Part shown: positions 1 to 64,000 of the stretch, piece by piece | Numbering within the stretch: position 1 is the stretch's first letter | How the letters are laid out: the number at the start of each line of letters is the position of its first letter | Assembly (NCBI GenBank): GCA_002344825.1 | Contig: DDUN01000006.1 | Location: 9,816-73,815 of the forward strand | DNA: 64,000 nt | Source: Candidatus Multiplicimicrobium inquinatum | GTDB lineage: Bacteria > Omnitrophota > Omnitrophia > Omnitrophales > Aquincolibacteriaceae | Direction of reading: 5' to 3' | The notes under the pieces: generated by a model | The model's input: the letters and a program-made list of their open reading frames with translations, nothing else | Told to the model about the DNA's origin: nothing | Databases searched by the model: none | Position numbers and translations under genes: made by a program

Positions 1-933
1 ACTCAGCGAGTTGATTTGCGCGTTTGTAACCGTAAAGTGATGGAAAGTTTGATTCAATGCGGCGCTTTCGACGAATTAGGCTTTCATCGTTCTCAGTTGA
101 TGTCGCAATTAGATTCCGTGCTTGATGCCGGAGCGCAGATCCAAAAAGATAAAAGCTTGGGACAAATGTCTTTTTTTGGAAGCGGAGAAAGCGATTTTGG
201 ATCGGTGCATGATCCGATGCCGGATATTCCGGAGTGGCCTGAGGGGCAAAAGCTGGCTTATGAACGGGAATTGATCGGGTTTTATATCTCCGCGCATCCG
301 CTTTCCAAATATTCGAAGATTCTTAAAAATTATGCGACGCATAACACCGAGACTTTGGCGGAAATTACGATCATGAAACCCGCTGCCGCGCCGCCGCCTG
401 TTTTCTTTCGCGGTGAACGGCAAAAAACCGGGCCCGATGTTTCGATTGGCGGCGTGATTGATTCCGTGCGGGAAATTCTTACCAAAAAGGGCGACAAGAT
501 GGCCTTTGTGCAGCTGCAGGATTTGTATGGTAATTGTGAGGTGGTTGTTTTTCCTAAAGTTTATCAGCAGTTTTTACCGCTCATTCGTAAAGACGAGTTG
601 GTTTTTATTAAGGGTAAAGCGGATGCACGGGATGAGACGCCCAAAGTTTTGGTGGATGAAATTGTAAAAATGGAAGAAGTGCAGCAAAAGTTTACCAAGC
701 AAGTGATGGTGGATCTTCAAACCACAGGGTTGGTTCCTGAACTTTTGGGTGAGATTAAAACGATTTTGCAGAAGCATAAGGGCAAAACTCCCGTCATGAT
801 CGCTTTTCGTGACCCGAAGGGGAAACGGGCGGTTATTGATGCCGGTGTAGGGCTCATGGTGGATACGAACGACGCGTTATTTGATGATTTAGAAGCATTG
901 CTTGGCGAAAACTCAGTCAAAATTTCTGCCTAA
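1..933 (+). CDS. dnaE: DNA polymerase III alpha subunit, C-terminal part (5' end lies outside the window)
   Basis: The open frame runs to base 1 with no stop. The translation (VMESLIQCGAFDELGF... OB-fold tail) is typical of a DnaE C-terminus. Confidence 0.8.
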   Translation, partial: TQRVDLRVCNRKVMESLIQCGAFDELGFHRSQLMSQLDSVLDAGAQIQKDKSLGQMSFFGSGESDFGSVHDPMPDIPEWPEGQKLAYERELIGFYISAHPLSKYSKILKNYATHNTETLAEITIMKPAAAPPPVFFRGERQKTGPDVSIGGVIDSVREILTKKGDKMAFVQLQDLYGNCEVVVFPKVYQQFLPLIRKDELVFIKGKADARDETPKVLVDEIVKMEEVQQKFTKQVMVDLQTTGLVPELLGEIKTILQKHKGKTPVMIAFRDPKGKRAVIDAGVGLMVDTNDALFDDLEALLGENSVKISA

Positions 934-965
934 TTTTTTTTGATTTATTTGAACGGGAGAGTCGA

Positions 966-1688
966 ATGCGGATTTTGATCGGAACGTGGTTAGGGCTGTT
1001 CTTTTTTTGTTTGTCTCCGGTTATTGAGGCCGCAACGGAGAACGCCCCGTCTTTCCCCCGGCTTTACTTGAATGACCAATCAGAAACACCCACTATTCAG
1101 GCGCTTTCCGGTCTTGCGACACGCCCTTTGAGGCTTTTAGTTCAGCGCAATAATAAATCCCATCACGATGCTTTAATGCAGCCCTATGCACTTGGGGCTT
1201 TCTTTGGAGATGATCTGCGCATTGAAATGGCTGCGCCTGAGAAAGGAATGAGCGTAACGCTTTATAAGATTTTTCGGGAACCCCGGGGGGAACGCTATTT
1301 GAGCATGCCGGTTTCGATATATTACGGAGATGCTAGCCCAGCGGTTTATGAGGAAAAAATAAAACCATTCCGCGAACAGTTTTTTATTGTTGTCTACGAA
1401 GAAACTCATTCATCTGATGTCAAGAATCAGCACATCCGTTATTTTGAAGAGCGCCCGCGAAAACTTGCGATTACTTCGTTTAGAACTAATTGGATGCTGT
1501 CTTCGCTGAAATTTAAGATGAGGGATTTTGCTGCGGGTGATTCGCGCGGATCCTTTACGGAGAGCGCGCAAGATTTGGTTGATAAATTAATCAATCCCAA
1601 ACGAATTTATATGCTACGGCTTTGGGCGAAGGGAACGGATAATTCCAACACTTCTTCAATTATTCCGATTGAGAAAACACATGAATAG
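966..1688 (+). CDS. hypothetical secreted protein (N-terminal signal peptide)
   Basis: ORF of 240 aa with a hydrophobic N-terminus, LGLFFFCLSPVIEAA. I recognise no family. Confidence 0.5.
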   Translation: MRILIGTWLGLFFFCLSPVIEAATENAPSFPRLYLNDQSETPTIQALSGLATRPLRLLVQRNNKSHHDALMQPYALGAFFGDDLRIEMAAPEKGMSVTLYKIFREPRGERYLSMPVSIYYGDASPAVYEEKIKPFREQFFIVVYEETHSSDVKNQHIRYFEERPRKLAITSFRTNWMLSSLKFKMRDFAAGDSRGSFTESAQDLVDKLINPKRIYMLRLWAKGTDNSNTSSIIPIEKTHE

Positions 1689-2271
1689 CGCCGCGGCGTT
1701 TTCTTTTGTGAATCTGGAGCAAGGCACGCAGGCTTGGCTCGACTGGCGGTTTGAGGGTATTGGGGCATCTGATGCGCCCGCGATTATGGGCGAGAATCCA
1801 TGGAAAAGCCGCACGAAATTGATGCGTGAAAAACGCGAACGAACCAAGGTGAAGCTGAACGCGGCCATGCGGAGGGGAATGGAATTAGAGCCTGTTGCCC
1901 GTGAGCGGTATGAAAATCACTTTGGATTGAAAGTGGTGCCGGCTTGTCTTCAAAGTAATCATCATCCTTGGATGCGGGCCAGTGTGGATGGTCTGTCTCA
2001 TTGCGGGAACATCGTGATTGAAATTAAATGCGGGGAGGGGGCTTACTGGGTCTCTTCCGCCACCGGAAAGGTTCCGGATTATTACATGGGGCAGCTACAG
2101 CATATTCTTGCGGTAACCGGGCTTTTAGCGATCGATTATTGGTGTTATATGCCCGAAAAGCCCGCAATTCACATCCGGGTTGAGAGAGATGATTCCTACA
2201 TTCAAAAAATGATTGAGCTTGAGCGAAGCTTTTGGGAAGAATTTAAGCAAAATCAGCCCTCCAGCCTTTGA
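1669..2271 (+). CDS. YqaJ-like viral-recombinase-type exonuclease (PD-(D/E)XK)
   Basis: The N-terminal motif QGTQAWLDWRFEGIGASDAPAIMG and a later EIKC (ExK) are typical of the YqaJ/lambda-exonuclease fold. It overlaps the upstream ORF by 20 nt. Confidence 0.6.
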   Translation: MRKHMNSAAAFSFVNLEQGTQAWLDWRFEGIGASDAPAIMGENPWKSRTKLMREKRERTKVKLNAAMRRGMELEPVARERYENHFGLKVVPACLQSNHHPWMRASVDGLSHCGNIVIEIKCGEGAYWVSSATGKVPDYYMGQLQHILAVTGLLAIDYWCYMPEKPAIHIRVERDDSYIQKMIELERSFWEEFKQNQPSSL

Positions 2272-2434
2272 ATCAGACTTGCTTTTAAGAAAACAGCCGT
2301 TTATAGACGATATAGATGTAAAGCTAGGCTAAGTCGGGGGTTATGAATAAAACCATCTTGACAAGGCTAATTAGCTTTGTTAGGCTTCTCCCGCTCCTAC
2401 TATTTTTTTGATATAACCTAGGGAGGTGAGATTC

Positions 2435-2713
2435 ATGACTGTGACAAAAAAAGACATTGTCATGCGTGTTTCAAATGAAACCAATCTGACTCAGCAGGAT
2501 GTCAAAAAAATCGTACAGAAAACTTTAGACATTATTCTTGAAAGCTTGGAACGGGGCGATACCGTTGAGCTTCGTAATTTTGGTGTGTTTAAAGTGAAGA
2601 TTCGGCGCGGGAGAATCGGCCGTAATCCAAGGACCGGTCAGGAAGTGGCCGTCCCTGAAAAGAAAGTGGTCGTTTTCAAGCCCGGATTGATCGCGAAACA
2701 ACGGGTAAAGTGA
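2435..2713 (+). CDS. HU/IHF family DNA-binding protein
   Basis: The RBS GGGAGGTGA precedes an ATG at 2435. The sequence ...GDTVELRNFGVFKVKIRRGRIGRNPRTGQEV... is the HU/IHF beta-arm signature. Confidence 0.85.
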   Translation: MTVTKKDIVMRVSNETNLTQQDVKKIVQKTLDIILESLERGDTVELRNFGVFKVKIRRGRIGRNPRTGQEVAVPEKKVVVFKPGLIAKQRVK

Positions 2714-2767
2714 TTTTTTGGCTTTCTTAGTTGAGAGTCTCATAACCCGAAGGACAAAGAGGAATTT

Positions 2768-3022
2768 ATGGCGGAAAAAGGTAAAGTAAAATGGTTTTCA
2801 AATTTAAAAGGATTCGGCTTTCTTCAAAAGGAAGGCGATGAGAAGGACATATTCGTTCATTATTCCTTTGTTCAGGGTGACGGTTATAAAAAACTTAAAG
2901 CCGGTGACGAAGTTGATTTTGACATTGAAGATACCGGCAAAGGTCCTCAAGCCCGCAATGTTGTTCGTACCAAAAAAGCCGAAAAGCCGGCTGAATCTAA
3001 AGAAGAAGGCAAAAAGAAATAA
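2768..3022 (+). CDS. cold-shock domain protein (CspA family) with a lysine-rich C-terminal tail
   Basis: [17 protein letters not shown]...FVHYS matches the RNP1/RNP2 cold-shock motifs. Confidence 0.85.
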
Positions 3023-3071
3023 TTGGGCGTTTGAGCCCGTTGGCTTCTTGGTCCCTCGGGAGATTTAGCGG

Positions 3072-3857
3072 ATGCCTTCTCACAATGATTCTGCTTCTTC
3101 TCGACGTCTTCGAAGGCTCTATTCCAATCAAGATCTTGATCTAGCTAAGACCATTTCTCTTTCCGCGGAAGAATCCCGTCATGCCCTTAAAAGTTTGCGG
3201 CTTCAGCCGGGTGATACCTGCCTGATCGCAAACGGCAAAGGCTGGGAAGCGGAAGCTGTTCTCCGCTCAACCGAGCATGACCTTGCTCAATTTCAGATTC
3301 TTGCTTGCCGTCATGAGCAACGCGGTTTTTCCTTGCCCGTAACTGTTTTACCTGCTTTGATCAAAAAAGGTAAAATGGACACCTTAGTTGAAAAAGCACA
3401 GGAGTTTGGCGCGGCAAATTTTCAGCCTCTTTTATGTGAGCGCAGTGATTATGATATTGCGGCGGATCGTTTTGAAGCTGTCGCGTCCCGGTGGGATAAA
3501 ATCGCTAAAGAAGCGGCGAAACAGTCCGGGTCGTCTCAAGCGCTTCAAATTAACGCGCCCATCAAATTTGATAAGATGCTGGCTGGGTTAAATACGGAAA
3601 ATCTTGTTTTGTTGTTTCATACGCAGGCTCCGGCGCAGGACTGGGTACTGCAGGCGCGTGAATTGTCTAAGAAAGAAAAATCTTTTTCCGGTATTACCGT
3701 GCTTATTGGGCCTGAGGGCGGATTTTCACAGAAAGAAATTCAAATGGCTTTAGACTGCGGGCATCCCTGCCTTAAAATTGTTTCAATGGGAAAAACTGTT
3801 TTAAAAGCGGATACGGCTTTTGTGGCCGCTTTGGCAGGTATTTCTTTTTTTATCTAA
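3072..3857 (+). CDS. rsmE: 16S rRNA (uracil1498-N3)-methyltransferase RsmE
   Basis: Carries the RsmE-family C-terminal motif ITVLIGPEGGFSQKEI... Confidence 0.7.
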   Translation: MPSHNDSASSRRLRRLYSNQDLDLAKTISLSAEESRHALKSLRLQPGDTCLIANGKGWEAEAVLRSTEHDLAQFQILACRHEQRGFSLPVTVLPALIKKGKMDTLVEKAQEFGAANFQPLLCERSDYDIAADRFEAVASRWDKIAKEAAKQSGSSQALQINAPIKFDKMLAGLNTENLVLLFHTQAPAQDWVLQARELSKKEKSFSGITVLIGPEGGFSQKEIQMALDCGHPCLKIVSMGKTVLKADTAFVAALAGISFFI

Positions 3858-3858
3858 T

Positions 3859-5211
3859 ATGAATTCAAAACAACAATCCGTTAAATTTGTGACACTGGGC
3901 TGCAAGGTAAACCAGTATGAGACGCAAGCCATGGCGGAAAGCCTTGCCGTGAAGAACATCAAGCAGGTGGAAGGTGCTCCCTGTGATTATGTCGTCGTGA
4001 ATACCTGCACGGTTACGGCTGATGCTGATCGTAACAATCGCTATTGGATTCGACGCATGAAGCGCGAAAACCCTGCCGCGCAATTGGTTGTGACCGGCTG
4101 TTATGTCGAGAAAAACCGTGCTGAACTTGAAGCCATGCCTGAGATTGATTTGATTCTTTCCAATTATGAAAAAGACAAACTGCATGAGAAAATTTTTGAA
4201 GGATGCGGCACCGAAACCATTCAGACGTCTCCGGATAAAACCCGTTTCGCTGAGCTTGCTGTTTCCGCTCCGCAGGGAGGCGGAACCCGCGCGTTTGTCA
4301 AAATTCAGGATGGTTGCAACCATTCCTGTGCTTTCTGCAAGGTCGTGCTGGTGCGCGGTCGTTCACGCAGCCGCGAACTGAAAAGTATTGTCGAAGAGGT
4401 GAAGCGGCTTGCCGAAGGCGGATATCGGGAGGTTGTTTTTGCCGGCATCCAACTTGGGGCTTATGGTTTGGATTATGAATCTCCGGAGCATTTCCGCAAT
4501 CCGTCGGCTCGCGATCATTATTTTTTGACGGATGCGATCGAGGCCGCGGCGGAAGTAAAAGGGATTGAGCGGATTCGCCTCAGTTCGATTGAACCGATTG
4601 ATATCGGTGAACCTTTGATTCAATGTTTTGAGCGGGTAAAAAAGTTTTGTCCCCAAATGCATATTCCATTACAAAGCGGTGACACGGAAATTTTGGCGTT
4701 AATGAACCGCCGCTACTCAGGTGAATTCTATCGTGACCTCATTTTAAAACTTCGTCAGAGAATCCCTGATTTTGAGCTGACATTGGACGTTATGGCCGGC
4801 TTTCCAGGAGAAGAGGCGCGGCATTTTGAAAACACAGTAAAACTATTGGAAGAAATTCAGCCGCTGAAATGCCATGTTTTTCCCTATAGCCGCCGGGAGG
4901 GAACTCGCGCCGCGTCAATGACGGATGTGGCACCGCATTTAATCCGTGAACGAGTCCAGCAGCTTATTGGTCTTTCGCAGCAATGGAGTGAAGCTCGTTT
5001 GCGTCTTTATCTTGGCCGTGAGCTTGATGTTTTGGTTGAGAGGCCGCGCGAGCAAAATGGTTTTTATGAAGGCATGGCTGCCAACTATGTCCGTGTTTGT
5101 TTCCCTGCATCTCAGAAAATGGACGGACAAATTGCGCGCGTCCGATGCTTGGCGGTTGAAAACGGAATCATCCTCGGAAAGCTTGTGCCCGAAGAAGTGA
5201 AACATGGATAG
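3859..5211 (+). CDS. mtaB: radical-SAM tRNA methylthiotransferase (MtaB/MiaB-like)
   Basis: Has an N-terminal MTTase domain (VTLGCKVNQYETQ...VVNTCTV), a radical SAM CNHSCAFC motif and a C-terminal TRAM-like region. The ATG at 3859 lies 2 nt after the rsmE stop. Confidence 0.7.
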   Translation: MNSKQQSVKFVTLGCKVNQYETQAMAESLAVKNIKQVEGAPCDYVVVNTCTVTADADRNNRYWIRRMKRENPAAQLVVTGCYVEKNRAELEAMPEIDLILSNYEKDKLHEKIFEGCGTETIQTSPDKTRFAELAVSAPQGGGTRAFVKIQDGCNHSCAFCKVVLVRGRSRSRELKSIVEEVKRLAEGGYREVVFAGIQLGAYGLDYESPEHFRNPSARDHYFLTDAIEAAAEVKGIERIRLSSIEPIDIGEPLIQCFERVKKFCPQMHIPLQSGDTEILALMNRRYSGEFYRDLILKLRQRIPDFELTLDVMAGFPGEEARHFENTVKLLEEIQPLKCHVFPYSRREGTRAASMTDVAPHLIRERVQQLIGLSQQWSEARLRLYLGRELDVLVERPREQNGFYEGMAANYVRVCFPASQKMDGQIARVRCLAVENGIILGKLVPEEVKHG

Positions 5212-5779
5212 TATCCGTCATTTTTTTCAAATGCTCTCGGCTTGGAAGTTTTGGTATGACCTTTTTCATGGATTTGCCTGGCTGGATTGGGTTCTTTTTG
5301 TTGCGGCTTTTGCGCTGATTGTTGTTGGTGTTTATCGCGGGTTTGGATTTCTTTTTGCTAAGCTGATCTATGTGTTTGCGATGGCCGTCGGCGTTACTTT
5401 GGTTTACCCGTGGATTGCGGAGGGAGCCATCCGTTATTTATCTTTTGCGAAAGCGGGCTTTTGGAATCCGGTGTGCTTTGCTCTGGTGGGAGTCGCATTT
5501 TTTTACCTTTTTAAAAAACTAGCCTTGCTTCAATCTAAAAAAATGACGCCTTCTTTTCACCCCTTTTGGGATAGAGTTATCGGCGCAGTGATCGGCTTTT
5601 TCTTTGCGTTGCTTTTGATTAGTTTTGTTTCGCAGTTTTTTTTGCTGTTGCCTTCAAAGTCGATCGCGAAGCTTTATGGTTCGCACGGAGCGCGTTATGG
5701 CATTGTTTTAAGGCAGTTTGTCCCGAAGGTGGTTGATTCGGCTTTGACGCCGGTTCGGCTCATCGTAAACCGGAAATAA
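5204..5779 (+). CDS. cvpA: CvpA family membrane protein
   Basis: Shows four predicted TM helices and the CvpA-like N-terminus (WLDWVLFVAAFALIVVGVYRGF). Confidence 0.6.
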   Translation: MDSIRHFFQMLSAWKFWYDLFHGFAWLDWVLFVAAFALIVVGVYRGFGFLFAKLIYVFAMAVGVTLVYPWIAEGAIRYLSFAKAGFWNPVCFALVGVAFFYLFKKLALLQSKKMTPSFHPFWDRVIGAVIGFFFALLLISFVSQFFLLLPSKSIAKLYGSHGARYGIVLRQFVPKVVDSALTPVRLIVNRK

Positions 5780-5786
5780 TTATTTT

Positions 5787-7595
5787 ATGAAATATGGCGA
5801 AGACATTATCCGGCGGGTGGCTTCCTCGAATGACATTGTTGATGTTATTTCCGAGTATGTTCCGCTTAAGAAATCGGGCAAGCACTTCAAAGGTATTTCA
5901 CCGTTTACGCAGGAAAAAACACCTTCTTTTTTCGTTTCTTCGGACAAACAGCTGTTTCATTGTTTTTCAAGCGGCGTCGGCGGCGATGTTTTTACTTTTT
6001 TGATGAAGGTAGAAAATTTTGGATTTCAGGAGGCTTTGAAAAAGCTTGCCGATCGTGCACGCATTCCTTTGCCCGAGCCCGATGGCCGTGAAAGGCGCGA
6101 TGGCGGTAAACGCGAAAAAATGTTCGAAGCCTGTTCTCTCACCGCGGATTTTTTTCAAAAGCAGCTGCTTTCTCCTTCAGGCCAATCCGGCCGTGATTAT
6201 TTGGCGAAGCGCGGTGTCAGCGAAGAAATGATCAAATTATTTCAAGTGGGCTGGGCCCCGGCGGATTGGCGCGTGCTTTTGACTTATTTGCAGTCCAAGG
6301 GAATTCCGGACGCGATTGCCGAAGAAGCGGCTTTGGTAAAAAAATCACCCAAGGGGCATCTTTATGATGTTTTTCGCGGGCGCGTGATGTTTCCGATTAA
6401 AAATGCGCAGGACAAAATTATTGCCTTTGGCGGAAGAAAAATAGGTGATGAAGAAGGCCCAAAATATTTAAACAGTCCTGAGAGTCCAATCTTTTCAAAA
6501 AAGCAGGAATTGTTTGGACTTCATTTAGCTCGAAAGAGCATTGATGAAGTTTGGCGTCATATGATTTTGGTTGAGGGTTACATGGATGCGGTAACGCTTT
6601 ATCAGTTTGGATTTAAAAACGTTGTGGCGACCTTGGGAACAGCTTTGGGAGAAAGTCATGCCAGAATTTTGAAACGCTATGTGGATGAGGTTGTCGTGCT
6701 TTATGACGGTGATGTCGCGGGGCAGAACGCGGCAATGCGGGGGCTTGAAATTTTACTGGAAGCGGAATTGCATGTGCGCGTGATTGTTTTGCCGGACGGA
6801 CTTGATCCGGATGACTATTTGAAAAAATATGGGCATGATGCCTTGAAAGAAGTGATTAAGAATTCGCCCGATTTTTTAAAGTTCAAGCTGGATGCAATGC
6901 TTAAAAATTACTCGAAGACCGATCCGATGGGGATTGTCAAAATGACGAATGAGTTGATGGAAACTTTTTTGAAGGTGAAGAATGAAGTTTTGCTTTCCAG
7001 TTATTTTAAGCGGTTAGCTGAGGAGCTGAGAATTGATGAATCGTCTTTGAGGCGGGAATTTTATTTGCTGAAGCAAAAAACAGAAGGCCGCCGTCCTGTG
7101 CCTGGAGCGGAGAGAAAAGAACAGGAGGCGAAGCGGAATCTTCAGCCGGTCGCAAGAGCGGAAGAAGTGATGCTACTGGCGCTTATGTTTTCGGATGAGT
7201 TTTTCCGCAAGGAGGGTGTTTTACAAATTAAGCCCTCCGACTGGACCGATGAGGACGCGCGGGTTTTATTCGAGCAGCTGGTTAATACGGTTAAGTTGGG
7301 AGCTAAGCCCTCCATGGCAATGATTCTTCCTTTGTTACAAAGTGAGGCCTTCAGGGGGCGTTTGACACGCACGATTGCCTTTTTGGATGAAGTTGAGGAC
7401 AAGCCGGCCATGTGGCGCGACTGTTTTGGACAAATGCGCGGGCGCCAAACGCAAAGCAGGCTGGATGAGCTGCGTGAGTTAATCGTGCAAGCCGAGAAAA
7501 ACCAGCTTTCAGGACAGTTGCAGACTTATTTGGCGGAGTATCAAGCCTTGCTTCAGAAGGGCAAGCAAAAGCCCCCCGAGACAAACCACCCGTAA
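5787..7595 (+). CDS. dnaG: DNA primase
   Basis: The CHC2 zinc finger (HCFSSGVGGDVFTFLM) and Toprim motifs (EGYMDAVTL, LYDGDVAG) are present. Confidence 0.9.
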   Translation: MKYGEDIIRRVASSNDIVDVISEYVPLKKSGKHFKGISPFTQEKTPSFFVSSDKQLFHCFSSGVGGDVFTFLMKVENFGFQEALKKLADRARIPLPEPDGRERRDGGKREKMFEACSLTADFFQKQLLSPSGQSGRDYLAKRGVSEEMIKLFQVGWAPADWRVLLTYLQSKGIPDAIAEEAALVKKSPKGHLYDVFRGRVMFPIKNAQDKIIAFGGRKIGDEEGPKYLNSPESPIFSKKQELFGLHLARKSIDEVWRHMILVEGYMDAVTLYQFGFKNVVATLGTALGESHARILKRYVDEVVVLYDGDVAGQNAAMRGLEILLEAELHVRVIVLPDGLDPDDYLKKYGHDALKEVIKNSPDFLKFKLDAMLKNYSKTDPMGIVKMTNELMETFLKVKNEVLLSSYFKRLAEELRIDESSLRREFYLLKQKTEGRRPVPGAERKEQEAKRNLQPVARAEEVMLLALMFSDEFFRKEGVLQIKPSDWTDEDARVLFEQLVNTVKLGAKPSMAMILPLLQSEAFRGRLTRTIAFLDEVEDKPAMWRDCFGQMRGRQTQSRLDELRELIVQAEKNQLSGQLQTYLAEYQALLQKGKQKPPETNHP

Positions 7596-7754
7596 GACCC
7601 GTCTATTTATTAATTTTTTTTCATGAAATCGTTGTGAAAAGGCTTTCTTTCAGTAACTCGGACTACTATAATGCTGGGTCATTTTACGGGTTAGCCCAAA
7701 AAGGGTCTAACCGGGATAGTTGAGTCGTTTTATTGAGATTGGGAAAAGGATTCC

Positions 7755-9437
7755 ATGACAGCAAAATTAAAAGCTCCGCCTAAGAAAAAAATCGCAAAAG
7801 CGGTTAAAAAATTGCCTTTAAAAAAGGCTGTGAAAGCGGTGGTTACCGTGTCTCCGGCGCAGCAAGCGATTGATGCGAAACTCGCGAAAGTGATTGTCCG
7901 TTTGATCAAAACGGGCATGGAACAAGGCGTGGTGACCATTGAACAGATGAAAAAACAAGTCAAAGGGGACTTGGATAATCCGGATAACGTTGAACGCGTG
8001 ATTAAGGCTCTCGCCAAAGAAAATATTCAGGTTCTTTCCGAAAAAGTAGTTGAGGCGGATAACCGCAAAGAGCGCGATGTAGAGTTGGAAGAAGAAGGCG
8101 CGGCGGATGAAGCCGAAAAAGTCCGCATGGACGACCCTGTCCGCACTTATTTGCGCCAGATGGGACAAATTCCTCTCTTAAAACGTGATGAAGAAATTGC
8201 GCTGGCGAAACGCATTGAGGATCGTGAGCAGGATTTAGCTCGCGCCATTTTTCAATGTAAGGGCGCGCGCTATGAAGTGCTCGAGCTGGCCAAAAAGATT
8301 TCTGAGGGAACCGTTCAAGTTGAATCGATCATTGATCCCGAGCAAGAGCAGGGCGAAGACGAAGCCATGCAGGAAGCCAAGATCAAGGCGATGAAAAAGA
8401 AAATGAAGTCGCTTATTCGTAAACTGCGTGCTTCACGGAAAGATTCGGATATTACCGAGCTTTTGATGAGTTTTAAACTGAGCGTTCAGATGGTGGATAA
8501 GATTCTCGCCAGTCTGCGCGCCAAATATGTTCAGCTCCGTAAAAACCGCGAAGAAATCAAGAAACTTCGTAAGAAGAGCGTCCGTGGCGCGATCGGAAAG
8601 ATCGAAGAGCGCAATAAAGAAATTTTGCATGAGCTCTCCGAGCCCGAAAAAGATTTTGTTGAACGTCTGCGTTTAATCGGAAGAAAAGAAGCTGAGCTAT
8701 CGATCGCCAAAAAAGCGCTTTGTGCCGCGAATTTGCGTTTAGTCGTGAGTATCGCAAAAAAATATACCAATCGCGGTTTATCTTTCCTGGATTTGATTCA
8801 GGAAGGAAACATTGGTTTGATGAAAGCGGTTGATAAGTTTGAATACAAACGCGGCTATAAATTTTCGACTTACGCGACGTGGTGGATTCGTCAGGCCATT
8901 ACGCGTTCGATCGCGGATCAGGCGCGTACGATTCGTATTCCGGTTCACATGATCGAAACGATCAATAAGTTTTTCCGTGCTTCCCGCCACTTAGTTCAGG
9001 AAACCGGCCGTGAGCCGACTCCCGAAGAAGTCGCGCAGTTGATGAAGATGCCGGTTGAAAAGGTAAAAGGCATTTTGAAGATCGCTCAGGAACCAATCAG
9101 TCTTCAAACCCCGATCGGCGATGACGGAGATACCACTTTCGGTGACTTCATTGAAGATAAGTCCGCTGTTTCACCGGCGAATGCCACGGCTTACAGTATG
9201 CTTAAAGAGCAGATGGACGATGTTCTGCTTTCTCTGACTGAACGTGAGGAGAAGGTTCTCCGCTTGCGTTTTGGTATCGGCGACGGATATCCGAGGACAT
9301 TGGAAGAAGTCGGACGCATTTTTAATGTGACTCGTGAGCGTGTGCGTCAGATTGAAGCGAAGGCTTTGCGCAAGCTTCGTCATCCAACTCGGTCAAGAAA
9401 GCTCAAAGGCTTTTTAGAAATCAAGATTAGCGAGTAG
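7755..9437 (+). CDS. rpoD: RNA polymerase sigma-70 factor RpoD
   Basis: Regions 1.2 through 4 are recognisable (TYLRQMG..., [56 protein letters not shown]). The gene lies directly downstream of dnaG. Confidence 0.95.
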
Positions 9438-9451
9438 CACTGTTTTTTAAA

Positions 9452-9476
9452 CCTCTGCGCTGATGCGCAACCGGCG
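9452..9476 (+). repeat. short hairpin motif, family 1 copy (CCTCTGCGC-tgat-GCGCAACCGGCG) 15 nt after the rpoD stop
   Basis: Near-identical copies occur at 23616 and 40543. Confidence 0.7.
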
Positions 9477-9501
9477 GTACGCTAGCCGCACCTTAATGTT
9501 T

Positions 9502-9575
<74 letters not shown>

Positions 9576-9588
9576 CTGCATTGTTTTT

Positions 9589-9612
9589 GCTCTGTGGCTT
9601 TGCCACAACCGC
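9589..9612 (+). repeat. short hairpin motif, family 1 copy (gCTCTG-TGTGG-loop-CCACA-ACCGC)
   Basis: Same flanks as the other family-1 copies, with a compensatory stem sequence. Confidence 0.6.
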
Positions 9613-9640
9613 AAGCTTGCCCAGATTCGAAGTTTTAAAA

Positions 9641-9710
9641 AAGAGCCGTCTACGGCGTCAAAATTTCATTCCTTTGTGCGGAGTCGTTTTCACTACACCT
9701 CCGCAGTCAT
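9641..9710 (+). repeat. intergenic repeat, family 2, degenerate copy
   Basis: Carries ...cctttgtgcggagtcgttttcactacacctccgcagtc..., homologous to the copies at 15692, 29826 and 41858. Confidence 0.5.
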
Positions 9711-9815
9711 TCAAATTTTCCTTTTATTCAGGCTTTTTTGAGAAAAATGGTTTGAGATTTTTCGGATTTGAAGTGAGCCGTGACAACATCAGAATTTGAA
9801 TGAGGGAAAACATTG

Positions 9816-9905
9816 GGAGCGGCGAGTGGCTGACCCGCAGCGAACCCGAGCGTTTAGCAAGAGAGTGAGCGAAGGGTGGCGAGTCCAGATAGGTCCATTT
9901 CCTTC
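9816..9905 (+). repeat. intergenic repeat, family 3, copy A (possible small RNA)
   Basis: About 75% identical over ~90 nt to 24136..24235 (ggcgagtggc...gaagcgaaNccgagcgNttagcNagagagNgaNcgNaagg...ggtcc...tttcc). Confidence 0.5.
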
Positions 9906-10186
9906 TGCTATCCCAACCACGCTTCACTTGGGGTTCATAGATTTTTACAACGGTGATGCAGTTAATCCAGCGCATTCTTTTTTAATGCATTTAAAATGTT
10001 TTCCATTTTTGTCGTAAAAACATGTTTGCTTCAAAAATGTAAGACATTCACGTAATTAAAAAATTTAAGTTCAGTTTTTATTGTCGCAGCCGAAACTAAA
10101 TATGGGATGCCGAATTGTTTTTTGGGGCGGGATTTCCTTTTTTTATGAAGAATCGTTTTAGTTCTTTGATTTTTCTAAAAAAAATA

Positions 10187-10214
10187 TTGATTTCATTTTC
10201 GAGATTGGTATGAT
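10187..10214 (+). promoter_or_regulatory. sigma-70-like promoter for the porin gene (TTGATT-N16-TATGAT)
   Basis: The element sits in the AT-rich region about 70 nt upstream of the porin start. Confidence 0.4.
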
Positions 10215-10283
10215 GCTTGCTGTTTGGGTACCGTTCGGGTAACGGCAATTTCCATGTAATTAATTTAACCAAGGAGAGATCGG

Positions 10284-11555
10284 ATGAAGCTGACAATTAA
10301 GAAAGCTTTGGGGATTCTCGCTCTTGTTGCATTTATGCCTTCGATGGCTTTTGCACAAAGCGCGGATGTCAGTGCATTAGAAAACCAAGTAAAAGAGCTT
10401 ACCAAGAAGGTAGCTGCTCTTGAAGGCGCAAAGACGTCACAGTCTTCCTACGGTGCTGGCTATGTGATGCCGACCGAAGGTGATCAGGGTGGTCTTTTAC
10501 ATGCCGCACAGGATATTGACTTTGGCGGATATGTTGCGACAAGCTACACCAGCCACTTTGGTCAGAACAGCACTTGGCAGGGGCGTATTTTTGATGCCAA
10601 CGAAGGTTTCGCTGTCAATCAGGCGAACTTCTACTTCAAGAAAGATGCTCCAGCTGAAGGCGGAGCAGGTTTCAAAATCGATATTATTGCCGGCCGTGAC
10701 GCTCGCGTAATTGATTTCGCCGCGACCGCTGACAACGATGATTTTGCTTTCAACGAAGCTTATGTTGAAGTGAACACACCGTCTCTCCTCGGCGAAAGCG
10801 ATATTCTTCCGAGCATGATCAACTGGAAAGTTGGACGTATGTCCACTTTGGCTGGACGTGAAGTCATCAATCCCGCGGCAAACTGGAACATTTCCCGTTC
10901 TGTTGGCTTTGGTTTTGGTCTTCCGTTTACTCACACCGGTTTGCGCACTAACACAAAATGGTTCGGCGAAAAGCTGAATGTTTATGCTGGTGTGAACAAC
11001 GGTTGGGATGTTGACGTTGAGACTAACGATTTCCGTACTTTGGAATTCGGTCTTGGTGTTAATCTTCTTGAAAATCTGAGCTACTTCACCGCTATTTATT
11101 TCGGCCCTGAAACAGCTGGCATTTCTGATGATAAAACCTTTTTGTGGACACATGTCCTTGATTTGGCTGTCACAGATGCGCTTAAGTTAGGTGCTGAACT
11201 TAATTGGGGTCGCACAAACGATTTCGTAACCGCTGCGGGCAATTCTGAAAACGCTGAATTTGCTACGTTCGGTTTCTATGGTCGCTATCAGCTTGCTCCG
11301 AAATGGGCTGCTGCTCAGCGCTTCGAAATCTTCCGTGATATTGACGGATCACGCGGCGCAGGTTTTGGTTCAGGTTCAGGTTCTGGCACAGACACGATGT
11401 TTGGCTGGACTTCAACTCTTGAGTACACACCGTATGACAATTTGATCACCCGTCTCGAATACCGCTTGGATAAAGTGAATAGCGGAAACGGCACGATCTT
11501 TGGAACGGATAGTACACGTGGAACTCTTGCTGCTCAGATGATTTATACAATCTAA
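10284..11555 (+). CDS. putative outer-membrane beta-barrel porin with an N-terminal coiled-coil segment
   Basis: A signal peptide (AFMPSMAFA-QS) is followed by a heptad-like segment (ALENQVKELTKKVAALEG). The rest has alternating aromatic/Gly-rich beta-strand character and ends ...AQMIYTI. A strong intrinsic terminator follows. Confidence 0.55.
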   Translation: MKLTIKKALGILALVAFMPSMAFAQSADVSALENQVKELTKKVAALEGAKTSQSSYGAGYVMPTEGDQGGLLHAAQDIDFGGYVATSYTSHFGQNSTWQGRIFDANEGFAVNQANFYFKKDAPAEGGAGFKIDIIAGRDARVIDFAATADNDDFAFNEAYVEVNTPSLLGESDILPSMINWKVGRMSTLAGREVINPAANWNISRSVGFGFGLPFTHTGLRTNTKWFGEKLNVYAGVNNGWDVDVETNDFRTLEFGLGVNLLENLSYFTAIYFGPETAGISDDKTFLWTHVLDLAVTDALKLGAELNWGRTNDFVTAAGNSENAEFATFGFYGRYQLAPKWAAAQRFEIFRDIDGSRGAGFGSGSGSGTDTMFGWTSTLEYTPYDNLITRLEYRLDKVNSGNGTIFGTDSTRGTLAAQMIYTI

Positions 11556-11568
11556 GCAACTTGTTTTA

Positions 11569-11605
11569 AAAGCCCCGGATTTGAAAAAATCCGGGGCTTT
11601 TTTTG
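11569..11605 (+). terminator. Rho-independent terminator after the porin gene
   Basis: The stem AAAGCCCCGGATT / AATCCGGGGCTTT is followed by TTTTTTTG. Confidence 0.85.
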
Positions 11606-11688
11606 TCTTTTCCGTTTTGTGCCTTTGTTTTAAAGGCGGGATAATTTTTTCGATTGACCTTTTGCCTCTGTATTCATACACTAAAAAC

Positions 11689-12042
11689 ATGAAATCATTT
11701 TTAAAATCCATTCAGATTGTTTTTTTATTTGGAATTGGTGTTTTGTTTCTTTCAGGTTGCTTGCGTTCACCCGCGCGTCACCAGTTCGGTGATTACTCCA
11801 ATGCGGAGAAGTACTATGCTGAGGGAAAGTATGAAAAAGCGATCGAGTCTTATCAAAACTATATGGATAAGAATGAAGAGGGAAACCTTTCAATTATCGC
11901 TAAGTACTATACCGCGAAAAGTTATGTTGCTTTGCAGAAGAATGATCAAGCGAAGAAGTATTACCAGGAAATTATTAATCAGTATCCCGATCTGATTTGG
12001 GCTGAGCTTTCTAAGGAGCAGTTAAAAAACTTAGCCGGCTAG
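11689..12042 (+). CDS. TPR-repeat lipoprotein
   Basis: Has a lipobox (LFLSGC) followed by TPR-like helices (AEKYYAEGKYEKAIESYQNYM...AKKYYQEIINQYPD). The start is placed at ATG 11689 rather than the longer ORF. Confidence 0.55.
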   Translation: MKSFLKSIQIVFLFGIGVLFLSGCLRSPARHQFGDYSNAEKYYAEGKYEKAIESYQNYMDKNEEGNLSIIAKYYTAKSYVALQKNDQAKKYYQEIINQYPDLIWAELSKEQLKNLAG

Positions 12043-12087
12043 TCTTACTGAGTTTTTCCTCTCGACGCATTTTTTAAAGTTTTAGAT

Positions 12088-12479
12088 AGAATCAAGGGTG
12101 CTTTTTCGGATGACCGCTCCTTAAAGGAGAGGAAAGTCCGTGCTTCCAAGGACAGCCGTAGTGGGTAACGCCCATCTTCCGTAATATGCTGAAGGTGCAA
12201 ATCATCGGCGGAAAGCGGAACGGATCAGAGCCACAGAGACGAGTCTTTTTGAGGGTAAACCCTCGAAAAGGGTGAAACGCGGCAATCTCTACGGGGAAGA
12301 AAGGCTAAACGGAAAAGACCAGCAATGGGAAGCGGTCCGCTTCAACCCCGAGGTAACGGAGGGTTTCTTTTCGGGTAAGCCGCTAGCGAAGCTTCGTAAG
12401 GAGCTTTCAAGATAGATGGTCATCGTTTGCTGTAAAGCAAATACAGAACACGGCTTATAGAAAAGGTGCTCTTGATTCT
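12088..12479 (+). ncRNA. rnpB: RNase P RNA (bacterial type A-like)
   Basis: Contains the conserved P4 strands GAGGAAAGTCCGtGCT and ACAGAAcaCGGCTTA, plus GGGTAACGCC and AGGGTGAAACG. The P1 helix is AGAATCAAG (12088-12096) pairing with CTTGATTCT (12471-12479). The overlapping minus-strand ORF 12289..12576 is spurious. Confidence 0.85.
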
Positions 12480-12498
12480 GTTCTCTCGCCTCTTTTTT

Positions 12499-12523
12499 GC
12501 TCTGCGCCTGTGGCGCAACTGCG
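12499..12523 (+). repeat. short hairpin motif, family 1 copy (GCTCTGCGCC-tgt-GGCGCAACTGCG) just 3' of rnpB
   Basis: Same flanks as the other family-1 copies. Confidence 0.6.
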
Positions 12524-12594
12524 TAAGCACCCTTGATTTTGCTCAAGCGCATTTTTTTGTCTATGCCACACCCCAAAAATGAGTATGTAGTAGC

Positions 12595-12623
12595 TTGACA
12601 AAAGAGCGAAGTGAAAGTATCAT
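12595..12623 (+). promoter_or_regulatory. strong sigma-70 consensus-like promoter (TTGACA-N17-TATCAT), likely the pyr operon promoter
   Basis: The -35 TTGACA lies at 12595-12600 and the -10 TATCAT at 12618-12623, with a 17-nt spacer. Confidence 0.6.
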
Positions 12624-12733
12624 CCCTCAGCTCGAAGCGGTGATTTTAGCCGCCAAGACCTTTTAAGACGGTGCTGTGACGCTGTCAAAGGAACATCAGT
12701 GAATTTACTAGCATACAATTTGCGTTTGTTGTC

Positions 12734-12768
12734 GTCCCTGCTTAATTTCCTAGGCAGGGTCTTTTTTT
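12734..12768 (+). terminator. intrinsic terminator / attenuator hairpin in the pyr leader
   Basis: GTCCCTGC...GCAGGGTC is followed by TTTTTTTG. It lies between the promoter and pyrR, as expected for PyrR-mediated attenuation. Confidence 0.6.
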
Positions 12769-12772
12769 GTCT

Positions 12773-12796
12773 CGGCTCTGGCCTTCGGCCAACCGC
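12773..12796 (+). repeat. short hairpin motif, family 1 copy (GGCTCTGGCC-ttc-GGCCAACCGC) in the pyr leader
   Basis: Conserved flanks with a different, self-complementary stem. Confidence 0.55.
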
Positions 12797-12805
12797 ATTT
12801 TGTCT

Positions 12806-12830
12806 TGGCTCTGAGCTTCGCTCAACCGCC
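12806..12830 (+). repeat. short hairpin motif, family 1 copy (GGCTCTGAGC-ttc-GCTCAACCGCC) in the pyr leader
   Basis: A tandem second copy, again with a compensatory stem. Confidence 0.55.
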
Positions 12831-12876
12831 CGGCTGTCTTTTGCCTCATCCTCTTTTTTTCAAAACAGGGTGGCAC

Positions 12877-13425
12877 ATGCCTAAGACTTTTCTTGATTCA
12901 ACCGAAATTCAGCGCGCGGTAGTGCGTATTGCACATGAAATTTTAGAACGCAACCATGACGTGAATAATTTGGCGATCGTGGGCGTTCGTACCCGCGGGG
13001 TTTTTATTGCCGAGAGAATCCGCAATAAAATACAAGAAATCAAATCATTTCAACTTCCTTTCGGTATTTTAGATATCACGCTTTACCGCGATGACTTAAG
13101 TGAAGTCGGAGTTCATCCTCAGCTCAAAGAAACGGATATTCCTTTTGATTTGCATGATCGCACCATTGTTTTGGTGGATGATGTTTTATTTACGGGACGT
13201 ACGATTCGGGCTGCGCTCAATGCTATTTCAGATTTTGGCCGGCCGCGCGCGGTTCAACTCGCCGTGCTTGTCGACCGTGGGCACCGCGAGCTTCCGATTA
13301 AAGCAGATTTTGTCGGAAAAAATATTCCGACTTCGCGACAAGAAAAAGTTTTGATTCATTTGCAGGAAACAGACGGGAAGGATGAAGCGTTAATTTTGCC
13401 GGTAGCCGGCGAGGTGATTTCATGA
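12877..13425 (+). CDS. pyrR: bifunctional pyrimidine operon regulator / uracil phosphoribosyltransferase PyrR
   Basis: Has the PRTase motif (IVLVDDVLFTGRTIRAA) and a PyrR-like N-terminus. It is the first gene of the pyr cluster. The ATG at 12877 follows a purine-rich RBS. Confidence 0.9.
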   Translation: MPKTFLDSTEIQRAVVRIAHEILERNHDVNNLAIVGVRTRGVFIAERIRNKIQEIKSFQLPFGILDITLYRDDLSEVGVHPQLKETDIPFDLHDRTIVLVDDVLFTGRTIRAALNAISDFGRPRAVQLAVLVDRGHRELPIKADFVGKNIPTSRQEKVLIHLQETDGKDEALILPVAGEVIS

Positions 13426-14378
13426 ACCAATCCGCCTGGAAGCGCAAAGACCTGATCGGATTACGCGATCTTTCTAAAGAAGAAATTGAGTTGATTTTGG
13501 ATACGGCAGCATCTTTCAGCGAAGTTTCACAGCGGTCGGTAAAAAAAGTGCCCGCACTTCGCGGAAAAACAGTCGTGAATCTTTTTCTTGAGCCGAGTAC
13601 GCGTACCCGCATGTCATTTGAATTAGCCGAGAAACGTTTGAGCGCGGACACGCTTGGTATGACCGGTTCGGTATCGAGTATGACCAAGGGTGAGTCGTTG
13701 CGCGATACCGCTCAGAATATCGAAGCGCTGAAAGTGGATTTGATCGTGATGCGTCATCCTTCCTCGGGTGCCGCTTATCGGTTGTCGCAGTACACAAGCA
13801 AAGGTGTTGTGAACGCGGGCGACGGTATCAATGAGCATCCCACTCAGGCGCTAATCGACATTTTTACTATTCGTGAACTGAAAAAAAATGTCAAAGGGCT
13901 TAAGATTGTTTATCTTGGCGACATTTTGCATTCACGGGTCGCACGGTCGAATATTTGGGGATTAACGAAGCTTGGCGCGCAGGTGGTTGTTTGCGGTCCC
14001 AAAACCCTTATTCCCAAGGGCATTGAAGAGCTCGGCGTGAAAGTGGAACACAATCCCGCTAAAGCGGTACAAGATGCCGATGCGGTGACTTTGCTCCGTA
14101 TCCAGCTCGAACGGCAAAATGAAAGTTTATTTCCGAGTTTGCGCGAATACTCGGACACTTACGGAATGAATGAAAAACTTTTTATGCGAGCGAAGCCGGA
14201 TGCAATTTTGATGCATCCGGGACCGGTGAATCGCGGTGTTGAAATCGAAAACTCGCTCGCGGACAGCCCTCGCTCGGTGATTTTAAGACAGGTAACCAAC
14301 GGGATTGCCGTGCGTATGGCGGTTCTTTATCTCTTGAGCGGAGCGGCTTCGATTGACGGGGGAGGTTCGCATGAGTAA
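13422..14378 (+). CDS. pyrB: aspartate carbamoyltransferase catalytic subunit
   Basis: Carries the STRTR, HPTQ and HPGP motifs. Its start overlaps the pyrR stop (ATGA). Confidence 0.9.
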   Translation: MNQSAWKRKDLIGLRDLSKEEIELILDTAASFSEVSQRSVKKVPALRGKTVVNLFLEPSTRTRMSFELAEKRLSADTLGMTGSVSSMTKGESLRDTAQNIEALKVDLIVMRHPSSGAAYRLSQYTSKGVVNAGDGINEHPTQALIDIFTIRELKKNVKGLKIVYLGDILHSRVARSNIWGLTKLGAQVVVCGPKTLIPKGIEELGVKVEHNPAKAVQDADAVTLLRIQLERQNESLFPSLREYSDTYGMNEKLFMRAKPDAILMHPGPVNRGVEIENSLADSPRSVILRQVTNGIAVRMAVLYLLSGAASIDGGGSHE

Positions 14379-15681
14379 CGGATTGCATCGCCGGCAGGCA
14401 AAAAATTTGGTGATCCGTAACGCGCATGTTGTGGATCCCTTTCACAAAATTAATGACGTGCTCGAGCTTTATATCAAGAACGGAAAAGTCCAGAAGTGGG
14501 GCAAGAAGGTGGATGCTCCCGCCGACGCCGATGTGTTTGACGCCAAAGGACTGTATCTTTTTCCGGGGTTCATTGATTTGCAGGTTCATTTCCGCGATCC
14601 CGGATTTGAAAACAAAGAAACGATTGAAAGCGGAGTTCAGGAAGCAATTGCGGGCGGATTCGCGGGGTGCGTGACTATGCCGAATACCAAGCCCGCGTGC
14701 GACAATGAACAGGTTGTGAAATATCAAATCGACCGCGGCGCGTTGAGCGACTTTAATATTTTTCCCGCCGGTGCTTTGACACAAGGAGTCGGAGGTCAAA
14801 AAATAGCTGAAATTTCTGAAATGAAAATTGCGGGCGCGGTGGCGGTGACGGATGGATCCAGCTGGCTGCAAGACTCCGGTGTTGCGCGCAGGGCCTATGA
14901 GTATGCGACCACTTATGATTTGGTGGTGATGTCGCAGGCCGAAGACAATCGATTGAGCGCGGCCGGAGTGATGAATGAAAGTGTGGTCTCAACCCGCTTG
15001 GGCTTACGCGGCCGTCCCGGTGCCGCTGAAGACATTGCGATTGCAAGAGATTTGGAATTGGCGCGTTTAACAGGATGTCGTCTCCATCTGATGAGTGTTT
15101 CGACCAAACGGGCGGTGGAGTATATCCGCGAAGCAAAGCAGGAAGGCATCACCGTGACCGCGCAGGTGACACCGCATCATTTGATGATGACCGAAGATGA
15201 CTTTGTGACTTATGACACCAATTTTAAAATGAGCCCGCCCTTGCGCAGCGTTGAGGACCAAAAAGCAATTTTGGAAGGGTTGAAAGACGGGACGATTGAT
15301 GTGATTGGTTCGGATCACTCGCCGCACGCGGCGGAAGAAAAAGATATGGATGTAGAAGTGGCGCCGGACGGAGTTGTGGGGTTGACTTCTTACTTTGGCG
15401 CGGTGATGACGGCTTTATATCATGGGCAGAAAATTCCTCTGATGGAGATCGTTAGAAAAATGAGTCTTCGCCCAAGTGAAATTATCGGCAAGAATAAGTT
15501 TGGAAGATTAGGCGAGGGAGAGCTTGCCAACTTTGTTTTGGCGGATTTGAATCATGAATGGGTTTTTGAGAAAAAGCATATTTTTTCAAAATCAAAAAAC
15601 TCTTGTTTCCTGGGCAGAAAATTTAAAGGCAAGGTATTTCATAATTTTGTAAACGGCTATCACTACGACTTGACCAAGTAA
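14371..15681 (+). CDS. pyrC: dihydroorotase
   Basis: Shows the metal-binding DLQVHFRDPG pattern of the amidohydrolase fold. The RBS GGAGG precedes an ATG at 14371. Confidence 0.85.
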   Translation: MSNGLHRRQAKNLVIRNAHVVDPFHKINDVLELYIKNGKVQKWGKKVDAPADADVFDAKGLYLFPGFIDLQVHFRDPGFENKETIESGVQEAIAGGFAGCVTMPNTKPACDNEQVVKYQIDRGALSDFNIFPAGALTQGVGGQKIAEISEMKIAGAVAVTDGSSWLQDSGVARRAYEYATTYDLVVMSQAEDNRLSAAGVMNESVVSTRLGLRGRPGAAEDIAIARDLELARLTGCRLHLMSVSTKRAVEYIREAKQEGITVTAQVTPHHLMMTEDDFVTYDTNFKMSPPLRSVEDQKAILEGLKDGTIDVIGSDHSPHAAEEKDMDVEVAPDGVVGLTSYFGAVMTALYHGQKIPLMEIVRKMSLRPSEIIGKNKFGRLGEGELANFVLADLNHEWVFEKKHIFSKSKNSCFLGRKFKGKVFHNFVNGYHYDLTK

Positions 15682-15691
15682 TGAAAAAGTC

Positions 15692-15778
15692 CATTTGCTG
15701 CTTTACAAGCTGCGCTTCTTTGTGCGGCGTAAGTTTTTACTACGCCTCCGCAGGCGCTTGCTTGCGCATTGCAACTGG
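15692..15778 (+). repeat. intergenic repeat, family 2 copy, just after the pyrC stop
   Basis: Carries ccatttgctgctttacaagctgcgcttctttgtgcggcgtaag-tttttac-tacgcctccgcaggcgcttgcttgcgcattgcaactgg. Confidence 0.6.
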
Positions 15779-15823
15779 ATCTTTTTCCTTCACTTGTTCT
15801 TAAAACAATTTTAGGTATTTTTT

Positions 15824-16942
15824 ATGAAAGCATTTTTAGCATTAGAAGACGGATTGATTTTTGAGGGCGAAGGTTTTGGGGCAGAAACCGAAATCTTCGG
15901 CGAGGTAGTTTTTAATACTTCGTTGACCGGGTATCAGGAGATTTTGACGGACCCTTCTTATAAGGGACAGATTGTGGTTATGACTAACCCGCATATCGGT
16001 AATTATGGAATTAACTCCGAAGACGCGGAATCTCACCGCCCCTGGGCTGAAGGATTTGTAGTGCGAGAACTGAGCCCCGTGGTCAGCAATTATCGTTCGC
16101 AGGAATCTTTACATGATTATTTGAAGCGGAATAATATGCCCGGCATTCAGGGAATTGATACACGCAAATTAGTGAAACATTTGCGGACGCATGGTGCTAA
16201 GAAGGGTATTTTGACCACCAAGGAATCCGATCCAAAAAAATTGGTTCAAAAAGCCAAAGATTCTCCGAGTATTGTCGGCGTGGATTTGGTGCGGGAAGTG
16301 AGCTGCACCAAAGCCTATGACTTTAACGAAACGATGCCCGTTGGATTTGAGTGGGGCAAAAAAAATACGCAGAAGTATCAGGTTGTCGCGATTGATAGCG
16401 GAATTAAATACAATATCTTACGTTTGTTGAATCGGCATGGATTTAAAGTGAAGGTCGTTCCGGCGGATACCACTGCCGAAGAAATTTTAAAAATGAAACC
16501 GGACGGTGTTTTTCTTTCGAATGGACCCGGAGATCCGGCGGCGGTGACTTACTTGGTTTCGACCGTCAAAAAACTGATCGGCAAAGTACCGCTTTTCGGA
16601 ATTTGTCTGGGGCACCAGATGATTGGGTTGGCTTTGGGCGCGACGACTTCGAAATTGAAGTTCGGTCATCGCGGAGGCAATCATCCCGTTATGGACTTAA
16701 CGACCAAGAAAATTGAGATCACTTCACAAAACCATGGTTTTGTGGTGGATGTGGATACTTTGCCCAAGGGTGAAGTCGAAGTGACGCACATTAATTTGAA
16801 TGATAAAACCCTCGAAGGGTTGAGCCATAAAAAGCATCCTCTTTTTTCGGTTCAGTATCATCCTGAAAATTCGCCGGGTCCGCACGACAGTCATTATTTA
16901 TTCGAACGGTTTTATGATTTAGTGGCGGCGAACACAAAGTAA
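15824..16942 (+). CDS. carA: carbamoyl-phosphate synthase small (glutaminase) subunit
   Basis: Has the class-I GATase motifs (GICLGHQ, HGF..., YHPE). Confidence 0.9.
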
Positions 16943-16977
16943 GTTTTTATAAATACAAAAAATTATCGGAACCATTT

Positions 16978-19900
16978 ATGCCAAAAAGAACAGATCTTAA
17001 GAAAATTCTCATAATCGGCTCCGGGCCGATCATCATCGGACAAGCTTGTGAATTTGACTACTCGGGAGTTCAGGCGATCAAGTCACTGAAAGAAGAAGGC
17101 TATCAGGTTATTTTGATCAACTCCAACCCCGCAACAATCATGACCGATCCCGAAATGGCGGATGCGGTTTATATTGAGCCGCTGACGGTGGAGTTTCTTG
17201 AGAAGGTTATTGCGAAAGAGCGTCCCGATGCCGTGCTTCCGACCATGGGCGGACAAACCGGCCTTAATTTGGCGGTGGAAGCTTATGAAAAAGGCATTTT
17301 CAAGAAATACAATGTCGAGATGATCGGCGCGAAGTATGAAGCGATCAAAAAAGCCGAAGACCGCGAGCTCTTTAAAAAGGCGATGCAGAAAATCGGTTTG
17401 GATTTACCCGTCAGCCAATTCGCGACGTCCGTTGATGAGGCGGTGAAGGTTGCGAATAAAATCGGCTATCCTGTGATTGTGCGCGCCAGCTTTACTCTGG
17501 GTGGTTCCGGCAGCGGTATCTGCGCCAATGAAGAAGAATTGCGCAAGGTCGCGAAAACCGGAATTGATTACAGCCCCATTCATCAAGTGCTTGTTGAAGA
17601 ATCTATTTTTGGCTGGAAAGAATATGAGCTCGAAGTCATGCGCGACACCAAAGATAATTTTGTCGTGATTTGTTCGATTGAAAATTTCGATCCGATGGGC
17701 GTGCACACGGGTGATTCGATTACCGTCGCACCGTCGCAAACTTTGACCGACAAAGAGTATCAGCGTATGCGTGATGCCGCTAAAGCGGTGATGACTGAAA
17801 TTGGCGTAGAAACCGGCGGTTCGAACGTGCAGTTCGCGGTGAATCCCAAAGACGGCCGCATGACCATTATTGAAATGAATCCGCGGGTTTCGCGTTCCTC
17901 GGCTTTGGCATCCAAAGCCACGGGATTTCCGATCGCGAAGTTTTCAGCTAAGCTTGCTGTTGGTTTGACTCTGGATGAAATTCCCAATGATATTACTAAG
18001 TACACACCGGCTTCGTTTGAACCTTCCATTGATTATTGCGTTGTAAAAATTCCGCGTTTTGCTTTTGAAAAGTTCGAAGGCGTGGATAGCCGGCTTTCGT
18101 CTCAGATGAAATCGGTTGGGGAAGTGATGTCGATCGGCAGTACTTTTAAGGAAGCTTTCCAAAAAGGACTGCGCTCGCTTGAAACCAAACGGTTTGGTTT
18201 AGGTGCGGACGGAAAAGATAAAGTTTTCGATTTAGCGCTAAATACCCGCGAAGCCTATCTCGAGTTTTGTCAGACTGCCCCTAAGGACGCGGCGCTCAAG
18301 AAAAAACTTTTGGATGAAATCAAGGTGCCTCGTGATGGTCGTCCCTTTAATTTGAAATATGCTTTTCTTGCCGGCGCGACCGTGGAAGAAATTTTTGAAG
18401 CTTCATTTATTGATCCTTGGTTTTTGCACCAGCTGAAACAAATCATTGACTTAGAAAAAGAGTTGATCGACGCCAAGGAATCTCAGCGTAAAACTCTTTT
18501 ACGCAAAGCAAAGAAGTATGGGTTTTCTGACCGGCAGCTGGCATTTTTGTGGGGCAAAAAAGAAAATGAAGTCCGTGTGATGCGTAAAGCGGAAAAGATA
18601 ATTCCCGTTTATAAGCTGGTGGATACCTGTGCCGCGGAATTTCAGGCTTTTACGCCTTACTTTTATTCGACCTATCAGGATGAAGATGAAGTGGTTGTGA
18701 CACCGAAGAAAAAAGTCATGATCTTAGGCGGCGGCCCGAATCGAATTGGGCAGGGGATTGAATTTGACTATTGTTGTGTGCACGCGGTCATGGCGCTTAA
18801 AGAAAAAGGTTATGAAACCATCATGGTCAACTCGAATCCCGAAACTGTTAGTACGGATTATGACACGGCGGATAAGCTCTACTTCGAACCTTTGACGCTC
18901 GAAGATGTGCTGAATATTTATGAAAAAGAACAGCCGATCGGCGTGATTCCGCAATTGGGCGGACAAACTCCGCTTAATCTGGCGAGAGGCTTGGCGGATA
19001 ATGGCGTGCGTATTTTAGGAACTTCCGTGGAGTCGATTGAACGCGCCGAAGACCGCGATCTGTTTAAGCAGCTGCTTCAGAAAATCGGATTGCGCCAGCC
19101 CGCTAATGGTATTGCTACCAGCTTCGCCGAAGCTTGTGTTGTGGCCAAAGAAATCGGATACCCCGTGGTGGTTCGTCCGTCGTTTGTTTTGGGCGGCCGC
19201 GCGATGGAAATCGCTTACGATGAAGCTCAGCTTAAAAAATTTATGAAGCAGGCCGTGGAAGCCAGTGATAACCATCCTATTTTGATCGACAAGTTTTTGG
19301 AAAGCGCGACGGAATCGGATGTGGACTTAATCTCTGATGGAAAAATAAGTGTCGTGGGTGCCGTGATGGAGCATATCGAAGAAGCAGGGATTCATTCGGG
19401 AGATTCTGCTTCGGTCATTCCGCCGTATTCACTGTCACCCATGGTGGTTCAGGAAATTACACAGAAAACCAAAGAGCTCGCGAAGGAATTGAATGTAATC
19501 GGCTTGATGAATGTGCAGTATGCCGTGGTTCGTGATCAGGTTTACTGCCTGGAAGTAAATCCGCGAGCTTCGCGCTCCATGCCTTTTGTAAGTAAGACGA
19601 TCGGTGTTCCGCTTGCGAAGCTTGCCGCTAAAATTATGGTGGGCGATACGCTTGAAAAATTAGGGTATACAGCTGAAATTCATCCGCCTTATGTGACCGT
19701 GAAAGAATCTGTTTTTCCTTTTGTGAAGTTTCCGGGCGTAGATATTATTCTTTCGCCTGAAATGAAATCGACCGGAGAGGTCATGGGAATTGATCGTGAC
19801 TTCGCGCGCGCTTTTTATAAGTCGCAGGAAGCGTCGATGGCACACATTCCGGAAAAAGGAAATGTGTTTATCAGTGTGAAAGACACCGATAAGGTTGCGA

Positions 19901-20277
19901 TTATTGATATTGCGCAGGGTTTTGAAAAATTGGGTTATCGTATTTTTTCGACTCGCGGAACGGCTGCGGTTTTACGCGAGCATGGCGTTTCAGTTGAAGA
20001 ACTAAAGAAGTTAAGCGATGGAAGTCCCAACGCGGCGGAATTGATCCGTGAACAGAAAATCGATTTGATTATTAATACGCCCAACGGTAAAGGCCCGATG
20101 TTGGATGAAGCCAAAATTCGTTCTCTGGCTGTTTCATTTAAAGTGCCCTGTATCACAACGATTCGCATGGCCAAGGCCGCTGTCTTTGGATTGCAGGCCG
20201 TGCGCGGTGCGCAGCTCGAAGTGAACCCGATCAGCTACTACCATGAGGAATGCCGCCGCATGACTGCGCGCGTTTGA
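16978..20277 (+). CDS. carB: carbamoyl-phosphate synthase large subunit
   Basis: 1099 aa with duplicated ATP-grasp halves and a C-terminal MGS-like domain. Confidence 0.95.
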
Positions 20278-20279
20278 TC

Positions 20280-21059
20280 ATGTCTGTGAAAGCATACGAC
20301 GAGGCGGTAATCATCCTCGAAAACAAAAAGATTAACGAAAAGTATCTCAAGCTTTCTTTCCGTTCCAAAAAATTGGTCCAAGGTGTTAAGCCCGGTCATT
20401 TTCTCATGATGCAAATCGGAGATAAGAACGACCCCTTTTTACGCCGCCCTTTCAGTTACTACCGTGCCTCGTCCGACCGCATTGAAGTTTTATACGAAAT
20501 TTTAGGCTATGGCACCTCGCTTTTATCGAAAAAGAAAAAAGGAGAAACAGTGCAGGTGATGGGGCCTTTGGGAAATCCTTTTTCTGTCAAAATAGCCCGT
20601 AAAAAACGTGTGCTTGTTGCGGGCGGTGTGGGAGTTCCTCCGCTTGTGTTTTTCGCCGAAAAAAATCGCAGTGATTATCTTTTAATCGGAACCAAGTCCA
20701 AACAGGAAGTGATGCCGAAAAAGGAACTCGCCAAAGTTAAAGCCAAGGTTCTTTTTTCAACCGATGACGGATCTTACGGAACAAAAGGGCGCGTGACGCT
20801 TTTACTTGAAGATGTGATTGAAAAGGAAGGCGCTGAAAATATTTTTATCCAAACTTGCGGACCCATGCCCATGATGAATGCCGTGATGGCTTTGGCAAAA
20901 AAATACGAAATTCCCGGCGAAGCCTCGCTTGATAAAACCATGGGCTGCGGCGTTGGTGTTTGTCTTGGGTGTATGGTTAAAACGCATGAAGGTTGGGTGC
21001 CGTCCTGTACGGAAGGCCCTGTGTTTAGCTTTGACGATATTGTAGAGGCAGGCGTATGA
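20280..21059 (+). CDS. pyrK: dihydroorotate dehydrogenase electron-transfer subunit
   Basis: Has FAD/NAD-binding motifs (RPFS) and a C-terminal Cys cluster (CGVGVCLGC...C). The ATG at 20280 lies 2 nt after the carB stop. Confidence 0.85.
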   Translation: MSVKAYDEAVIILENKKINEKYLKLSFRSKKLVQGVKPGHFLMMQIGDKNDPFLRRPFSYYRASSDRIEVLYEILGYGTSLLSKKKKGETVQVMGPLGNPFSVKIARKKRVLVAGGVGVPPLVFFAEKNRSDYLLIGTKSKQEVMPKKELAKVKAKVLFSTDDGSYGTKGRVTLLLEDVIEKEGAENIFIQTCGPMPMMNAVMALAKKYEIPGEASLDKTMGCGVGVCLGCMVKTHEGWVPSCTEGPVFSFDDIVEAGV

Positions 21060-22012
21060 AAAAAACGGCTGCAAAAAAAGTTGATCTTACGACAAAGATT
21101 AAAAACCTGACTTTTAAAAACCCCGTGACGGTCGCTTCGGGAACCTTCGGCACCACGACCGAAATGGAATCATTTATCGATTATGATAAGCTTGGTGCGG
21201 TGATCGCGAAAACGGTCACTTTGTATGCTCGGCCAGGCAATCCGATGCCCCGCATCTGCGAAACAGCCTCCGGAATGATTAACGCCATCGGTTTGCAGAA
21301 TAAGGGACTTGATGAGTTTCTCGAAAACAAAATGCCCAAAATACGCAAACAGAAAACTCCGTGGGTGATCAGTATTGCGGCGGAAACGACGGAAGAGTTT
21401 TCCGTGATGGCGAAAAAGTTGGATGCGGTAAAAAAAGATTTTGCGATGCTGGAAGTGAATCTTTCTTGCCCGAATGTGGAAAAAGGCGGCGCCAGCTTTG
21501 TGAAAAAGCAGGAAACGATTATCGATATTATCAAAGCTATTCGTGATCAGACGGATATGGTCATGATGGCAAAGCTCTCGCCTGAACTCGGCGATGTCAT
21601 TGAGATTGCTGGCAATGCCCTGCGGCATGGCGCAGACGGACTCAGTTTGATCAATACACTTCGTGGGATGGTTGTAGATGTTTATAAACGCCGTTCGCGC
21701 ATTGCGCGCGACAGCGGTGGATTAAGCGGTCCCGCGATTAAGCCGGTGGCTTTGCGCTATGTTTATGACTGCAAGAAAGCGTTTAACTGTCCGATCATTG
21801 CGTCGGGTGGAATTCGTGACTGGAAAGACGCCGTTGAGTTTTTGATCGTTGGGGCCGATTTGTTGGCTGTCGGAACTTCTAATTTTGTGACACCAAACGC
21901 GACCATGCAAATTATTACGGGCATTGAGAGTTTTTGCCGCGAGCAAGGGATTCAGAAGTTGGATGATTTAAGAGGGACGTTTCAGTCCGCGCAATCTTTG
22001 GGGTGTAAATAG
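21056..22012 (+). CDS. pyrD: dihydroorotate dehydrogenase (class 1B) catalytic subunit
   Basis: A TIM-barrel DHOD (NPVTVASGTFG..., IIASGGI). It overlaps the pyrK stop. Confidence 0.9.
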   Translation: MKKTAAKKVDLTTKIKNLTFKNPVTVASGTFGTTTEMESFIDYDKLGAVIAKTVTLYARPGNPMPRICETASGMINAIGLQNKGLDEFLENKMPKIRKQKTPWVISIAAETTEEFSVMAKKLDAVKKDFAMLEVNLSCPNVEKGGASFVKKQETIIDIIKAIRDQTDMVMMAKLSPELGDVIEIAGNALRHGADGLSLINTLRGMVVDVYKRRSRIARDSGGLSGPAIKPVALRYVYDCKKAFNCPIIASGGIRDWKDAVEFLIVGADLLAVGTSNFVTPNATMQIITGIESFCREQGIQKLDDLRGTFQSAQSLGCK

Positions 22013-22013
22013 T

Positions 22014-22727
22014 ATGAGGGCGAGTGAAAAAATTATCTTGGCTTTAGACTTTTCTGATTTAAAGGATGTCAAAAAAACTTTAAAGCAGTTGGACGGCCAA
22101 GCTGTTTATTACAAAGTTGGTCTTGAACTGTTTATTAGCCACGGCTGGAAAGTCGTGGAGCTGGTCAAGAAAACCGGTGCGCGTGTTTTTCTGGATTTAA
22201 AACTGCATGATATTCCGAATACCGTGGCGAAGTCGGTCGCAACAGCATGCCGGCATGAAATTGATATTTTGAATGTGCACGCTTTGGGCGGTTTTGAAAT
22301 GATGCAAAGAGCCGGGGAGGCGTTTCAAGAAAATGCGGTGAATAAAAAGGCTGAACTGATTGCCGTCACCATTTTGACCAGTCATGACCAAAAGGTTTTG
22401 GATAAGGAATTACGAATTGGACAACCGATTCCATCTCAGGTTGTGCATTTAGCGAAATTAGCGGAAAAAGCCGGTTTGTCCGGTGTCGTGGCTTCACCGC
22501 TTGAAGTAAAACTGATTCGCAAAGCGGTTGAGAGAAAGTTTCGCATTGTGACACCGGGAGTTCGGCCATTAACCGCGGATTTAAATGATCAAAAACGGGT
22601 TTATACACCTGCACAGGCGATCCGCGAGGGAGCGGATTATCTCGTGATTGGCCGTCCGATTACTCAAGCAAAAGACCCAGCCAAGGCCTTTGAGATGATT
22701 GTTCAAGAAATTCAGGGAGTTCTTTAG
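22014..22727 (+). CDS. pyrF: orotidine-5'-phosphate decarboxylase
   Basis: Carries ILALDF...FLDLKLHDIPNTV...VIGRPI. Confidence 0.9.
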   Translation: MRASEKIILALDFSDLKDVKKTLKQLDGQAVYYKVGLELFISHGWKVVELVKKTGARVFLDLKLHDIPNTVAKSVATACRHEIDILNVHALGGFEMMQRAGEAFQENAVNKKAELIAVTILTSHDQKVLDKELRIGQPIPSQVVHLAKLAEKAGLSGVVASPLEVKLIRKAVERKFRIVTPGVRPLTADLNDQKRVYTPAQAIREGADYLVIGRPITQAKDPAKAFEMIVQEIQGVL

Positions 22728-22838
22728 TTCTAGTCCAAGTTTGCGTTTGATAGTTCCCGACTTCTTTTCTGGGGCTTATTTTTTCTTTGCCCTTTCTTTA
22801 TTTCCTCCTATAATACCGCCTTCGTCGAACCATTCCGT

Positions 22839-22909
22839 TGGGGGATGGTGTAATGGTAGCACAAAAGCCTCTGGAGCTTTTTGTCTAGGTTCGAATCCTA
22901 GTCCCCCAG
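22839..22909 (+). tRNA. tRNA-Gln (anticodon CTG)
   Basis: A manual fold works. The acceptor TGGGGGA pairs with TCCCCCA, the anticodon loop is CTCTGGA, and the T arm is CTAGG-TTCGAAT-CCTAG. The variable loop is short (4 nt). Confidence 0.75.
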
Positions 22910-23224
22910 TACTTGGCTTCTGAAAGAAGCTTTGAGCTGGGAGAGTTTTAAGCGAGCCGGTAACGGCAAGCGTACAAAGCCCTCAATTGAGTAGTAAGGC
23001 GGAGACAGCTTGGAAACGGGTTTAAATCTGTTAAAAAGCTGTATGAGAATCTTGCTTCGCAAGTATCCAGGTGGGTAGGCGCGAAGCAGAGAGTTCATCG
23101 GGTCTGGTATGGTTTCTCTTTCGAACCTTCCAATCGAATCGTTCTCTCGCAAAATGCAAGCCGTTGTACGGAGGCTTTACCGCCGACAAACCGCGGCTTT
23201 AACCAATGAGGTAAGATAAGTTCT

Positions 23225-23602
23225 ATGAACGCGAAGTTATATGTGGGAAATTTGTCCTGGCAAGCAACGGATGAAGACATTAAAAGTGCCTTCTCCAAAT
23301 ATGGCAATCTGGTTGAAGCCAGCGTTGTGCGTGACCGTTTTTCAGGACGTTCGAAGGGGTTCGCATTTGTTCGTTTCGAAAACAGTGAGTCAGCTGAAAA
23401 AGCGCTTGAACTCAATGGCCAAGATTTTATGGGCCGCAAGCTGATGGTTTCTGAAGCTCGCGAGCAGACTGAACGCACCGGTGGCGGTCGTGATTTCGGC
23501 GGAGACCGCGGTGGTGATCGTGGCGGACGCGGCGGCTTCGGCGGCGGTGATCGCGGCGGAGACCGTGGTGGTCGTGGCGGTTACGACGATCGTCGTTACT
23601 AA
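23225..23602 (+). CDS. RRM-type RNA-binding protein with a Gly/Arg-rich (RGG/DRGG) C-terminal tail
   Basis: RNP2 (LYVGNL) and RNP1 (KGFAFVRF) motifs are followed by GGRDFGGDRGGDRGGRGGFGGGDRGGDRGGRGG. Confidence 0.85.
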   Translation: MNAKLYVGNLSWQATDEDIKSAFSKYGNLVEASVVRDRFSGRSKGFAFVRFENSESAEKALELNGQDFMGRKLMVSEAREQTERTGGGRDFGGDRGGDRGGRGGFGGGDRGGDRGGRGGYDDRRY

Positions 23603-23615
23603 GCTGTTTTGTTTT

Positions 23616-23640
23616 GCCTCTGCGCATAGCGCAACCGGCG
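23616..23640 (+). repeat. short hairpin motif, family 1 copy (GCCTCTGCGC-ata-GCGCAACCGGCG) 14 nt after the RRM-protein stop
   Basis: Near-identical to the copies at 9452 and 40543. Confidence 0.7.
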
Positions 23641-23710
23641 AAGCAGCTCAACTTTGCTTTTACATCGCTCAATAGAAAAATTTTTTGTTGATTGACGTAT
23701 AAGAGTGATA

Positions 23711-23745
23711 TTCCGGAGCAAGGCAACTTGCTCCGGAATTTTATT
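23711..23745 (+). terminator. Rho-independent terminator (10-12 bp stem TTCCGGAGCAAG/CTTGCTCCGGAA + TTTTATT)
   Basis: A perfect inverted repeat with a GCAA loop, followed by a T-rich tract. Confidence 0.75.
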
Positions 23746-23785
23746 AGACCTGTTTATCTTTTCGCAATTTTTCAAATTGCATTAT

Positions 23786-23867
23786 GCGCACGTGGCGAAA
23801 TTGGCAGACGCACTACTTTGAGGTGGTAGCGCCGCAAGGCATGCAGGTTCAAGTCCTGCCGTGCGCA
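23786..23867 (+). tRNA. tRNA-Leu (anticodon GAG), class II with a long variable arm
   Basis: The acceptor GCGCACG pairs with CGTGCGC. The anticodon loop is TTGAGGT, the variable arm is CGCCGCAAGGCATG, and the T arm is GCAGG-TTCAAGT-CCTGC. Confidence 0.8.
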
Positions 23868-24029
23868 TTTTTGCTCCGTTCTATATAAAAAGCCTTACCC
23901 TTAAAAGCTCAGACAGTCCTCGGCCTTTGGCCTGTGGAACTCGTTTTAAGGATAAGGCTTTTTTCATAGAACTCCGCTTGGTCTCAGCCTTTTTCCTTTG
24001 GAAAAAGGCGAATGGAATTTTTGCTTGTC

Positions 24030-24056
24030 GCAAAAATGCGCACGGCAGGACTTGAA
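24030..24056 (-). repeat. perfect inverted 27-nt copy of the tRNA-Leu 3' end (T-arm, acceptor and trailer)
   Basis: gcaaaaatgcgcacggcaggacttgaa is the exact reverse complement of 23848..23874. Confidence 0.8.
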
Positions 24057-24085
24057 GGGAGCGACGACAAAATCTTTCGGCTGAA

Positions 24086-24125
24086 CAAAAACAAACCTGA
24101 CTCAATGTCAGGTTTTTGTTTTTTA
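24086..24125. terminator. bidirectional intrinsic terminator (AAACCTGAC-tcaat-GTCAGGTTT flanked by A and T runs)
   Basis: A 9-bp perfect stem with an upstream A-rich tract and a downstream TTTTGTTTTTT. Confidence 0.75.
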
Positions 24126-24135
24126 AAGTCTTTGT

Positions 24136-24235
24136 GAGAGGCGAGTGGCACTTGTGGTCGTAGACCAGACCTGAAGCGAAACCGAGCGGTTAGCGAGAGA
24201 GCGAACGCAAGGAGCCAGGTCCTTAACACTTTCCG
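24136..24235 (+). repeat. intergenic repeat, family 3, copy B
   Basis: Homologous to 9816..9905. Both copies lie 240-270 nt downstream of a tRNA gene. Confidence 0.5.
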
Positions 24236-24304
24236 AAAAAACGCGCACAGCTTCTTTCCGATGAAAGGTTTGTGGGTGACTTCTTAAACTTTTTGCCGTA
24301 AATT

Positions 24305-25720
24305 ATGCGCATGTTAGCCACTCATATTTTCAGAGAATACGACATCCGCGGATTAGCCGATACGGAATTGACCGATGATACCGCTCATAAAATCGGCCGT
24401 GCTTTCGGTTCTTATTTAGCTGAGGCAGGGAAGTCGCAAGTTGGTGTCGGCCATGACCACCGCGACAGTTCACCGCGCATCGCAAAGGCGCTTATCCACG
24501 GCTTAATGGAATCAGGTATGCGGGTTGTCATGCATGGCTGTGTTCCGACCCCTTTGGTTTACTTTGCGGTTGAAACTTACCCTCTGGACGCGGGGATTTG
24601 CGTAACCGGTTCTCATAATCCGCCTGAATTCAACGGTCTTAAAATTCAACTTTCGGGGGCTCCTTTCTATGGCGTACAAATCCAAGCTTTAAAAGACCGA
24701 ATTCTTGCCAAAAACTTTAAAGATGGCATTGGCAGCGTGAAAGAAGATTCCGCCCTGATTGAAAAATATCAGAAATATGTCTGCTCACTTTTTACCTTTA
24801 AGAAAAAGCTGAATGTGATTCTTGATACCGGTCATGGGATGGGCGGCGCGGTTTTGCCCAAATTGATTGCGGCATTAGGCCACAACGTGACGACGCTTTA
24901 TGAAAATTTAGATTCGACTTTTCCCGATCATCACCCCGATCCCTCCGAGCTGAAAAATCTGCGTGATTTGCAGAAAATAGTTTTAGCTCAAAAAGCGGAT
25001 ATTGGCATGGCCTTTGACGGCGATTCTGACCGTATTGGTGTGATTGATGAAAAAGGCGAAGTGATTTTCGGCGATCAGTTGACTTTGATTTACGCGCGCG
25101 AAATCGTTGAGCGGAAACCCGGCGCGGTGATTATCGGCGATGTAAAGTGTTCTAAGGCCGCTTTTGATTTGATGGAGAAGGCCGGCGCGAAACCTTTGAT
25201 GTGGAAAACGGGTCATTCGCTGGTGAAAGCCAAGATGAAAGAAACAGGTGCTGAGTTAGCCGGTGAAATGAGCGGGCATATTTTCTTTAAAGACCGCTGG
25301 TTCGGATTTGATGACGCAATTTACGCGGCTTGCCGCATTTTAGAAATCATGGATAAAACCGGAAAAAAAGTTTCCGAACTTTTGGCGGATTATCCCAAGA
25401 TGTTTTCAACGCCGGAGTTGCGGGTGGATTGCGCGGACAGTATCAAGTTTCGTGTTATTGAAGAAATCCGGCATCGTTTCAGTTTGATGACCATGACTTC
25501 ACCGCCGATTGGCGCTTTTAAAATTGTGGAGATCGACGGTGTGCGCGCTGAATGGGCGGACGGCTGGGGACTGGTACGTGCTTCGAATACTCAGCCGGTG
25601 CTGGTCACACGTTTTGAAGCGGTTTCAAGTTCGCGTGCACAGGCAATTCAATCCTGGATGGAAAAAGAAATTAAAGGTGTGATACAAAACATCGAAAAAG
25701 AAGCGAAGGTTAAAGGATGA
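24305..25720 (+). CDS. manB: phosphomannomutase / phosphoglucomutase
   Basis: Has the alpha-D-phosphohexomutase active-site motif (TGSHNPPEFNGLK) and a metal loop (FDGDSDR). Confidence 0.85.
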   Translation: MRMLATHIFREYDIRGLADTELTDDTAHKIGRAFGSYLAEAGKSQVGVGHDHRDSSPRIAKALIHGLMESGMRVVMHGCVPTPLVYFAVETYPLDAGICVTGSHNPPEFNGLKIQLSGAPFYGVQIQALKDRILAKNFKDGIGSVKEDSALIEKYQKYVCSLFTFKKKLNVILDTGHGMGGAVLPKLIAALGHNVTTLYENLDSTFPDHHPDPSELKNLRDLQKIVLAQKADIGMAFDGDSDRIGVIDEKGEVIFGDQLTLIYAREIVERKPGAVIIGDVKCSKAAFDLMEKAGAKPLMWKTGHSLVKAKMKETGAELAGEMSGHIFFKDRWFGFDDAIYAACRILEIMDKTGKKVSELLADYPKMFSTPELRVDCADSIKFRVIEEIRHRFSLMTMTSPPIGAFKIVEIDGVRAEWADGWGLVRASNTQPVLVTRFEAVSSSRAQAIQSWMEKEIKGVIQNIEKEAKVKG

Positions 25721-26781
25721 ATTGGGCATTAATCATGGCCGGCGGTTCAGGCACACGTTTTTGGCCCGCTAGCCGCAAAGCTTTGCCCAAGCAGTTCCTT
25801 AAACTTTGGAGCAAAGAAACTCTGATCGAAGAAACCTGCAGCCGCATCCGCAAACTGGTTCCCAAAAACCGTCTCGAAGTTTTTACGCAAGCCTCCAAAG
25901 CGGGTTGGGTTGCCAAGCACCTCAAAATTGCCTCGTCGCAGGTTGTTGGCGAACCCATGGGGCGTAATACCGCGCCTTGCGCGATTTGGGCTGCCTTAAG
26001 ATTGCTCAAAAAAGATCCTGACGCAGTGATTGCGATTCTGCCGTCCGATCACTTTATTGGAAAGCCCAAACAGTTTGAAAAAGCCCTCAAGGCCGCTTAT
26101 GCCGTAGCGCAAAAAACAGGTCAGCCTGTGACTTTGGGAATTCAGCCTGATAGTCCGCATACCGGATATGGCTACTTGGAACTGCAATCCAAAAAAACAA
26201 CACAAGATAGTTTTTCTGTTTATCAATTGAAACAATTTCACGAAAAGCCGGATGCCAAAAAGGCAGCGTCTTTTTTAAAATTGGGTAAATTTTTGTGGAA
26301 TGCTGGTATTTTTGTTTGGCGCGCGGATGAGCTTGTGAAATGTGCCGAAAAATATTTGCCCAAGTCCGTTGAAATTTTGCGCAAAATTGTGAATGAAAAG
26401 GTTAGCGGTAAAAAGCTGACCGAATTATTCAGCCGTGTGGAATCGATCTCGATCGATTATGGTTTGATGGAGCATCTCAAAGGCAAAATTTTAAGTATTC
26501 CCGTTTCAGTCGATTGGAACGATGTAGGTAGCTGGTCCACGCTTGCTAAGCTTTTGAAGCAAGACCGTGACGGAAACGTGTTTCAGGGGAATGTTGTGGC
26601 TGTTCGTAGCCGGAGTAACTTTGTCCGCACTCAGGGGAAACCGGTTGCGCTCGTCGGCGTGAAGGATATGGTGATTGTGGATGCGGGCGATGTTTTTCTC
26701 GTTTGTCCCAAATCGGAAACAGAATCGATCCGTGATTTGGTGCAAGAGCTTGATAAGCGGAATATGAAAGGCTGTCTTTAA
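25717..26781 (+). CDS. manC: mannose-1-phosphate guanylyltransferase
   Basis: Carries the nucleotidyltransferase motif (LIMAGGSGTRFWPASR). Confidence 0.85.
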   Translation: MNWALIMAGGSGTRFWPASRKALPKQFLKLWSKETLIEETCSRIRKLVPKNRLEVFTQASKAGWVAKHLKIASSQVVGEPMGRNTAPCAIWAALRLLKKDPDAVIAILPSDHFIGKPKQFEKALKAAYAVAQKTGQPVTLGIQPDSPHTGYGYLELQSKKTTQDSFSVYQLKQFHEKPDAKKAASFLKLGKFLWNAGIFVWRADELVKCAEKYLPKSVEILRKIVNEKVSGKKLTELFSRVESISIDYGLMEHLKGKILSIPVSVDWNDVGSWSTLAKLLKQDRDGNVFQGNVVAVRSRSNFVRTQGKPVALVGVKDMVIVDAGDVFLVCPKSETESIRDLVQELDKRNMKGCL

Positions 26782-26790
26782 TTGGAAAGC

Positions 26791-27567
26791 ATGACACTGC
26801 TTCAAGCTTTGATTTTTGGTGTGGTTGAAGGTTTTTCCGAGTTTTTGCCCATTTCTTCCACCGCGCATCTTATTCTTACCGGGCATCTTCTGGGTTTGCC
26901 GCAAACTGAATTTTTAAAAAGTTTTCAGATTGCCATTCAATCCGGAGCTATTCTTTCCGTGGTGGTTTTATATTGGCGGTCCTTTTTGCGGAACTGGGAA
27001 GAGTTAAAACGGATTTTTTGCGGGTTTATTCCTACGGCGTTCGTCGGATTTGTTCTCTATAAAATTATCAAAAAATATTTTATGGATGATTTGAACATTG
27101 TGCTTGCGGCTCTTTTCCTCGGAGGAATTGTTTTGATCCTCTTTGAAAAGTGGGGAAGTTCCGTGCAAAAAAGCGAAGTGGGTGTTGGGAAAATGACTTA
27201 TCGTCAAGCGCTTTTGATTGGTTTGTGCCAGTCGCTTGCCGTAATTCCTGGCGTTTCGCGCTCCGCGGCGACGATCATTAGCGGGGTTTTGCTGGGCGTA
27301 GGGCGTAAAACCGCCGTCGAATTTTCTTTTCTGTTGGCCGTACCGACATTAGCCGCGGCTACCGGTTTGGATATTCTTAAAAATGCGGATGCTTTTTCGA
27401 AGGATCAATTCGGAGTATTAGCGGTCGGATTTTTCGCGTCATTTGTCGTGGCGTTAATTTGTATCAAAACGTTTCTCGCTGTAATTCAAAAACACAGTTT
27501 CGCTGTTTTTGGAGTATACCGGATTTTAATAGCATTGGTTTTTTGGCTGTTTTTAATGCGGGCTTGA
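26791..27567 (+). CDS. uppP: undecaprenyl-diphosphatase
   Basis: Shows the BacA/UppP motifs (GFSEFLPISSTAHL, PGVSRSAATI). Confidence 0.85.
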   Translation: MTLLQALIFGVVEGFSEFLPISSTAHLILTGHLLGLPQTEFLKSFQIAIQSGAILSVVVLYWRSFLRNWEELKRIFCGFIPTAFVGFVLYKIIKKYFMDDLNIVLAALFLGGIVLILFEKWGSSVQKSEVGVGKMTYRQALLIGLCQSLAVIPGVSRSAATIISGVLLGVGRKTAVEFSFLLAVPTLAAATGLDILKNADAFSKDQFGVLAVGFFASFVVALICIKTFLAVIQKHSFAVFGVYRILIALVFWLFLMRA

Positions 27568-27615
27568 TTTGCTTTAAGGGGAAATTTCGGGCAATCTTTA
27601 GAGCAAGAGGGTGAA

Positions 27616-27846
27616 ATGAGCGAAATTTCCGAACGCATTGAAGGTCAAGATTACTGGAAAAAATGCAACAGCTGTAAAAAGGAGATTGCTTTCAACTCCC
27701 TTTACTATCTTTGCTCTGTAAGTACCTGCCGAGCCAAACGAACCGGACTCACTTTCTGCTCCAACGCCTGTTACGACGTTCATTTGGGATATATCCCGCA
27801 TCGTTCATCTTATTGCGAAGAAGAGCGGGCGCCCTCGAAGGTCTGA
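27616..27846 (+). CDS. small Cys-rich hypothetical protein (putative zinc ribbon)
   Basis: 76 aa with a good RBS (GAGGGTGA). It contains CxxC plus four further Cys (CNSC...C...C...C...C). I recognise no family. Confidence 0.45.
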   Translation: MSEISERIEGQDYWKKCNSCKKEIAFNSLYYLCSVSTCRAKRTGLTFCSNACYDVHLGYIPHRSSYCEEERAPSKV

Positions 27847-27952
27847 CCTTGTTCCCATTTCGATAATCAGTTACCTTTCTTTAGGAAGTTCATCAATCTG
27901 CCGATAATCAGTTAGGTCTCTTTGTTATTTTTATAAGAAGTGAGGAGTTATT

Positions 27953-29806
27953 ATGGATATTTCAGATAATAAGAATTTTAGTGAAGGTAAACGGAAGGCA
28001 CTTGATTTAGCGGAATCCGCGCGGCAGAGCGATTGGACTCACCCCAGCTTTGCGGCTGAAATCTTTAAAGGGCGCATGGCATGGAATTTACTGATGCCTT
28101 ATCCCGCTCAAAATACGGATGATAAAAAAATCGGCGATGCGGTCATTGCCACTATTCGCGAAGTTTTAAAGAAGCACATTGATCCCGATGAAGTGGACCG
28201 TACCGGAATTATTTCCGAAGAAGCTTTAAAAGCACTTTCAGATTGCGGTGCTTTTGCGATTAAAATTCCAAAAAAATACGGCGGGCTTGGTTTAACCCAG
28301 GTGAATTACAACCGCGTATTGCATTTTGTTGCCAGCTATTGTGCGTCCACCGCGGTATATCTTTCGGCGCATCAGTCCATCGGCGTTCCTCAGCCATTGA
28401 TTGTTTTTGGAACAGAAGAACAAAAGCAAAAGTTTTTGCCGCGTTTCGCGACAGGTTCGATTTCCGCTTTCGCCTTAACCGAACCGGATGTCGGCAGTGA
28501 TCCCGCGAAAATGACTACCAAAGCCGAACCGACGCCGGATGGAAAGCATTTTATTATCAACGGTGAAAAGCTCTGGTGTACCAACGGTATCCGCGCTGAC
28601 ATCATGGTGGTGATGGCACAAACTCCGGCCAAGATCGTTCACGGGAAGCCGCGCCAGCAAATTACGGCCTTTATTGTGGAGAGATCCATGGGCGGCGTTG
28701 AAAATGTTCACCGTTGCGAGTTTATGGGGTTGAAGGGAATTCAGAACGGACTTTTGCGTTTTAATAATGTGAAGGTTCCCGTTGAGAACATCATTGGCGG
28801 AGAAGGACAAGGATTAAAAATTGCCCTTACGACGCTGAATACCGGCCGTTTGACGATGCCTGCCGCGGTAACCGGAGCATCGAAGTATTGTTTACAATCG
28901 GTGATTGAATGGTCGAATGAACGTGTGCAATGGGGTTCTAAAATCGGAAAACATGAAGCCGTTGCGTCCAAGATTGCGGCGATGACTTCCACGATTTTTG
29001 CGATGGAATCAGTTTCAGAAATTGCTTCCGTCATGGCTGATAAAAAGGAAACGGATATTCGTCTGGAAGCAGCAATGGCAAAACTCGCCACCACGGAAGC
29101 TTCTTGGAAAATTGTGGATGGTGCGGTGCAGATTCGCGGCGGGCGTGGTTATGAAACTGCCCGTTCCTTAAAAGCCCGCGGTGAAAAACCCTGGGCGGTG
29201 GAACGTGTGATGCGCGATGCCCGTATTAATACGATCATTGAAGGAACAAGCCAGATTATGCGCCTCTTTATCGCGCGTGAAGCGATGGATATGCATGTGC
29301 GCAATATCATGTCGGTGATTGGTCCGCGCGTGAGCTTCTTCAAGCGCATTGGAAATTTCTTTAAAGCGTTCGCTTTCTACGCGGTTTGGTATCCGAAGCA
29401 GTATCTGCCGGGCAGTACTGTGCCTGAAGGCGTGCCTTCACGGTTGATGACGCATTTTAAGTTTATTGGCTGCAATGCTAAAAAACTGGCCCGCCACCTG
29501 TTCCATGCGATGATGATTTATCAAACTAATTTGGAAGGAAAACAGCATTTGCTCGCGAAGCTTGTGAACGTTGGAACGGATCTTTTTTCAATGTCTTGCG
29601 CTCTTTCGCGTGCGGTTTACTTGCATCAGCAAAATCCTTCCGATGACGGTGCGCTTGAACTTGCGGATTTATTTTGTTTGCAGGCTCGCGGACGGATACG
29701 CAAACAGTTTTCAGGCTTGTTTTTTAACCGGGACAAGTTCGTTTATAAGGTTGCTCAGAATGCTTTGGAAGGTAAGTATCGCTGGCTCGAATCCGACATT
29801 TTCTAA
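27953..29806 (+). CDS. acyl-CoA dehydrogenase family protein (long form with a C-terminal extension)
   Basis: The ACAD N-, middle and C-terminal domains are recognisable (ALTEPDVGSDPA, GEKLWCTNG, IRGGRGYE), followed by a ~200 aa C-terminal domain. Confidence 0.75.
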   Translation: MDISDNKNFSEGKRKALDLAESARQSDWTHPSFAAEIFKGRMAWNLLMPYPAQNTDDKKIGDAVIATIREVLKKHIDPDEVDRTGIISEEALKALSDCGAFAIKIPKKYGGLGLTQVNYNRVLHFVASYCASTAVYLSAHQSIGVPQPLIVFGTEEQKQKFLPRFATGSISAFALTEPDVGSDPAKMTTKAEPTPDGKHFIINGEKLWCTNGIRADIMVVMAQTPAKIVHGKPRQQITAFIVERSMGGVENVHRCEFMGLKGIQNGLLRFNNVKVPVENIIGGEGQGLKIALTTLNTGRLTMPAAVTGASKYCLQSVIEWSNERVQWGSKIGKHEAVASKIAAMTSTIFAMESVSEIASVMADKKETDIRLEAAMAKLATTEASWKIVDGAVQIRGGRGYETARSLKARGEKPWAVERVMRDARINTIIEGTSQIMRLFIAREAMDMHVRNIMSVIGPRVSFFKRIGNFFKAFAFYAVWYPKQYLPGSTVPEGVPSRLMTHFKFIGCNAKKLARHLFHAMMIYQTNLEGKQHLLAKLVNVGTDLFSMSCALSRAVYLHQQNPSDDGALELADLFCLQARGRIRKQFSGLFFNRDKFVYKVAQNALEGKYRWLESDIF

Positions 29807-29825
29807 TCTAAAACGACTGAAAAGG

Positions 29826-29915
29826 TTCATCTGCTGCGTTATGCGCTGCACTTCCTTGTGCGGCGTATTGCCCAGATACGCCTCCTCGGGCGTTTGCGCA
29901 AGCCTTGCAGCTGAA
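29826..29915 (+). repeat. intergenic repeat, family 2 copy, just after the acyl-CoA dehydrogenase stop
   Basis: Carries ttcatctgctgcgttatgcgctgcacttccttgtgcggcgtattg-cccaga-tacgcctcctcgggcgtttgcgcaagccttgcag. Confidence 0.6.
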
Positions 29916-29989
29916 ACCTTTTGAGTCATTTTATATAATAAAAACCCTGCTTGGTTCTTAGCTCTCATTAAGTTATAATTCCCGTCCTT

Positions 29990-31687
29990 ATGACAGAAGA
30001 AAAAAAGCTATCCATCAACGAAAAAATCAAGACAGACAGCCTCTATCTCAAGGGGACTCTGGGGGAGACGGTCGCCAATCAATCCGTCGATCATTTCAGT
30101 TCCAATGAGCTTCAGCTCATTAAATTTCACGGTTTTTATGAACAGGATAACCGTGATGACCGTTCCCGTCTGATCAAAGAAGGGAAAGGCAAATCCTACA
30201 GCATGATGATCCGGTCCAAGGTTCCGGGCGGATTTATGAATGCGGAGCAGTATCTTGCGCATGACAAAATTGCCGATGAGTTTGGTTTGGGGCAATTTCG
30301 GATTACCGATCGTCAGGGAATTCAATTTCATGGTGTTTTGAAAAAGAATATCAAAGGGCTTTTGCAGGCGCTAAACCGGGTGAAAGTGACGACGATTGGC
30401 GCTTGCGGCGATGTTGTGCGCAATGTGATGGCTCCTGCCGCGCCGTTCTTGAAATATCAGAAGCATGGGTTATTGGATTATACCCAAAGGGTTTCAGATC
30501 AATTTCTTTGGAAAAGCGGAACTTACGCTGAGCTCTGGCTCGATGGCGAAAAAGTGGATTTGTCTGCGCTGGAAGCTGAAAAAGTGGAGCCCATTTACGG
30601 CCGTACTTATTTACCGCGTAAATTTAAAATCGCCATGGCTTTTCCTGGAGATAATAGTGTGGATGTTTACGCGCATGATATCGGTATTGTGCCTGAGATT
30701 GTGAACGACAAGCTGACAGGGTTTAATATTTTAATCGGCGGCGGAATGGGAATGACGCATGGTGTGACCACAACTTATCCACGTGTGGCGACTCCGCTTT
30801 GCTTTGTGAAGCCTGAGGAGCTGCTTGATATCACGAAAGCGATCGTGATTGCGCAAAGAGATTTGGGTAATCGTGCGGATCGTAAAAACGCGCGTCTTAA
30901 ATATACGATTGATCGTTTGGGTGAAGCAAAATTTCGCGAAGAAGTCGAAAAGCGTTTCGGTAAAAAAACTGAAAACATTCACCCTTTTGAATTTAAAGAA
31001 ATCGAGCATTATCACGGCTGGCATGATCAGGGTGACGGAAAATGGTTTCTTGGCGTATTCGTACAAAACGGTCGTGTTAAAGATGAGGGCGCCTTTAAGC
31101 TGCGCACGGCTCTGCGCATGATCGTTGAAAAGTGGAAATGCAATGTTGTTTTGACGCCCGAGCAGGATATTTTGCTTTCTGGTTTTACGTCTGAGCAAAA
31201 GCCGGAAGTCGAGCAAATTTTAACTTCACATGGTGTCAAACTCCCTGAATCTTGGGGAACGGTGCAAAAGCACTCGATTGCTTGTCCGGCTCTTCCGACC
31301 TGCGGTCTTGCGATCAGTGAATCTGAGCGCTCGATTCCCGCGGTATTGGATGAAATCGATGCGAATTTAAAGTCGCTCGGATTAGGCGAAGAAAAAATCA
31401 GTATTCGTATGACAGGCTGCCCGAACGGTTGCGCGCGGCCTTATACATCTGAAATTGGTTTTGTCGGTAAAACCGCGGGAACCTACAACATTTATCTAGC
31501 AGGAAGCCACTTGGGCAATCGTTTGAATCAAACTTTCCAAGAAAAAGTGCTGGGTGTTGATCTCGCGAAGAGATTGAAGCCGGTATTTGAGCTTTACAAA
31601 TCAGAGCGACAAGCAGGGGAGCGTTTCGGTGACTTTTGCCACCGTAAGGGAATCGCAACGCTTCAGTCTTTAACGGCAGGGGTTTAA
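29990..31687 (+). CDS. cysI: assimilatory sulfite reductase hemoprotein subunit (siroheme/4Fe-4S), CysI-like
   Basis: Aligns along its whole length with the CysI pattern (KFHG.YEQDNRD, RITDRQGIQFHGVLKKN, YLPRKFK, RADRKNARLKYT, CPALPTCGLA, TGCPNGCARP). Confidence 0.85.
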   Translation: MTEEKKLSINEKIKTDSLYLKGTLGETVANQSVDHFSSNELQLIKFHGFYEQDNRDDRSRLIKEGKGKSYSMMIRSKVPGGFMNAEQYLAHDKIADEFGLGQFRITDRQGIQFHGVLKKNIKGLLQALNRVKVTTIGACGDVVRNVMAPAAPFLKYQKHGLLDYTQRVSDQFLWKSGTYAELWLDGEKVDLSALEAEKVEPIYGRTYLPRKFKIAMAFPGDNSVDVYAHDIGIVPEIVNDKLTGFNILIGGGMGMTHGVTTTYPRVATPLCFVKPEELLDITKAIVIAQRDLGNRADRKNARLKYTIDRLGEAKFREEVEKRFGKKTENIHPFEFKEIEHYHGWHDQGDGKWFLGVFVQNGRVKDEGAFKLRTALRMIVEKWKCNVVLTPEQDILLSGFTSEQKPEVEQILTSHGVKLPESWGTVQKHSIACPALPTCGLAISESERSIPAVLDEIDANLKSLGLGEEKISIRMTGCPNGCARPYTSEIGFVGKTAGTYNIYLAGSHLGNRLNQTFQEKVLGVDLAKRLKPVFELYKSERQAGERFGDFCHRKGIATLQSLTAGV

Positions 31688-31688
31688 T

Positions 31689-32252
31689 ATGACGACCGAA
31701 CCCGTTACGGTTTTAACCGAATTCACTCCTAATCCCAATTCGCTTAAATTTAATACCAACCGAGAGTTTCTCGCTAGTGGCACCGCTTTTTTTGCTTCGG
31801 TTGATAAGGCCGCAAATTCTCCTCTGGCTCAAAAACTTTTTGCGCTCGGAAATATTGCCGAAGTTTTTATTGGGCGTGAGTTTGTTACGGTAACGCGTTC
31901 AGCCGATGTGAAGAGTTGGGCAAAAATCATCTCCGGCGCCACCGAGGTGATTCGGGCTCAGCTGGAATCAGGAGAACCCGCGGTGGTTTTAGCCGAGGTG
32001 GATCCTTCTGCCGCCGCGAATGAGTCGGATATTGTTCGGAAAATCATTGAAGTTCTTGATGAGCGCATTCGCCCCGCAGTAGCGCGTGACGGCGGAGATA
32101 TTATTTTTGATAGTTATGAAGACGGGGTTGTACGCCTTCATCTGCAGGGCGCCTGCTCTTCCTGCCCGAGTTCGACGATGACGCTGAAAGTGGGCGTCGA
32201 ATCGATGCTGAAAGAACTGGTTCCCGAAGTGCGGGAAGTAATTCAAGCCTAA
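31689..32252 (+). CDS. NFU-type Fe-S cluster assembly protein (Nfu_N + NifU-like C-terminal CxxC domain)
   Basis: The C-terminal motif DGGDIIFDSYEDGVVRLHLQGACSSCPSS is typical of Nfu/NifU. Confidence 0.75.
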   Translation: MTTEPVTVLTEFTPNPNSLKFNTNREFLASGTAFFASVDKAANSPLAQKLFALGNIAEVFIGREFVTVTRSADVKSWAKIISGATEVIRAQLESGEPAVVLAEVDPSAAANESDIVRKIIEVLDERIRPAVARDGGDIIFDSYEDGVVRLHLQGACSSCPSSTMTLKVGVESMLKELVPEVREVIQA

Positions 32253-32277
32253 GCTATCTGCTGCTTCTCGTCTTGCT

Positions 32278-33108
32278 TTAAGCTATATCATTCTTAGGAA
32301 ATGTTTTGGGAGCGATCATTTCTCTATCTCGCAAAGAGTCATAGTGGCGGAAGAACCGCTCAGCCTGAAGCATGAAAATCAAACTGGCGCAGGCCGCGAT
32401 TGCCATCAGATAATCCATCGCAAAAACAAGTTGCTGAGATTTTCCGCCTAAAAGCAGCTCGGATTTAACGAAGACGCGGAACACCAAAGCGCCTGCTACG
32501 GTGATGGCAAAGAGCCAATTAAGAAGGCGGCGGTTTGAACTGGGTTTAAGAATGGTCCAGCCGCAATAGCAGCATAAGCAAGCCAAAAGAAGATTCAAAT
32601 GAGGCTCCGAAAGAATCTTGGCAACCCACCGCAAGATACCCCAAAATTCAAGCCGATGAATAACACCGTGAAACAGTTGATATCCGCAAGCCGTGACTGC
32701 CGCTTTCAAAGCAAAACCGATTCCCGTCAAAGTTAAAAGAAAGCTGGTTCTTTTGCGCATGGAGCGGGCGTGAACTTGATCGCTAATCCAAACCGGAATT
32801 TTTTCATGCCACTTCTCCGTGTATTCTAAAATCTTAAGCCCTGCGGTGTGCTTAGAGATGGCAGGCAATGGACGGTTTTGATGATTCACAACCTGAACGG
32901 GAACACTGAAAGGAACCAAAAAACCCGGGAGGGTGAAGTTAAGCCGAAAAACCGTGTCTTTTTTTAGTTCTTCCGCGCAACAAACGGAAAATCCGCCGTA
33001 ACTAAGGTTAAGGATCGTGACTGGCAGTTCTTTTTCCGCTGAGGGAGAAAGAAGGCTGCCCTGAATACGGGTTGGTACTCGAAAGAAACAGCGGGTGGCT
33101 TTACTCAT
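32278..33108 (-). CDS. PilZ domain (c-di-GMP receptor) fused to a C-terminal polytopic membrane domain
   Basis: The N-terminus has RCFFR (RxxxR) and NLSYGG (D/NxSxGG) PilZ motifs. About 4-5 hydrophobic helices follow. Confidence 0.6.
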   Translation of the reverse strand: MSKATRCFFRVPTRIQGSLLSPSAEKELPVTILNLSYGGFSVCCAEELKKDTVFRLNFTLPGFLVPFSVPVQVVNHQNRPLPAISKHTAGLKILEYTEKWHEKIPVWISDQVHARSMRKRTSFLLTLTGIGFALKAAVTACGYQLFHGVIHRLEFWGILRWVAKILSEPHLNLLLACLCCYCGWTILKPSSNRRLLNWLFAITVAGALVFRVFVKSELLLGGKSQQLVFAMDYLMAIAACASLIFMLQAERFFRHYDSLRDREMIAPKTFPKNDIA

Positions 33109-33112
33109 GGGA

Positions 33113-33343
33113 TTACCAGAAATTGAAGATAACTTGAAGCAAAGGATGCGGACAAGTTCTGTTTTCCGTTATCGCTAACAATTTTGATTTGCAGGGTTCC
33201 GTGTACCATTTCAGAAAGGTTTGGACGGGACCTTTGTGGAAAATAAAAAAAGACCAAAGAAGAATATAGACCAAAATAAGCCCGGCAACTTTAAGGGGGA
33301 GCTGAATTCGCGATTCTGTGTCAGTATTCAAGAATGGCTTCAT
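33113..33343 (-). CDS. small hypothetical membrane protein, possibly co-transcribed with the PilZ gene
   Basis: 76 aa with one TM helix, ending 4 nt before the PilZ start. The call is weak. Confidence 0.3.
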   Translation of the reverse strand: MKPFLNTDTESRIQLPLKVAGLILVYILLWSFFIFHKGPVQTFLKWYTEPCKSKLLAITENRTCPHPLLQVIFNFW

Positions 33344-33441
33344 TCGAAAATAGTAGCATGAGCTCTGTTTTTTGCGAAGGAATTATAATTTATTTAACCT
33401 AATTTTTTGCCGATAAATAATGTGAAAATCAAGGAGGGTTT

Positions 33442-33618
33442 ATGCCTGTAAAAAAAATGAAGAAAATCAAGGGTTCGCAGGTTCGGGTTTTTAAAATAAA
33501 GAATCGCCGCGGATTGGCGGGACTTTGTCTGGACCATTTAACGGAAGGGGCATCCAAGCCTCAGGTTTTGGAAAGAATGCGTAAGGCCTTACGCCGTTCG
33601 GGATACGAGCTGATTTAA
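33442..33618 (+). CDS. small basic hypothetical protein (58 aa) with a near-consensus RBS
   Basis: AAGGAGGG lies 5 nt upstream of the ATG. The translation MPVKKMKKIKGSQVRVFKIKNRRGLAGL... is Lys/Arg-rich. It is below the 60-aa cutoff of the ORF track. Confidence 0.45.
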   Translation: MPVKKMKKIKGSQVRVFKIKNRRGLAGLCLDHLTEGASKPQVLERMRKALRRSGYELI

Positions 33619-33647
33619 AAAACAGCTTTTAAGGGCTGATTCCCTGA

Positions 33648-33676
33648 TTGACAGTAAGGAGATGGATTCCTACAAT
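33648..33676 (+). promoter_or_regulatory. sigma-70 consensus-like promoter (TTGACA-N17-TACAAT) upstream of scpA
   Basis: An exact -35 and a near-consensus -10 with a 17-nt spacer. Confidence 0.55.
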
Positions 33677-33726
33677 AGCCATACTTTGTGGGGTCTAATC
33701 ATTTAACCTACTGGATTTAGTGCGCC

Positions 33727-34641
33727 ATGCCTGATTCGTCTGATAACAATATAAACTCGTCCTCTGAGGAAACGTCCGGCGAACTTCCTTTAGTTCATTC
33801 TGCTCCGGCGACTGAGGCTCAATCTACTGAGCCGGTTGAGCCCATTGCTTTTCTGCCGACGGAGAGGTCCATTGCCCTGCATGTCAAACTTGAAATTTAT
33901 GACGGTCCGCTCGATCTTCTGCTCGATTTAATCAAAAAAAATGAAATGGATATTTACAATATCCCGATCACGGTTATTACACGCCAATACCTAGATTATC
34001 TTGAAACATTAAAAAGTCTCGACTTGGAAGTGGCTGGCGAATTTATTGTGATGGCCGCGACTTTGATTCACATAAAGTCGAAAATGCTTCTTCCGCAGGA
34101 AGTGACACAGGAAGAAGATGATTCAGGGCAAGATCCCCGCAGCGAACTTGTGCGTAAGCTTTTGGAGTATCAAGCGTTCAAAGAAGCCGCGCGCGAACTG
34201 GGTTTTTTGCAAACGGAGCGCGGCAAGGTTTTTACGCGTCAAATCACGGATTATTATCTTTCTGATTTAAGTGCGGATGATGTCGGCATTGATACTTTCA
34301 GCGCTAATTTTTATGACCTTCTCGCTGCTTTCCAAAAAGTTTTGACTCAGCACGGGCGCGAGGCCATGCATGAAGTTTATGAGCAGGTTGTTTCGATTGA
34401 AGATAAAATTACGTCGATTAAAGGGCTGTTCACGCACAAAAACACGGTGCGATTTTTTGATTTGTTTTCTGAGCGGTGGACGAAGAATGAATTGATCGCC
34501 ACCTTTTTGGCTTTGCTTGAAATTGTCCGAATGAAAATCGCGATCGTGAAGCAAGACAGTCAGTTTGAAGATATTGTGTTGGAAAAACGCGAACAAAATG
34601 AATTTCAGTTTTCCGTTCCGGCTCCGGCCGATGCGGTTTAA
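33727..34641 (+). CDS. scpA: segregation and condensation protein A
   Basis: ScpA kleisin motifs are present (LEIYDGPLDLLLDLIKKNEMDIYNIPI). Confidence 0.85.
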   Translation: MPDSSDNNINSSSEETSGELPLVHSAPATEAQSTEPVEPIAFLPTERSIALHVKLEIYDGPLDLLLDLIKKNEMDIYNIPITVITRQYLDYLETLKSLDLEVAGEFIVMAATLIHIKSKMLLPQEVTQEEDDSGQDPRSELVRKLLEYQAFKEAARELGFLQTERGKVFTRQITDYYLSDLSADDVGIDTFSANFYDLLAAFQKVLTQHGREAMHEVYEQVVSIEDKITSIKGLFTHKNTVRFFDLFSERWTKNELIATFLALLEIVRMKIAIVKQDSQFEDIVLEKREQNEFQFSVPAPADAV

Positions 34642-34658
34642 GTAAATAGGGGATTATC

Positions 34659-35621
34659 ATGTCAAAAGCGGACGCCGTTAAAGAAAAAGAGAAAGAACAG
34701 AAGCTCAAAGCGCTTAGGCGTGAATTAGACGAGCAAATCACCGAACAGCTTGAAGCAGCTGCCGTTTCTGAGCAGCTGGATACGGAGCGTCTGAATAGTG
34801 TTGATACCCAGCAATTATCCGAAGCGGATCTTGAAGACCCAACGCGCGCCAAGCAGGTAATTGAAGCCCTTATTTTTGCTTCATCGAAACCAATTACCCC
34901 TGCTGAAATCCGCAAAGTTGCAAAGTCGCTGACGCCCGCCGTGATTAAAGACTATGTTGCCGCGATTCAAGCCGAGTATGTTGCCACGAATCGTCCATTT
35001 GATTTGGTTGAAGTTGCCGGCGGTTACGAAATTGCGACCAAAAAAGAATTTGCTCCCTGGATTTTTAAAATTGAGCTTCAGAAAAAAGTAAAGCAAGCTT
35101 CTCATTCCGCGCTTGAGACTTTGGCGATTCTTGCTTATAAGCAGCCTTTGACGCGGGCCGAAATCGAAGAGCTCCGCGGTGTGGATACCAGCGGGGTGAT
35201 GTCGACTTTGATGGAAAAAGATTTTGTGAAGATTGTAGGCAAAAAAGAAGTTCCCGGGCGCCCATTTCTGTATGGCACGACGGATAAATTTTTAGAACAC
35301 TTCGGCTTAAAAGATTTGACCGATTTGCCGAACATTGACGAGATTCGTGATTTGGTTTCGAAATCCGTTAAAAAAGACGAGCTTCTTTCCACTGCCCGTG
35401 TTGTTTCTGCCTCTGAGCCTTCGGCTCAACCGGCGGAAGGAGATTTGTTGGTTTCCGAAGATCCGGTGAAGGCGATTGATCACGAAGCTGAAAAGCGTGA
35501 ACGTGAGAAAATGCTCGCTGAAATTACGGATGAAATTGAATCCGTCAGCACGAAGGTTGATTTTCAGACTGAAGCCCCATCCGCCGAAGCAGCGCCTCCG
35601 CAGGACGAAAAGGCGCAATAA
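34659..35621 (+). CDS. scpB: segregation and condensation protein B (with extended charged N- and C-termini)
   Basis: The ScpB winged-helix core is present (QVIEALIFASSKPITPAEI...GYEIATKKEF...LETLAILAYKQPLTRAEIEELRG). Confidence 0.85.
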   Translation: MSKADAVKEKEKEQKLKALRRELDEQITEQLEAAAVSEQLDTERLNSVDTQQLSEADLEDPTRAKQVIEALIFASSKPITPAEIRKVAKSLTPAVIKDYVAAIQAEYVATNRPFDLVEVAGGYEIATKKEFAPWIFKIELQKKVKQASHSALETLAILAYKQPLTRAEIEELRGVDTSGVMSTLMEKDFVKIVGKKEVPGRPFLYGTTDKFLEHFGLKDLTDLPNIDEIRDLVSKSVKKDELLSTARVVSASEPSAQPAEGDLLVSEDPVKAIDHEAEKREREKMLAEITDEIESVSTKVDFQTEAPSAEAAPPQDEKAQ

Positions 35622-35690
35622 GCCGCGCGCTTGTGTCTCGGTTAAAATTGAGCGGTACGCGTTACGAAATTCGCGGTACAATACTTAAAT

Positions 35691-36773
35691 ATGAGTAAAA
35701 AAAAGCTGCAAGGCATTCGCAAGCATATCGACCAAATTGATTCACGTATTCTAGATCTTCTTGATCAACGGATGCGTCACGTGCTTGCCATCGGCCACGA
35801 AAAATCAAAAAAAGGCAGCCCTGTTTATTCTCCGGCGCGTGAAAAAGAAATTTTTCAGAACCTCGAAAAACGCGCGGCCAAAGGTTTGCTTTCTCCTACG
35901 GCGCTGAAAGCAATTTATCGTGAAATTATGTCGGCGGCTATCGCGCTTGAAAAGCCGATTCAGATTTCTTATCTCGGACCTGAAGCTACTTACACTCATT
36001 TAGCCTCGCTTTCCAAGTTCGGCGCCAGTGTGGCTTATTCTCCCGCGGAAAGTTTTCGGGAAGTGTTTCGCGATGTAGAGCAGGCTGTTTCAGATTACGG
36101 TGTGATTCCCATCGAAAACTCCATCGATGGAGCGGTGACGCATGCGCTTGATTTGCTGATTGATTCTGATTTAAAAATTTGCTCTGAAATTTACTTCGGT
36201 ATTTCGCATCAGTTGATGGCGAAAGTAGACATTAAAAAAATCAAGCGTGTTTATTCAAAGTCGGAAGTATTCGGTCAATGCCGGATGTGGATTGAAAGAC
36301 ATTTGCACGGAGTAGAGTTGATTCCAGCGGCTTCGTCCGCCGCTGCCGCGCAGAAAGTTAAAAATGAAAAAGGAGCGGCCGCGATCGGGTCCGCCTTGGC
36401 GTCGAAGCTTTATGGACTGCCGGTGATCGCGAAAAACATTCAGGACTTTTCCGAAAATGTAACCCGATTTTTAGTGGTCGGTAAAACTATTCCGGGCCAG
36501 ACGGGAGATGATAAAACTTCGATTTTAGTTTCCGTTAAAGACAAGGTCGGAGCTTTGCATGAGGTGATTGCGCCTTTCATGAAGTATAAAGTGAATATGA
36601 GCAAAATTGAATCGCGTCCGTCTAAGAAAAAAGCCTGGGAGTATTATTTTTTTATTGATTTCGAAGGGCATGTTGAGAATCCGCGCGTGCGCCGCATGCT
36701 CGCGGAAGTTGAAAAGCATGCTCGTTTCGTCAAAGTTTTGGGGTCATTTCCTTCAGCCGGAGCCAGCCGGTAG
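35691..36773 (+). CDS. pheA: bifunctional chorismate mutase / prephenate dehydratase
   Basis: Comprises a CM_2 N-terminus (IDQIDSRILDLLDQRM), a PDT domain and a C-terminal ACT domain. Confidence 0.85.
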   Translation: MSKKKLQGIRKHIDQIDSRILDLLDQRMRHVLAIGHEKSKKGSPVYSPAREKEIFQNLEKRAAKGLLSPTALKAIYREIMSAAIALEKPIQISYLGPEATYTHLASLSKFGASVAYSPAESFREVFRDVEQAVSDYGVIPIENSIDGAVTHALDLLIDSDLKICSEIYFGISHQLMAKVDIKKIKRVYSKSEVFGQCRMWIERHLHGVELIPAASSAAAAQKVKNEKGAAAIGSALASKLYGLPVIAKNIQDFSENVTRFLVVGKTIPGQTGDDKTSILVSVKDKVGALHEVIAPFMKYKVNMSKIESRPSKKKAWEYYFFIDFEGHVENPRVRRMLAEVEKHARFVKVLGSFPSAGASR

Positions 36774-36790
36774 ATTTTCAAGGATATTTT

Positions 36791-37903
36791 ATGATGTCGA
36801 CAGAGCCTGCTTTCAAAAAAAATATTGAAGCCATTCATCCCTATGAGCCTGGGAAACCGATCAAGGAAGTTCAGCGTGAATTGGGTTTGAAGCAAATCGT
36901 TAAATTGGCGTCAAACGAAAACCCTTTGGGCGTTTCTCCACTTGCTTTGAAAGAAATGCAGCGCGTCCTGAAAGAGTGCTTTCTTTACCCCGAAGGCGGA
37001 TGCCACGAGGTTTTGCATGCGCTTTCCCGCGAACTCAAACTTCCACCCGAGCAAATTATTTTCGGTAACGGCTCCAATGAAATTATTGAGCTGGTTGGAC
37101 GCGGATTTCTTTCCGAAGGCGATGAAGTTGTTTCGTCGGAGAGTTCTTTTCTTGTTTATCCTATTTTAACGCAGGCTTCCGGCGGGAAGTATGTCAGTGT
37201 GCCGATGACCTCTGATTACCGTTATGATTTGAAAGCGCTTGCTGAAGCGGTAACACCTAAAACTAAAATTATTTTCATTGCGAATCCGAATAATCCGACG
37301 GGAACTTATGTCCGCCGCCGTGAAGTCGAGCGGTTTTTGAAGCGTGTGCCTAAGCGTGTTGTGGTCTGCTTTGACGAAGCTTATTTTGATTTTGTGGACG
37401 CCAAAGACTTTCCGGATATTCTCGAATTAATTCGCGGCGGCTCGCCGAATGTTTTATTGTTTCGGACTTTCTCCAAGGCGTATGGGCTTGCAGGTGTACG
37501 CATTGGTTATGCTTGTGCCTCAGCCAAAGTAATTGGCTATCTGCATAAAATTCGCCAGCCTTTTAATGTGAATATGGTGGCGCAAGCGGCGGCGAAAGGC
37601 GCAATCCAAGATAAAGCCTTCAGAAAGAAAACGCGCGAGATCACTTTTCAGGGGCGAAAGTTTTTAGCCGAGACTTTCGATAAATTGGGGCTTGAACATT
37701 TGCCGAGCCAAGCCAATTTTATTTTGGTGAAGGTGAATCAAAACGGACGCGAGCTTTGCAAATCTTTCCTTAAAAAAGGAATTATCGTGCGCGCGATGGA
37801 TGCTTATGGTTTTGATGACTGGATTCGCGTGACGATCGGCCTTCCGAAACAGAACCGCTTATTCATTAAGCGCTTGGTCAAATTTTTAGGGCTGAAGCGT
37901 TGA
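36791..37903 (+). CDS. hisC: histidinol-phosphate / aromatic aminotransferase (class II)
   Basis: Shows LASNENPLG and a PLP-lysine region (FSKAYGLAGVRIGY). Confidence 0.8.
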   Translation: MMSTEPAFKKNIEAIHPYEPGKPIKEVQRELGLKQIVKLASNENPLGVSPLALKEMQRVLKECFLYPEGGCHEVLHALSRELKLPPEQIIFGNGSNEIIELVGRGFLSEGDEVVSSESSFLVYPILTQASGGKYVSVPMTSDYRYDLKALAEAVTPKTKIIFIANPNNPTGTYVRRREVERFLKRVPKRVVVCFDEAYFDFVDAKDFPDILELIRGGSPNVLLFRTFSKAYGLAGVRIGYACASAKVIGYLHKIRQPFNVNMVAQAAAKGAIQDKAFRKKTREITFQGRKFLAETFDKLGLEHLPSQANFILVKVNQNGRELCKSFLKKGIIVRAMDAYGFDDWIRVTIGLPKQNRLFIKRLVKFLGLKR

Positions 37904-38781
37904 AGTCGCCCGCGTTTAAAAAAATCGTTATCATTGGACTTGGTTTGATGGGCGGCTCGCTTGCCGCCGCCGCACGAAAAAAATTTCCTAATTCTCAAAT
38001 TGTCGGGGTCTCAAGAAGTCGCAATGCTCTAAATCTTGCTTTTAAAAGAAAATGGATCACTGAAGGACATTACGATCAAAATTTAGAAATGGCATTGGCG
38101 GGGGCTGATTTTGTTGTGATTTGTACGCCTGTAGATTTGATTTTTCACTATTTAGGCATAATTGATAAATCTGTTCAAAATCCTGTTGTTGTTACGGATG
38201 TGGGCAGCGCTCAAAACTCAACGGCGGAGTTGGTGAAAAGGAAAAAATGGAAGTATGTGCGTTACGTCGGTGCCCATCCCATGGTTGGATCGGATGCGCG
38301 GGGTATTCATGCAGCTAAACCCTCGTTATATGAGAATGGCGTAGTTATCATAACTGGTGAAAGTAAAAAGCCTGGGTTTCGGCCGGTTGCACAATTTTGG
38401 AAAGAAATTGCTAGAGAGGTTAGTCATTTTGATCCAAAAATCCATGATAATCTTATTGCGCAAATTAGCCACTTGCCGCATTTGCTTTCTACTTGCCTAA
38501 TGCTTACAGCTTCTAAAGCCTCTTTGAAGGTTGCCGCCACGGGTTTTAAGGATATGACGAGATTGGCAAATGGGGCCGAATCAATATGGGCCCCAATCTT
38601 CACGAGTAATAAGACGTATTTGATTAAAGCCCTTTCTAAATATAAAAAGGAGTTAGCTAAATTAGAACATTTAGTTAAGTCTAATGATACCAATGGCTTG
38701 CGTAAGGTATTGCGAAATGCTGCGGAATTACGCAACAAGTGGGAACGTTCAAAGAAGAATATTGCTTGCCTGCCAGACTGA
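37900..38781 (+). CDS. tyrA: prephenate/arogenate dehydrogenase
   Basis: Has a Rossmann motif (IVIIGLGLMGGSLA) and a PDH catalytic region. A TTG start overlaps the hisC stop. Confidence 0.75.
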   Translation: MKSPAFKKIVIIGLGLMGGSLAAAARKKFPNSQIVGVSRSRNALNLAFKRKWITEGHYDQNLEMALAGADFVVICTPVDLIFHYLGIIDKSVQNPVVVTDVGSAQNSTAELVKRKKWKYVRYVGAHPMVGSDARGIHAAKPSLYENGVVIITGESKKPGFRPVAQFWKEIAREVSHFDPKIHDNLIAQISHLPHLLSTCLMLTASKASLKVAATGFKDMTRLANGAESIWAPIFTSNKTYLIKALSKYKKELAKLEHLVKSNDTNGLRKVLRNAAELRNKWERSKKNIACLPD

Positions 38782-38973
38782 TTCGCCTATAATTCTCCCT
38801 CACGCGAAGGGTATTTTGCCCTGAGCGAATTCAATCATAGAATCCGGATGGTCCGGGTTCCAAGAGTTAAACTGTTTTCCGATGCGGCAATCGCAAAGGG
38901 GAAAATCCGACTGACCGTTTCACGGCCACAGGAAAAATAAGACAGGGCTCTTAAACAGGAGAAATCAATCAGC

Positions 38974-40518
38974 ATGTCAACATTCGCAGAACTTTTCGAA
39001 GCATCCACAAGCAGTCTTGCAGAAGGCTCTTTAGTTAAAGGCACGATCGTTGCCGTAAAAAACAACCAGGTGATGGTTGATATCGGATTTAAAGCCGAAG
39101 GTCTTTTAGATATTAATGAATTTTCTTCCCCTGAAGAAGCCGTGATCGGCTCTGAAGTTGAAGTTCTGTTTGAATCGTTTGACGATAAAAACGGTTTGTC
39201 TGTTGTTTCCAAGCGTAAAGCCGATCGTCAGCGTACTTGGAATGAAATTCTTTCCACAGCTCAAGAAGGTACGATTGTTGACGGTCGTATTTCCCGTAAA
39301 GTACGCGGCGGTCTTATGGTTGACGTGGGCATGGATGCTTTCTTGCCTGCTTCGCTGCTTGACGTTCGCCCGGTACGCAACGTTGACGCGTTGCTCGGTC
39401 TCCGCAGTAAATTTGTGATCGTAAAAATCAATCACAAGCGCAAAAACATCGTTGTTTCCCGCAAAGATTTTCTCGAAAAAGAACGCAGCGTTCTCCGCAC
39501 CGACCGCTTGAGCAAGCTCGCCGTGAATGACGTTGTACAAGGAAAAGCTAAGAACATCACTGATTTCGGTGTGTTCGTTGACTTGGGCGATCTTGACGGA
39601 TTGCTGCATATCACCGATATGTGCTGGGGCCGCATTTCTCATCCTTCTGAAATGGTTAAGGTTGGGGATGAAATCGAAGTGGTTGTGATCGGCATTGATC
39701 GCGAAAAGAACAAAGTTTCTCTCGGTCTTAAGCAGAAATCCAAGGATCCTTGGGTTGCTGTTGACGATAAGTATTCCATCGGAAACCAGGTTCGCGGCCG
39801 TGTTGTGAACATTCTTCCTTACGGTGCTTTCGTTGAACTTGAGCCCGGCATTGAAGGTTTGGTTCACATCAGCGAACTCAGCTGGACGAAGCGCGTTGCG
39901 CATCCGAGCGAAATTCTCAAAGTCAGCGATGTGCTTGACGTTGTGATTCTGAGCCTCGACAAAGACAATCGTAAGATTTCTTTGGGTGCGAAGCAGACTC
40001 AGGAAAATCCGTGGAAAAAAGCCCAGGATAAATACAATGTCGGCGACCGCGTGAAGGGGAAGGTTCGTAATCTCGTGGATTACGGTGCTTTCATTGAACT
40101 TCAAGACGGTATCGACGGATTGCTGCATGTCTCCGATATGTCATGGACACAGAAAATTCAGAAAGCCGCTGACTTTGTTAAAAAAGGCGACGAGCTTGAA
40201 TTGATGGTTCTTTCGGTGGATGTTGAAGCTCAGAAAATTTCTTTGGGCCTCAAGCAAATGAGCATCGATCCTTGGAATGATTTGACGAAGGATTTACTCG
40301 CCGGTAATCAGGTGACAGGCAAAGTTTCGCGTATCGTGAACTTCGGCTTATTTGTCGAAATCGATGGCGGACTGGAGGGTCTTGTTCATATCTCCGAAAT
40401 TCCGGATGCGAAGACACAAGCCGATGTTGAATCTCGTTTTAAGCCCGGTCAGTCCGTGAATTGCACGGTATTGAATGTGGATCAAGCGGGACGCAAAATC
40501 AGCCTCGCGCTGAAGTAA
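38974..40518 (+). CDS. rpsA: 30S ribosomal protein S1
   Basis: Contains repeated S1 domains (GTIVAVK..., VQGKAKNITDFGVFVDLG..., VRGRVVNILPYGAFVEL..., VKGKVRNLVDYGAFIEL...). Confidence 0.9.
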   Translation: MSTFAELFEASTSSLAEGSLVKGTIVAVKNNQVMVDIGFKAEGLLDINEFSSPEEAVIGSEVEVLFESFDDKNGLSVVSKRKADRQRTWNEILSTAQEGTIVDGRISRKVRGGLMVDVGMDAFLPASLLDVRPVRNVDALLGLRSKFVIVKINHKRKNIVVSRKDFLEKERSVLRTDRLSKLAVNDVVQGKAKNITDFGVFVDLGDLDGLLHITDMCWGRISHPSEMVKVGDEIEVVVIGIDREKNKVSLGLKQKSKDPWVAVDDKYSIGNQVRGRVVNILPYGAFVELEPGIEGLVHISELSWTKRVAHPSEILKVSDVLDVVILSLDKDNRKISLGAKQTQENPWKKAQDKYNVGDRVKGKVRNLVDYGAFIELQDGIDGLLHVSDMSWTQKIQKAADFVKKGDELELMVLSVDVEAQKISLGLKQMSIDPWNDLTKDLLAGNQVTGKVSRIVNFGLFVEIDGGLEGLVHISEIPDAKTQADVESRFKPGQSVNCTVLNVDQAGRKISLALK

Positions 40519-40542
40519 CTTTTGCTCTGAGCTGTTTTGTGA

Positions 40543-40566
40543 GCCTCTGCGCAAGGCGCAACTGGC
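40543..40566 (+). repeat. short hairpin motif, family 1 copy (GCCTCTGCGC-aag-GCGCAACTGGC) 24 nt after the rpsA stop
   Basis: Near-identical to the copies at 9452 and 23616. Confidence 0.7.
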
Positions 40567-40594
40567 AAACAGCCCAACCGCGAATGATTACACT

Positions 40595-41842
40595 ATGAAC
40601 TCTTCGAGCGGACGCCGAGTCGTCGTAACAGGACTCGGCGTCCTTTCTTCTATCGGGACAGGGAAAGAAGCCTTTTGGGACGGATTAGTTAACGCTCATA
40701 ACGGTATTTCTCTCATCTCTGCGTTTGATCCTGCTGACTTTACGACTCGTTTTGCCGGTGAAATTAAAACTTTTGATCCTTCTGCCTATATTCATGTGAA
40801 GCAAATGAAACGCATGGATCGAACCTCGCAGTTTGCCGTGGCGGCATCTAAAATGGCGGTTCAGGACTCCGGCATTGATTTTCAAAAGCTCGGGCCCGAA
40901 CGTGTGGGCGTTGTGATCGGCACCGCAATGGCGGGGCACGGCTACATTCTCGATCAGCACACGACTTTGATGAACAAGGGGCCGATGCGCATCAATCCGT
41001 TTACCGCATTAGCGGGCTTTCCCGACGCTTGCGCGGGTAACGTTTCGATTGAGCTTGGCTTAACTGGGCCCAGCTTTTCAATTTCAACTGCATGTTCCTC
41101 CGCATCGGATGCAATGGGCTATGCCTTCGAATCGATTCGCTCCGGAAAACTTGATGCGCTTTTAATGGGCGGGGCTGAAGCTTCAATTTTTCCCGGCATT
41201 CTCGCGGCATTTTGTGTCGCGCGCGCGATGTCTACCCGCAATGAATCGCCGGAAACTGCTTCGCGTCCTTTCAGCATGGATCGTGACGGATTTGTACTCG
41301 GTGAAGGTGCCGGAATGTTTGTGCTTGAAGAGTATGAGCACGCGAAAGCCCGCGGCGCGCATATTTATGCCGAAGTTTTAGGCGCAGGCATGACTTGTGA
41401 TGCTTACCATATGACCGCGCCCGACCCGGAAGGAAAGCAGGCTGCGCGTGCGATGCGCATGGCCCTGGACACGGCCCGCACTGAGCTGGATGAAATTGAC
41501 TACATTAACGCGCATGGTACTTCTACTCCGCTGAATGACAAAACCGAAACTTTGATTATCAAAAAAGTTTTCGGTGAGCAGGCTTATAAAATTCCGGTCA
41601 GCTCCACGAAGTCGATGATTGGTCATTTGATCGGCGCGGCCGGCGCGGTAGAGACAATCGCGGCTATCTTGGCGATGGATAAACAGGTTATTCCGCCGAC
41701 ACGCAACTACTCTTCAGTTGATCCTGATTGCGATCTTGATTATGTTCCGCACACTGCGAGACCTGCAAAAATCCGCAAGGTGCTTAAGAACTCATTCGGG
41801 TTTGGCGGGAAGAACTCGATCCTTGTTCTCGGCAAAGTTTGA
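40595..41842 (+). CDS. fabF: 3-oxoacyl-ACP synthase II
   Basis: Has a KAS active-site Cys (ISTACSS) and the His-His motifs (NAHGTST, IGHLIGAAG). Confidence 0.9.
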   Translation: MNSSSGRRVVVTGLGVLSSIGTGKEAFWDGLVNAHNGISLISAFDPADFTTRFAGEIKTFDPSAYIHVKQMKRMDRTSQFAVAASKMAVQDSGIDFQKLGPERVGVVIGTAMAGHGYILDQHTTLMNKGPMRINPFTALAGFPDACAGNVSIELGLTGPSFSISTACSSASDAMGYAFESIRSGKLDALLMGGAEASIFPGILAAFCVARAMSTRNESPETASRPFSMDRDGFVLGEGAGMFVLEEYEHAKARGAHIYAEVLGAGMTCDAYHMTAPDPEGKQAARAMRMALDTARTELDEIDYINAHGTSTPLNDKTETLIIKKVFGEQAYKIPVSSTKSMIGHLIGAAGAVETIAAILAMDKQVIPPTRNYSSVDPDCDLDYVPHTARPAKIRKVLKNSFGFGGKNSILVLGKV

Positions 41843-41857
41843 AAATCTGCTGAAAAA

Positions 41858-41968
41858 GCCTCATCTGCTTCGTTCTGCGCCGCCGCGATTTCCTTGGCAA
41901 ATCGCCAAACAATTTACTGCTTGTGCGGCGTATTGTTTCATACGCCTCCGCGGTCGTTTGCGCGCGTC
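41858..41968 (+). repeat. intergenic repeat, family 2 copy (with a ~30 nt insertion), just after the fabF stop
   Basis: Carries tcatctgcttcgttctgcgc...cttgtgcggcgtattg-tttca-tacgcctccgcggtcgtttgcgcgc. Confidence 0.6.
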
Positions 41969-42040
41969 TCGCATATAAGACTTTTTGAGCAGATTTTTCC
42001 CAGAAAAGTTTGTGTCGGAAGGATAGCGCGCGGGAAATTT

Positions 42041-42877
42041 TTAGAGGATTTCGGCTTCTTCGTCTTCGTTGATGGGAGAGCTTAATTGGCAGACTCTCTC
42101 TTGTCCGCGAATGATGCCGCGCTTTGAGTTTTCGATAAATTCTACGAAATGTTTTACTTCAGGCCCTGAGCATTCCTTCTTGATCATTTCCACGGCATTA
42201 GAAACGCTTAGCCCTGAGCGATAAAGAAGTTTATAAGCTTTTTTGATTTCGGCGCGGGTTTCAGGTTTAAATCCTGCGCGGCGCATGCCCACGACATTGA
42301 GTCCTTGCGCGACTCCGGGTCTTCCGCCACACATGACATAAGGCGGAATATCCTTGTTGAAAGCAGAGAGCGCGGAAACCATCGCCAAAGTCCCGATGTG
42401 TGAAAACTGATGAAATCCAACCATGCCCGAAATGAAAGCGCGGTCTTCGACTACGCAATGGCCCGTCAGCGAAGATTGATTCACCATGATTATGTTGCTG
42501 CCTACGATGCAGTTATGTGCGATATGGCAATAGGCCATGAAGTAGTTTTCATTGCCGATTACGGTTGCGGTGCCGGGTTCGGTGCCGCGGTGAATCGATG
42601 TGAATTCGCGGAAAGTATTTTTATTACCGATGCGCGTGAAGGTCGGCTTATTTTTAAATTTTAAATCCTGCGGCTCATGGCCGATGACGGCATGCATATG
42701 AAAAGTGTTCAGATCTCCGATCTCTGTACCGTGGCAAATCGTAACGCCATGGAAGATTTTATTGCCTGATCCAATTTTGACACCGCTGGCAATCACGGCA
42801 TTAGGACCAATCTCGTTATTGTCGCCGAGAACAACATTTTTTCCGATGCTTGCTGTGGGATGAATCTGATTTGGCAT
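42041..42877 (-). CDS. lpxA: acyl-ACP--UDP-N-acetylglucosamine O-acyltransferase
   Basis: Shows left-handed beta-helix hexapeptide repeats and the LpxA N-terminus (IHPTASIG..V.GDNNEIGPNAVI) plus a C-terminal helical domain. Confidence 0.85.
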   Translation of the reverse strand: MPNQIHPTASIGKNVVLGDNNEIGPNAVIASGVKIGSGNKIFHGVTICHGTEIGDLNTFHMHAVIGHEPQDLKFKNKPTFTRIGNKNTFREFTSIHRGTEPGTATVIGNENYFMAYCHIAHNCIVGSNIIMVNQSSLTGHCVVEDRAFISGMVGFHQFSHIGTLAMVSALSAFNKDIPPYVMCGGRPGVAQGLNVVGMRRAGFKPETRAEIKKAYKLLYRSGLSVSNAVEMIKKECSGPEVKHFVEFIENSKRGIIRGQERVCQLSSPINEDEEAEIL

Positions 42878-43180
42878 GGCGCAAATTATAGAGGGGAAGT
42901 TGTTTGCCGAGAAGCAGATTATGGTTTTTTGCCATTAAAAGGGGGTTAAATGAGCTCTTTCATAGAGGTATTAATCTAAAAGCTTTTATCATTTATTAAC
43001 TTATTCGATCAAAACCGATTTTAAGAGCACATAACTTGTTTTAAACAAAAGGGTTAAGTGTGAATAAATCGCTTTTCTCGTCTTGCAGGATGAAAATCCG
43101 TCTGTTACACTTCCGACATCTATTAAAAATGATTCACTTTCTACGGGAATTTTCTTTTCTTTTTTAAACAGGGGAAACAG

Positions 43181-46100
43181 ATGAAGACAAAAATAAGCAG
43201 ACTGCACAAGATCGCCGCAACCGCAACCGCACTGTGCGTTGCATTTACTCAGATTGCCGTTGCCGCGCCTGCTTTTTCGGTTTCCGCGCGTGAAGTGTCA
43301 TTGCCGGATACTTTACGTCTTGATCAAGCGATGCAGATCAGCGTTCCAAGCGCTGTCGCAACGGTTGATAAACTCATTCCGGGGAACGGGAAAACGATTT
43401 TTCATATTCAAACCGCGCATGGTCAGTATCAGGCCGAAAAACAGATTGAATTTTTACTTGCTCATTTGGAAAAAAACTACGGTGTTGAAACCCTTTTGAT
43501 GGAAGGTGCCTCTGAGGCGCTGAATCCTGAAATTATCAATTTTTTCCCTGAAGATCGTAAATCAACACTCGAAGTAGTTGATGCCTTTGTTCGTCATTCT
43601 GTTATTAGCGGTCCCGAGGTTTTTCTTTTAAACTCAGGTAAAACCCAAGGGCTTGGAATTGAAGATGAAGCTGTTTATGAGCAAAATTTGCAGGACTTTG
43701 TTTCTGTTGTTAACGCTCGTGATGCCGGCGGTCAATTTTTATCCAATTTAGAAATAGGAATTGAGCGTCTTGCGGCACTTTATCTTTCCAGTGATGCGCG
43801 TTCATTTCTTAAGCAAGTCGAAAGAAAAGAAACAGGGGATGTTCCGTTTGATATTTATTTGCAGCAGCTGAGATTAGCGGCTGAGAAATACGCCGGTATT
43901 AATCTGGCGGACGCGTCATGGCAGCTTTTGTGGCCGATGTTGACTCGTATTTTTACGATTGAAAAGCTGGAAAAGAAAATCGATGCGGCTGCTTTTAAAA
44001 AGCAAAAAGAAGATTTTTTAAAGGCGGTTAAGCCTTATACCTCAAAGGCGTTTGATGCCCATGACTCTCTTTACACGGAAGTCGAAAAACTTCTTAACCT
44101 CAAAGATCTAAGCGCAAGATTGCCTGACCCTGAAACGTCGGCTCTGTTTGAAGCCCTCGTGCGCGCTTTGCCGGATAATTTTAATTATGGCCGCTTTTCT
44201 TCCGTTACCGCGTTTTGCGGATTGCTGATGCTGAAAAGCCAGCTTCAAATTGAAACTTTGAGTGATGAAATTACCCGCATGGAAGATAAAATCGCGGACA
44301 GGCTAGCTGAAACTAAAAACGCAAAAGCCTTAGTCTCTGTTTTGAAAGATTATCGTTTACTGAAGAAGCTTTTTGCCCTCGAGCTTTTGCCCGCTGATTT
44401 TGACAAGCTGACGGGGTTTGTTTCAGGCGAAACTCGCGGACTGACCCCTATGGCTTCAAATGATGTTCGTCCTTCCGCGCTTGTGAAGCAGGTTCAACAG
44501 CTTAATGGTAATTCCCGCGCCAAAGAAGTTGAGTTTAAAAATGTTGCCGAGCTCGACGCCCTCTATACACTGGCGGTTCGTTTTTACGAAGGCGCACGTT
44601 TGCGTGACACGAAAATGCTTGAACGTATTGAAGAGCATCTCGATGCAACCGGGGCGGACAAGGTTGCGGTTGTGACCGGCGGATTTCACTCCGGACCCTT
44701 TGCGGAATATTTTGAAAAGCGCGGATATAACTACGCTTTGATGACGCCTAAGCTAACTACGATCGACACACAGGGTCGCCAAAATTATTTGGATGTCATG
44801 CAGATGTGGGTGGACGCACCCAAGAATGCGGCTAGTTTTAATGCGGGAAGCATTTCAGGTTCAACCATTCAGCCCAAGCCTGCAACCCCCGGCATTTTGA
44901 TGCGTCTTGCGTCAAGAGTATTGAATTCGTTTTTGTTTGGTCGTTTTCGAGATGTGTATGTCCCTCGTTTTGCAAAAGCAGCCATGATTCCCGGCGTAGC
45001 CTTGATGTCTCCCGACGCCGTTGCGCAAACTCCCGCAACTCCTCCTGCGCCTGCACCGCTAGTCGTTCCCGCGAAAATCCCAGTAGAAGCGGTTCCTGCA
45101 GGTAGCCAGACAGTTGCACGGAATATTACAACCGCCTTAAGTGCGCGTACCCCGGATTTTATTGCTGAGACTGATACGCTGACGCCCTTGCAACGAAGAG
45201 ACATCGAAAAACGGAAAGTAATTGTTTCTGACAAGATGAAAGCACTTGAAAATATTGAATTAGTTAATTGGGGAGCTCGTTTATTTGTTTCCGTTGCTGA
45301 TGTGGCTTTTAGGGATTCCGAGGATGTTGCTGTTCGAAAGAGGGCATTGGAGGTGCTGGTGGGGTTTTATCGTAAGTATGAAATGCCTGACCGAGGTGTT
45401 ACAGATCAGATTGCTCCAAGAGTGATGTCAGAGCTTAAGTTTCGCAATCAGGCTGATGTTGCCACTTTGAAAGAACCGAGAATTGCTCTTATTGATGCGA
45501 TTGTTGCGGTTACTCAGGACGCAGGGGTTCGTCAGCGTGGGCAAAGAATTTTAGATGAAGGTGCTGCTGAAAAGAAAAAAATCGCAGCTGAAGCCGCTGT
45601 GTTGCGTGCGCAACAAATTGATGCTCAGCTTGCGGTTATTGAGGATAGGCAAAAGCGTGGATATCAGAATTTATATGGTTTAATGGTTGAAGCAACTAAA
45701 GCATTAGACTTTCTAATTTCGGAAGGAATTTCAGATGCTGAAAAACAAAAGATTACACAATCTATTGCCGTGGGATTGAGTTCTCCTCAAAATTTTCCAC
45801 TTAAGCCGAGGGACTCTGATGGGGCTATGACTTCGCACAGAGGTACTTTGAGTTTAATGGCATGGACATTAGCAAAATTGCCTTCGCCAGAGGCCCTAGT
45901 CATTTTAGAGAAGTTAAAGGGAAAAACGGAAAATTTACAGCTTCAAGCAGATATCGAGCAAGTGATTCAAACTGTTAAGCGTGAACTTGCTCGCTCCGAA
46001 GCCCGTTCGACAAGCTCTGGGCAAGCGCGGCTTCAGATTGGAAAAGATTTTATTTTGAGTCAAGATACAAACGATGGCTGGACTGCGTCTCGCTATGATG

Positions 46101-49090
46101 CGGAGTTTGCACACCGCAGTTTGAATCAAGGTGACCACAATGTCACGGTAAGTTTAGTGACGCAAGGTAACTTAAGATTGGTGGAAGGCTCGTTTGAAGT
46201 ATCTTTGATGAAGGGACAGGAAGGGGCAGACAGGAAATCAATTGCCAAGATTTATTGGGATCAAGAAACAGATAAGCTGAATGTCAGCGGCCAAGGATAT
46301 CAGCTGCCTGATAACATTCGTCCGGCACTTTTCTTTAATGAAGAAGCAAACACCTTAGAAATTAGTTTTGGCAATAATTTACCCGAGGGACTTGAAAACG
46401 TAATTTTCAGAGGCTCTGATGAGTCAGATGCCATCAAGGTTGCATTTGTTCGTTCCGAAGTACGAGAGTTTAAAACACTCAATTATGTTCAGCTTCGAGA
46501 TAATGAAGTTCAATCGGGGATTCGCTCAGTTTTGACCGCAGAGTATCACTCCATCCAATTTCAATTGAATGGTGTTAACGTTGAAAGCGCGATTGAGAGA
46601 ACCTCATCGGGTAATTTCCAAAATCAAACTTCGTTGATTGCGGCGCGTGTAATTAAGATTTGGGAGGAAGTTTCAGGGAAACGGAATGACTTTGGCGGAA
46701 CAATTTATGCCGCTGTTGAAGTTGCGAAAACGGGTGGCGCGGTTACCGTTTCTATTTTTACTCCTCGCTCCGAAGCACGTGTGGATCTTGGTAGCTTTCC
46801 TCATGAAATTTCCGTGAATAGTATTAATGCTTGGGCAAGTACTTGGGCAAAGGCATCCGGGCAAAGCGACGCTTGGATTGGTGATTTTGAGATGGTCGCA
46901 AAAAATGGGGTCGATTATCCTTCGTTTAGCGGTAAGGCGAGTGTCGGTAATTTTGCTCAAACTCTTTTTAAATCAGCTCAAGCGGCGGGTGTGATTGAAG
47001 CGGAAAAAACTTTTAATACGGAAAACCTTGTTCGGCTGGGAGCTATTTTAAGACAGAATTATGAGGCGATGAGCTACGACACATTCACTCCTTCTGATAT
47101 TGAAGCGGTGCGCCCCCCGCAACCCCAGTCTACGGATGATTCTGCCCGCTCCGAACAGATCTTGGCGGCGGCAGATTACGTGCGCAATCATGTTAAGCCA
47201 CAAGAATTGCAGGTAATTATTGAAACAATACGCAAGCATGGCGAACGGGAGCTTGCTGGCTTGAAAATAAATGCCATCAATGATCCGTTGCTTGAGGCAG
47301 AGAAAGCTATCTTGGAACAAGCAGGGCTTTTATCGCAAGATCGTTTAGGGGGGGCTTGGAACAAGCGTTTGCAAGCCGGGCAATTTTTATTAGCGGTGGC
47401 TGAGGAATTGGCTCTCAAACGTTCCGAAGCGAGGAGGGATTTTGCCCTTAAATATCAGATGGGGCAATCGACCGGGAGAGTGACCGTTTACGAAATAACC
47501 AATTTTCAATTAGGTGACCCCACGTACAATAGCCTAAAAGATATTTTAGCGATGGTAGATCCAAGTGCATCAGTTGAAGCCTATAACAAGGCGCAGCTTA
47601 CAGTTAACGCGTTTACTGGAGCCGTCGCTTTGACGCTCGGTAATGCACGACTAACCGTGCACTATGTTTTTTCTGAAGATTTGTCATGGCTTAACCCAAG
47701 CACATGGGTTCAGGTTGTGCCCAAGGGCAATTTTCAGGCAGAACTGGTTATGACTTCTGCCGCTGCTGATCGCCATCTTGCTCCCAATGAATTAGTTTTG
47801 CGTCTCGTGACGGCTCGTTCCGAAGCGCGGGTATTCGAATATGTTCTTCCAGATTCTAAGGAGAATCTTTCTGTTGCTGACGCGATTAAATTAGCGTGGG
47901 GTCGTTTTGTGGAAAGTGATGCGCCTGGCGCGGATGCAACGAGTTTTCAAATAGGGTTTCGTTTTGCAGGTTCGCCGGAAGTACTCGTGGTGACGGTTCC
48001 ACGAGGTCAAGAAGCGGAAGCAATTGAATCCGTTGTTGCCAAGCAATGGGATGATGCCACTAAACGGGAAAAATTTAAATTGCCTGAACCGGTCAACGGT
48101 AAATTGCCATCGGCGAAAACGCTCGAGAGCATTTCCATTACACCGGCACCGGCTATCCGCAGCGAAAGCCGTGCGCTAACGACTGAAGAAGAACAGGTGG
48201 TTCGAGACATTCTTAAGAGTTTTACGGAAGGAATTTTAACAATCGAACAGGCTGCGGTTGTCCTTCAGCTTAATAGTTTTACCGGCGAGCAAATTCGTCA
48301 AGTTGCCGCTGAAGTGTTGGGTTCTAATCTTAAAACCAGTGAAACAGCGGATGGTGGGGCTGACCTTGATCAGCTTTTGGGATTGGTGGACAAAGCTCAA
48401 ATTGGTTTTGGAAGAGGCTTTGCCGCGTTAGATCGCGGACAATTAACCAGTACAAAAAAAGTTCGAATGAAGCCGGTTTTGATTACGGCGCTTGGATTTG
48501 TGCATCTTGTGAATAATAATCGAAGCGCGGCATTGTCTCTGATTCAGCGGATTGTGTCCTCGGGAACCAAGATTGCTTTGGCGACCGAAGGAGCTGACAA
48601 AACAGAGCTTTTTGATCAGCTCGTTGATTTACTTGTTAACCGTGAATCTGGTTTTACAGGGAGTAAGGCAGATATGAAGGGCTTGCTCCTTCAGGCTCTT
48701 GACATGCGAGCTGATGCGGATGAGTTGGCTCAGTTTGCAGATGAAAATGACGGAAAATTTTCAAAACTGGATTTGGGTATTAATAGTGGCTTATTAGCCA
48801 GCGTGAAAGGCGGTTATCCTTTTGAACTTAAAAACGGAGATAGTCCGTTAAACGGTAAGGATCTTTGGGCTGCTGCTGCTGTGGGTGCTTTGCTGCCGAC
48901 TGCTATTGCTTCGTTAGGTGATGGAGAAATTACTGAGGATGAAGCAGAAGCAGCCTTAATGACTTTCTTTAATGGCCCTCAAACCATGTTGGGATTGCGC
49001 AAAAATGCTAATGGCAGTTATGGTTTTGGACCTCTTACAGAATTGCTTCAGGCGATTGTAATTGCCCAATATATCGAAATCATGGCGTAA
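43181..49090 (+). CDS. giant (1969 aa) secreted protein of unknown function with internal repeats
   Basis: A single uninterrupted ORF. It has a signal peptide (KIAATATALCVAFTQIAVAAPA), a Pro/Ala-rich linker (AQTPATPPAPAPLVVPAKIPVEAVPAG) and five to six repeats of R-S-E-[AVS]-R each preceded by a hydrophobic strand. A promoter-like AT-rich region lies upstream and an intrinsic terminator downstream. I recognise no known domain with confidence. Confidence 0.8.
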   Translation: MKTKISRLHKIAATATALCVAFTQIAVAAPAFSVSAREVSLPDTLRLDQAMQISVPSAVATVDKLIPGNGKTIFHIQTAHGQYQAEKQIEFLLAHLEKNYGVETLLMEGASEALNPEIINFFPEDRKSTLEVVDAFVRHSVISGPEVFLLNSGKTQGLGIEDEAVYEQNLQDFVSVVNARDAGGQFLSNLEIGIERLAALYLSSDARSFLKQVERKETGDVPFDIYLQQLRLAAEKYAGINLADASWQLLWPMLTRIFTIEKLEKKIDAAAFKKQKEDFLKAVKPYTSKAFDAHDSLYTEVEKLLNLKDLSARLPDPETSALFEALVRALPDNFNYGRFSSVTAFCGLLMLKSQLQIETLSDEITRMEDKIADRLAETKNAKALVSVLKDYRLLKKLFALELLPADFDKLTGFVSGETRGLTPMASNDVRPSALVKQVQQLNGNSRAKEVEFKNVAELDALYTLAVRFYEGARLRDTKMLERIEEHLDATGADKVAVVTGGFHSGPFAEYFEKRGYNYALMTPKLTTIDTQGRQNYLDVMQMWVDAPKNAASFNAGSISGSTIQPKPATPGILMRLASRVLNSFLFGRFRDVYVPRFAKAAMIPGVALMSPDAVAQTPATPPAPAPLVVPAKIPVEAVPAGSQTVARNITTALSARTPDFIAETDTLTPLQRRDIEKRKVIVSDKMKALENIELVNWGARLFVSVADVAFRDSEDVAVRKRALEVLVGFYRKYEMPDRGVTDQIAPRVMSELKFRNQADVATLKEPRIALIDAIVAVTQDAGVRQRGQRILDEGAAEKKKIAAEAAVLRAQQIDAQLAVIEDRQKRGYQNLYGLMVEATKALDFLISEGISDAEKQKITQSIAVGLSSPQNFPLKPRDSDGAMTSHRGTLSLMAWTLAKLPSPEALVILEKLKGKTENLQLQADIEQVIQTVKRELARSEARSTSSGQARLQIGKDFILSQDTNDGWTASRYDAEFAHRSLNQGDHNVTVSLVTQGNLRLVEGSFEVSLMKGQEGADRKSIAKIYWDQETDKLNVSGQGYQLPDNIRPALFFNEEANTLEISFGNNLPEGLENVIFRGSDESDAIKVAFVRSEVREFKTLNYVQLRDNEVQSGIRSVLTAEYHSIQFQLNGVNVESAIERTSSGNFQNQTSLIAARVIKIWEEVSGKRNDFGGTIYAAVEVAKTGGAVTVSIFTPRSEARVDLGSFPHEISVNSINAWASTWAKASGQSDAWIGDFEMVAKNGVDYPSFSGKASVGNFAQTLFKSAQAAGVIEAEKTFNTENLVRLGAILRQNYEAMSYDTFTPSDIEAVRPPQPQSTDDSARSEQILAAADYVRNHVKPQELQVIIETIRKHGERELAGLKINAINDPLLEAEKAILEQAGLLSQDRLGGAWNKRLQAGQFLLAVAEELALKRSEARRDFALKYQMGQSTGRVTVYEITNFQLGDPTYNSLKDILAMVDPSASVEAYNKAQLTVNAFTGAVALTLGNARLTVHYVFSEDLSWLNPSTWVQVVPKGNFQAELVMTSAAADRHLAPNELVLRLVTARSEARVFEYVLPDSKENLSVADAIKLAWGRFVESDAPGADATSFQIGFRFAGSPEVLVVTVPRGQEAEAIESVVAKQWDDATKREKFKLPEPVNGKLPSAKTLESISITPAPAIRSESRALTTEEEQVVRDILKSFTEGILTIEQAAVVLQLNSFTGEQIRQVAAEVLGSNLKTSETADGGADLDQLLGLVDKAQIGFGRGFAALDRGQLTSTKKVRMKPVLITALGFVHLVNNNRSAALSLIQRIVSSGTKIALATEGADKTELFDQLVDLLVNRESGFTGSKADMKGLLLQALDMRADADELAQFADENDGKFSKLDLGINSGLLASVKGGYPFELKNGDSPLNGKDLWAAAAVGALLPTAIASLGDGEITEDEAEAALMTFFNGPQTMLGLRKNANGSYGFGPLTELLQAIVIAQYIEIMA

Positions 49091-49133
49091 AAGTTACCTT
49101 TCGTTAGGCTGAGACAAGCCCCAAACAAGATGC

Positions 49134-49174
49134 CCGTCGGCGAAGCGATTTGCCGGCGGTTTTTCTTTTTTTTT
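49134..49174 (+). terminator. Rho-independent terminator after the giant gene
   Basis: CCGTCGGC-gaagcgattt-GCCGGCGG (8 bp including one G-U pair) is followed by TTTTTCTTTTTTTTTG. Confidence 0.75.
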
Positions 49175-49251
49175 GATCATTCTTTCCTCAGGCTTTAATC
49201 CCTGCTAAAATACGCGGTCTTTCAAGCGCATAGTTGCAACACGAGGTTTTT

Positions 49252-50460
49252 GTGTTTAAAACGGCCGAAGAACAGCTCCAAATCATCGGGGATGGCTTAG
49301 TTGATTTAATTTCTCGTGAAGAGTTATTGAAGAAGCTTGAGTATTCGCGCTCCAAAAACAAGCCGTTGCGCGTTAAATACGGCGCTGATCCATCCGCGCC
49401 GGACCTTCATCTCGGACATACAGTTCCGCTCCGCAAGTTACGTCAATTTCAGGAGTTGGGGCATTTGGTGGTATTTATTATCGGTGATTTTACCGCCCGG
49501 ATTGGTGATCCGTCTCACAAATCCGAGACGCGTCCTATGCTTTCCGAAGAGCAAATCAAAGAAAACGCGCTGACTTATCAGGAACAGGTTTTTAAAATTT
49601 TGGATAAATCCAAGACGGAAGTCCGTTATAACTCGGAATGGCTTGCGAAAATGAACGCGGGAGATTTTTTGACTTTAACTTCCAAATATACCGTGGCGCG
49701 CCTGCTTGAACGCGATGATTTTAAAAAACGGTATGAATCGGGCAAGCCGATTGCGCTGGTTGAATTTATGTACCCCATGCTTCAGGGGTGGGATTCGGTG
49801 ATGATTAAGTCGGATATTGAAATTGGCGGAACCGATCAGACATTTAATCTTTTGGTCGGCCGTGAATTGCAAAACCGCGAGGGACAGCCGCAGCAGGTGG
49901 TGATGACTTTGCCGATTATTGAGGGAACCGATGGAGTACAAAAAATGTCCAAATCTTTGGGCAACCATATCGGCGTTAAAGATGCTCCGAAGGAAATGTT
50001 CGGAAAAATTATGTCCATTCCCGATAGTTTGATTGAACGTTATTACCGCTATTTGAGCGCGTTGCCTAAGCCGGATGTCGAAGCGGTGGCTGTTGAACTT
50101 AAATCGGGCGTGAATCCGCGCGATATCAAAGCCCGTTTGGGTGAGCGCATGGTGGAGCTTTTTCATTCAGCCGAAGCTGGTCGGCAGGCGCATACTGAGT
50201 TTAATGAGATTTTTAAGAATAAGGGATTGCCCGATGAAATTGCGGAATTTGAAGTTGCCGCGGGAATGGATTTGATTTCTTTGCTTGTGCATTGTGCTTT
50301 GGCTCCTTCTAAATCTGAAGCAAAACGCGCTTTGGAAGCGGGTGCCGTGAAGATTGACCAGCAAAAGGCGAGCGACGCTAAATTGGTTTTAGACCTGTCC
50401 AGTCCCGTGATCCTTCAAAACGGCAAGCGCAAATTCGCGCGTGTTAAGCTGGTTTCCTGA
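49252..50460 (+). CDS. tyrS: tyrosyl-tRNA synthetase
   Basis: Carries the HIGH-like motif (DLHLGHTV), KMSKS and a C-terminal S4-like domain. A GTG start at 49252 has GAGG 4 nt upstream; the longer TTG start at 49234 is also possible. Confidence 0.85.
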
Positions 50461-50462
50461 TC

Positions 50463-51404
50463 ATGGCGCAAATTCTTCAGGTTGAAGATGTTTCAAAGAA
50501 ATTTGCCTCGCGCTTAGCTGTCAACCAACTCACTCTTTCTATTTCTTCCGGAGAAATTGTCGGATTTTTAGGCCCGAATGGTGCGGGAAAAACAACCGCG
50601 ATGCGGATGATATGCGGCTTTTTTCCGCCTTCTTCGGGGCGTATTCTGATTGATGGAGTGGATATTCAGCAGGAGCCGACAACCGCAAAAAAAATGATCG
50701 GCTACTTACCCGAAACGGTCAGTCTTTACGGTGATATGCGCGTGGTGGAGTATCTTAACTTTGTCGCGGCGGTGAAAGGAGTTGGTTTCTTGAGTCGCGC
50801 CAAAGCGGTTAAAGAAAAAATTGAGCAGTGCGGATTAGGTGACGTCAGTAAACGGCTGATCGGACGTTTATCCAAGGGCTTTAAACAGCGCGTCGGATTA
50901 GCGCAGGCTTTGCTGGGAGATCCGAAGTTACTTGTGCTGGATGAGCCAACTTCCGGATTAGATCCCAAACAAATTTCAGATATTCGCGCCTTGATTCACG
51001 GTTTAAAAAAAGATCGCGCGGTTCTTTTCTCGACGCACATTTTGCCCGAAGTGAGCATGCTTTGTAGCCGCGTGGTGATGCTGGATCAGGGACGAGTGCT
51101 GGCCAGCGGAACGGTTGAAGAGTTAGAAGCGCATTTGTCCGAAGATTTTCAAATTCAGGTGACCATTTTGGGCCGTTCCAAAACAACGGAAGCAGTGCAT
51201 GTTTTGCAGGGGATAGAAGGTTTAAAAGACATTCATTTTGTAGTTGCAGAAAGTGAACAGGTTGTTTTGACCTGTCGTGCTCCCGCCCAATTGGAATTTC
51301 GTAATGTGATTACCGAAAGATTATCAAAACAGGGTATTTCGGTGATTGAAATTAAACGTGAACAGTTAACCCTTGAAGAAATTTTCCTAAGACTTTTAAA
51401 ATGA
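50463..51404 (+). CDS. ABC transporter ATP-binding protein (GldA-like / ABC-2 type)
   Basis: Walker A (GPNGAGKTT), the signature (LSKGFKQRV) and Walker B (LVLDEPTSGLD) are present. Confidence 0.85.
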   Translation: MAQILQVEDVSKKFASRLAVNQLTLSISSGEIVGFLGPNGAGKTTAMRMICGFFPPSSGRILIDGVDIQQEPTTAKKMIGYLPETVSLYGDMRVVEYLNFVAAVKGVGFLSRAKAVKEKIEQCGLGDVSKRLIGRLSKGFKQRVGLAQALLGDPKLLVLDEPTSGLDPKQISDIRALIHGLKKDRAVLFSTHILPEVSMLCSRVVMLDQGRVLASGTVEELEAHLSEDFQIQVTILGRSKTTEAVHVLQGIEGLKDIHFVVAESEQVVLTCRAPAQLEFRNVITERLSKQGISVIEIKREQLTLEEIFLRLLK

Positions 51405-52177
51405 AAAATATTTTGTATTTAGCGCGCAAAGAATTTTCATCCTATTTTCACACCTGGCAGGGTGTGTTTCTGACATTGTTTTTCTTTTTGGTGTCCGGCC
51501 TCTTTTTTTCTTTGCTAATTTTGGGATACGCCAAGATGTCGATGGGGCAGATGGGCGAACAGTTGGCGCAAGCGGGCGTGAATCAAACTGATTATATTTT
51601 CGGGTCTTTTTTTATGAATCTTTCCACTTTGCTCATTTTTATCGCGCCGGTTTTGACGATGCGCGGCTTTGCGGAAGAAAGACGCGACCAGACCTTGGAG
51701 CTATTGTTCACCTATCCGCTTTCAGACCGCGAAATTGTATTGGGAAAGTTTCTCGGACAAGTCTGGATGTTTGAATTGCTGTGCGTGCCTTTGCTGGGGT
51801 ATGGCTTGGTGGCTCAGCTGGCCGGAGCCGATTTTGACTGGCGTGTTGTGCTTTTGGCTTTCGTTGGTTTTTGGATTTTAGGATTGGCGTATCTTTCGCT
51901 GGGGTTCTTCATTTCCACTTTAACTAAAAGCCCTGTGCTTTCCGCCGTCGCGACCTTCGGCGTTTTCTTGATTTTTTGGGTCTTGGAATGGGCTTCTAAA
52001 GTTTCGGATGGATGGATTGCCCAGTTTTTTCAGGAAGTATCGCCGCTTGATCATTACCGGTATTTTACGATGGGGCAAATTCATTTTCAGCATGCCGGTT
52101 ATTTTGTTTTAACGATTTTTTTCTTTTTAACGATGTCGGTGATGTCGATTTCCACTCGCAACTGGAAAAGTTCTTAA
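51401..52177 (+). CDS. ABC-2 family permease (GldF-like)
   Basis: Has six predicted TM helices and overlaps the ATPase gene stop. Confidence 0.7.
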   Translation: MKNILYLARKEFSSYFHTWQGVFLTLFFFLVSGLFFSLLILGYAKMSMGQMGEQLAQAGVNQTDYIFGSFFMNLSTLLIFIAPVLTMRGFAEERRDQTLELLFTYPLSDREIVLGKFLGQVWMFELLCVPLLGYGLVAQLAGADFDWRVVLLAFVGFWILGLAYLSLGFFISTLTKSPVLSAVATFGVFLIFWVLEWASKVSDGWIAQFFQEVSPLDHYRYFTMGQIHFQHAGYFVLTIFFFLTMSVMSISTRNWKSS

Positions 52178-53527
52178 ATGAAACAGCTTTGGTATCGTTT
52201 TCAATTTTTACTGGTGACGATGTTGCTGAGCGCGACGGTCGTTATGGCGTACTTAGTTGTGCGCCAAAGCAGCTGGTCTTATGACGTCACGCGCGAAAAA
52301 GTACATTCGCTTCCGGATGAAACCGTACGGGTATTGAAGCAGCTTGCGGGTAAGCCGATTGAAGTCATTGCGTTTTACCCCAAAGATGATCCGGCGCGTG
52401 AGCCCCTTACTTTGTTTCTCAAGCAGGTTCAAGCTGAGCACCCTCATTTTCAATTTAATCTTTATGACCCTGAGCGCCGGCCTAAGCTGGCTGAGCAGTA
52501 CAAAATCGATCAAAACTACACAACATTGATCCGTTCCGGAGAGCATGAAGAGCGTGTGTATTTTTTCAATGAACAAATTTTTACAAACGCGCTTTTCCGC
52601 ATCGCGCATCCCCGTAAATTGGATCTTTGTTTTACGACAGGACGGCAAGAGCTCGCGCTTGAAAGCCGTGAGCGCGAGGGCGGGGCTTCTTTGGTGAAAA
52701 ATTTACAAAACGGAGAAGTGAGTGTTTATCCGATTGTTCTCGCGCGAGATGGTATTCCCGAGTCCTGTTCCGTTACCGTGGTGGCGGGGCCGCATCAGGA
52801 GTTCACTCCCGAAGAGTTTGACAAGCTCAAGCAAGCTTTTGAAAAAGGAAGAAGCCTTGTGTTTTTGATTGATCCGATGGATTTGGGAGCGGGCCGTAAG
52901 TTTATGGATTTCTTCGCTGCTTTCGGCGTCAAAATCGGTGAAAACGTTTTAGTGGATAAGACAAGCCGGATTGTTGGCGGAGACTTTTTAATGCCGGTAG
53001 TCATGAACTACTCAAAGCATGAGGCCGTGCGCCGTTTGAGTGAGCCGTCTTTTTTTCCGGTGGTCCGCACGGTTCAGCCGTCGGTGGATGCTCCTGATCA
53101 CTTGGAAGTTTCTCCCTTAGCTTTCACCAGTGAAGGAAGCTGGGCTGAAACGGATTTAGCGCTTTTAGAAGACGGAAAGTCCAGTTTTGATGTGAAGCAA
53201 GACGTCGCGGGGCCACTGCCTATTGCAGTCGCGGTTGAGACTAAAAAAGGGGACGGCGGGCGCATGGTGATTGTGGGCGACAGTGACTTTATGACGAATG
53301 GTTATTTACCGCTTTCACAGAATTTAAATTTTGCCATGGAGATATTGAAGTGGGCGGGGCGCGACAGCCGGTTTATTCATGTGCATACGCGGCGCGCGGA
53401 GTTCAAACCGCTGTTGCTGAAAGAGTTTGAAAAGCAGGGATTGCTTGTTTTACTTTTACTTTTTTATCCGTTGGCGCTATTTATTCCGGTCGGGGTTTAT
53501 TTAATTATTCGTTCACGCACGGCTTGA
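52178..53527 (+). CDS. ABC-transporter auxiliary component (GldG-like, ABC_transp_aux)
   Basis: An N-terminal TM helix, a large extracytoplasmic domain and a C-terminal TM helix. It sits immediately after the ABC-2 ATPase/permease pair. Confidence 0.55.
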   Translation: MKQLWYRFQFLLVTMLLSATVVMAYLVVRQSSWSYDVTREKVHSLPDETVRVLKQLAGKPIEVIAFYPKDDPAREPLTLFLKQVQAEHPHFQFNLYDPERRPKLAEQYKIDQNYTTLIRSGEHEERVYFFNEQIFTNALFRIAHPRKLDLCFTTGRQELALESREREGGASLVKNLQNGEVSVYPIVLARDGIPESCSVTVVAGPHQEFTPEEFDKLKQAFEKGRSLVFLIDPMDLGAGRKFMDFFAAFGVKIGENVLVDKTSRIVGGDFLMPVVMNYSKHEAVRRLSEPSFFPVVRTVQPSVDAPDHLEVSPLAFTSEGSWAETDLALLEDGKSSFDVKQDVAGPLPIAVAVETKKGDGGRMVIVGDSDFMTNGYLPLSQNLNFAMEILKWAGRDSRFIHVHTRRAEFKPLLLKEFEKQGLLVLLLLFYPLALFIPVGVYLIIRSRTA

Positions 53528-53536
53528 GTTTCTAAA

Positions 53537-54613
53537 ATGAAATTAAAACACACAATTTTTTTCACCCTTCTTTTTTTTATTGTTTTGGGAATTTATCTTT
53601 CTCAAACACAGAAACAATCTCAAAAAATCGCCGAGATTCAAAAGGCCAGTGAGGACTTTACAGTTCAGGTTGAGGAAAAAGGTTTCGAGCTTAAAAAAGA
53701 TGAAATCATTAACTTTATCCAAGTTCAGGACACGGTAAAAGAAGAAGCTTTTTGGCTTGAGTACCAATCCCCTCATTGGAATTTGGTTTATCCCGCCCGC
53801 GCGTTAGCTGATCAGTCATTGGCGCAGGGCATGGCCGGAATGGTTAAAATGGCGATGAGCCAAAAACTGGTGCGGCCTGAGGCTGATTGGGAGGAGTATG
53901 GCTTAAAAGATCCTGATATGAAAATAGGGGTGGGTACTTCATCGGGACCCGATCGTCATTTTCTTTACCTCGGAAAAAACGCGCCTTTGGGAGATGTTGT
54001 CTTCGCAAGATGGGATGATAAGCAGGCTTATTTTACGCTTCCCTCGGCGGTCAAAGATGCGTTCCGAAAAACAGCTTATGAGATGCGGGAGAAACGCGTT
54101 TTTTTAACCCCTTTACCTAAGATGGACAAAATTACGGTGGCGTTGGGGGAGCGTTCTTTTGAATGGGTTTTAAAAAATGGCGCATGGTATTGGATGGAGC
54201 CGCTTGATTTGTTGGGAAAGCCTATGGCCGAAGATCAAATGACGGCAGTGATTCAAATTTTATCACGGCTTTACGCCAAAGAATTTATCGCTGAATCGGA
54301 TCAGGCAAAGCTGGGCTCGAAAGTCGATATGATTGGAGACCGAATTTTGATTCGCTCGGGAAGTCAAAATGAAACTGTCTTTATCGGAGACGAAGAGCCT
54401 TTAAAAACCGCTTATTATGCCCGCCGTGAAAGCGATAAGAATTTGTTTTTAATTGATCAAACCAAGGTGATTGAAATTTTAGATTTGGTGGATGCCTTGG
54501 ACAAACTTAATCATCCGGATCCGATTAAGGCACTCAAGAGTGAGGGGGAAGAAAACACTTCCGGTGGTGCTAGTCCGCCGGACGGCACCCCCGCATCCGT
54601 TTCAGCCGCATGA
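53537..54613 (+). CDS. DUF4340-like protein (N-terminal TM anchor), a common partner of GldG-like components
   Basis: The call rests on architecture and gene context. It is tentative. Confidence 0.4.
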   Translation: MKLKHTIFFTLLFFIVLGIYLSQTQKQSQKIAEIQKASEDFTVQVEEKGFELKKDEIINFIQVQDTVKEEAFWLEYQSPHWNLVYPARALADQSLAQGMAGMVKMAMSQKLVRPEADWEEYGLKDPDMKIGVGTSSGPDRHFLYLGKNAPLGDVVFARWDDKQAYFTLPSAVKDAFRKTAYEMREKRVFLTPLPKMDKITVALGERSFEWVLKNGAWYWMEPLDLLGKPMAEDQMTAVIQILSRLYAKEFIAESDQAKLGSKVDMIGDRILIRSGSQNETVFIGDEEPLKTAYYARRESDKNLFLIDQTKVIEILDLVDALDKLNHPDPIKALKSEGEENTSGGASPPDGTPASVSAA

Positions 54614-55311
54614 GCGTTTCGATTCAAGATGCTTGGCAAAACATTCAAACACGGATTAAAAAAGCGTGTGATGTCTCCGGGCGAGTACCCTCCGAAGTGG
54701 AAGTGGTTGCTGTAACCAAGACATTTGATGCCGAAGTTGTCAGGCAGGCTTATGACTTAGGATTGCGGCAATTCGGTGAAAATAAGGTTCAAGAGCTTTT
54801 GGATAAAAAGGTGAGTTTGCCTTCAGATAGCCGCTGGCATATGATCGGAAGACTGCAAACCAATAAGGTGAAAATGGTTTTGGGACAAACGGTTCTGATT
54901 CACTCTTTGGACCGGACGGAATTATTTGATAAGATTTTAAGCGAGGCCGAAAAACAAAAGATTGGTTCGGTGGAATGTCTTTTGCAGGTCAATATCAGCG
55001 GTGAAGCCACCAAGGCGGGCTTTACGCCGAAACAAGCGGCGCTTTTTCTTGGCGGTCTTCAAGGCGGATTGCCGGTTCGGATCGCTGGTTTAATGACGAT
55101 GGCGCCTTTGACCGAGAATCGCGATGAAATTCGGGCTGTTTTCAGAAAAGCCCGCGAGCTTTTCTCTGAATGGAAAAAAGAATTTCCGGAAAATCCGTGG
55201 AAGCATTTGTCGATGGGTATGTCGGGTGATTACGAGGTTGCGGTTGAAGAGGGCGCCACTTTAGTTCGAATTGGTACGGCTCTTTTCGGACACCGCGCCG
55301 GAATGGTTTGA
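54610..55311 (+). CDS. yggS: YggS family pyridoxal-phosphate homeostasis protein
   Basis: Carries VVAVTKT (the PLP lysine), GENKVQE and MGMSGD. Confidence 0.85.
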   Translation: MSVSIQDAWQNIQTRIKKACDVSGRVPSEVEVVAVTKTFDAEVVRQAYDLGLRQFGENKVQELLDKKVSLPSDSRWHMIGRLQTNKVKMVLGQTVLIHSLDRTELFDKILSEAEKQKIGSVECLLQVNISGEATKAGFTPKQAALFLGGLQGGLPVRIAGLMTMAPLTENRDEIRAVFRKARELFSEWKKEFPENPWKHLSMGMSGDYEVAVEEGATLVRIGTALFGHRAGMV

Positions 55312-55336
55312 AAAAATCTGAGGGAAGATTAAAGGA

Positions 55337-56149
55337 TTGATTATGAAAATTTCAAAAAAAATCGGATTAATCGGCTGCGGGAATATGGGTTCCGCTATTT
55401 TACAGGGAATTTTAAAGAATAAAGTTTGCCGTGGTTCCGATGTGTGGATTGCGGACAAAATGCACGGCAAAGTAAAAGAGTTTTGTAGAAAAAATAAGTG
55501 CCGCGCGGCTCAAAATGCGGCCGAAGCCGCTCAAAGTGCGGATATTATTATTTTAGCCGTTAAACCGCAAGATTTTCCGGAAACCGCGTCCGCGATTCGG
55601 CCTTTTTTAAATTCCCGTAAAACAGTGATCTCTATTTTGGCCGGAGTTCAAATCGCGGGACTTCAAAAACAGCTTGGCTCAGCCGTCGTTGTGCGCGCGA
55701 TGCCGAATTTAGGCGCCATTGTCGGCGCCTCCGTGACGGCGATTTGCTCCAAAAATAAATCCGCGGTTAATTCCGCGAAAAGCCTCTTTGAAGCTTGCGG
55801 GGCGGTTACGGTGCTGAATGAAAAACATTTTGATGCTGTTACCGCGGTGAGCGGAAGCGGACCGGCTTATTTCTTTTTGATGATGGAATTATTGCAGGCT
55901 TTTGCCGAAGCGAACGGAATTGACCCGCGGTCAGCGCGCGCGCTTGCGGTTCAAACCGCGTTAGGAGCCGGAAAACTTGCCGCAGCAAGCGCGGAATCGC
56001 CGTCGGTTTTGCGCGAACGCGTGACTTCAAAAAAGGGAACTACGGATGCGGCCTTAACTGTGTTAAAATACCGCAAGTTTCCCAAAACTTTTTTTGAAGC
56101 TCTGAACGCGGCAGTGAAACGCAGCCGTCAGTTAAGCGGAGCAAAGTAA
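55337..56149 (+). CDS. proC: pyrroline-5-carboxylate reductase
   Basis: Shows the Rossmann motif GLIGCGNMGSAI and a P5CR C-terminal dimerisation domain. Confidence 0.85.
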   Translation: MIMKISKKIGLIGCGNMGSAILQGILKNKVCRGSDVWIADKMHGKVKEFCRKNKCRAAQNAAEAAQSADIIILAVKPQDFPETASAIRPFLNSRKTVISILAGVQIAGLQKQLGSAVVVRAMPNLGAIVGASVTAICSKNKSAVNSAKSLFEACGAVTVLNEKHFDAVTAVSGSGPAYFFLMMELLQAFAEANGIDPRSARALAVQTALGAGKLAAASAESPSVLRERVTSKKGTTDAALTVLKYRKFPKTFFEALNAAVKRSRQLSGAK

Positions 56150-56175
56150 GATTTCTTTTTTTTTGAGGAGCTGTT

Positions 56176-56472
56176 TTGTTCATACTCGGAGAAATTCTTA
56201 ACGGATTAGCTTTTATCATTCAAGCCGTTGTCACGGTTTTGATGTGGATTATCATCATTCAAGCCGTTTTGACTTGGGTTTTAAGTCCCTATCATCCTTA
56301 TGTTCAGCTTTTGGCGCAGGCCTCCGACCCTGTCCTTAAGCCTTTTCGCCGTTTACCCCTGACGGTCGGAACTTTTGATTTTACCCCGTTGGTTGCTGTG
56401 GTTGTTCTGCATGTCATTAAGAATATCTTGCTTCGTATTATCATGATGGGTGTCCAGTATTTCGGAACCTGA
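56176..56472 (+). CDS. yggT: YggT family membrane protein
   Basis: Two TM helices in the YGGT pattern. A TTG start has GAGGAG 5 nt upstream. Confidence 0.7.
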   Translation: MFILGEILNGLAFIIQAVVTVLMWIIIIQAVLTWVLSPYHPYVQLLAQASDPVLKPFRRLPLTVGTFDFTPLVAVVVLHVIKNILLRIIMMGVQYFGT

Positions 56473-56476
56473 TTTT

Positions 56477-57328
56477 ATGCCCTCAAAACCCAATCAAATT
56501 TATCAACCCCGGGTACTCAAGCAAATTGACGCCTGCGTTCGTGCCATTCGTAAAAAAACCAAGTTAAAACCCGATTTTTGCTGTGTTTTGGGGACGGGGT
56601 TGGGAAGCTTAGCGAAGCAGGTTAAGCCCGTGGCGGTTTTTGACTACTCAAAACTCCCGCATTTTCCGGCGACAACCGTGAAGTCACATCGGGGACAATT
56701 GGTTTTGGGAGAATTGGAAGGCCGGCGCGTGGCAATGTTGGAAGGCCGTTTTCATTTGTATGAAGGATATTCCGCGGACGAAGTTGTTTTTCCGGTGCGG
56801 GTTTGCCGCTTTCTGGGAGCGTCTTCCTTGATTGTAACCAATGCTTCCGGCGGACTTAATCCCGCTTATCAGCGCGGCGAATTGGTTGCGATTCAGGATC
56901 ATATTAATTTTTTGGGAGTGAATCCTTTAACCGGTCCCAATGATGAGCGCGTGGGTCCGCGATTTCCGGATATGTCTGAGCCTTACGCGCATGATTATTT
57001 GAAAACCGTCCGCAAGGCCGCGCAGTCTTTAAAATTAGATTTGCGAGAGGGTGTTTATTTGGCGATTCAGGGACCGAATTTGGAAACCCGCGCGGAATAT
57101 CGTATGATTCGTGCTTGGGGTGCTGATTTGGTCGGTATGTCAACCGTGCCGGAAGTGATTGCTGCGGTGCATGCGGGGATGAAAGTGTTGGGATTGAGCG
57201 TGGTAACCGATTTATGTGACCCTGAAAATTTAAAGCCCGTGGATATCAAAGAAATTATCAAGGTAGCTAATCAAGCCGGACCGAGATTAGATAAATTGAT
57301 CCGTCAATTTTTAAAAAGTAATTCGTAA
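56477..57328 (+). CDS. purine nucleoside phosphorylase (PNP/MTAP family 2)
   Basis: Carries [15 protein letters not shown] and the phosphate/ribose-binding motifs. The ATG at 56477 was preferred over the start that overlaps yggT. Confidence 0.75.
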
Positions 57329-57330
57329 TT

Positions 57331-60249
57331 ATGGAAACACCGAAGAAAAGCTACAAAGAAACGCTGAATTTGCCGGATACGCCGTTTGCCATGAAGGCAG
57401 GTTTAGCTCAGCGTGAGCCCGGGATGTTGGCGGCGTGGGAGCAAGAGAAGCTTTACGCGCGGATTCGCGGCAAATCAAAAGGCCAGCCCAAGTATGTCCT
57501 GCATGATGGTCCTCCTTACGCGAACGGGCAAATTCATATTGGCCACGCTTTGAATAAAGTCCTCAAAGACATTATCGTGAAATTTGAAACTATGCGCGGA
57601 TTTGACGCGAAGTATGTTCCGGGATGGGATTGCCACGGTCTTCCGATTGAGGTGCAATGCCTGAAAGAAATAGGTAAAAGCAAAGATGAAGTGAACCCCG
57701 CGGAATTTCGCAGACAAGCCCGCCAATACGCGCAGAAATATATTGCGATTCAAAAAGAAGAGTTTAAACGGCTGGGTATTTTTGGCGACTGGGATCATCC
57801 GTATTTAACCATGAACTTCAGCTATCAAGCCAAAATCGCGGACGCCTTTTTTACGCTGTTTGAAAAAGATTACATTTTCCGAGGAGAAAAACCGGTTTAT
57901 TGGTCCACGGGTTGTGAAACCGCGCTCGCGGAAGCTGAGCTGGAGTATCAGGATAAAGTTTCCAAAGCGATTTTTGTAAAATTTCCCATTCATGAAGCCG
58001 GTGCCAAACAGCTTAAGTTTTTGCAGGATTGCGGAGCGGATCCGAAGCTGCCCTTGTCTTTTTTGATTTGGACGACTACTCCCTGGACTTTACCCGCGAA
58101 CGTCGGCGTTGCCGTCAATGAGGAGATGGAATACGGGTTTTATGTTTTTCCCGGTAAGGATATTTTTATTTTTGCCAAGTCTTTGGAAGAAAAACTGAAA
58201 ACCAAAATGGGCTGGACGGATTATCAATGTGTCCGGACCGTCAAAGGGGAAGCATTGCAGAAAATGTTTCCCGAGTATCAGCATCCCTTTCTTGAGCGCG
58301 AAGGAAAAGTGATTTTAGCGGACTATGTTTCTGATGAAGAGGGAACGGGTTTGGTGCATATCGCCCCCGGACACGGAGAAGAAGATTATGTTTACGGGCA
58401 TTTGAAAAACAATCTTGAAATTTTATCGCCCGTGGATCACCGCGGCCGTTTTACGGATGATTTTGGAGATGTGAAAGTAAAAGGAATCGGTGTTTTTCAG
58501 GCCAATGACCTTATTATTCAATATCTTGAGCAGAAGAACATTTTGCTCAAAGTAGAAAATCACGCGCATTCTTATCCTTATTGCTGGCGTTCGAAAACGC
58601 CGGTGATTGTCCGCGCGACACCGCAATGGTTTATGAAAATTGACCATGATGATTTGCGTAAAAAAATGCTGCACGCGGTTTACGGGGAAATTAAGTTTAC
58701 TCCCGATTGGGGTGTCAATCGCATCGGCGGAATGCTTGAAACCCGTCCCGAGTGGTGTTTGTCGCGTCAGCGTCTTTGGGGCGTTCCGATTCCTCTGGCG
58801 GTCTGTGAAGATTGCGGCGCGCCGCATATGACCCCCGGGTTCAAGAAACGGGTTTTGGATTCATTTCAGGAAAAAGGCGCCGATGCTTGGTTCCAGCCTT
58901 ATGTTTCCTCTGAGCCTTCGGCTCAACCGATGGAACCGGCCGCGTATTTTCTGGGCGAAGGCGCGGTTTGTGCTTCTTGCGGATCCAAAAACTTACGCTT
59001 AGAAAAAGATATTTTGGATGTGTGGTTTGATTCAGGTTCAAGCCATCACGCTGTTTTGCGTGAAGACCCTGAACTCCATTATCCGGCGGATTTGTATTTG
59101 GAGGGCTCTGATCAGCATCGCGGCTGGTTCCAAAGTTCTCTGACCGTTGCCATGGGGCTTTCCGGCGAAGCGCCCTTCAAGGCTGTTTTGACGCACGGAT
59201 TTGTTATGGATGGCGAAGGCCGCAAAATGTCAAAATCAGCTGGTAACGTGGTTGTGCCGCAAAAAGTTATTCAGGAGTATGGCGCCGATATTTTACGTCT
59301 TTGGGTTTCATCCTGCGATTATCAGTTCGATGTCCGTCTTTCATACGATATGCTGAAGCAGCTCGCGGACGCTTACCGAAAAATCCGAAACACCATGCGT
59401 TATACGCTTGCCAACTTATATGATTTTAAATTTTCCGAGAATGCGGTCTCGGAAGCCGACATGCACCCGCTTGATTTATGGGCTTTGGGGCGTGTCCGTG
59501 AATTAGCCGGCCGTGTCACGGAGGCGTATTCCAGTTTTCAGTTTAATCAGGTTTACCGCGAGATTTATCATTTTTGCGTTACGGAATTGAGTGCTTATTA
59601 TTTTGATATTTTAAAAGATACGCTTTATGTCCATTCTCCGAACGCGTGGATTCGGCGCTCCGCCCAAACGGCATTGCATGAAATTTACGGAACCATCGTG
59701 AAGCTTTTGGCTCCGATACTTGTTTTTACGGCGGATGAAGCTTGGCGTGTTTACCGGACGGATGAATCGGTTTCAATTCATGAGAGCTCTTGGCCTGCGG
59801 CAGCCGCGATGGATTTTGAGGATAAAACGAATTGGGACTGGATTCGCGAACTGCGCGATGTGGTGACTCCTTTTCTTGAAACCGTCCGCGAAGCAAAAAT
59901 GATATCCGCGAATTTGGAAGCCGAAGTAAGGCTGTTTTCATCTGATGCGGATCTTCAAGCTTTGCTTAAGAAATATGCGAGACATTTGCCTCGTGTTTTT
60001 GTGGTTTCAAAAGTTGATGTTACTTCGGACGGCTGGGAAGGTGAACCGGTAAAAGTCAATTGGAAGAGTTTGGGCCGTGAAATGTCTTTACAGGTCGCGG
60101 TCGCGCATGCCGGAGGGCAAAAATGCGTGAGATGCTGGTCTTATCACGCGACGCTGGGCGGTAATCCTGATCATCCTGAGATTTGCGAGCGATGCGCGGA
60201 CGCACTCGCCAGGCTGGATCTCGAGCCCGGAAAAGGGGAAATGCGTTAA
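57331..60249 (+). CDS. ileS: isoleucyl-tRNA synthetase (with a C-terminal zinc-binding domain)
   Basis: Has HIGH ([12 protein letters not shown]), KMSKS and a C-terminal CxxC...CxxC. Confidence 0.95.
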
Positions 60250-60250
60250 G

Positions 60251-61798
60251 ATGTCGTTTCATCTTCGTACGACTCAAGCCGTTCTCATCCGAAAGGCCAT
60301 GGTGGGAGCGGCTTTTTTTCTTTTAAGCGTTTTTTGTCTGAATACGCTCGCGGATTTAAAGCTGTTTGTTTTTCCGGCCGAGATACGCTTTTCTCTTTAC
60401 GCGATTGCCGCTTTTTTTTCCATTGCCGCCGCGTTATTGCTCAAGCCCGCGGACCGCGCGGCAAAACATGTTCTGCGTGATTATGTGATGCGCCGTGAGT
60501 GTTATTCTCACCTGGTTTTAGAAGAGCTTTCCGAAGAGCTTTTATCCGTGCTCAATCTGCGTGAGTTGGCCAACTTGGTTGTTAATTCGTTTGCTGAAGC
60601 CTTTCACCTCAGAACCTCAGCTTTGTTTGTTTTGCGTAACTGTGACGATGCATTTGAAGCGGTTTCGGCTTATGGCTGGTCCGCTTCGGATTTGAAAAAG
60701 GCAAAACTTTCAACGCATGGATTGTTGGGAGAAATTTTAAAGAAAAACGGAGAGCACACTCTTATCCGTAATATTTTGTTGAAGTCGGTACAGTGGCAGG
60801 ACGCTGCCAGTCTGGAAGATGAGTTTCGCGCTATTCAGGGTGCCTGGGTATTGCCCTTTTTATTCAAAGGCAAGCTGTTGGGTTTTCTGGCGTTTGGCGC
60901 GGAGTCTCCGGACCGTATTTTTGAGCAGGCCGATTTTAAATCATTTAGAAAGTTTGCGAGGCGTGTTTCGATTGCGCTTAATAACGCGCTGCAAGTTGAG
61001 TACTTAACCCGATTTAACGGAGAGCTTCAAGACGCACAGTCTCAGCGTTTTCAGGTTTCAAAACTCAAGGCCGTTTCCCAGCTGGCTGAGGGACTGGCGC
61101 ATGAAATTCATAACCCGTTGGCGATCATTTCCGGCAAAGCTCAGGTTCTCTTGTTTAAGAAAGACACTCCGGAGTGGGGAAAACAGGTTGAAGAAACTTT
61201 GTCGGTTATTATTCAGCAATCGAAACGGGCTGCCGATATTATACGGAAGGTCTTGGCATCGGTACGCGAGTCGCATTCCGCGGCCCGTGATCTTGAGATT
61301 CGGCAATGTGCTTTGGACGCGGCGGAGCTTTTGCGCTATCAGGCCGCTTTGAAACAAATAGAAGTGATCGTCGAAGGAGAAGCGTCTATCCGCTTTTTTG
61401 CGAATCCCGGCGATATGCATGAGATGTTTGCCGGGCTGATGCTCAATGCGGTTGAAATGCTCGGATCGCACGGCTGGGTTCGAATTCAAATTCAGGCGGT
61501 GCGTGATTCCGAAGCTGTTGAAATTCTGGTAACGGATAGCGGGCCGGGCGTTGAACCGGAATTGGTCGAACAAATTTTTGACCCTTTTTTTAAAACGCGG
61601 CATGAAGCGCTTGGATTGGGATTGTTTACGGTCAAGCATATTGTGCATCGGTACGGCGGAAGCATTCGCGCTGAGAGCCGGCTGGGCAAGGGGTTGATGT
61701 TTCAGATTCATTTACCCTTGAAGCGCCCTACGGAGCAAGTGATGATCGAAGCCCAAAGTTTGAATGGTTTAACCGAAACGATATCGGAAAGGAAGTAG
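60251..61798 (+). CDS. sensor histidine kinase (TM + GAF-like sensor + HisKA/HATPase)
   Basis: Shows the H-box (LAHEIHNPL) and the N, G1 and G2 boxes (VTDSGPGV, GLGLFTV). Confidence 0.8.
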   Translation: MSFHLRTTQAVLIRKAMVGAAFFLLSVFCLNTLADLKLFVFPAEIRFSLYAIAAFFSIAAALLLKPADRAAKHVLRDYVMRRECYSHLVLEELSEELLSVLNLRELANLVVNSFAEAFHLRTSALFVLRNCDDAFEAVSAYGWSASDLKKAKLSTHGLLGEILKKNGEHTLIRNILLKSVQWQDAASLEDEFRAIQGAWVLPFLFKGKLLGFLAFGAESPDRIFEQADFKSFRKFARRVSIALNNALQVEYLTRFNGELQDAQSQRFQVSKLKAVSQLAEGLAHEIHNPLAIISGKAQVLLFKKDTPEWGKQVEETLSVIIQQSKRAADIIRKVLASVRESHSAARDLEIRQCALDAAELLRYQAALKQIEVIVEGEASIRFFANPGDMHEMFAGLMLNAVEMLGSHGWVRIQIQAVRDSEAVEILVTDSGPGVEPELVEQIFDPFFKTRHEALGLGLFTVKHIVHRYGGSIRAESRLGKGLMFQIHLPLKRPTEQVMIEAQSLNGLTETISERK

Positions 61799-61803
61799 AA
61801 ACT

Positions 61804-62172
61804 ATGGTTAAAAAACTGCTTGTTGTGGATGATGAAGAAGAAATCTGTGATTTTCTCAAATCGTTTTTTGAAGACCGCCAATTTGAGGTGGAAACGGCTC
61901 ATTCGGGGATTCAGGCGATTGAAAAAGCCCGCAAGTTCGGACCGCATGTTATCTTACTTGATATTCAAATGCCCGAAATGGATGGATTGAAGGCTTTGAA
62001 GATTCTTAAAGAGGAAAATCCCAAGGTAAAAGTCATTATGGTTACCGCGGTTGAGACTCAGGAAAAAATCGAAGAGTCGATGCGGTTGGGCGCGGATAAT
62101 TACATTACCAAGCCTTTGAGTCTTGAATATCTTGAGAACGATGTTCAGGAAAAATTGAAAGGGCTTGTTTAA
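61804..62172 (+). CDS. single-domain response regulator (CheY-like receiver)
   Basis: LLVVDDEEE...ILLDIQMPEMDG...KVIMVTA. Confidence 0.85.
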   Translation: MVKKLLVVDDEEEICDFLKSFFEDRQFEVETAHSGIQAIEKARKFGPHVILLDIQMPEMDGLKALKILKEENPKVKVIMVTAVETQEKIEESMRLGADNYITKPLSLEYLENDVQEKLKGLV

Positions 62173-62227
62173 CCGGCGGGAACTTTTACGGCGCAGCGTC
62201 TGACGCGGCCGGGGGCTCGCGTTTTGG

Positions 62228-63469
62228 GTGGTCATGGATTACGAACGTATTTTGCGTGATGTCGCGAAGCTGATGGTGCGGCTTAAAAAGCCGAGCCGTC
62301 TTCTGAAAATGACAACACGTTTTATCGATAAAAATTTCCAACTAAATCACACCTCGATTGTTATTTGGGACGAGGCGCGTTCCCGCTATGCTTTTGCCGA
62401 CTCCAAAGGCAGACAAAAAATTCCCTCCGGATTTGTTAAGTTTGACCGCGAACACCCTCTTATTTCCTGGTTCTCTAAAACCCGCCGCTTTGTCAAAATG
62501 CCGAAAGATTATTTGTTGCGCAGTGACCTTGAAACCCAAATCGAAAAGGGCTTAAAAACAAATTCAGATTCGATGCGTGCTTTGCAAATTGTTTTGAAGG
62601 CGATGCAGGTGCTGAAAGCCCACGCCGTGATTCCGGCTTATTATAAGAGTGATTTATTGGGGATGCTGATTTTGGGCGCAAAAAAAGATGGGTATGGTTT
62701 TGAAGCGCGTGAGATTAGTTTTTTTCAGACGTTGGTTCAGGATTGTTCGATGGCGCTTAAAAACGCGGAATATCATCAGAGTTTGATCGACCGCAACAGC
62801 CAGCTTGAAAGCCAGTTGCGTGAAATTGAAAGTCTGCGGACCCGCGAACAGAAAAGATATTATGAAATTATCCGCTCATTGGCCCAGCAAGTTTATGCCA
62901 AGGACCCGTATACTTTCGGGCATATCGGACAAGTGGAACGCTTGGGCGTGATAACGGGCCGTGAATTGGGATTGGATATGGCCGGACGTTATAAAGACAT
63001 TTTATCCGCGGGACTTTTACTGCATGATGTCGGCAAGATCGGTATTCCGGACCATATTTTAAATAAGCCGGCGCGGCTGGATCCGGATGAGTGGAATATC
63101 ATGAAAACGCATGTAGATAAAGGCGCCCAAATTTTGGAGCCCTTAACTGATTTTAAAGAAGTTCGGGAAATTGTTTATTCACATCATGAGCGTTGGGATG
63201 GAACAGGATACCCGCGGGGGTTGAAGGGCGAGAGCATCCCGGTCGGAGCCAGAATCGTGTGCGTCGTCGATGCTTTTCACGCGATTGTATCCACCCGCTG
63301 CTATTCAAAAGGCCGGCCGATTGAGACTGCTTTTGAGGAGTTGCGCCGCTGTGCCGGAAGCCAGTTTGATCCGACCGTGGTGGAAGCTTTTATTACGGCT
63401 TTAACCAAGGAAATGAAGCGCCGGGGAACAGGTTTTTTCTACGACGGTGAAATTAAGCATACCGCCTGA
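62228..63469 (+). CDS. GAF-domain / HD-GYP phosphodiesterase (c-di-GMP)
   Basis: The HD motif (LLHDVGKIGIP) and the GYP motif (HHERWDGTGYP) are present. Confidence 0.8.
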   Translation: MVMDYERILRDVAKLMVRLKKPSRLLKMTTRFIDKNFQLNHTSIVIWDEARSRYAFADSKGRQKIPSGFVKFDREHPLISWFSKTRRFVKMPKDYLLRSDLETQIEKGLKTNSDSMRALQIVLKAMQVLKAHAVIPAYYKSDLLGMLILGAKKDGYGFEAREISFFQTLVQDCSMALKNAEYHQSLIDRNSQLESQLREIESLRTREQKRYYEIIRSLAQQVYAKDPYTFGHIGQVERLGVITGRELGLDMAGRYKDILSAGLLLHDVGKIGIPDHILNKPARLDPDEWNIMKTHVDKGAQILEPLTDFKEVREIVYSHHERWDGTGYPRGLKGESIPVGARIVCVVDAFHAIVSTRCYSKGRPIETAFEELRRCAGSQFDPTVVEAFITALTKEMKRRGTGFFYDGEIKHTA

Positions 63470-63576
63470 ATTTAGCCTTAAAATCGCTTGCTTGCCAGAG
63501 ACACCCTGAGTATAATCCGTCCGCCTTCGAACCTGTATGAAGAGGCTCGTCAACCTTTGTTTTGGGAGGAGCAACC

Positions 63577-64000
63577 ATGCCTGCAAAGAAAAAGTCGAAA
63601 AAGCCCGCAAAGATCGTCAAGGCTGTTAAAAAAACAGCTGTGAAAGTGGCTCGCCCTGTTGTTAAAAAGAAGCCGCAGCCGGCCGCTCCCGTGATTTCTC
63701 CTTCTAAGGTGAAAACAACCCTTTCCAAAAAGGAACTTGCTGAGTTCAAAGAGCTTTTGTTTGATATGCGCGCCAAGATTGTCGGAGATTTACAGCACTT
63801 AGAGTCCGACTCTCTCAAGAAAAGTACCGAAGAAATGACGGGTGATCACGCTGATATTATTGATACAGCGCAGGATGAATTCGAACGTGAGTTTGTTTTG
63901 AATTTAGCCGCCAATGAACAGCAGATTCTGAATAAGATTGACGTTGCCTTGCACAAAATCGGCGATGGCACTTACGGCATGTGTGAAAAGTACGGCACGC
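63577..64000 (+). CDS. DksA/TraR family protein with a Lys-rich N-terminal extension (3' end outside the window)
   Basis: The RBS GGGAGGAG precedes it. A coiled-coil region leads into ...KIGDGTYGMCEKYG, the start of the C4 zinc finger. Confidence 0.6.
   Translation, partial: MPAKKKSKKPAKIVKAVKKTAVKVARPVVKKKPQPAAPVISPSKVKTTLSKKELAEFKELLFDMRAKIVGDLQHLESDSLKKSTEEMTGDHADIIDTAQDEFEREFVLNLAANEQQILNKIDVALHKIGDGTYGMCEKYGT

Follow-up and report, generated by a model that had tools for sequence, protein, structure and literature searches.

A palindromic intergenic repeat, probably a mobile element, shared by a Candidatus Omnitrophota genome and other bacterial phyla

Four sequences on the + strand of the window (the whole 64,000-nt stretch of Candidatus Multiplicimicrobium inquinatum DNA analysed here) are probably, with a likelihood that we put at about 0.62, members of a foldback family of the MITE or REPIN kind, a palindromic mobile element that is non-autonomous and would have settled in short spacers just downstream of genes in this Candidatus Omnitrophota genome. 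All the repeats proposed in a first-pass annotation are present, three intact and one decayed, the exact cores and a covariance model (R1) being in agreement. The element is 107-156 nt long and forms an imperfect palindrome over its whole length, around a core of the architecture TTGTGC-GGCGTA-loop-TACGCC-TCC-GC; the annotation described the GGCGTA...TACGCC hairpin and its variable loops (agtttttac, ttgcccaga, ttgtttca) correctly, while its limits of ~90-130 nt around a central hairpin were too short. The basal arms of the window copies read GAAAAAG...CTTTTTGA. The exact core, TGTGCGGCGTA-N8-9-TACGCCTCC, has three matches in the window versus none in 100 shuffles. Model R1, built solely from the copies of other genomes and searched against 128 kb (both strands), recovered exactly the four sites, the next match having an E-value of 0.22 (Table 1); it aligns copies 1 and 2 across all 122 positions and matches copy 3 in the core alone because of the insertion in that copy.

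Copies 1 to 3 begin, as had been noted, close to the stop codons of the pyrC-like, acyl-CoA dehydrogenase and fabF genes, at a distance that we correct to 0-12 nt. Copy 0 does follow tRNA-Met, at an offset of 60 nt and with a small hairpin of a different family standing in between; its core has mutated to GGAGTC...CTACACC, and it retains TTGTGCGG and CCTCCGC as well as GGCGTC / TTTCCTT, motifs of the internal loop. The arms of copy 1 are TGAAAAAGTCCAT.../...ATGGATCTTTTTC (MFE -44.2 kcal/mol, z -5.6) and those of copy 2 are GACTGAAAAGG.../...CCTTTTGAGTC, with TCCTC replacing TCCGC (MFE -55 kcal/mol, z -7.4). Copy 3, the sequence of which is identical in L136/L138 (same organism), forms the palindrome AAAATCTGCTGAAAAAG.../...CTTTTTGAGCAGATTTT (inverted repeat I13, 27 nt, 85%), and the insertion previously described in this fabF copy was confirmed, with its own hairpin TTGGC-AAATC-GCCAA that is separate in the MFE fold. 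RNAfold, when used to set the palindrome limits automatically, made the stems too long, and those limits were discarded. The element also creates spurious open reading frames, e.g. at 29571-29924 of the window.

Table 1. Positions of the repeat copies and of the internal insertion within the window, with flanking features, exact cores and matches of covariance model R1.
Feature	Position	Strand	Location or basis	Flanking or internal features	Exact core	Model R1 match
Copy 0, decayed	9636-9742	+	model R1 full-length match, alignment, fold z -3.1	tRNA-Met 9502-9576		9636-9742, E 0.035 (degenerate)
Copy 1, intact	15681-15789	+	pyrC-like gene / carA spacer	pyrC-like stop codon 15679-15681; carA start 15824	15721-15749	15681-15789, E 3.5e-8
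Copy 2, intact	29815-29927	+	acyl-CoA dehydrogenase / sulfite/nitrite reductase spacer	acyl-CoA dehydrogenase gene end 29806; sulfite/nitrite reductase gene start 29990	29857-29885	29808-29934, E 8e-7
Copy 3	41842-41997	+	fabF / lpxA-like convergent spacer	fabF end 41842; lpxA-like gene 42041-42877, - strand	41922-41949	41920-41952, E 8e-4 (core alone)
Insertion in left arm of copy 3, ~31 nt	about 41883-41913	+	gap block in two alignments	own hairpin 41894-41908		

The family is clearly not confined to the window. Other genomes contain the identical core in at least 119 stretches, for about 12 matches expected by chance in 596 Gb (an estimate), and nearly all core matches listed share the flanks and the palindrome. 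The record titles name Desulfuromonadia/Geobacter, Desulfobacterales, Syntrophobacteraceae, Bdellovibrionales and Acidobacteriota, as well as Nitrospirae, Gemmatimonadota, Omnitrophota and Zixiibacteriota. By these titles of metagenome-assembled genome (MAG) records, the 26-30-nt hairpin core is unchanged in at least six phyla, an invariance that is in part apparent because the copies were collected with the exact-core pattern. Members of the family were noticed first in Geobacter metallireducens, as 24 "predicted short RNA elements" (Gmet_R1001-R1024) of unassigned function, and as GSU0160.1 in G. sulfurreducens (Aklujkar 2009, BMC Microbiol 9:109, Additional file 4; PMC2700814); the paper reports no structure, covariation, mobility evidence or function for them (PMC2700814). 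Judged by their sequence, the window copies belong to this family (PMC2700814), and what is new here is a member of a known family in a new phylum, Omnitrophota. Both groups have CTTGTGCG-GCGTA...TACGCC-TCCGCG in common, together with CATCTC/GCGT in the left arm, GCCTTGA in the right arm, a length of ~112 nt and intergenic positions on both strands. Three window copies carry the Geobacter features GRCGTA...TACGCC, 5' TTGTGCG and 3' TCCGCG exactly, and copy 0 has them in decayed form; the folds, model R1 and the covariation agree with a multicopy intergenic element of ~110 nt that forms a single long hairpin, and a model from close relatives of the Gmet elements matches the window copies with an E-value of 3.5e-8. 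The two differ in the loop, which is a fixed palindrome (GCGCTGC) in Geobacter and free (8-9 nt) in the window, in the GAAAAAG/CTTTTTGA basal arms of the window copies and in the host, Omnitrophota versus Desulfuromonadia. Literature searches on GSU0160.1, Gmet_R1005 and the loop palindrome found the 2009 paper alone, those on RAYT/REPIN in Geobacter and on palindromic repeats in Omnitrophica found nothing on the family, and those with the element sequence strings returned adapter and primer noise alone. Rfam gave chance matches alone, both when the window and 16 loci were scanned at gathering thresholds and in E-value scans of three subtypes, and blastn of both subtypes against a plasmid collection gave no match. 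Among viral contigs there was one match, at a contig edge, from which we conclude that the element is not phage-borne.

The hairpin is maintained through compensatory change. The analysis used a structure drawn by hand for a homogeneous subset, together with a model-based alignment: 86.9% of the cells of 61 copies were paired, compared with 76.8% after shuffling and 30-45% in slid controls, and 20 pairs contained double changes. For 54 copies of other subtypes pairing reached 84.8% versus 65.0% in shuffles (0 of 500 shuffles as high), with double changes in 31 of 36 pairs (338 cells). The copy of a close relative of the window genome (L120) has a double change within the core itself, GGTGTA/TACACC. 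Since a mixed MAFFT alignment did not bring the arms of different subtypes into structural register, RNAalifold recovered from it nothing beyond the invariant 7-bp tip, and this approach was replaced. Arm-to-arm template switching can, without selection, be an alternative source of double changes in a quasi-palindrome. The conserved apical hairpin is asymmetric, consisting of a 5' bulge (TTGT), two base pairs (GC/GC), a 3' bulge (TCC), six base pairs (GGCGTA/TACGCC) and a free loop, and the long stem below it keeps pairing, not sequence. Loops are 5-10 nt long, fall in all three residues modulo 3 and are of 82 distinct kinds among 128 copies. Since the loop varies in length and frame, a coding reading was rejected; the view of the element as structural and non-coding thus stands, and the covariation analysis suggested with it bears it out in the stems.

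Copies are gained, lost, replaced or flipped among close relatives. L120, which is 96.7% identical across window positions 10082-15672, has a diverged copy on the opposite strand in its pyrC-carA spacer and one more copy in the carA-carB spacer, which in the window is 35 nt long and without the element; L134 and L135, with FabF 93% identical, are without copy 3 at fabF-lpxA. The ends of window-type copies are inverted repeats (..TGCTGAAAAAG / CTTTTTGAGCA..), and inspection by eye revealed no flanking direct repeat at six such copies, the polymorphic one included, so that the carA-carB case could be a deletion in the window lineage and not an insertion in L120. The basal stems are copy-specific and complementary, and we therefore considered insertion into the loop of a pre-existing terminator; this was unsupported, as the empty carA-carB site of the window has no hairpin matching the GTTTGC/GCAAAC ends of the L120 copy, which indicates that the ends travel with the element. 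The search for target-site duplications, negative for the window type, was positive in Desulfuromonadia, where one subfamily is a full MITE: its ends are fixed and bear terminal inverted repeats of 17 nt (AGTTTCCATCCGGAAAC / GTTTCCGGATGGACACT), each end carries a small GTTTCC-N4-5-GGAAAC palindrome, and 11 of 22 copies have a perfect 5-bp direct repeat, versus at most 3 in 500 permutations. Of the three possibilities raised at first (MITE-like mobile repeat, 3' UTR element, small RNA), the mobile repeat is thus the best supported, by the polymorphism among close relatives and by the terminal repeats and target-site duplications of this sister subfamily. Clustering of 782 ORFs from 119 loci (8-kb stretches) showed no transposase or RAYT beside the copies, and the recurring neighbour families were of the host (sigma-54 activators, ABC ATPases, nifH, nifD); the mobilising enzyme is therefore hypothetical.

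The strand complementary to that written folds 8-16 kcal/mol better irrespective of gene orientation in 55 of 58 copies, and better overall in 112 of 123, an asymmetry that is weak in the window copies themselves. In the hypervariable helix the written strand has 24 A.C versus 4 G.U oppositions, whereas the model-fitted alignment is roughly balanced (69 versus 58). A strand that consistently folds better regardless of host genes would fit a complementary-strand transcript of the element's own, and a conserved core with stems covarying across phyla is a signature of functional RNA; each copy could then be transcribed independently, as the gene of a small RNA that acts in trans or of one that sequesters a protein, its bulged hairpin binding a conserved protein. 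We regard this as very unlikely, and the small RNA suggested at first found no support: no conserved promoter or terminator frames the element (a lone promoter-like match lies at 29911-29939), no Rfam family matches it, copy number and positions shift among near-identical strains, and the target-site duplications of the sister subfamily show DNA insertion.

That the folding asymmetry is independent of host gene direction argues for a hairpin in the service of the element and not of the mRNA, and this bears on a further alternative, i.e. a cis-acting host RNA, a 3' UTR or intercistronic hairpin kept by selection and secondarily spread, with proposed roles in 3' exonuclease protection, differential operon expression or partial/bidirectional termination. 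The strong stem covariation and the start of the window copies directly past stop codons are in keeping with such an RNA, and so are the place of copy 3 between convergent genes, with A-tract, stem and T-tract on both sides, and the excess of convergent over divergent spacers (15 versus 6). The same excess also speaks for a mobile element, as REP elements and MITEs likewise avoid promoters. Family members also follow nifH and nifD in three genera and lie between dapB and dapL in Geobacter; the recurrence after nifH/nifD and the position right after stops would also fit a host function. Against it, the orientation relative to genes is mixed (23 sense, 14 antisense), L120 carries the element on the other strand of the same pyrC-carA spacer, other close relatives lack copies, the gene contexts are mutually unrelated, and the asymmetric bulges and the better-folding strand track the element and not the mRNA. 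Furthermore, no T-run follows the hairpin in the Desulfuromonadia subtype, and none of the window copies is recognised in a simple scan for terminators; T-runs are present in copies 1 and 2, as part of the stem. A host origin of this kind is hence possible but in our judgement unlikely; the earlier term 3' UTR element describes the location well and leaves the conservation of structure unexplained; relative to genes the copies lie either way round, and which strand folds better does not depend on the direction of the gene.

On the mobile-element reading, a putative trans-acting enzyme would recognise the conserved bulged hairpin and mobilise the element by acting on a single folded strand, presumably the complement of the strand first annotated. 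The window-type copies, without target duplication, may use a HUH/RAYT-like or another enzyme that leaves no duplication, and the Desulfuromonadia subfamily would be moved by a DDE transposase. Any influence on the host, for instance by blocking 3' exonucleases or through partial/bidirectional termination, would likely be a by-product of a stable hairpin near stop codons rather than the reason for the element's existence.

REP elements and REPINs are reportedly mobilised by RAYT (TnpA_REP) transposases (Nunvar 2010; Bertels and Rainey 2011). Like them, our family consists of many intergenic palindromes near gene 3' ends in both orientations, with a hairpin kept by compensatory change, an asymmetric bulged stem and no transposase inside, and the window type shares the lack of visible target duplication. 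The E. coli REP sequence (..ATGCGGCGT-GAA-CGCCTTATCCG..) resembles the core and is a lead; the REP-type tetranucleotide GTAG occurs only in the Geobacter loop variant (GGCGTAGCGCTGCTACGCC). In place of the two inverted 20-25-mers of a REPIN, the window type shows one conserved apical hairpin that sits on a ~50-bp stem; the Desulfuromonadia type does have the small palindromes at its two ends. The core is common to several phyla, whereas REPIN-RAYT systems are reported to be specific to a lineage and to pass vertically, and one subfamily has DDE-type terminal inverted repeats and target-site duplication. Compared by description, and with no sequence relation seen, the element also resembles the foldback MITEs Correia/NEMIS (Neisseria), ERIC/IRU (Enterobacteriaceae), RUP and Chunjie, which are non-coding, near-perfect palindromes of 100-200 nt that fold as RNA, lie in transcribed spacers in either orientation and have filled and empty sites between strains; the likeness extends to terminal inverted repeats and target-site duplication in the Desulfuromonadia subtype. 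In reverse of a classical MITE, the termini differ among subfamilies and the centre is conserved, and no transposase that would point to a parent IS recurs in the 8-kb stretches around the copies. Chunjie of Geobacter uraniireducens, which is A+T-rich and has terminal inverted repeats of 21 bp and direct repeats of 9 bp, is by these features a different element. The resemblance to integron attC sites, or to another site-specific recombination hairpin marking gene cassettes, lies in imperfect palindromes of 60-140 nt directly 3' of ORFs, in structure conserved above sequence and in a folded single strand whose bulges give asymmetry and strand specificity. In attC, however, the conserved R boxes are basal and not apical; the ends of our copies read TGAAAAAG... 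and ...CTTTTTGA, without the R''/R' core sites (RYYYAAC...GTTRRRY), there is no cassette array and no integrase among the ORFs scanned beside copies, and the neighbours (pyrC, carA, acyl-CoA dehydrogenase, sulfite reductase, fabF, lpxA) are housekeeping genes in conserved synteny (pyrC-carA-carB, S1-fabF-lpxA) rather than cassettes. We rejected this origin, the probability of which appears negligible.

Intergenic palindromes such as REP elements, REPINs and MITEs normally stay within one genus or family. Here a 26-30-nt asymmetric hairpin is identical across phyla, as assigned by the record titles, with covarying stems and interchangeable termini. A more speculative reading, which we hold to be rather improbable, is that the bulged hairpin (TTGT / GC / TCC / GGCGTA) is a portable, REPIN-like module for a putative single-strand enzyme, HUH/RAYT-like or otherwise, spread horizontally across phyla by sharing among sediment and groundwater bacteria and mounted on interchangeable chassis, i.e. 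in Desulfuromonadia a DDE-type MITE, and in Omnitrophota, Bdellovibrionales and Geobacter foldbacks of the A-tract/T-tract type. Should an enzyme recognise the core, phylogenetic profiling of it against protein families could reveal a new, or newly host-ranging, mobilisation system, which would show how elements spread among uncultured anaerobes. Moreover, Rfam and annotation pipelines lack the family, the copies of which mark breakpoints of recombination and of assembly in MAGs; annotation in Desulfobacterota, Omnitrophota and others would become cleaner with a covariance model, and the nifHDK and dapAB-dapL spacers of cultivable Geobacter are testable sites for large hairpins inside operons. 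A second family of the same plan, with a conserved tip and copy-specific A/T-tract stems, was observed at 23878-23972 of the window and also in L134 and L135, which hints at a general route for building or replacing hairpins downstream of genes in these genomes.

Direct reading of the window confirmed repeats at all four sites reported in the first-pass annotation, and the exact core of the family, TGTGCGGCGTA-N8-9-TACGCCTCC, was matched three times on the + strand and never in 100 dinucleotide-preserving shuffles. The GGCGTA...TACGCC hairpin described there is present, but the central hairpin alone is too narrow a description, as the entire 107-156 nt forms one imperfect palindrome, which in the window copies reads GAAAAAG-CATCTGCTGCGTT...core...TTGCGC..GCAnCTG..CTTTTTGA. 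Folded as RNA, copy 1 reached -44.2 kcal/mol (z -5.6), copy 2 -55.0 kcal/mol (z -7.4), and copy 0 was weaker (z -3.1); with DNA folding parameters the window copies gave z values of -4.7 to -5.8. The elements begin 0-12 nt past stop codons, slightly closer than the ~10-15 nt noted earlier, and alignment and folding bore out the insertion proposed for the fabF copy (copy 3), about 31 nt in the left arm with a small hairpin of its own. The locus of this copy is identical in contigs L136-L138. The FabF encoded in the window is 100% identical to a protein that NCBI lists under Candidatus Omnitrophota, the assignment of the MAG from which the window comes. At 29911-29939, starting within the right arm of copy 2, stands a promoter-like CTGAAA-17-TATAAT (10/12, a single consensus match); the sulfite/nitrite reductase gene follows about 50 nt downstream.

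Positions of family copies, exact cores and short hairpins in the window, and of family copies in nitrogenase operons (L-numbers denote stretches of other genomes, with coordinates within each stretch).
Feature	Position	Strand	Before / after	Basis
Copy 0	9636-9742	+	tRNA-Met / porin gene	Pfam for neighbours
Copy 1	15681-15789	+	dihydroorotase-like gene / carA	Pfam for neighbours
Copy 2	29815-29927	+	acyl-CoA dehydrogenase gene / sulfite/nitrite reductase gene	Pfam for neighbours
Copy 3	41842-41997	+	fabF / convergent lpxA-like gene	Pfam for neighbours
Exact core	15721-15749	+		pattern match
Exact core	29857-29885	+		pattern match
Exact core	41922-41949	+		pattern match
Short hairpin	9587-9609
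Short hairpin	12497-12519
Short hairpin	35408-35430
Short hairpin	58905-58927
Nitrogenase-operon copy	L017 325-447
Nitrogenase-operon copy	L017 1927-2051
Nitrogenase-operon copy	L047 ~6476-6620
Nitrogenase-operon copy	L040 6644-6764
Nitrogenase-operon copy	L040 7364-7487

The secondary structure was drawn by hand on 61 homogeneous copies (alignment A3). From base to tip it starts with a U-run/A-run helix and a further helix, then opens into an internal loop whose two sides conserve GGCGUC (5') and UCCUU(G) (3'); AAUC/GAUU leads into a hypervariable helix of 8 bp, followed by the 5' bulge UUGU, GC/GC, the 3' bulge UCC, and finally GGCGUA/UACGCC with a free loop. Paired cells made up 86.9% in A3 versus 76.8% in shuffled columns, a level that none of 500 shuffles reached, with changes on both sides in 20 pairs (196 cells), and when the 3' partners were shifted by 1-3 columns 30-45% of cells paired. 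The covariance model R1, built on A3, recovered exactly the four copies in the window and no other match below E 0.2. Using R1 we also aligned 54 copies of other subtypes, in which 84.8% of cells paired versus 65.0% shuffled and double changes occurred in 31 of 36 pairs (338 cells); being fitted to R1, this alignment is biased toward the structure, but its shifted controls were far lower (36-49%). The loop is 5-10 nt long, with all residues modulo 3 represented and 82 distinct loops among 128 copies, so that no reading frame is kept and the element is non-coding, as had been proposed.

The first-pass annotation had named confinement of the copies to the window as counting against its reading, and they are not so confined: when 596 Gb, with each species represented by a single genome, were scanned, the exact core was found in at least 119 stretches, where about 12 chance matches are expected by our own estimate (20-base pattern, 11 gap lengths). 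Flanks and palindrome are common to nearly all of these matches. According to record titles, the core occurs in the Desulfuromonadia isolates Pelotalea chapellei, Geotalea toluenoxydans, Oryzomonas japonica and Geobacter sp. OR-1, and in MAGs, some with core-bearing contigs of 0.1-3 Mb, titled Desulfobacterales, Syntrophobacteraceae, Bdellovibrionales, Acidobacteriota/Thermoanaerobaculia, Nitrospirae, Gemmatimonadota, Zixiibacteriota and Omnitrophota. The sole exact match among 2.9 million viral contigs lies at the extreme edge of a 13.4-kb IMG/VR contig (L139 38-63) and may be the host flank of a provirus.

The kind of element is already known. Judged by its sequence, the window element is the same as that in the published alignment of Gmet_R1001-R1024, the “predicted short RNA elements” of Geobacter (Aklujkar 2009, PMC2700814), one copy of which, Gmet_R1005 (= GSU0160.1), separates dapAB from dapL (Aklujkar 2009, PMC2700814). 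It carries the membership features of the Geobacter Gmet_R10xx superfamily and belongs to it. We found no work on the Gmet_R10xx family later than 2009, and no Rfam family was matched by the window, 16 related loci or the three subtypes in searches to E 10. New here are the Omnitrophota members and the spread of an identical core over several phyla, the secondary structure with covariation, the subtype with terminal inverted repeats and target duplication, the filled and empty sites, and a strand asymmetry intrinsic to the element. The window element works like a REPIN or foldback MITE; an attC site was also considered and rejected, the features of attC being absent from it.

In Desulfuromonadia and Desulfobacterales the most frequent subtype is a complete MITE of fixed geometry: the left end precedes the core by 58 nt, and GGAAACT ends 59 nt past it. 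Besides terminal inverted repeats (AGTTTCCATCCGGAAAC / GTTTCCGGATGGACACT) it has an additional terminal hairpin. The 5-bp direct repeats on either side vary in sequence (TAATT, TATCT, TAGTT, GAGTT and others) and are perfect in 11 of 22 copies, with a mean match of 4.3 of 5; in 500 trials of permuted pairings the mean was 2.7, and no trial gave more than 3 perfect cases. At six window-type copies checked by eye, the polymorphic L120 copy included, no target-site duplication was seen, so that this mark of a MITE-like repeat holds for the Desulfuromonadia type only. Furthermore, no transposase recurred near the copies; clustering of 782 ORFs from 119 loci yielded host families only. Two MITE-type copies stand in tandem, 182 nt apart, at L070 6170-6560, with a common 5-bp TAGTT at the junction. 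The right arm of this type (e.g. L026 722-844) reads AAATCAAGGGATTG on the complementary strand, a conserved sequence absent from the window type; it fits the IHF consensus, WATCAANNNNTTR.

Comparison with relatives revealed filled and empty sites, evidence that the element is mobile. Contig L120 is 96.7% identical to the window over 10082-15672; its family copy between pyrC and carA lies on the opposite strand, begins 23 nt past the stop codon and was judged by eye to be about 70% similar, and the core of that copy, GGTGTA/TACACC, represents a double compensatory change. L120 has an additional copy between carA and carB, which in the window are separated by 35 nt of plain spacer. Copy 3 is absent from L134 and L135 (FabF 93% identical), which have another palindromic module in the fabF-lpxA spacer, and L122 (DNA about 76% identical) has unrelated hairpins at both sites. 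Along L120 1-15597 versus window 10082-25467 identity is mosaic (96.7%, 92.5%, 87.5%, 97.4% and 89.9% by successive block), and the first two breaks coincide with repeat-bearing spacers, which points to recombination with breakpoints at the elements or close by.

On the strand first written, stem mismatches were A.C in 139 cases versus G.U in 43 (24 versus 4 in the hypervariable helix), which implies wobble pairs on the complementary strand. Of 123 copies, 112 have the more stable fold on that strand, with a gain of 5-12 kcal/mol that varies by subtype. The asymmetry was equal whether flanking genes ran in the same direction (22/23), against (13/14), convergently (14/15) or divergently (6/6), and thus belongs to the element and not to host mRNA. 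Together with bulges that are conserved and asymmetric, and with the lack of a fixed orientation relative to genes, it leads us to infer a single-stranded form of the element itself, which an enzyme acting in trans may recognise, by analogy with REP/RAYT, IS200/IS605 ends and attC. Against this inference, the window copies themselves show little asymmetry, the model-fitted alignment is about balanced, and the copies of a MITE are not independent observations. That the hairpin is a horizontally shared module for a putative single-strand-specific enzyme has, in our estimate, roughly one chance in five.

Convergent spacers hold more copies than divergent ones (15 vs 6), as would be expected if copies are tolerated behind genes but kept away from promoters. 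At -45 to -55 kcal/mol, a hairpin beside a stop codon is probably a block to 3' exonucleases, and it may attenuate transcription as well. Copy 3, which lies between convergent genes, shows an A-tract/stem/T-tract symmetry like that of the canonical bidirectional terminator at 11568-11601. As a general function, termination is unlikely, because the Desulfuromonadia type has no U-run, copies 1 and 2 lie between co-directional genes and a simple terminator scan called none of the window copies.

In three Desulfuromonadia genera nifH and nifD are neighbours of family copies, which lie within the nitrogenase operons after one or both genes. One nif spacer holds different subtypes, the copy being of Geobacter type in Pelotalea and of MITE type in a Geobacter MAG.

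Spacers of the window lineage hold several palindrome families with turnover. At 6958-6990 and 7016-7085 the carA-carB spacer of L122 has other palindromes, one being GGGGACAGGCACCAAAGTGCCTGTCCCC and the second, which is longer, TGTCATTCCCGCGAAGGCGAGAATCCAG...CTGGATCCCCGCCTTCGCGGGGATGACA. A second palindromic “tip module” family, CTCAGACAGTCCTCGGCCTTTGGCCTGTGGAACTCG, occurs just after tRNA-Leu at window 23878-23972, in copy-specific A-tract/T-tract stems (AAAAAGCCTTACCCTTAAAAG ... TTTTAAGGATAAGGCTTTTTT), and fills the fabF-lpxA spacer in the two relatives without copy 3 (L134 4260-4340, L135 1800-1875); its architecture, with conserved tip and variable base, is that of the family studied here. 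In a perfect 27-nt inverted repeat (100% complementary, 23848-23874 and 24030-24056), one arm consists of the tRNA-Leu(GAG) 3' end (tRNA at 23785-23868) with a few further bases, and the inverted arm lies 155 nt downstream, beyond the tip module; the repeat may be what an integration or rearrangement at the tRNA left behind. Moreover, a short hairpin family, TTGCTCTG-nGsC-ykT-GsCn-CAAC, has 4 matches in the window versus 0 expected and is probably the “first” repeat family of the first-pass annotation. These hairpins directly follow tRNA-Met and RNase P RNA (12098-12473), and copy 0 lies just behind the first of them.

Follow-up and report, generated by a model that had tools for sequence, protein, structure and literature searches.

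The tRNA-Leu(GAG) gene's 3' end in Candidatus Multiplicimicrobium inquinatum has a perfect inverted partner a short distance downstream, and the two copies form the outer arms of a nested palindrome. We tentatively favor a reading in which the inverted copy forms the right outer arm of a nested quasi-palindrome of long standing, the core of a gene-less modular repeat unit. In this reading, the unit accumulated in the interval between tRNA-Leu and pmm within a single genus-level clade of Candidatus Omnitrophota, and the palindrome is a DNA-level structure on the tRNA-Leu(GAG) terminator whose arms may stay matched through hairpin-templated correction or through selection. When integrated elements are sought, a duplicated tRNA 3' end is the standard sign, and the duplicate is expected to be a direct repeat. 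Here the partner is inverted; it is conserved across one genus of an uncultured phylum and changes in step with the tRNA. The analysis covered a 64-kb stretch of DNA (the window) and orthologous loci from other assemblies (numbers with the prefix L).

Anatomy of the outer palindrome

The tRNA-Leu(GAG) gene lies on the plus strand at 23786-23867 (ARAGORN; Rfam RF00005, 51.4 bits) and is of a "derived" (D) sequence type, with acceptor strands GCGCACG/CGTGCGC and T-stem strands GCAGG/CCTGC. It has no encoded CCA; therefore, the left arm of the outer palindrome (plus strand, 23848-23874; inverted pair I1) consists of the tRNA 3' end up to the discriminator plus seven trailer bases. Positions 23848-23867 comprise the T-loop, the 3' strands of the T stem and the acceptor stem, and the discriminator, and the trailer reads TTTTTGC. 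The right arm (plus strand, 24030-24056) is the exact reverse complement of trailer and tRNA-Leu 3' end (GCAAAAA followed by TGCGCACGGCAGGACTTGAA), and the repeat finder returned the two arms as an inverted pair of 27 nt with 100% complementarity and 155 nt between them. The perfect inverted 27-nt duplicate reported by the first-pass annotation was thus confirmed, and shuffled sequences gave the same answer: across the 64 kb there are exactly two occurrences of the 20-nt tRNA part, one per strand, versus 0 expected (100 shuffles), and the inverted copy reached a local-alignment score of 27 versus a shuffle maximum of 13 (300 shuffles).

Folded as RNA, the segment 23848-24056 yielded -105.1 kcal/mol (z = -12.5), and its minus strand yielded -111.6; as DNA it yielded -68 kcal/mol (z = -13), and the two arms could anneal in single-stranded DNA. 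The long nested hairpin-forming palindrome that had been proposed to start inside the tRNA was borne out. An Rfam scan of 22000-25000 (E <= 1) returned only two tRNAs and one sub-threshold minus-strand match on a tRNA. Neither of the window's other two tRNA genes is accompanied by an inverted copy of its own 3' end, which argues that the arrangement is not a general mutational by-product of terminators. A primer-binding site of a tRNA-primed retroelement was ruled out, as the copy matches the genomic trailer (GCAAAAA) and not TGG/CCA.

Composite interior

The 150-bp interior proved to be a composite in which a 93-nt MITE-like hairpin (W; 23879-23971) is inserted in an older spacer of ~57 nt. 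The hairpin is formed by inverted pair I2, with 29-nt arms that are 90% complementary, and it is bordered by a direct duplication of CTCCG that was read from the sequence (23874-23878 and 23972-23976). A paralogous "empty" site in L095 (133-147; GTCGCTCCGCTTGGG) has a single CTCCG, and the features by which W was classed as MITE-like, namely inverted arms, the CTCCG duplication, and a single-CTCCG empty site for comparison, were accordingly all found. CTCCG-type flanks like those of the window also occur in L009 and L112/L113. No dispersed copies of W were detected within the 64 kb, where it is single copy. An A-run on the left side of its stem faces a T-run on the right, which makes W terminator-like in both directions; its fold energy was -39 kcal/mol for the plus strand and -45 for the minus strand. 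The orthologues of W in L009 and L111 have stems of wholly different sequence with complementarity kept. The inner inverted pair of the first-pass annotation corresponds to these arms; its left side lies at 23878-23906 as described, but its right side is at 23944-23972, and the reported 23951-23980 was off by ~9 nt. Similarly, the ~55 extra nucleotides attributed to the right arm are present and measure 57 nt (23973-24029). They include a small 10-bp hairpin, GCCTTTTTCC-TTT-GGAAAAAGGC (23987-24009; inverted pair I10), which belongs to the older center of the palindrome and whose counterpart in L095 (152-175; GCCTTTATGC/GCATAAAGGC) carries compensatory changes. The interior does vary among relatives, which have a plain terminator alone where the window holds the composite. 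A strand-specific wobble test on the nested hairpins showed no bias; the hairpins fold equally well on both strands, and a DNA palindrome thus fits better than a strand-specific RNA.

Downstream boxes and paralogous units

The right arm continues into a box extension (GGGAGCGACGACAAAATCTTTCGGCTGAAC...; plus strand, 24057-24092) with a homologous box at the tRNA-Met locus (9763-9790). The first bases of the extension, GGGAG, are kept across the family, anchored comparison giving an identity of 0.83 in the first 6 nt and 0.45 in the next 40. A bidirectional terminator had been placed just beyond the palindrome, and an intrinsic terminator hairpin (24084-24124; stem 24093-24115, CCTGACTCAATGTCAGG; inverted pair I3) was indeed called there on both strands; it belongs to the palindrome unit itself. 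This hairpin is conserved in L003, L008, L009, L095, and L096 and lacks a T-run in L009 and in unit 2 of L003. Box 2 of the unit (type A; plus strand, 24131-24222) is 82% identical to 9832-9875, and copies are present in L003, L008, L091, and L095. The end of box 2 (GCAAGGAGCCAGGTCC; 24207-24222) weakly resembles, in direct orientation, the variable arm and T arm of the tRNA (best score 8, not significant, p = 0.65). L008 has an exact 12-nt direct copy of the tRNA 3' part at the matching position (p = 0.013), and L012 has a 17-nt direct copy (p < 0.003). Direct repeats are weak in the window, and weak ones occur at the unit ends of relatives; on this point the first-pass annotation needed correction. 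Box 2 was ruled out as a structured RNA (consensus fold -14 kcal/mol, covariation term ~0), and neither box 2 nor the extension is a direct or inverted remnant of the tRNA-Leu body, since there is no similarity beyond the arm.

A second, degenerate inverted copy of trailer and acceptor strand (AAAAACGCGCACAGC; plus strand, 24237-24251; score 11, p ~0.06) has an orthologous distal inverted copy in L009 (2503-2522; score 14, p < 0.003), and a G-to-A change is common to the two. This copy is the remnant of an older unit, adjoining pmm; TTCTTTCCGATGAA, which follows it, resembles the extension ATCTTTCGGCTGAA. In addition, sequence comparison identified a paralogous unit on the plus strand at 9636-9897, downstream of tRNA-Met (9502-9576), which consists of an X-type long hairpin (9636-9752), a box-1-like CGGATTTGAAGTGAGCC (9763-9779), box 2 (9815-9879), and a tail, CGAGTCCAGATAGGTCCA (9880-9897), with direct-orientation resemblance to the tRNA-Met 3' end (p ~0.03). 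At X-type units and loci, the arms are degenerate. The inverted copy is thus one box of a larger repeated unit that also lies 3' of tRNA-Met and in the tandem arrays of relatives.

The units contain no ORF, and the module between tRNA-Leu and pmm is an inserted, gene-less repeat that accretes in tandem. In its simplest form, the unit comprises the tRNA 3' end, ~13 nt, an intrinsic terminator, 6 to 13 nt, the inverted 3' end, and GGGAG. Undisturbed minimal units with a central terminator and near-symmetric spacers were found in L005 (2126-2219) and L109 (684-770), and in both the center is a one-directional terminator with a T-run on one side only. In the tandem arrays of the window, L003, L009, and L109, the best-kept copy lies beside the tRNA and the degenerate copies lie farther off.

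Conservation in relatives and co-variation with the tRNA

The window arrangement was identical in L001 (JGI 3300013502), L002 (GCA_035436425.1), L004 (SRR1506983), and L006 (JGI 3300006417), differed by 2 substitutions in L091 (ERZ761602), and altogether recurred in at least five other independent assemblies. Every relative within the genus for which the tRNA-Leu flank was recovered has an inverted copy, which by lineage is near-perfect in four, degenerate in four, and deletion-truncated in one; the arm was lost by deletion in L111-L113. Orthologues of the right arm were found in L005, L009, L109/L110, L095, and L091. At every locus of the genus at which the sequence 3' of tRNA-Leu could be tested, the inverted copy was significant; its scores were 20 in L005, 18 (plus the distal 14) in L009, 15 in L096, 13 in L003, and 11 in L008, compared with shuffle maxima of 12 to 13, and mean pairwise identity was 0.88 in the arm versus 0.36 and 0.45 in the 40-nt flanks. 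The first-pass annotation had raised the case of an arrangement conserved unchanged across distant relatives, and the outcome was mixed: conservation was found within the genus, but the inverted arrangement was absent in four of the five more distant Omnitrophota examined, in which only ~15 to 100 nt separate tRNA-Leu from pmm. When metagenomes were scanned for the arm plus the GGGAG box, a single true relative, L091, was recovered; four further matches were due to chance, as the pattern length predicts.

A chance match or an assembly chimera was refuted by these data: 0 of 100 to 300 shuffles reached the match, five independent assemblies are identical, and diverged orthologues exist elsewhere. 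All that speaks for the chimera reading is that some assemblies do contain inverted chimeras, and its probability is practically nil; the identity of the locus in the independent assemblies L001, L002, L004, and L006 rules out the artefact that had earlier been considered.

Furthermore, the copy matches each genome's own tRNA variant, with four complementary differences between two tRNA types. D-type tRNAs are accompanied by D-type arms in the window/L091, L005, and L009, and the A-type tRNA of L109/L110 is accompanied by an A-type arm; across these lineages, 79 of the 80 arm-tRNA cells were paired, and among the diagnostic pairs two had changed on both sides and two via G.U. A perfect A-type arm was also found in L095, as an arm only, the tRNA of that genome not having been recovered. 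The right arms grade from one tRNA type to the other at the four diagnostic positions, where they read AGAG, AGGG, CGGC, and CAGC, and the L109 arm has one change without a counterpart in the L109 tRNA. Retention across relatives and tracking of each genome's own tRNA point to a maintained hairpin-forming module and not to a one-off recombination scar, a possibility raised earlier that the varied conservation across the genus-level clade contradicts. The tRNA-Leu of L114 represents a third variant (3' end TTCAAGTCCTGTCACGCGCA) on a contig that ends before the right arm; an arm matched to this 3' end would read TGCGCGTGACAGGACTTGAA.

The same co-variation bears on two further explanations. The right arm could be what is left of another tRNA-Leu gene, convergent with the first and served by the same terminator, of which the 5' two-thirds later disappeared; the orientation, the central terminator, and the inclusion of the trailer are all consistent with such an origin. 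We regard it as highly implausible: a neutral relic would not follow later changes in the tRNA, the boundary is sharp, from perfect identity to no similarity, and beyond the arm no similarity to the rest of an inverted tRNA-Leu was detected in five lineages (z from -0.3 to 0.9). A function at the RNA level, to which we give a low probability, would require that transcription reach the right arm, through read-through or because the arm opens a separate RNA that ends at the 24093-24125 terminator, and that the arm pair with the 3' half and trailer of pre-tRNA-Leu, creating an RNase III-type duplex or titrating or trapping the precursor. The pair-preserving changes, which include two U.G intermediates able to pair in the plus-strand sense only, agree with this, as does complementarity that reaches into the trailer and thus specifies the precursor rather than a mature CCA end. 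When 23786-24130 was folded as one transcript, the minimum-energy structure replaced the acceptor and T arms with the 27-bp stem, and the terminator after the window arm makes a discrete RNA of ~95 nt conceivable. However, every well-preserved unit has an intrinsic terminator separating the tRNA from the arm, and co-transcription should therefore be rare. The hairpins have no strand bias, there is no Rfam match and no recognizable promoter (inspection by eye for sigma-70 and sigma-54 promoters near the right arm gave nothing convincing), and the wobble pattern, with three substitutions only, is not statistically significant. The missing T-run of the downstream hairpin in L009 and unit 2 of L003, the deletion of the arm in L111-L113, and its decay at X-type loci likewise speak against an RNA function.

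Hotspot behavior and absence of a recombinase

Identity at the locus is mosaic. Over the stretch from 23786 to ~24102, no more than 2 substitutions, both inside the 155-nt interior, separate the window from L091; outside the repeat, their pmm coding sequences are 87% identical and their RRM-tRNA spacers 52%. L008, which is very close by PMM (95%), has a different palindrome center, and several contigs end within arrays. The recombination or insertion hotspot that had been suspected is thus genuine. In L095, L096, and L109, the arrays have small cargo ORFs next to them, and a PHROG search with these ORFs was uninformative: three had no matches, and a bPH_2 ORF matched only a membrane-flanked-domain family. 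The earlier statement that no integrase is nearby also held, as a Pfam search of the 48 ORFs of the 64-kb window found no integrase, transposase, RAYT, or Y1 transposase domain, and ordinary housekeeping genes border the tRNA on both sides.

In part, the locus resembles the attL/attR pairs of tRNA-integrating islands and phages, whose identity blocks were reportedly described by Williams in 2002, together with a T-loop sublocation class. The block in the window begins with the first T-loop base, takes in the 3' end, and reaches into the trailer (2 nt past the gene in L109), and the site is a hotspot with tandem units, occasional cargo ORFs, and some direct partial copies of the tRNA 3' end. 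It differs in that the well-preserved copy is inverted rather than direct and lies 57 to 155 nt away, in that there is no integrase in 64 kb, and in that the units are gene-less. REPINs and BIMEs are said to be paired inverted REP sequences in mosaic arrays of alternating orientation (as reportedly shown by Bertels and Rainey in 2011), and the palindrome is like them in having two inverted sequences of ~25 nt that are separated by a spacer and evolve as one hairpin and in its modular boxes of alternating orientation. REPINs, in contrast, have tens to hundreds of copies of the same arm and are linked to a RAYT transposase, whereas here the arm is a single-copy tRNA end found only at the tRNA and its partner, and the window has no RAYT.

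We consider it unlikely, although not negligibly so, that the right arm is a selected functional partner of the tRNA, either as the end of an invertible terminator cassette or as the folded attachment site of gene-less miniature elements. As a cassette, which taken singly is distinctly improbable, the arms would be inverted sites acted on by a tyrosine recombinase that is specific for tRNA-Leu and has its gene elsewhere in the genome. On inversion, the inner halves of the arms would change places, which would put both arms under tRNA selection, and in the minimal unit inversion would also flip a one-directional terminator between the tRNA promoter and the pmm-manC-uppP glycan genes. Perfect inverted arms of 27 bp flanking 155 bp suit this idea: they have the shape of an attachment identity block of the T-loop class, extending from the T-loop to 2 to 7 nt past the gene, and a perfect repeat would restore an intact tRNA after inversion. 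The cassette accounts for the co-variation, the L109 arm variant would give a benign G-C for G.U in the T stem, and the one-sided T-runs in the centers of L005 and L109 provide a terminator that could be flipped. There is also a precedent in the Thermococcales, in which a plasmid tyrosine integrase inverts DNA between inverted tRNA-Leu sites, as shown in vitro (PMC5495485). There, too, inverted tRNA-Leu sequences serve as tyrosine recombinase substrates, but they are whole tRNA genes, far apart on archaeal chromosomes, with an identified plasmid integrase, whereas the partner here is a 20- to 27-nt fragment adjoining the gene. Only one orientation was seen in the 10 assemblies with asymmetric centers (the window, L001, L002, L004, L006, L091, L009, and L111-L113), which weighs against inversion, as does the lack of any recombinase in 64 kb. 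Moreover, the center hairpin of the window is sided by an A-run and a T-run, so that a flip changes little; the L005/L009 arm, if swapped in, would create an A.C mismatch in the acceptor stem; and a sigma-70 scan found no promoter-like site inside the segment between the arms, although promoter rules may differ in this phylum. If a cassette of this kind exists, the tRNA could take its 3' end from either arm, and surface-glycan genes would receive phase-variable read-through from the tRNA promoter.

Still less probable, in our estimation, is a folded single-stranded attachment site, in which the units would derive from small integrative elements and the site would form only when the inverted tRNA 3' ends anneal, as in CTX phage at dif. 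Integration would be irreversible, and units would pile up and decay, with the newest beside the tRNA. The layout is that of integrated CTX, namely a hybrid site, a spacer of 57 to 155 nt, an inverted site, and no recombinase of its own (PMC3089051). The CTX-phage attP(+) forked hairpin and IMEX elements similarly have two inverted copies of the host target ~90 nt apart, an inverted site beside one junction, and irreversible integration that leaves arrays (PMC3089051). The gradient from well-kept to degenerate copies in the arrays, the direct partial T-arm copies at unit ends (CCAAGTCC; 12 nt in L008), and the cargo ORFs next to arrays agree with such a process. The target here, however, is a tRNA 3' end and not dif, and no phage or replicon genes were found. 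Because the right arm stops at the T-loop, the T arm's 5' half, which a T-loop-crossover integrase would need, would be missing from the folded stem; X-type units have degenerate arms only; the direct repeats in the window are weak; and the cargo ORFs have no informative phage-family matches. Neither a free nor a viral form emerged: viral scans with both tRNA 3' ends matched only complete phage tRNA genes and one prophage border, a viral scan with the box-2 pattern gave no matches, and blastn of the unit against plasmids and phages gave none. Folded attachment sites of this kind would constitute a new class of gene-less miniature elements targeting the tRNA-Leu T-loop, and, more generally, a right arm that serves in recombination or inversion would link a tRNA gene with a switch or with miniature mobile units in a novel manner.

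Proposed origin and maintenance of the quasi-palindrome

In the favored reading, that of a DNA-level quasi-palindrome, the terminator hairpin would nucleate fold-back (template-switch) copying of the sequence 5' of the hairpin, which would lengthen the palindrome into the tRNA. Hairpin-templated correction may then keep the right arm equal to the current tRNA sequence, with the direction of correction set by the tRNA arm, which alone would be under selection. Later, the 93-nt MITE-like hairpin entered the center of the window palindrome, duplicating CTCCG, and an older, degenerate unit lies farther downstream. The region could act as a stack of terminators or insulators between the strong tRNA promoter and the pmm-manC-uppP operon, and as a fragile site it would draw hairpin-seeking repeats and be subject to tandem duplication and accretion of units, deletions, and lateral exchange.

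Quasipalindromes are made more perfect by template switching (PMC7202029), and in the reporters of the Lovett laboratory an imperfect inverted repeat is likewise made and kept perfect (PMC7202029). Arm-to-arm copying would explain why identity is perfect even in the unselected trailer and why the copy tracks the tRNA sequence. The known cases, however, are short-loop laboratory mutations, whereas the arms here lie up to 155 nt apart and the matching extends over species-level divergence. Natural homogenization of a quasipalindrome over evolutionary time, anchored on an essential gene, would be the implication if hairpin-templated correction is correct.

Several observations run counter to fold-back copying. 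Template switching is documented for short loops, and the arms here are 57 to 155 nt apart. The repeat starts exactly at the first base of the T-loop and runs 2 to 7 nt past the gene; this T-loop-to-trailer boundary has the classic shape of an integrase identity block, which fold-back copying does not predict. The graded arms and the unmatched change in L109 look more like stepwise evolution under selection for pairing or tRNA likeness than like wholesale re-templating. The lack of inverted 3'-end copies at the window's other two tRNA genes also counts against it.

Assemblies tend to break at arrays of this kind, and island-finding tools that seek direct tRNA fragments alone would miss such hotspots. 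In L012, the fifth distant member of the Omnitrophota, the only traces of the arrangement are a short GGACTTGAA motif and a small hairpin at the trailer, in which the last 5 nt of the tRNA and the trailer are paired with downstream sequence (GAAAAAGTACGA); from its sequence, this small hairpin suggests a possible seed form of the palindrome.

The tRNA-Leu palindrome

The tRNA-Leu(GAG) gene (23786-23867, plus strand) lacks an encoded CCA, and its 3' end recurs downstream in inverted orientation. The repeat finder returned outer arms at 23848-23874 and 24030-24056 that are 27 nt long, 100% complementary, and separated by 155 nt, confirming the perfect inverted duplicate described in the first-pass annotation. 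The left arm runs from the T-loop through the 3' strands of the T stem and acceptor stem and the discriminator to the seventh base of the trailer. The window has exactly two occurrences of its 20-nt tRNA portion, where shuffles predict 0, and the arm alignment score was 27, compared with a shuffle maximum of 13. The repeat finder also located a 10-bp hairpin (23987-24009) and the inner inverted pair reported earlier (23878-23906 and 23944-23972), the second range of which had been placed about 9 nt off; the bidirectional terminator noted just beyond the right arm lies at 24093-24115. The fold-energy calculation suggested in the same annotation gave -105 kcal/mol for the palindromic region as RNA (z = -12.5), -112 for the opposite strand, and -68 as DNA. 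Four other independent assemblies carry a sequence identical to that of the window and a fifth differs by two substitutions; the arrangement is therefore neither a chance occurrence nor the assembly artifact that had been considered.

A perfect palindrome, GCAATTTTTCAAATTGC, lies at 23764-23780, 5 nt upstream of the tRNA-Leu gene, and is kept in most close relatives; the corresponding site holds a different palindrome in L106 and unrelated sequence in L111 (L-numbers denote contigs of related or other organisms).

Neighborhood and conservation of the inverted copy

The gene order around the locus is carB, pyrK, pyrD, pyrF, tRNA-Gln, a small RRM/RGG RNA-binding protein gene, tRNA-Leu, phosphomannomutase (pmm), manC, and uppP. 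The RRM protein and relatives of PMM were labeled Candidatus Omnitrophota in their source records, and "genus" here means the tight group of PMM homologs at 80 to 98% identity, the next homologs being at ≤61%. None of the 48 ORFs in the 64-kb window carries an integrase, transposase, or RAYT domain, in agreement with the earlier remark that no integrase is nearby. In more distant Omnitrophota (L010, L011, L013, and L037), tRNA-Leu lies only ~15 to 100 nt upstream of pmm; in genus members with tRNA-Leu-pmm synteny, the gap holds 250 to 600 nt of noncoding repeats and, in some lineages, small ORFs between the arrays and pmm. The latter include L109 973-1536, which has a bPH_2 domain, and ORFs in L095 (397-1510) and L096 (599-1039), which matched neither a Pfam nor a PHROG family; some of these appear membrane associated.

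The tRNA-Leu flank was obtained from about a dozen distinct lineages, and an inverted copy of the tRNA 3' end had statistical support at every genus locus with a testable downstream flank. Near-perfect copies were present in the window and L091 (27/27), L005 (19/20), L009 (18/20), and L109/L110 (19/20 plus 2 trailer bases), and a perfect copy was present in L095, whose tRNA is off the contig. Degenerate copies were found in L003, L008, L096, and L097, in which an X-type long hairpin adjoins the tRNA, and truncated copies in L111 to L113, in which a deletion leaves TGCG. In the simplest units (L005 and L109), the tRNA 3' end is followed by 13 to 14 nt, a canonical terminator hairpin with a T-run, 6 to 13 nt, the inverted 3' end, and GGGAG; the terminator of the tRNA itself is therefore the center of the palindrome. 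L114 (1244-1387) has a third variant of tRNA-Leu(GAG), with the 3' end TTCAAGTCCTGTCACGCGCA; downstream of it come a simple hairpin and the beginning of a hairpin of the type nested in the window's interior, and this contig stops short of the right-arm position.

Covariation of arm and tRNA

At least two tRNA-Leu sequence types exist in the genus. In distant Omnitrophota, L096, and L109/L110, the tRNA has the ancestral 3' end, TTCAAGTCCTCTCGCTCGCA; the derived one, TTCAAGTCCTGCCGTGCGCA, is that of the window and of most of its near relatives. Four positions distinguish these types, the complementary four vary among the inverted copies, and the type of each copy matches the tRNA of the same locus. 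Standard pairs occupied 79 of 80 cells (four distinct tRNA/arm pairs), with two pairs altered on both sides and two changed via U.G. At the diagnostic positions, the arms form the series AGAG (L095), AGGG (L109), CGGC (L005 and L009), and CAGC (window). Mean pairwise identity was 0.88 in the arm, compared with 0.36 upstream and 0.45 downstream. Because tRNA and arm are linked, the ancestral-to-derived change may be a single evolutionary transition; the data show that the arm was maintained or retemplated at least once, and many independent events would exceed this evidence.

Composite interior and tandem units

The window's interior contains a 93-nt hairpin (23879-23971) with CTCCG on both flanks, and a paralogous site in L095 has one CTCCG and no hairpin. 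In L009 and L112/L113, an element occupies the same position with the same flanks, its stems being entirely different yet still complementary. From these comparisons, the hairpin behaves like a MITE-type insertion. Its removal would leave an arm spacing of 57 nt around the small hairpin at 23987-24009, which has a compensatory change in L095. In other lineages, the center is replaced by the X-type hairpin, further copies of which lie downstream of tRNA-Met (9636-9752) and at 15681-15800 (~-44 kcal/mol on either strand). No tRNA adjoins the last site, which is intergenic and is bounded by an amidohydrolase-family gene and the ORF that follows it; the X hairpin is thus an independent, dispersed palindromic element.

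The arm belongs to a larger unit. Its 3' side carries the conserved GGGAG and a variable extension, followed by a conserved hairpin, CTGACTNAATGTCAG, which is a terminator in the window, a second box (one of two types, A or B), for which no RNA fold was supported, and a tail ending in CCAAGTCC, which is T-arm-like in direct orientation. Units are in tandem, with two in L003 and three in L095, and a degenerate second inverted copy is present in the window (24237-24251) and better preserved in its L009 ortholog, so that the T-arm-like motif alternates in orientation (plus, minus, plus, minus). Downstream of tRNA-Met, a paralogous unit (9636-9897, in the flank region 9577-9900) consists of an X-type long hairpin, a box-1-like CGGATTTGAAGTGAGCC, a box 2 with 82% identity to 24168-24212, and the tail CGAGTCCAGATAGGTCCA. 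In direct orientation, this tail is similar to the 3' end of tRNA-Met (p about 0.03); box 1 of the unit had no match to tRNA-Met. For direct copies of the tRNA-Leu 3' part, significance was reached in two contigs only, L008 (12 nt) and L012 (17 nt).

Turnover at the tRNA-Leu/pmm junction

The window and L091 share an identical tRNA, trailer, right arm, and sequence onward to ~24102 and differ at 2 positions of the 155-nt interior; elsewhere, identity is 87% in pmm, 78 to 89% in the downstream boxes, and 52% in the mostly unalignable RRM-tRNA spacer. L008 has an X-type center despite 95% PMM identity to the window, L104 has half an X hairpin and box 1 adjoining a different upstream gene, L105 has no unit, and several contigs terminate within arrays. 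These observations indicate that the block is exchanged, rearranged, and lost faster than the surrounding housekeeping genes diverge. Farther afield, L011 (about 1750-2277) has a tRNA-Leu 5' fragment and a small GIY-YIG-like ORF upstream of the intact tRNA-Leu, and in L012 (1-501) the tRNA 3' end and trailer (about 65 to 70 nt) are directly duplicated ~135 nt downstream, with a partial tRNA-Leu fragment upstream; the junction is thus a phylum-wide hotspot. The earlier reading of the site as a hairpin and hotspot is supported in part.

The MAG GCA_964562525.1 contains both L008 and L094, whose pmm genes are 95% and 96% identical, respectively, to that of the window and are preceded by differing arrays; two strains are probably mixed in this bin. 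In the IMG/VR contig L098, a tRNA-Leu(GAG) gene whose 3' end is of the ancestral type (complement of 1074-1157) is followed ~135 nt downstream by a small helix-turn-helix or excisionase-like ORF, and this site looks like a prophage boundary, at the same tRNA species but in a different organism.

Possible origin of the inverted arm

An inverted orientation with a central terminator is the expected product of hairpin-based processes, three of which fit. The mechanism that we infer, with some hesitation, is fold-back template switching, a known process (PMC7202029) that would lengthen the terminator palindrome until it reached into the tRNA and would go on restoring the unselected arm to match the selected one. 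It is favored by the symmetry of all hairpins on both strands and by a small trailer hairpin, including the last tRNA bases, that is already present in a distant relative. The repeat boundary, exactly at the T-loop like integrase identity blocks, speaks against it. A recombination site fits as well, either as an invertible cassette, for which a tRNA-Leu integrase able to invert between inverted tRNA-Leu sites is a precedent (PMC5495485), or as a CTX-like folded single-stranded attachment site (PMC3089051); window ORFs, viral, plasmid, and phage searches, and relatives' assemblies yielded no recombinase-type enzyme, free element, or alternative orientation, which favors template switching. The third process is formation of an RNA duplex with pre-tRNA-Leu, in which a cotranscribed arm is predicted to outcompete the acceptor and T arms thermodynamically. 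Cotranscription should be rare because the terminator sits between the tRNA and the arm, again favoring template switching, whereas the graded arm series, which resembles stepwise evolution under selection, and the lack of such copies at the window's other two tRNAs count against it.

A relic of a convergent tRNA-Leu gene is disfavored, similarity being absent beyond the arm, and a retroelement primer-binding site is excluded, as the copy tracks the genomic trailer and not CCA. No described family matching the tRNA-Leu inverted module was found; it is best filed among tRNA-3'-end-associated repeats, as an inverted, coevolving partner in a gene-less accreting module of an uncultured phylum.

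Other features of the window

Of the 48 long ORFs, 44 lie on the plus strand, as do the window's three tRNAs. In the 315 nt that separate tRNA-Gln from the RRM gene (22910-23224), identity to L091 is 99.4%, above the 96.6% of the RRM coding sequence and the 87% of pmm in the same pair; this spacer had no Rfam match and may represent a conserved 5' leader for the gene of the RNA-binding protein. A YqaJ/RecE-like recombination exonuclease gene (1669-2271; Pfam 2e-30, PHROG 4e-47) lies downstream of a 240-aa ORF with no family match, and the two (966-2271) could be a phage-type recombination pair amid housekeeping genes. A 1969-aa ORF (43181-49090) had zero Pfam matches at E ≤ 1e-5. In addition, a ~45-nt REP-like repeat (GCTGTTTTG..CCTCTGCGCA.AGCGCAAC.GGC..) occurs at 9440-9476, 23603-23652, and 40531-40578, immediately 3' of the stop codons of a 560-aa ORF (end 9437), the RRM protein gene, and a 514-aa ORF (end 40518), respectively.

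Follow-up and report, generated by a model that had tools for sequence, protein, structure and literature searches.

Omnitrophota giant proteins carry a strict pentapeptide between interchangeable cassettes, a candidate processing site of a putative exported polyprotein

Omnitrophota are ultra-small bacteria, probably parasites or predators, that make up a widespread phylum, and giant genes are their most conspicuous unexplained feature. These genes have been described as giant ORFs (Seymour et al. 2023, PMC10066038), as "Archaeovorins", that is, giant multi-enzyme proteins (West-Roberts et al. 2023, 10.1101/2023.11.21.568195), and as "multi-enzyme metabolic clusters" (bioRxiv 10.64898/2026.06.07.730766). 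Cleavage of the giant proteins has been proposed, with the sites stated to be unknown (10.1101/2023.11.21.568195); the published work asks whether the proteins act whole or cut up, and the missing cleavage points block both structure prediction and functional dissection. Other described systems come close in part. MARTX toxins have conserved ends around a variable, recombining array of unrelated effector/enzyme domains, and a protease domain in the chain itself cuts the array. Among MARTX effectors, RRSP is a Tiki-fold endopeptidase (PMC6254334), and the named members of the TIKI superfamily are Tiki1/2, TraB/PrgY, GumN, EreA-C, Bcr135/136, ChaN, HopBA1 and RRSP. In viral polyproteins, short and strict site motifs with free flanks lie between unrelated units, and the site consensus differs by lineage.

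Here we describe a gene from Candidatus Multiplicimicrobium inquinatum that compares with each of these systems in part. It lies in a stretch of 64,000 nucleotides (contig DDUN01000006.1), which is called the window below, and its surroundings are as follows.

42041-42877, minus strand: lpxA-type neighbour, with Hexapep and Acetyltransf_11 matches
42878..43180, plus strand: AT-rich intergenic leader (303 bp) from the divergent lpxA to the giant ORF
43181..49090, plus strand: complete CDS; no other ORF of the window matches the head profile (E 8e-219 for this one)
49134..49169, plus strand: intrinsic-terminator-like hairpin and T-run (stem 49134-49159, then TTTTTCTTTT)
49234-50460: tyrS neighbour, downstream of the giant ORF

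The ORF starts with ATG and encodes 1969 residues before its stop codon, as first described, and the preliminary description was also right about the divergent lpxA and tyrS flanks, the AT-rich upstream region and the terminator. The leader has a G+C content of 34%, against 45.7% in the CDS, and a Shine-Dalgarno-like GGGGA stands 8 nt upstream of the ATG, whereas no match to the sigma-70 consensus was found on the plus strand of 42878-43180. The terminator-like stem has 11 pairs, 7 of them G-C, and the T-run follows it directly. Searches with the full-length protein against Pfam, NCBIfam, PADLOC, PHROG and PDB sequences gave no significant match, which bears out the earlier statement that it matches no nameable family.

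The gene nevertheless has a great many relatives, and the description of it as stand-alone and without recognisable architecture does not hold, since its layout of a head, punctuated cassettes and a tail is common to thousands of proteins. A profile of the first ~545 residues matched 9,832 cluster representatives; the head domain is always N-terminal among the matches listed, and the best 150 relatives are 0.5-7.8 kaa long. Among the 80 listed of 291 confirmed genome loci, all records that name a phylum are Omnitrophota, and three of the four named protein matches are Omnitrophica/Omnitrophota, the fourth (P0011) being labelled Geobacteraceae. On its sequence, the gene belongs to a very large family of modular giant proteins that have almost no Cys and are restricted to Omnitrophota. 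Its neighbours in the window are housekeeping genes and an ABC-2/GldG-like transporter; across family loci, the position upstream of tyrS and of the ABC-2 cluster is the only conserved part of the neighbourhood, and no conserved protease or secretion genes were found beside these loci.

The family resembles the Archaeovorins and the other published giant proteins in its occurrence in Omnitrophota, in its signal peptide and/or TM helices, in its mostly unannotatable, fast-diverging sequence, and in its unrelated enzyme domains (sugar-nucleotide enzymes, hexokinase, PGM, HAD) tiled on one chain. These tiled domains are seen in the relatives and, as a hexokinase, in a longer allele of the gene on contig L001, whereas the cassettes of the window allele match no family. 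It differs in size, since the published proteins have at least 10-30 kaa, while the query has 1969 aa and its listed relatives have 0.5-7.8 kaa. It also differs at the N terminus, where the published proteins have regions without identifiable domains, apart from C39/S8 peptidases. In the Omnitrophota literature, we found no description of the motif, polyprotein processing, Tiki head, conserved tail or Cys depletion presented below.

The chain begins with a probable export element.

43199..43267, plus strand: N-terminal hydrophobic helix, residues 7-29, with a basic n-region before it and A-V-A at its end

This helix of ~20 residues has a Kyte-Doolittle peak of 1.86, and the AF2 model places a helix at residues 7-26 and then a disordered stretch at 24-51. 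On a reading of the sequence, the n-region, helix and A-V-A fit the Sec signal peptide proposed earlier or a signal anchor; we infer cleavage and export. That the protein is secreted is plausible, given the signal-like helix and the ~15-fold depletion of Cys across the family (0.08%, against 1.2% in neighbouring proteins). Even the hexokinase cassette has no Cys, as compared with 2.1% in ordinary hexokinases, and the near-absence of Cys argues for an extracytoplasmic life, even of the kinase and dehydrogenase cassettes. Membrane topology deduced from hydrophobic segments and enzyme cassettes is inconsistent across the family.

Downstream of the head, the chain is divided by a pentapeptide, R-[S/A]-E-(L/V/A/M)-R, which occurs six times in the query, the final site being RSESR.

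45014..45100, plus strand: Pro/Ala-rich linker, residues 612-640, where most relatives have their first delimiter
45101..45991, plus strand: cassette M1, residues 641-937, helical; a divergent copy stands elsewhere in P0002
45992..46006, plus strand: delimiter 1, RSEAR, residues 938-942
46007..46450, plus strand: cassette M2, residues 943-1090, holding the 436-bp stretch 46023-46458 that is duplicated in L001
46451..46465, plus strand: delimiter 2, RSEVR, residues 1091-1095; the L001 insertion is at this junction
46466..46765, plus strand: cassette M3, residues 1096-1195
46766..46780, plus strand: delimiter 3, RSEAR, residues 1196-1200
46781..47419, plus strand: cassette M4, residues 1201-1413
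47147-47161, plus strand: degenerate delimiter RSEQI in M4, residues 1323-1327; DNA repeat family D1 includes 47142-47155
47420..47434, plus strand: delimiter 4, RSEAR, residues 1414-1418
47435..47815, plus strand: cassette M5, residues 1419-1545, dissimilar to the other cassettes
47816..47830, plus strand: delimiter 5, RSEAR, residues 1546-1550
47831..48157, plus strand: cassette M6, residues 1551-1659
48158..48172, plus strand: delimiter 6, RSESR, residues 1660-1664, just before the conserved C-terminal domain
48173..49087, plus strand: conserved C-terminal domain, residues 1665-1969, ending YIEIMA-COOH

The delimiter is enriched about 20-90-fold across the family, with 160 sites against 6.8 expected in the query and 27 homologues, 934 against 44 in 133 further cluster representatives, and 467 against 5.2 in 83 genome-derived ORFs. 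Its flanks are nearly free of information, apart from a preference for a small residue at -1. The first delimiter of family members stands at a median residue of 622; the query has none directly after the head, its first site being at residue 938, and in its place the Pro/Ala-rich linker noted earlier near residue 630 is indeed present. ASLG, RxSAA, [R/H]xELR and LSDSR are short delimiters used alike by other lineages of the family, and in ASLG and [R/H]xELR proteins the first site is at residues 581-618, just past the head. In neighbouring ORFs, no depletion of the motif was found (~7 seen against ~3 expected, a comparison of low power); avoidance in ordinary proteins would be expected if a cytoplasmic protease cut the motif.

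One may argue that cassettes are exchanged at the DNA level through a conserved ~15-nt joint that acts as a kind of recombination site, and that the encoded RSExR is an incidental by-product. Cassette order and content do vary among related genes, tandem double sites such as RSEARSEAR exist, and the sole DNA repeats within the ORF are 14-17 nt long and code for the RSEAR pentapeptide. Codon usage at the sites points the same way in part, with the first Arg biased to CGY and Ser to TCN. However, every synonymous codon occurs at the delimiter sites, including all six for Arg, the codons of Glu (GAA/GAG 67/33) and of the last Arg are near background, AGY for Ser is present but rare (one AGC among the delimiter sites of the query gene), and the fourth codon varies. 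In addition, position 2 takes S, A, P or T (NCN codons), as would be expected if selection acts on the amino acid and favours a small residue, and the one traceable recent rearrangement, between the window and L001, used a 436-bp repeat and not a 15-mer. We consider this explanation very improbable; judged from these sequence patterns, the delimiter is a genuine motif on which selection acts in the protein.

That rearrangement also bears on the native length of the gene. Contig L001 is 99.98% identical and has 2109 extra bases at the locus, located between two copies of the 436-bp repeat; the extra 703 codons encode a TM hairpin and a complete hexokinase and repeat M2. The position of these bases between the repeats means that the window allele is a recombinational deletion or an assembly collapse, and its length may be non-native. 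The absence of 2109 bp between two such repeats, a collapsed-repeat signature, might even suggest a misassembled ORF or a pseudogene in decay, but this is exceedingly improbable: the reading frame runs unbroken through 5.9 kb and is kept in both versions, residues 1-969 are 100% identical in the independent protein cluster P0028, and purifying selection is evident on the head, delimiters and tail. A collapsed repeat would in any case leave a longer gene of the same kind.

The segments between delimiters are unrelated to one another. None of the six query cassettes matches a Pfam family, no significant similarity was detected among them, and the ORF contains no tandem or long direct DNA repeats. 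Hence the C-terminal repeated units that had been reported are mutually unrelated cassettes, and the delimiter alone recurs. The sequence pattern of M1, which likewise has no Pfam match, may point to HEAT-like repeats. In nine homologues, the delimiter was found inside none of 14 Pfam-matched domains, while several sites are within 0-6 residues of such a domain; in P0001, RSELR (1197) and RSEAR (1649) exactly enclose a complete hexokinase. Moreover, in 165 pairs of cassettes the alignment spans at least 80% of each partner, and in 31 of the 165 the neighbours are unrelated on both sides. M3, for example, recurs whole in P0004 (residues 823-927, E 3e-40, full length), with delimiters on both sides and different neighbours. 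By these alignments, the inter-delimiter segments are autonomous cassettes that recur whole in other orders. Four of the six query cassettes are small (100-148 residues, with no known fold), and, as a caution on the polyprotein proposal, they would not be evidently useful as free proteins.

An enzyme scaffold, one of the functions first suggested, came close to the mark, as homologues carry a complete hexokinase, glutamate dehydrogenase, UDP-glucose dehydrogenase, PGM and UDPGP, and modules of alpha-amylase and PEP-utiliser type also occur in relatives. A word-indexed search with the hexokinase cassette returned ordinary hexokinases alone. The ATP- or NAD-dependent cassettes of the relatives are hard to square with an extracytoplasmic site, a caution on the polyprotein proposal that the literature notes as well. 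The other function first suggested, a giant adhesin or S-layer-like protein of repeated units, would suit the signal-like N terminus, large size, low Cys content and Pro/Ala linker. It is very improbable, since Pfam detects no domain of adhesin, Ig-like, cadherin, RTX, dockerin or S-layer type, tandem repeats are absent, the cassettes are mutually unrelated, and the relatives carry metabolic enzymes with no adhesion modules.

The head is the part of the chain for which a fold can be proposed.

43334..44815, plus strand: head domain, residues 52-545, putative Tiki/TraB/erythromycin-esterase-fold alpha/beta core
43418..43420, plus strand: H80 codon (QTAH80G), putative catalytic His where the first core strand ends
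43502..43504, plus strand: E108 codon (LLME108G), putative catalytic Glu where the second core strand ends
43667-44650, plus strand: all-helical insert in the head core, ~330 residues (163-490)
44603..44605, plus strand: R475 codon, invariant Arg 28 residues before H503
44687..44689, plus strand: H503 codon (TGGFH503), second His, in a GxxH motif

The three motifs named earlier are present, GKTIFHIQTAHG with H80, LLMEGA with E108 and VAVVTGGFHSG with H503. All 24 aligned sequences have H80 and E108, which are also unchanged in every delimiter class, and R475 and H503 are likewise invariant in the head alignment and in all classes. The predicted structure is a parallel beta-sheet core with flanking helices, in which strands at 72-78, 104-107 and 494-500 precede H80, E108 and G500-G501-F502-H503, respectively. 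The spacing of 28 residues from H80 to E108 is the same as in the His-Glu pairs of Bcr135 (H85/E113) and RRSP (H3902/E3930), and R4001 of RRSP is a substrate-recognition residue 29 residues before H4030 (PMC6254334); we infer that R475 is its equivalent. As in the TIKI superfamily, a strand-1 His and a strand-2 Glu stand 28 apart, the late GxxH His has an Arg ~28 before it, and a large helical insertion lies between the head core strands. Erythromycin esterases also have a large helical insertion in their core. In contrast, the first Glu of the Tiki 2His/2Glu set (E-x-H) corresponds to Thr at position 78 in the query and the main class, and is Asp or Glu in some subfamilies only (P0151, P0025, P0024, P0026, P0103 and P0104). 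We know of no TIKI superfamily member fused, as this head is, to kilobases of cargo.

The faint likeness to Tiki/TraB/GumN noticed at the outset thus appears real at the fold level, from the H80/E108 spacing, the H503 GxxH and sub-threshold matches of several family members to Tiki-clan Pfam models. Profile and Foldseek searches, the checks proposed for it, gave such sub-threshold matches and did not reach significance. The best match to a Tiki-clan model, PF04187 (ChaN, Tiki superfamily), has an E of 3e-4 in one member, below the gathering score, against 0.068 for the query, and the H503 region has a sub-threshold alignment to positions 166-203 of that profile; no significant match of the head to Tiki-clan models (PF01963, PF05139, PF04187 and others) was found. 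Against PDB sequences, the head profile and a core-only profile without the helical insert gave chance matches with no Tiki-family member, and Foldseek with the head model against PDB had a best E of 0.25, with Tiki-family entries just in non-significant rows. An hhalign comparison of the head core with E. coli YbaP (TraB family) gave an E of 0.12, not significant, in which the H503 GxxH aligns with the VGALH motif of YbaP. The head is plausibly a hydrolase, whose invariant-residue spacing matches that of characterised members, including the endopeptidases Tiki and RRSP.

We give even odds to the proposal that the protein is an exported polyprotein cut at its delimiters, with the head as candidate protease. 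The chain would be exported through Sec as a pro-protein or polyprotein, and the pentapeptides would be processing sites of a site-specific endopeptidase, for which the head of the same chain is the prime candidate. The cuts would set individual cassette proteins free, either at the cell surface or in the direction of a host or prey cell; in relatives, some of the cassettes are complete metabolic enzymes. Cassettes would be gained, lost and reordered at the delimiters, and the different cargo at orthologous loci beside tyrS would, under this proposal, result from such exchange. MARTX toxins share the conserved ends around a variable array and, if the proposal is right, same-chain cutting; here, however, there are no RTX repeats, no cysteine protease domain (Pfam) and no nearby type I secretion genes, the delimiter is a strict pentapeptide, and the signal is N-terminal and of Sec type where MARTX toxins have a C-terminal T1SS signal; the likeness is one of logic, not ancestry. 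Viral polyproteins share the short strict motifs between unrelated units and the lineage-specific consensus, but here the family is cellular, chromosomal and multi-copy, its processing is putative, and the protease fold is another one. Whether specificity is encoded in the head is not evident, because the delimiter class does not track the head and the invariant residues are the same in all classes: head identity is 27-38% among ASLG-class proteins and up to 45% between these and the RSExR class, and no co-variation of delimiter class with head sequence or invariant residues was found.

Alternatively, the protein could be an uncleaved beads-on-a-string scaffold anchored by its N-terminal helix, which we regard as rather unlikely. 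RSExR would then be an inter-domain hinge or docking peptide, bound for example by the head, the tail or a partner, and the Tiki-fold head would be an esterase/peptidase acting on an external substrate such as the prey envelope. The literature favours membrane-anchored, surface-exposed giant proteins in Omnitrophota, the Tiki superfamily includes esterases and non-enzymes, the unchanged invariant residues of the head across delimiter classes are in keeping with a scaffold, and the conserved head and tail at both ends suggest that the intact chain functions. However, a linker with a purely passive role would have no need of three fixed residues (R, E and R) amid flanks free of information, and other lineages have put different but equally strict short motifs in the same positions, as is typical of recognition sites. 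In addition, the cassettes include glutamate dehydrogenase and UDP-glucose dehydrogenase, which are normally homo-oligomers.

With processing confirmed, bacteria would have their own, very large-scale equivalent of viral polyproteins, and the "dark" content of these genes would become tractable cassette by cassette; without such confirmation, the motif still marks domain boundaries in thousands of unannotated proteins. A wider version, which we advance tentatively and hold to be somewhat less than evenly probable, is a cellular polyprotein system of Omnitrophota, in which multi-copy genes encode Cys-free exported chains, a head or partner protease cuts lineage-specific sites (RSExR, LSDSR, ASLG, RxSAA), and dozens of interchangeable cassettes, complete metabolic enzymes among them, are freed outside the cell or into a host or prey cell. 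Under this wider version, the delimiters would be the long-sought cleavage points of Omnitrophota giant proteins, which could then be cut in silico into mature products. Four handles are at hand: the delimiter motif, the hydrolase-fold head as a testable candidate for the processing enzyme, the conserved tail with its C terminus, and the near-absence of Cys.

The tail was aligned with 16 homologues, in which the domain was taken from the last delimiter, 209-421 residues before the end, and in the resulting 17-sequence alignment the delimiter R, E and R are the only invariant residues. A word-indexed search with the C-terminal domain alone gave no returns, although homologues exist. The domain has a Rossmannoid fold as in the HAD superfamily, but lacks the DxD nucleophile motif that HAD proteins have at the end of strand 1, which here reads VLIT followed by ALGF. 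The last two-thirds of the domain are Rossmann-like alpha/beta and lead into an amphipathic terminal helix, and the consensus end of the tail across the family is hydrophobic-x-x-[S/A/M]-Ala.

The giant gene is a real open reading frame that begins with ATG, runs for 1969 codons to a stop and is preceded by a purine-rich ribosome-binding stretch 8 nt 5' of the start. Its 303-bp leader has a G+C content of 34%, against 45.7% for the coding sequence, and it lies between an lpxA-type acyltransferase gene upstream (divergent) and tyrS downstream, with a hairpin and T-run behind its 3' end; the preliminary description gave the same neighbors, an AT-rich upstream region and a terminator. The two His motifs, the LLMEGA segment and the Pro/Ala stretch noted there are likewise present, and no curated library recognizes the protein, in line with the earlier remark that it matches no nameable family. 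The window is otherwise ordinary chromosomal DNA, carrying rpsA, fabF, aromatic amino-acid genes, three tRNAs and RNase P RNA; the RNA genes are unrelated to the giant protein.

Features of the window (window positions)
9502-9576: tRNA-Met
12098-12473: class A bacterial RNase P RNA (172 bits)
22838-22910: tRNA-Gln
23785-23868: tRNA-Leu
43181-49090, forward strand: giant ORF
46023-46458: 436-bp stretch, directly repeated in a longer allele
49134-49169: 11-pair hairpin with T-run, 3' of the giant ORF
49234-53527: tyrS, ABC ATPase, ABC-2 permease and GldG-like genes

The protein, first described as a stand-alone giant, proves to have thousands of homologs. A first homology search found 27 proteins of 1.1-3.4 kaa. 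What they share with the query is confined to roughly its first quarter, and their precomputed Pfam domains all differ (hexokinase, UDPGP, PGM, glutamate dehydrogenase, UDP-glucose dehydrogenase, alpha-amylase, PEP-utiliser, HATPase). A profile built from A1, the alignment of this shared N-terminal region, was then run against 1.84 billion cluster representatives. At E <= 1e-3 it matched 9,832 proteins, of which 6,787 passed E <= 1e-30; nearly all of the best 150 match at their N-termini, and lengths reach 7.8 kaa. A search of one genome for each GTDB species confirmed 291 loci; among the 80 of these that were listed, every record naming a phylum is from Omnitrophota. Of the four source-named proteins in the first set, three are from Omnitrophica/Omnitrophota and one (P0011) is labeled Geobacteraceae. 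In several genomes the family is represented three or four times, frequently in tandem. Delimiter-rich giant ORFs adjoin the matched gene at six loci (L003, L014, L040, L052, L070 and L079); the neighbor at L003 is a paralog, P0021, and at the other five it has a family-type C-terminus (...SA or ...AA).

A search for homologs and a conserved neighborhood, proposed earlier, thus found both. In relatives whose heads, the shared N-terminal domains, are 38-40% identical (loci L002 and L004), a family gene again sits just upstream of tyrS, the ABC ATPase, the ABC-2 permease and the GldG-like gene, with DUF4340 next, and rpsA-fabF-lpxA also lies upstream in one of them. The cargo at this position differs: one relative carries glutamate dehydrogenase, the other UDPGP. 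The family gene therefore keeps a conserved chromosomal position despite completely different cassette content.

The preliminary description saw no recognizable architecture and proposed an adhesin; what replaces both is a layout of head, punctuated cassettes and tail. The punctuation is a pentapeptide delimiter, RSExR, which occurs in the window protein as RSEAR four times and as RSEVR and RSESR once each (residues 938, 1091, 1196, 1414, 1546 and 1660); no other ORF in the window has more than one. Across the family the motif is strongly enriched.

Delimiter counts, observed and expected
R-[SAPTQ]-E-x-R, query and 27 homologs: 160 observed, 6.8 expected
R-[SAPTQ]-E-x-R, 133 further representatives: 934 observed, 44 expected
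A stricter pattern, 83 genome-derived ORFs: 467 observed, 5.2 expected

The logo of 1,090 sites reads R100, S72/A20, E100, L26/V22/A17/M9, R100, and the flanks are essentially information-free apart from a weak preference for small residues at -1. The first delimiter typically falls at about residue 622, directly after the head, and the spacing between delimiters has a median of 205 residues (interquartile range 105-394). One may argue that such a motif is the footprint of DNA joints. The first Arg does favor CGY and Ser is mainly TCN, the latter fitting the alternation of S/A/P/T (NCN) at that position; all synonymous codons are nevertheless in use, and Glu and the last Arg are near background codon usage. 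Codon usage at the sites therefore points to selection on the peptide and not on a DNA site, and a DNA-joint footprint has to share with an adhesin and an artefact the modest probability left over by the two readings weighed below. Two homologs carry a doubled delimiter, RSEARSEAR (P0002, residues 985-993; P0005, 965-973), and P0081 has at 5076-5160 a run of 17-residue tandem repeats with one delimiter each (SSRKELRTAQNSHAELP); these are site arrays with almost no cargo between.

The segments between delimiters behave as autonomous, mobile cassettes. In nine homologs, none of 14 Pfam-matched domains holds a delimiter, and several sites lie 0-6 residues from a domain edge. In the homolog P0001, the stretch from RSELR (1197) to RSEAR (1649) is a complete hexokinase, which covers most of ordinary hexokinases of 430-490 aa, typically with about 88-100% of the cassette aligned. 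An all-against-all comparison of 942 cassettes gave 165 pairs in which each partner aligns over 80% or more of its length, and in 31 of these pairs the neighbors on both sides are unrelated. For example, one cassette of 1,108 aa stands in second place in P0020 and in fifth place in P0128, the two copies being 57% identical from end to end, and M3 of the window protein recurs whole in P0004, with a delimiter on each side, at another position. Compared with each other, the window protein's six cassettes (M1-M6) show no relatedness; therefore, the "repeated units" reported earlier are the delimiters only. A decayed site, RSEQI, lies inside M4 (residues 1323-1327, window 47147-47161), and M4 may be two former cassettes joined after the final Arg of a delimiter was lost.

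Members poor in RSExR carry different short motifs, enriched to an equal degree.

Other delimiter classes
[R/H]xELR: P0081, 18 sites
RxExR, second position free: P0053, 8 sites
small-[A/S/N]-S-L-G (ASLG): P0151, P0086 and P0159; in P0151, 20 against 2.9 expected
R-x-S-A-A: P0025, 7 against 0.07 expected
L-S-D-S-R: locus L034, 11 against 0.1 expected

Proteins of the ASLG and [R/H]xELR classes likewise have their first site right after the head, at residues 581-618. It is typical of recognition sites that a strict short motif gives way to a different one at equivalent places. Because lineages make just such swaps, the delimiters are better read as processing or recognition sites than as passive linkers, and this is our strongest argument. 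We give about an even chance to the reading that the protein is an exported polyprotein cut at its delimiters: the chain would leave through Sec, be cut at the delimiters, possibly by a protease that is the head of the same chain, and the cassettes would be set free outside the cell. A scaffold that stays uncleaved is a weaker but serious candidate. As for the head acting as the protease, delimiter class and head similarity do not go together (ASLG heads are 27-38% alike and up to 45% identical to RSExR heads), and the invariant head residues are identical across all classes, which makes it less likely that the head reads the motif.

The AlphaFold2 model of the head, built on A1 (pLDDT 82, pTM 0.75), has an alpha/beta core (strands 60-78, 104-107, 156-159, 494-500 and 517-523), into which about 330 all-helical residues are inserted. 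The structures tabulated against it all belong to the TIKI superfamily as listed in PMC6254334.

Structures tabulated against the head model (figures unlabeled)
HopBA1: 9.8
2rad (Bcr135-type "succinoglycan biosynthesis" protein): 9.8
EreC: 9.2
TraB-family protein: 8.9
ChaN: 8.6
2qgm (same type as 2rad): 8.6
PMT, RRSP: 7.0-7.2

Invariant in A1 are Q77, H80, E108, E161, Y166, N169, R475, GGFH503, P523 and Y536. The 28-residue gap from H80 to E108 equals the His-Glu gap of Bcr135 and RRSP, and R475 lies 28 residues before H503, as R4001 of RRSP lies 29 before H4030 (PMC6254334). The faint Tiki/TraB/GumN resemblance noted earlier thus stands at the level of fold and motif, while sequence lends it weak support: no significant match came from Foldseek, from profile searches of the PDB or from hhalign with E. 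coli YbaP, and PF04187 (ChaN/Tiki), PF05139, DUF5694 and DUF5682 matched only below threshold. The first Glu of the 2His/2Glu set is Thr in the window protein and the main class (codon 78, window 43412-43414, two before H80). Overall, the head is quite probably a Tiki-fold member, and a hydrolytic function is probable. Residue 78 is Asp or Glu in P0024, P0025, P0026, P0103, P0104 and P0151, which have other delimiters or few RSExR sites.

A tail of about 200-420 residues follows the last delimiter in all 16 homologs with an alignable C-terminus. Its sequence diverges quickly, with no DxD motif and no invariant residue besides the delimiter, and about 200 residues are modeled with confidence (pLDDT ~90). 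The last residue is Ala in 111 of the 160 proteins (AA 48, SA 43, MA 11), most of the other ends probably being truncations at contig ends; A/S/M stands at -2, and positions -5 and -11 are hydrophobic (RSA, KSA, SAA and TMA are examples). The window protein ends in ...YIEIMA, its last 12 codons being window 49052-49087. This conserved C-terminus may be a recognition tag. The internal delimiter of P0025, R-x-S-A-A, resembles it.

The family is also strikingly poor in Cys, at 0.08% of 474,564 residues, compared with 1.2% of 141,018 in ordinary neighboring ORFs and 0.93% of 13,096 in the window's other genes. The query has two Cys in 1969 residues, one within the signal helix; no Cys follows residue 60 in 66 of the 160 proteins (several of 5-6.4 kaa among them), and the hexokinase cassette has zero versus 2.1% in ordinary hexokinases. 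Low Cys is a mark of secreted bacterial proteins. In combination with the signal-like N-terminus, it speaks for a destination outside the cytoplasm, or else for a chain that is transported unfolded. ATP- and NAD-dependent cargo sits uneasily with such a destination, and simple topology counting gives inconsistent answers across the family; the same difficulty is reported in published work on Omnitrophota giant proteins.

That work (10.1101/2023.11.21.568195; 10.64898/2026.06.07.730766; PMC10066038) reports proteins of multi-enzyme content, with signal peptides and TM helices, and raises cleavage by C39 or S8 peptidases as a possibility; according to one of the papers, the cleavage points are unknown and the N-terminal regions for the most part have no identifiable domains. 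The window gene is a small member of this known but unexplained class. A Tiki-like head, delimiters that recur, conservation of the C-terminus and Cys depletion go unmentioned in all three papers, and a broader literature search of incomplete coverage did not find them either. An earlier description may exist elsewhere; the family features described here appear to be new. They make it directly testable whether and where giant proteins are cut. The closest mechanistic analogs are MARTX toxins and viral polyproteins, although membership in either is excluded.

A longer allele occurs on L001, a contig 99.98% identical to the window across the locus, where the giant protein has 2,672 aa. There, 2,109 extra bases between two copies of the 436-bp direct repeat (L001 10843-11278 and 12952-13387; window 46023-46458) encode a TM hairpin bounded by delimiters, together with a complete hexokinase and a second M2. 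Because L001 holds these bases between the repeats, the window allele is either a recombinational deletion or an assembly collapse; with either origin, the gene is in frame and of the same kind.
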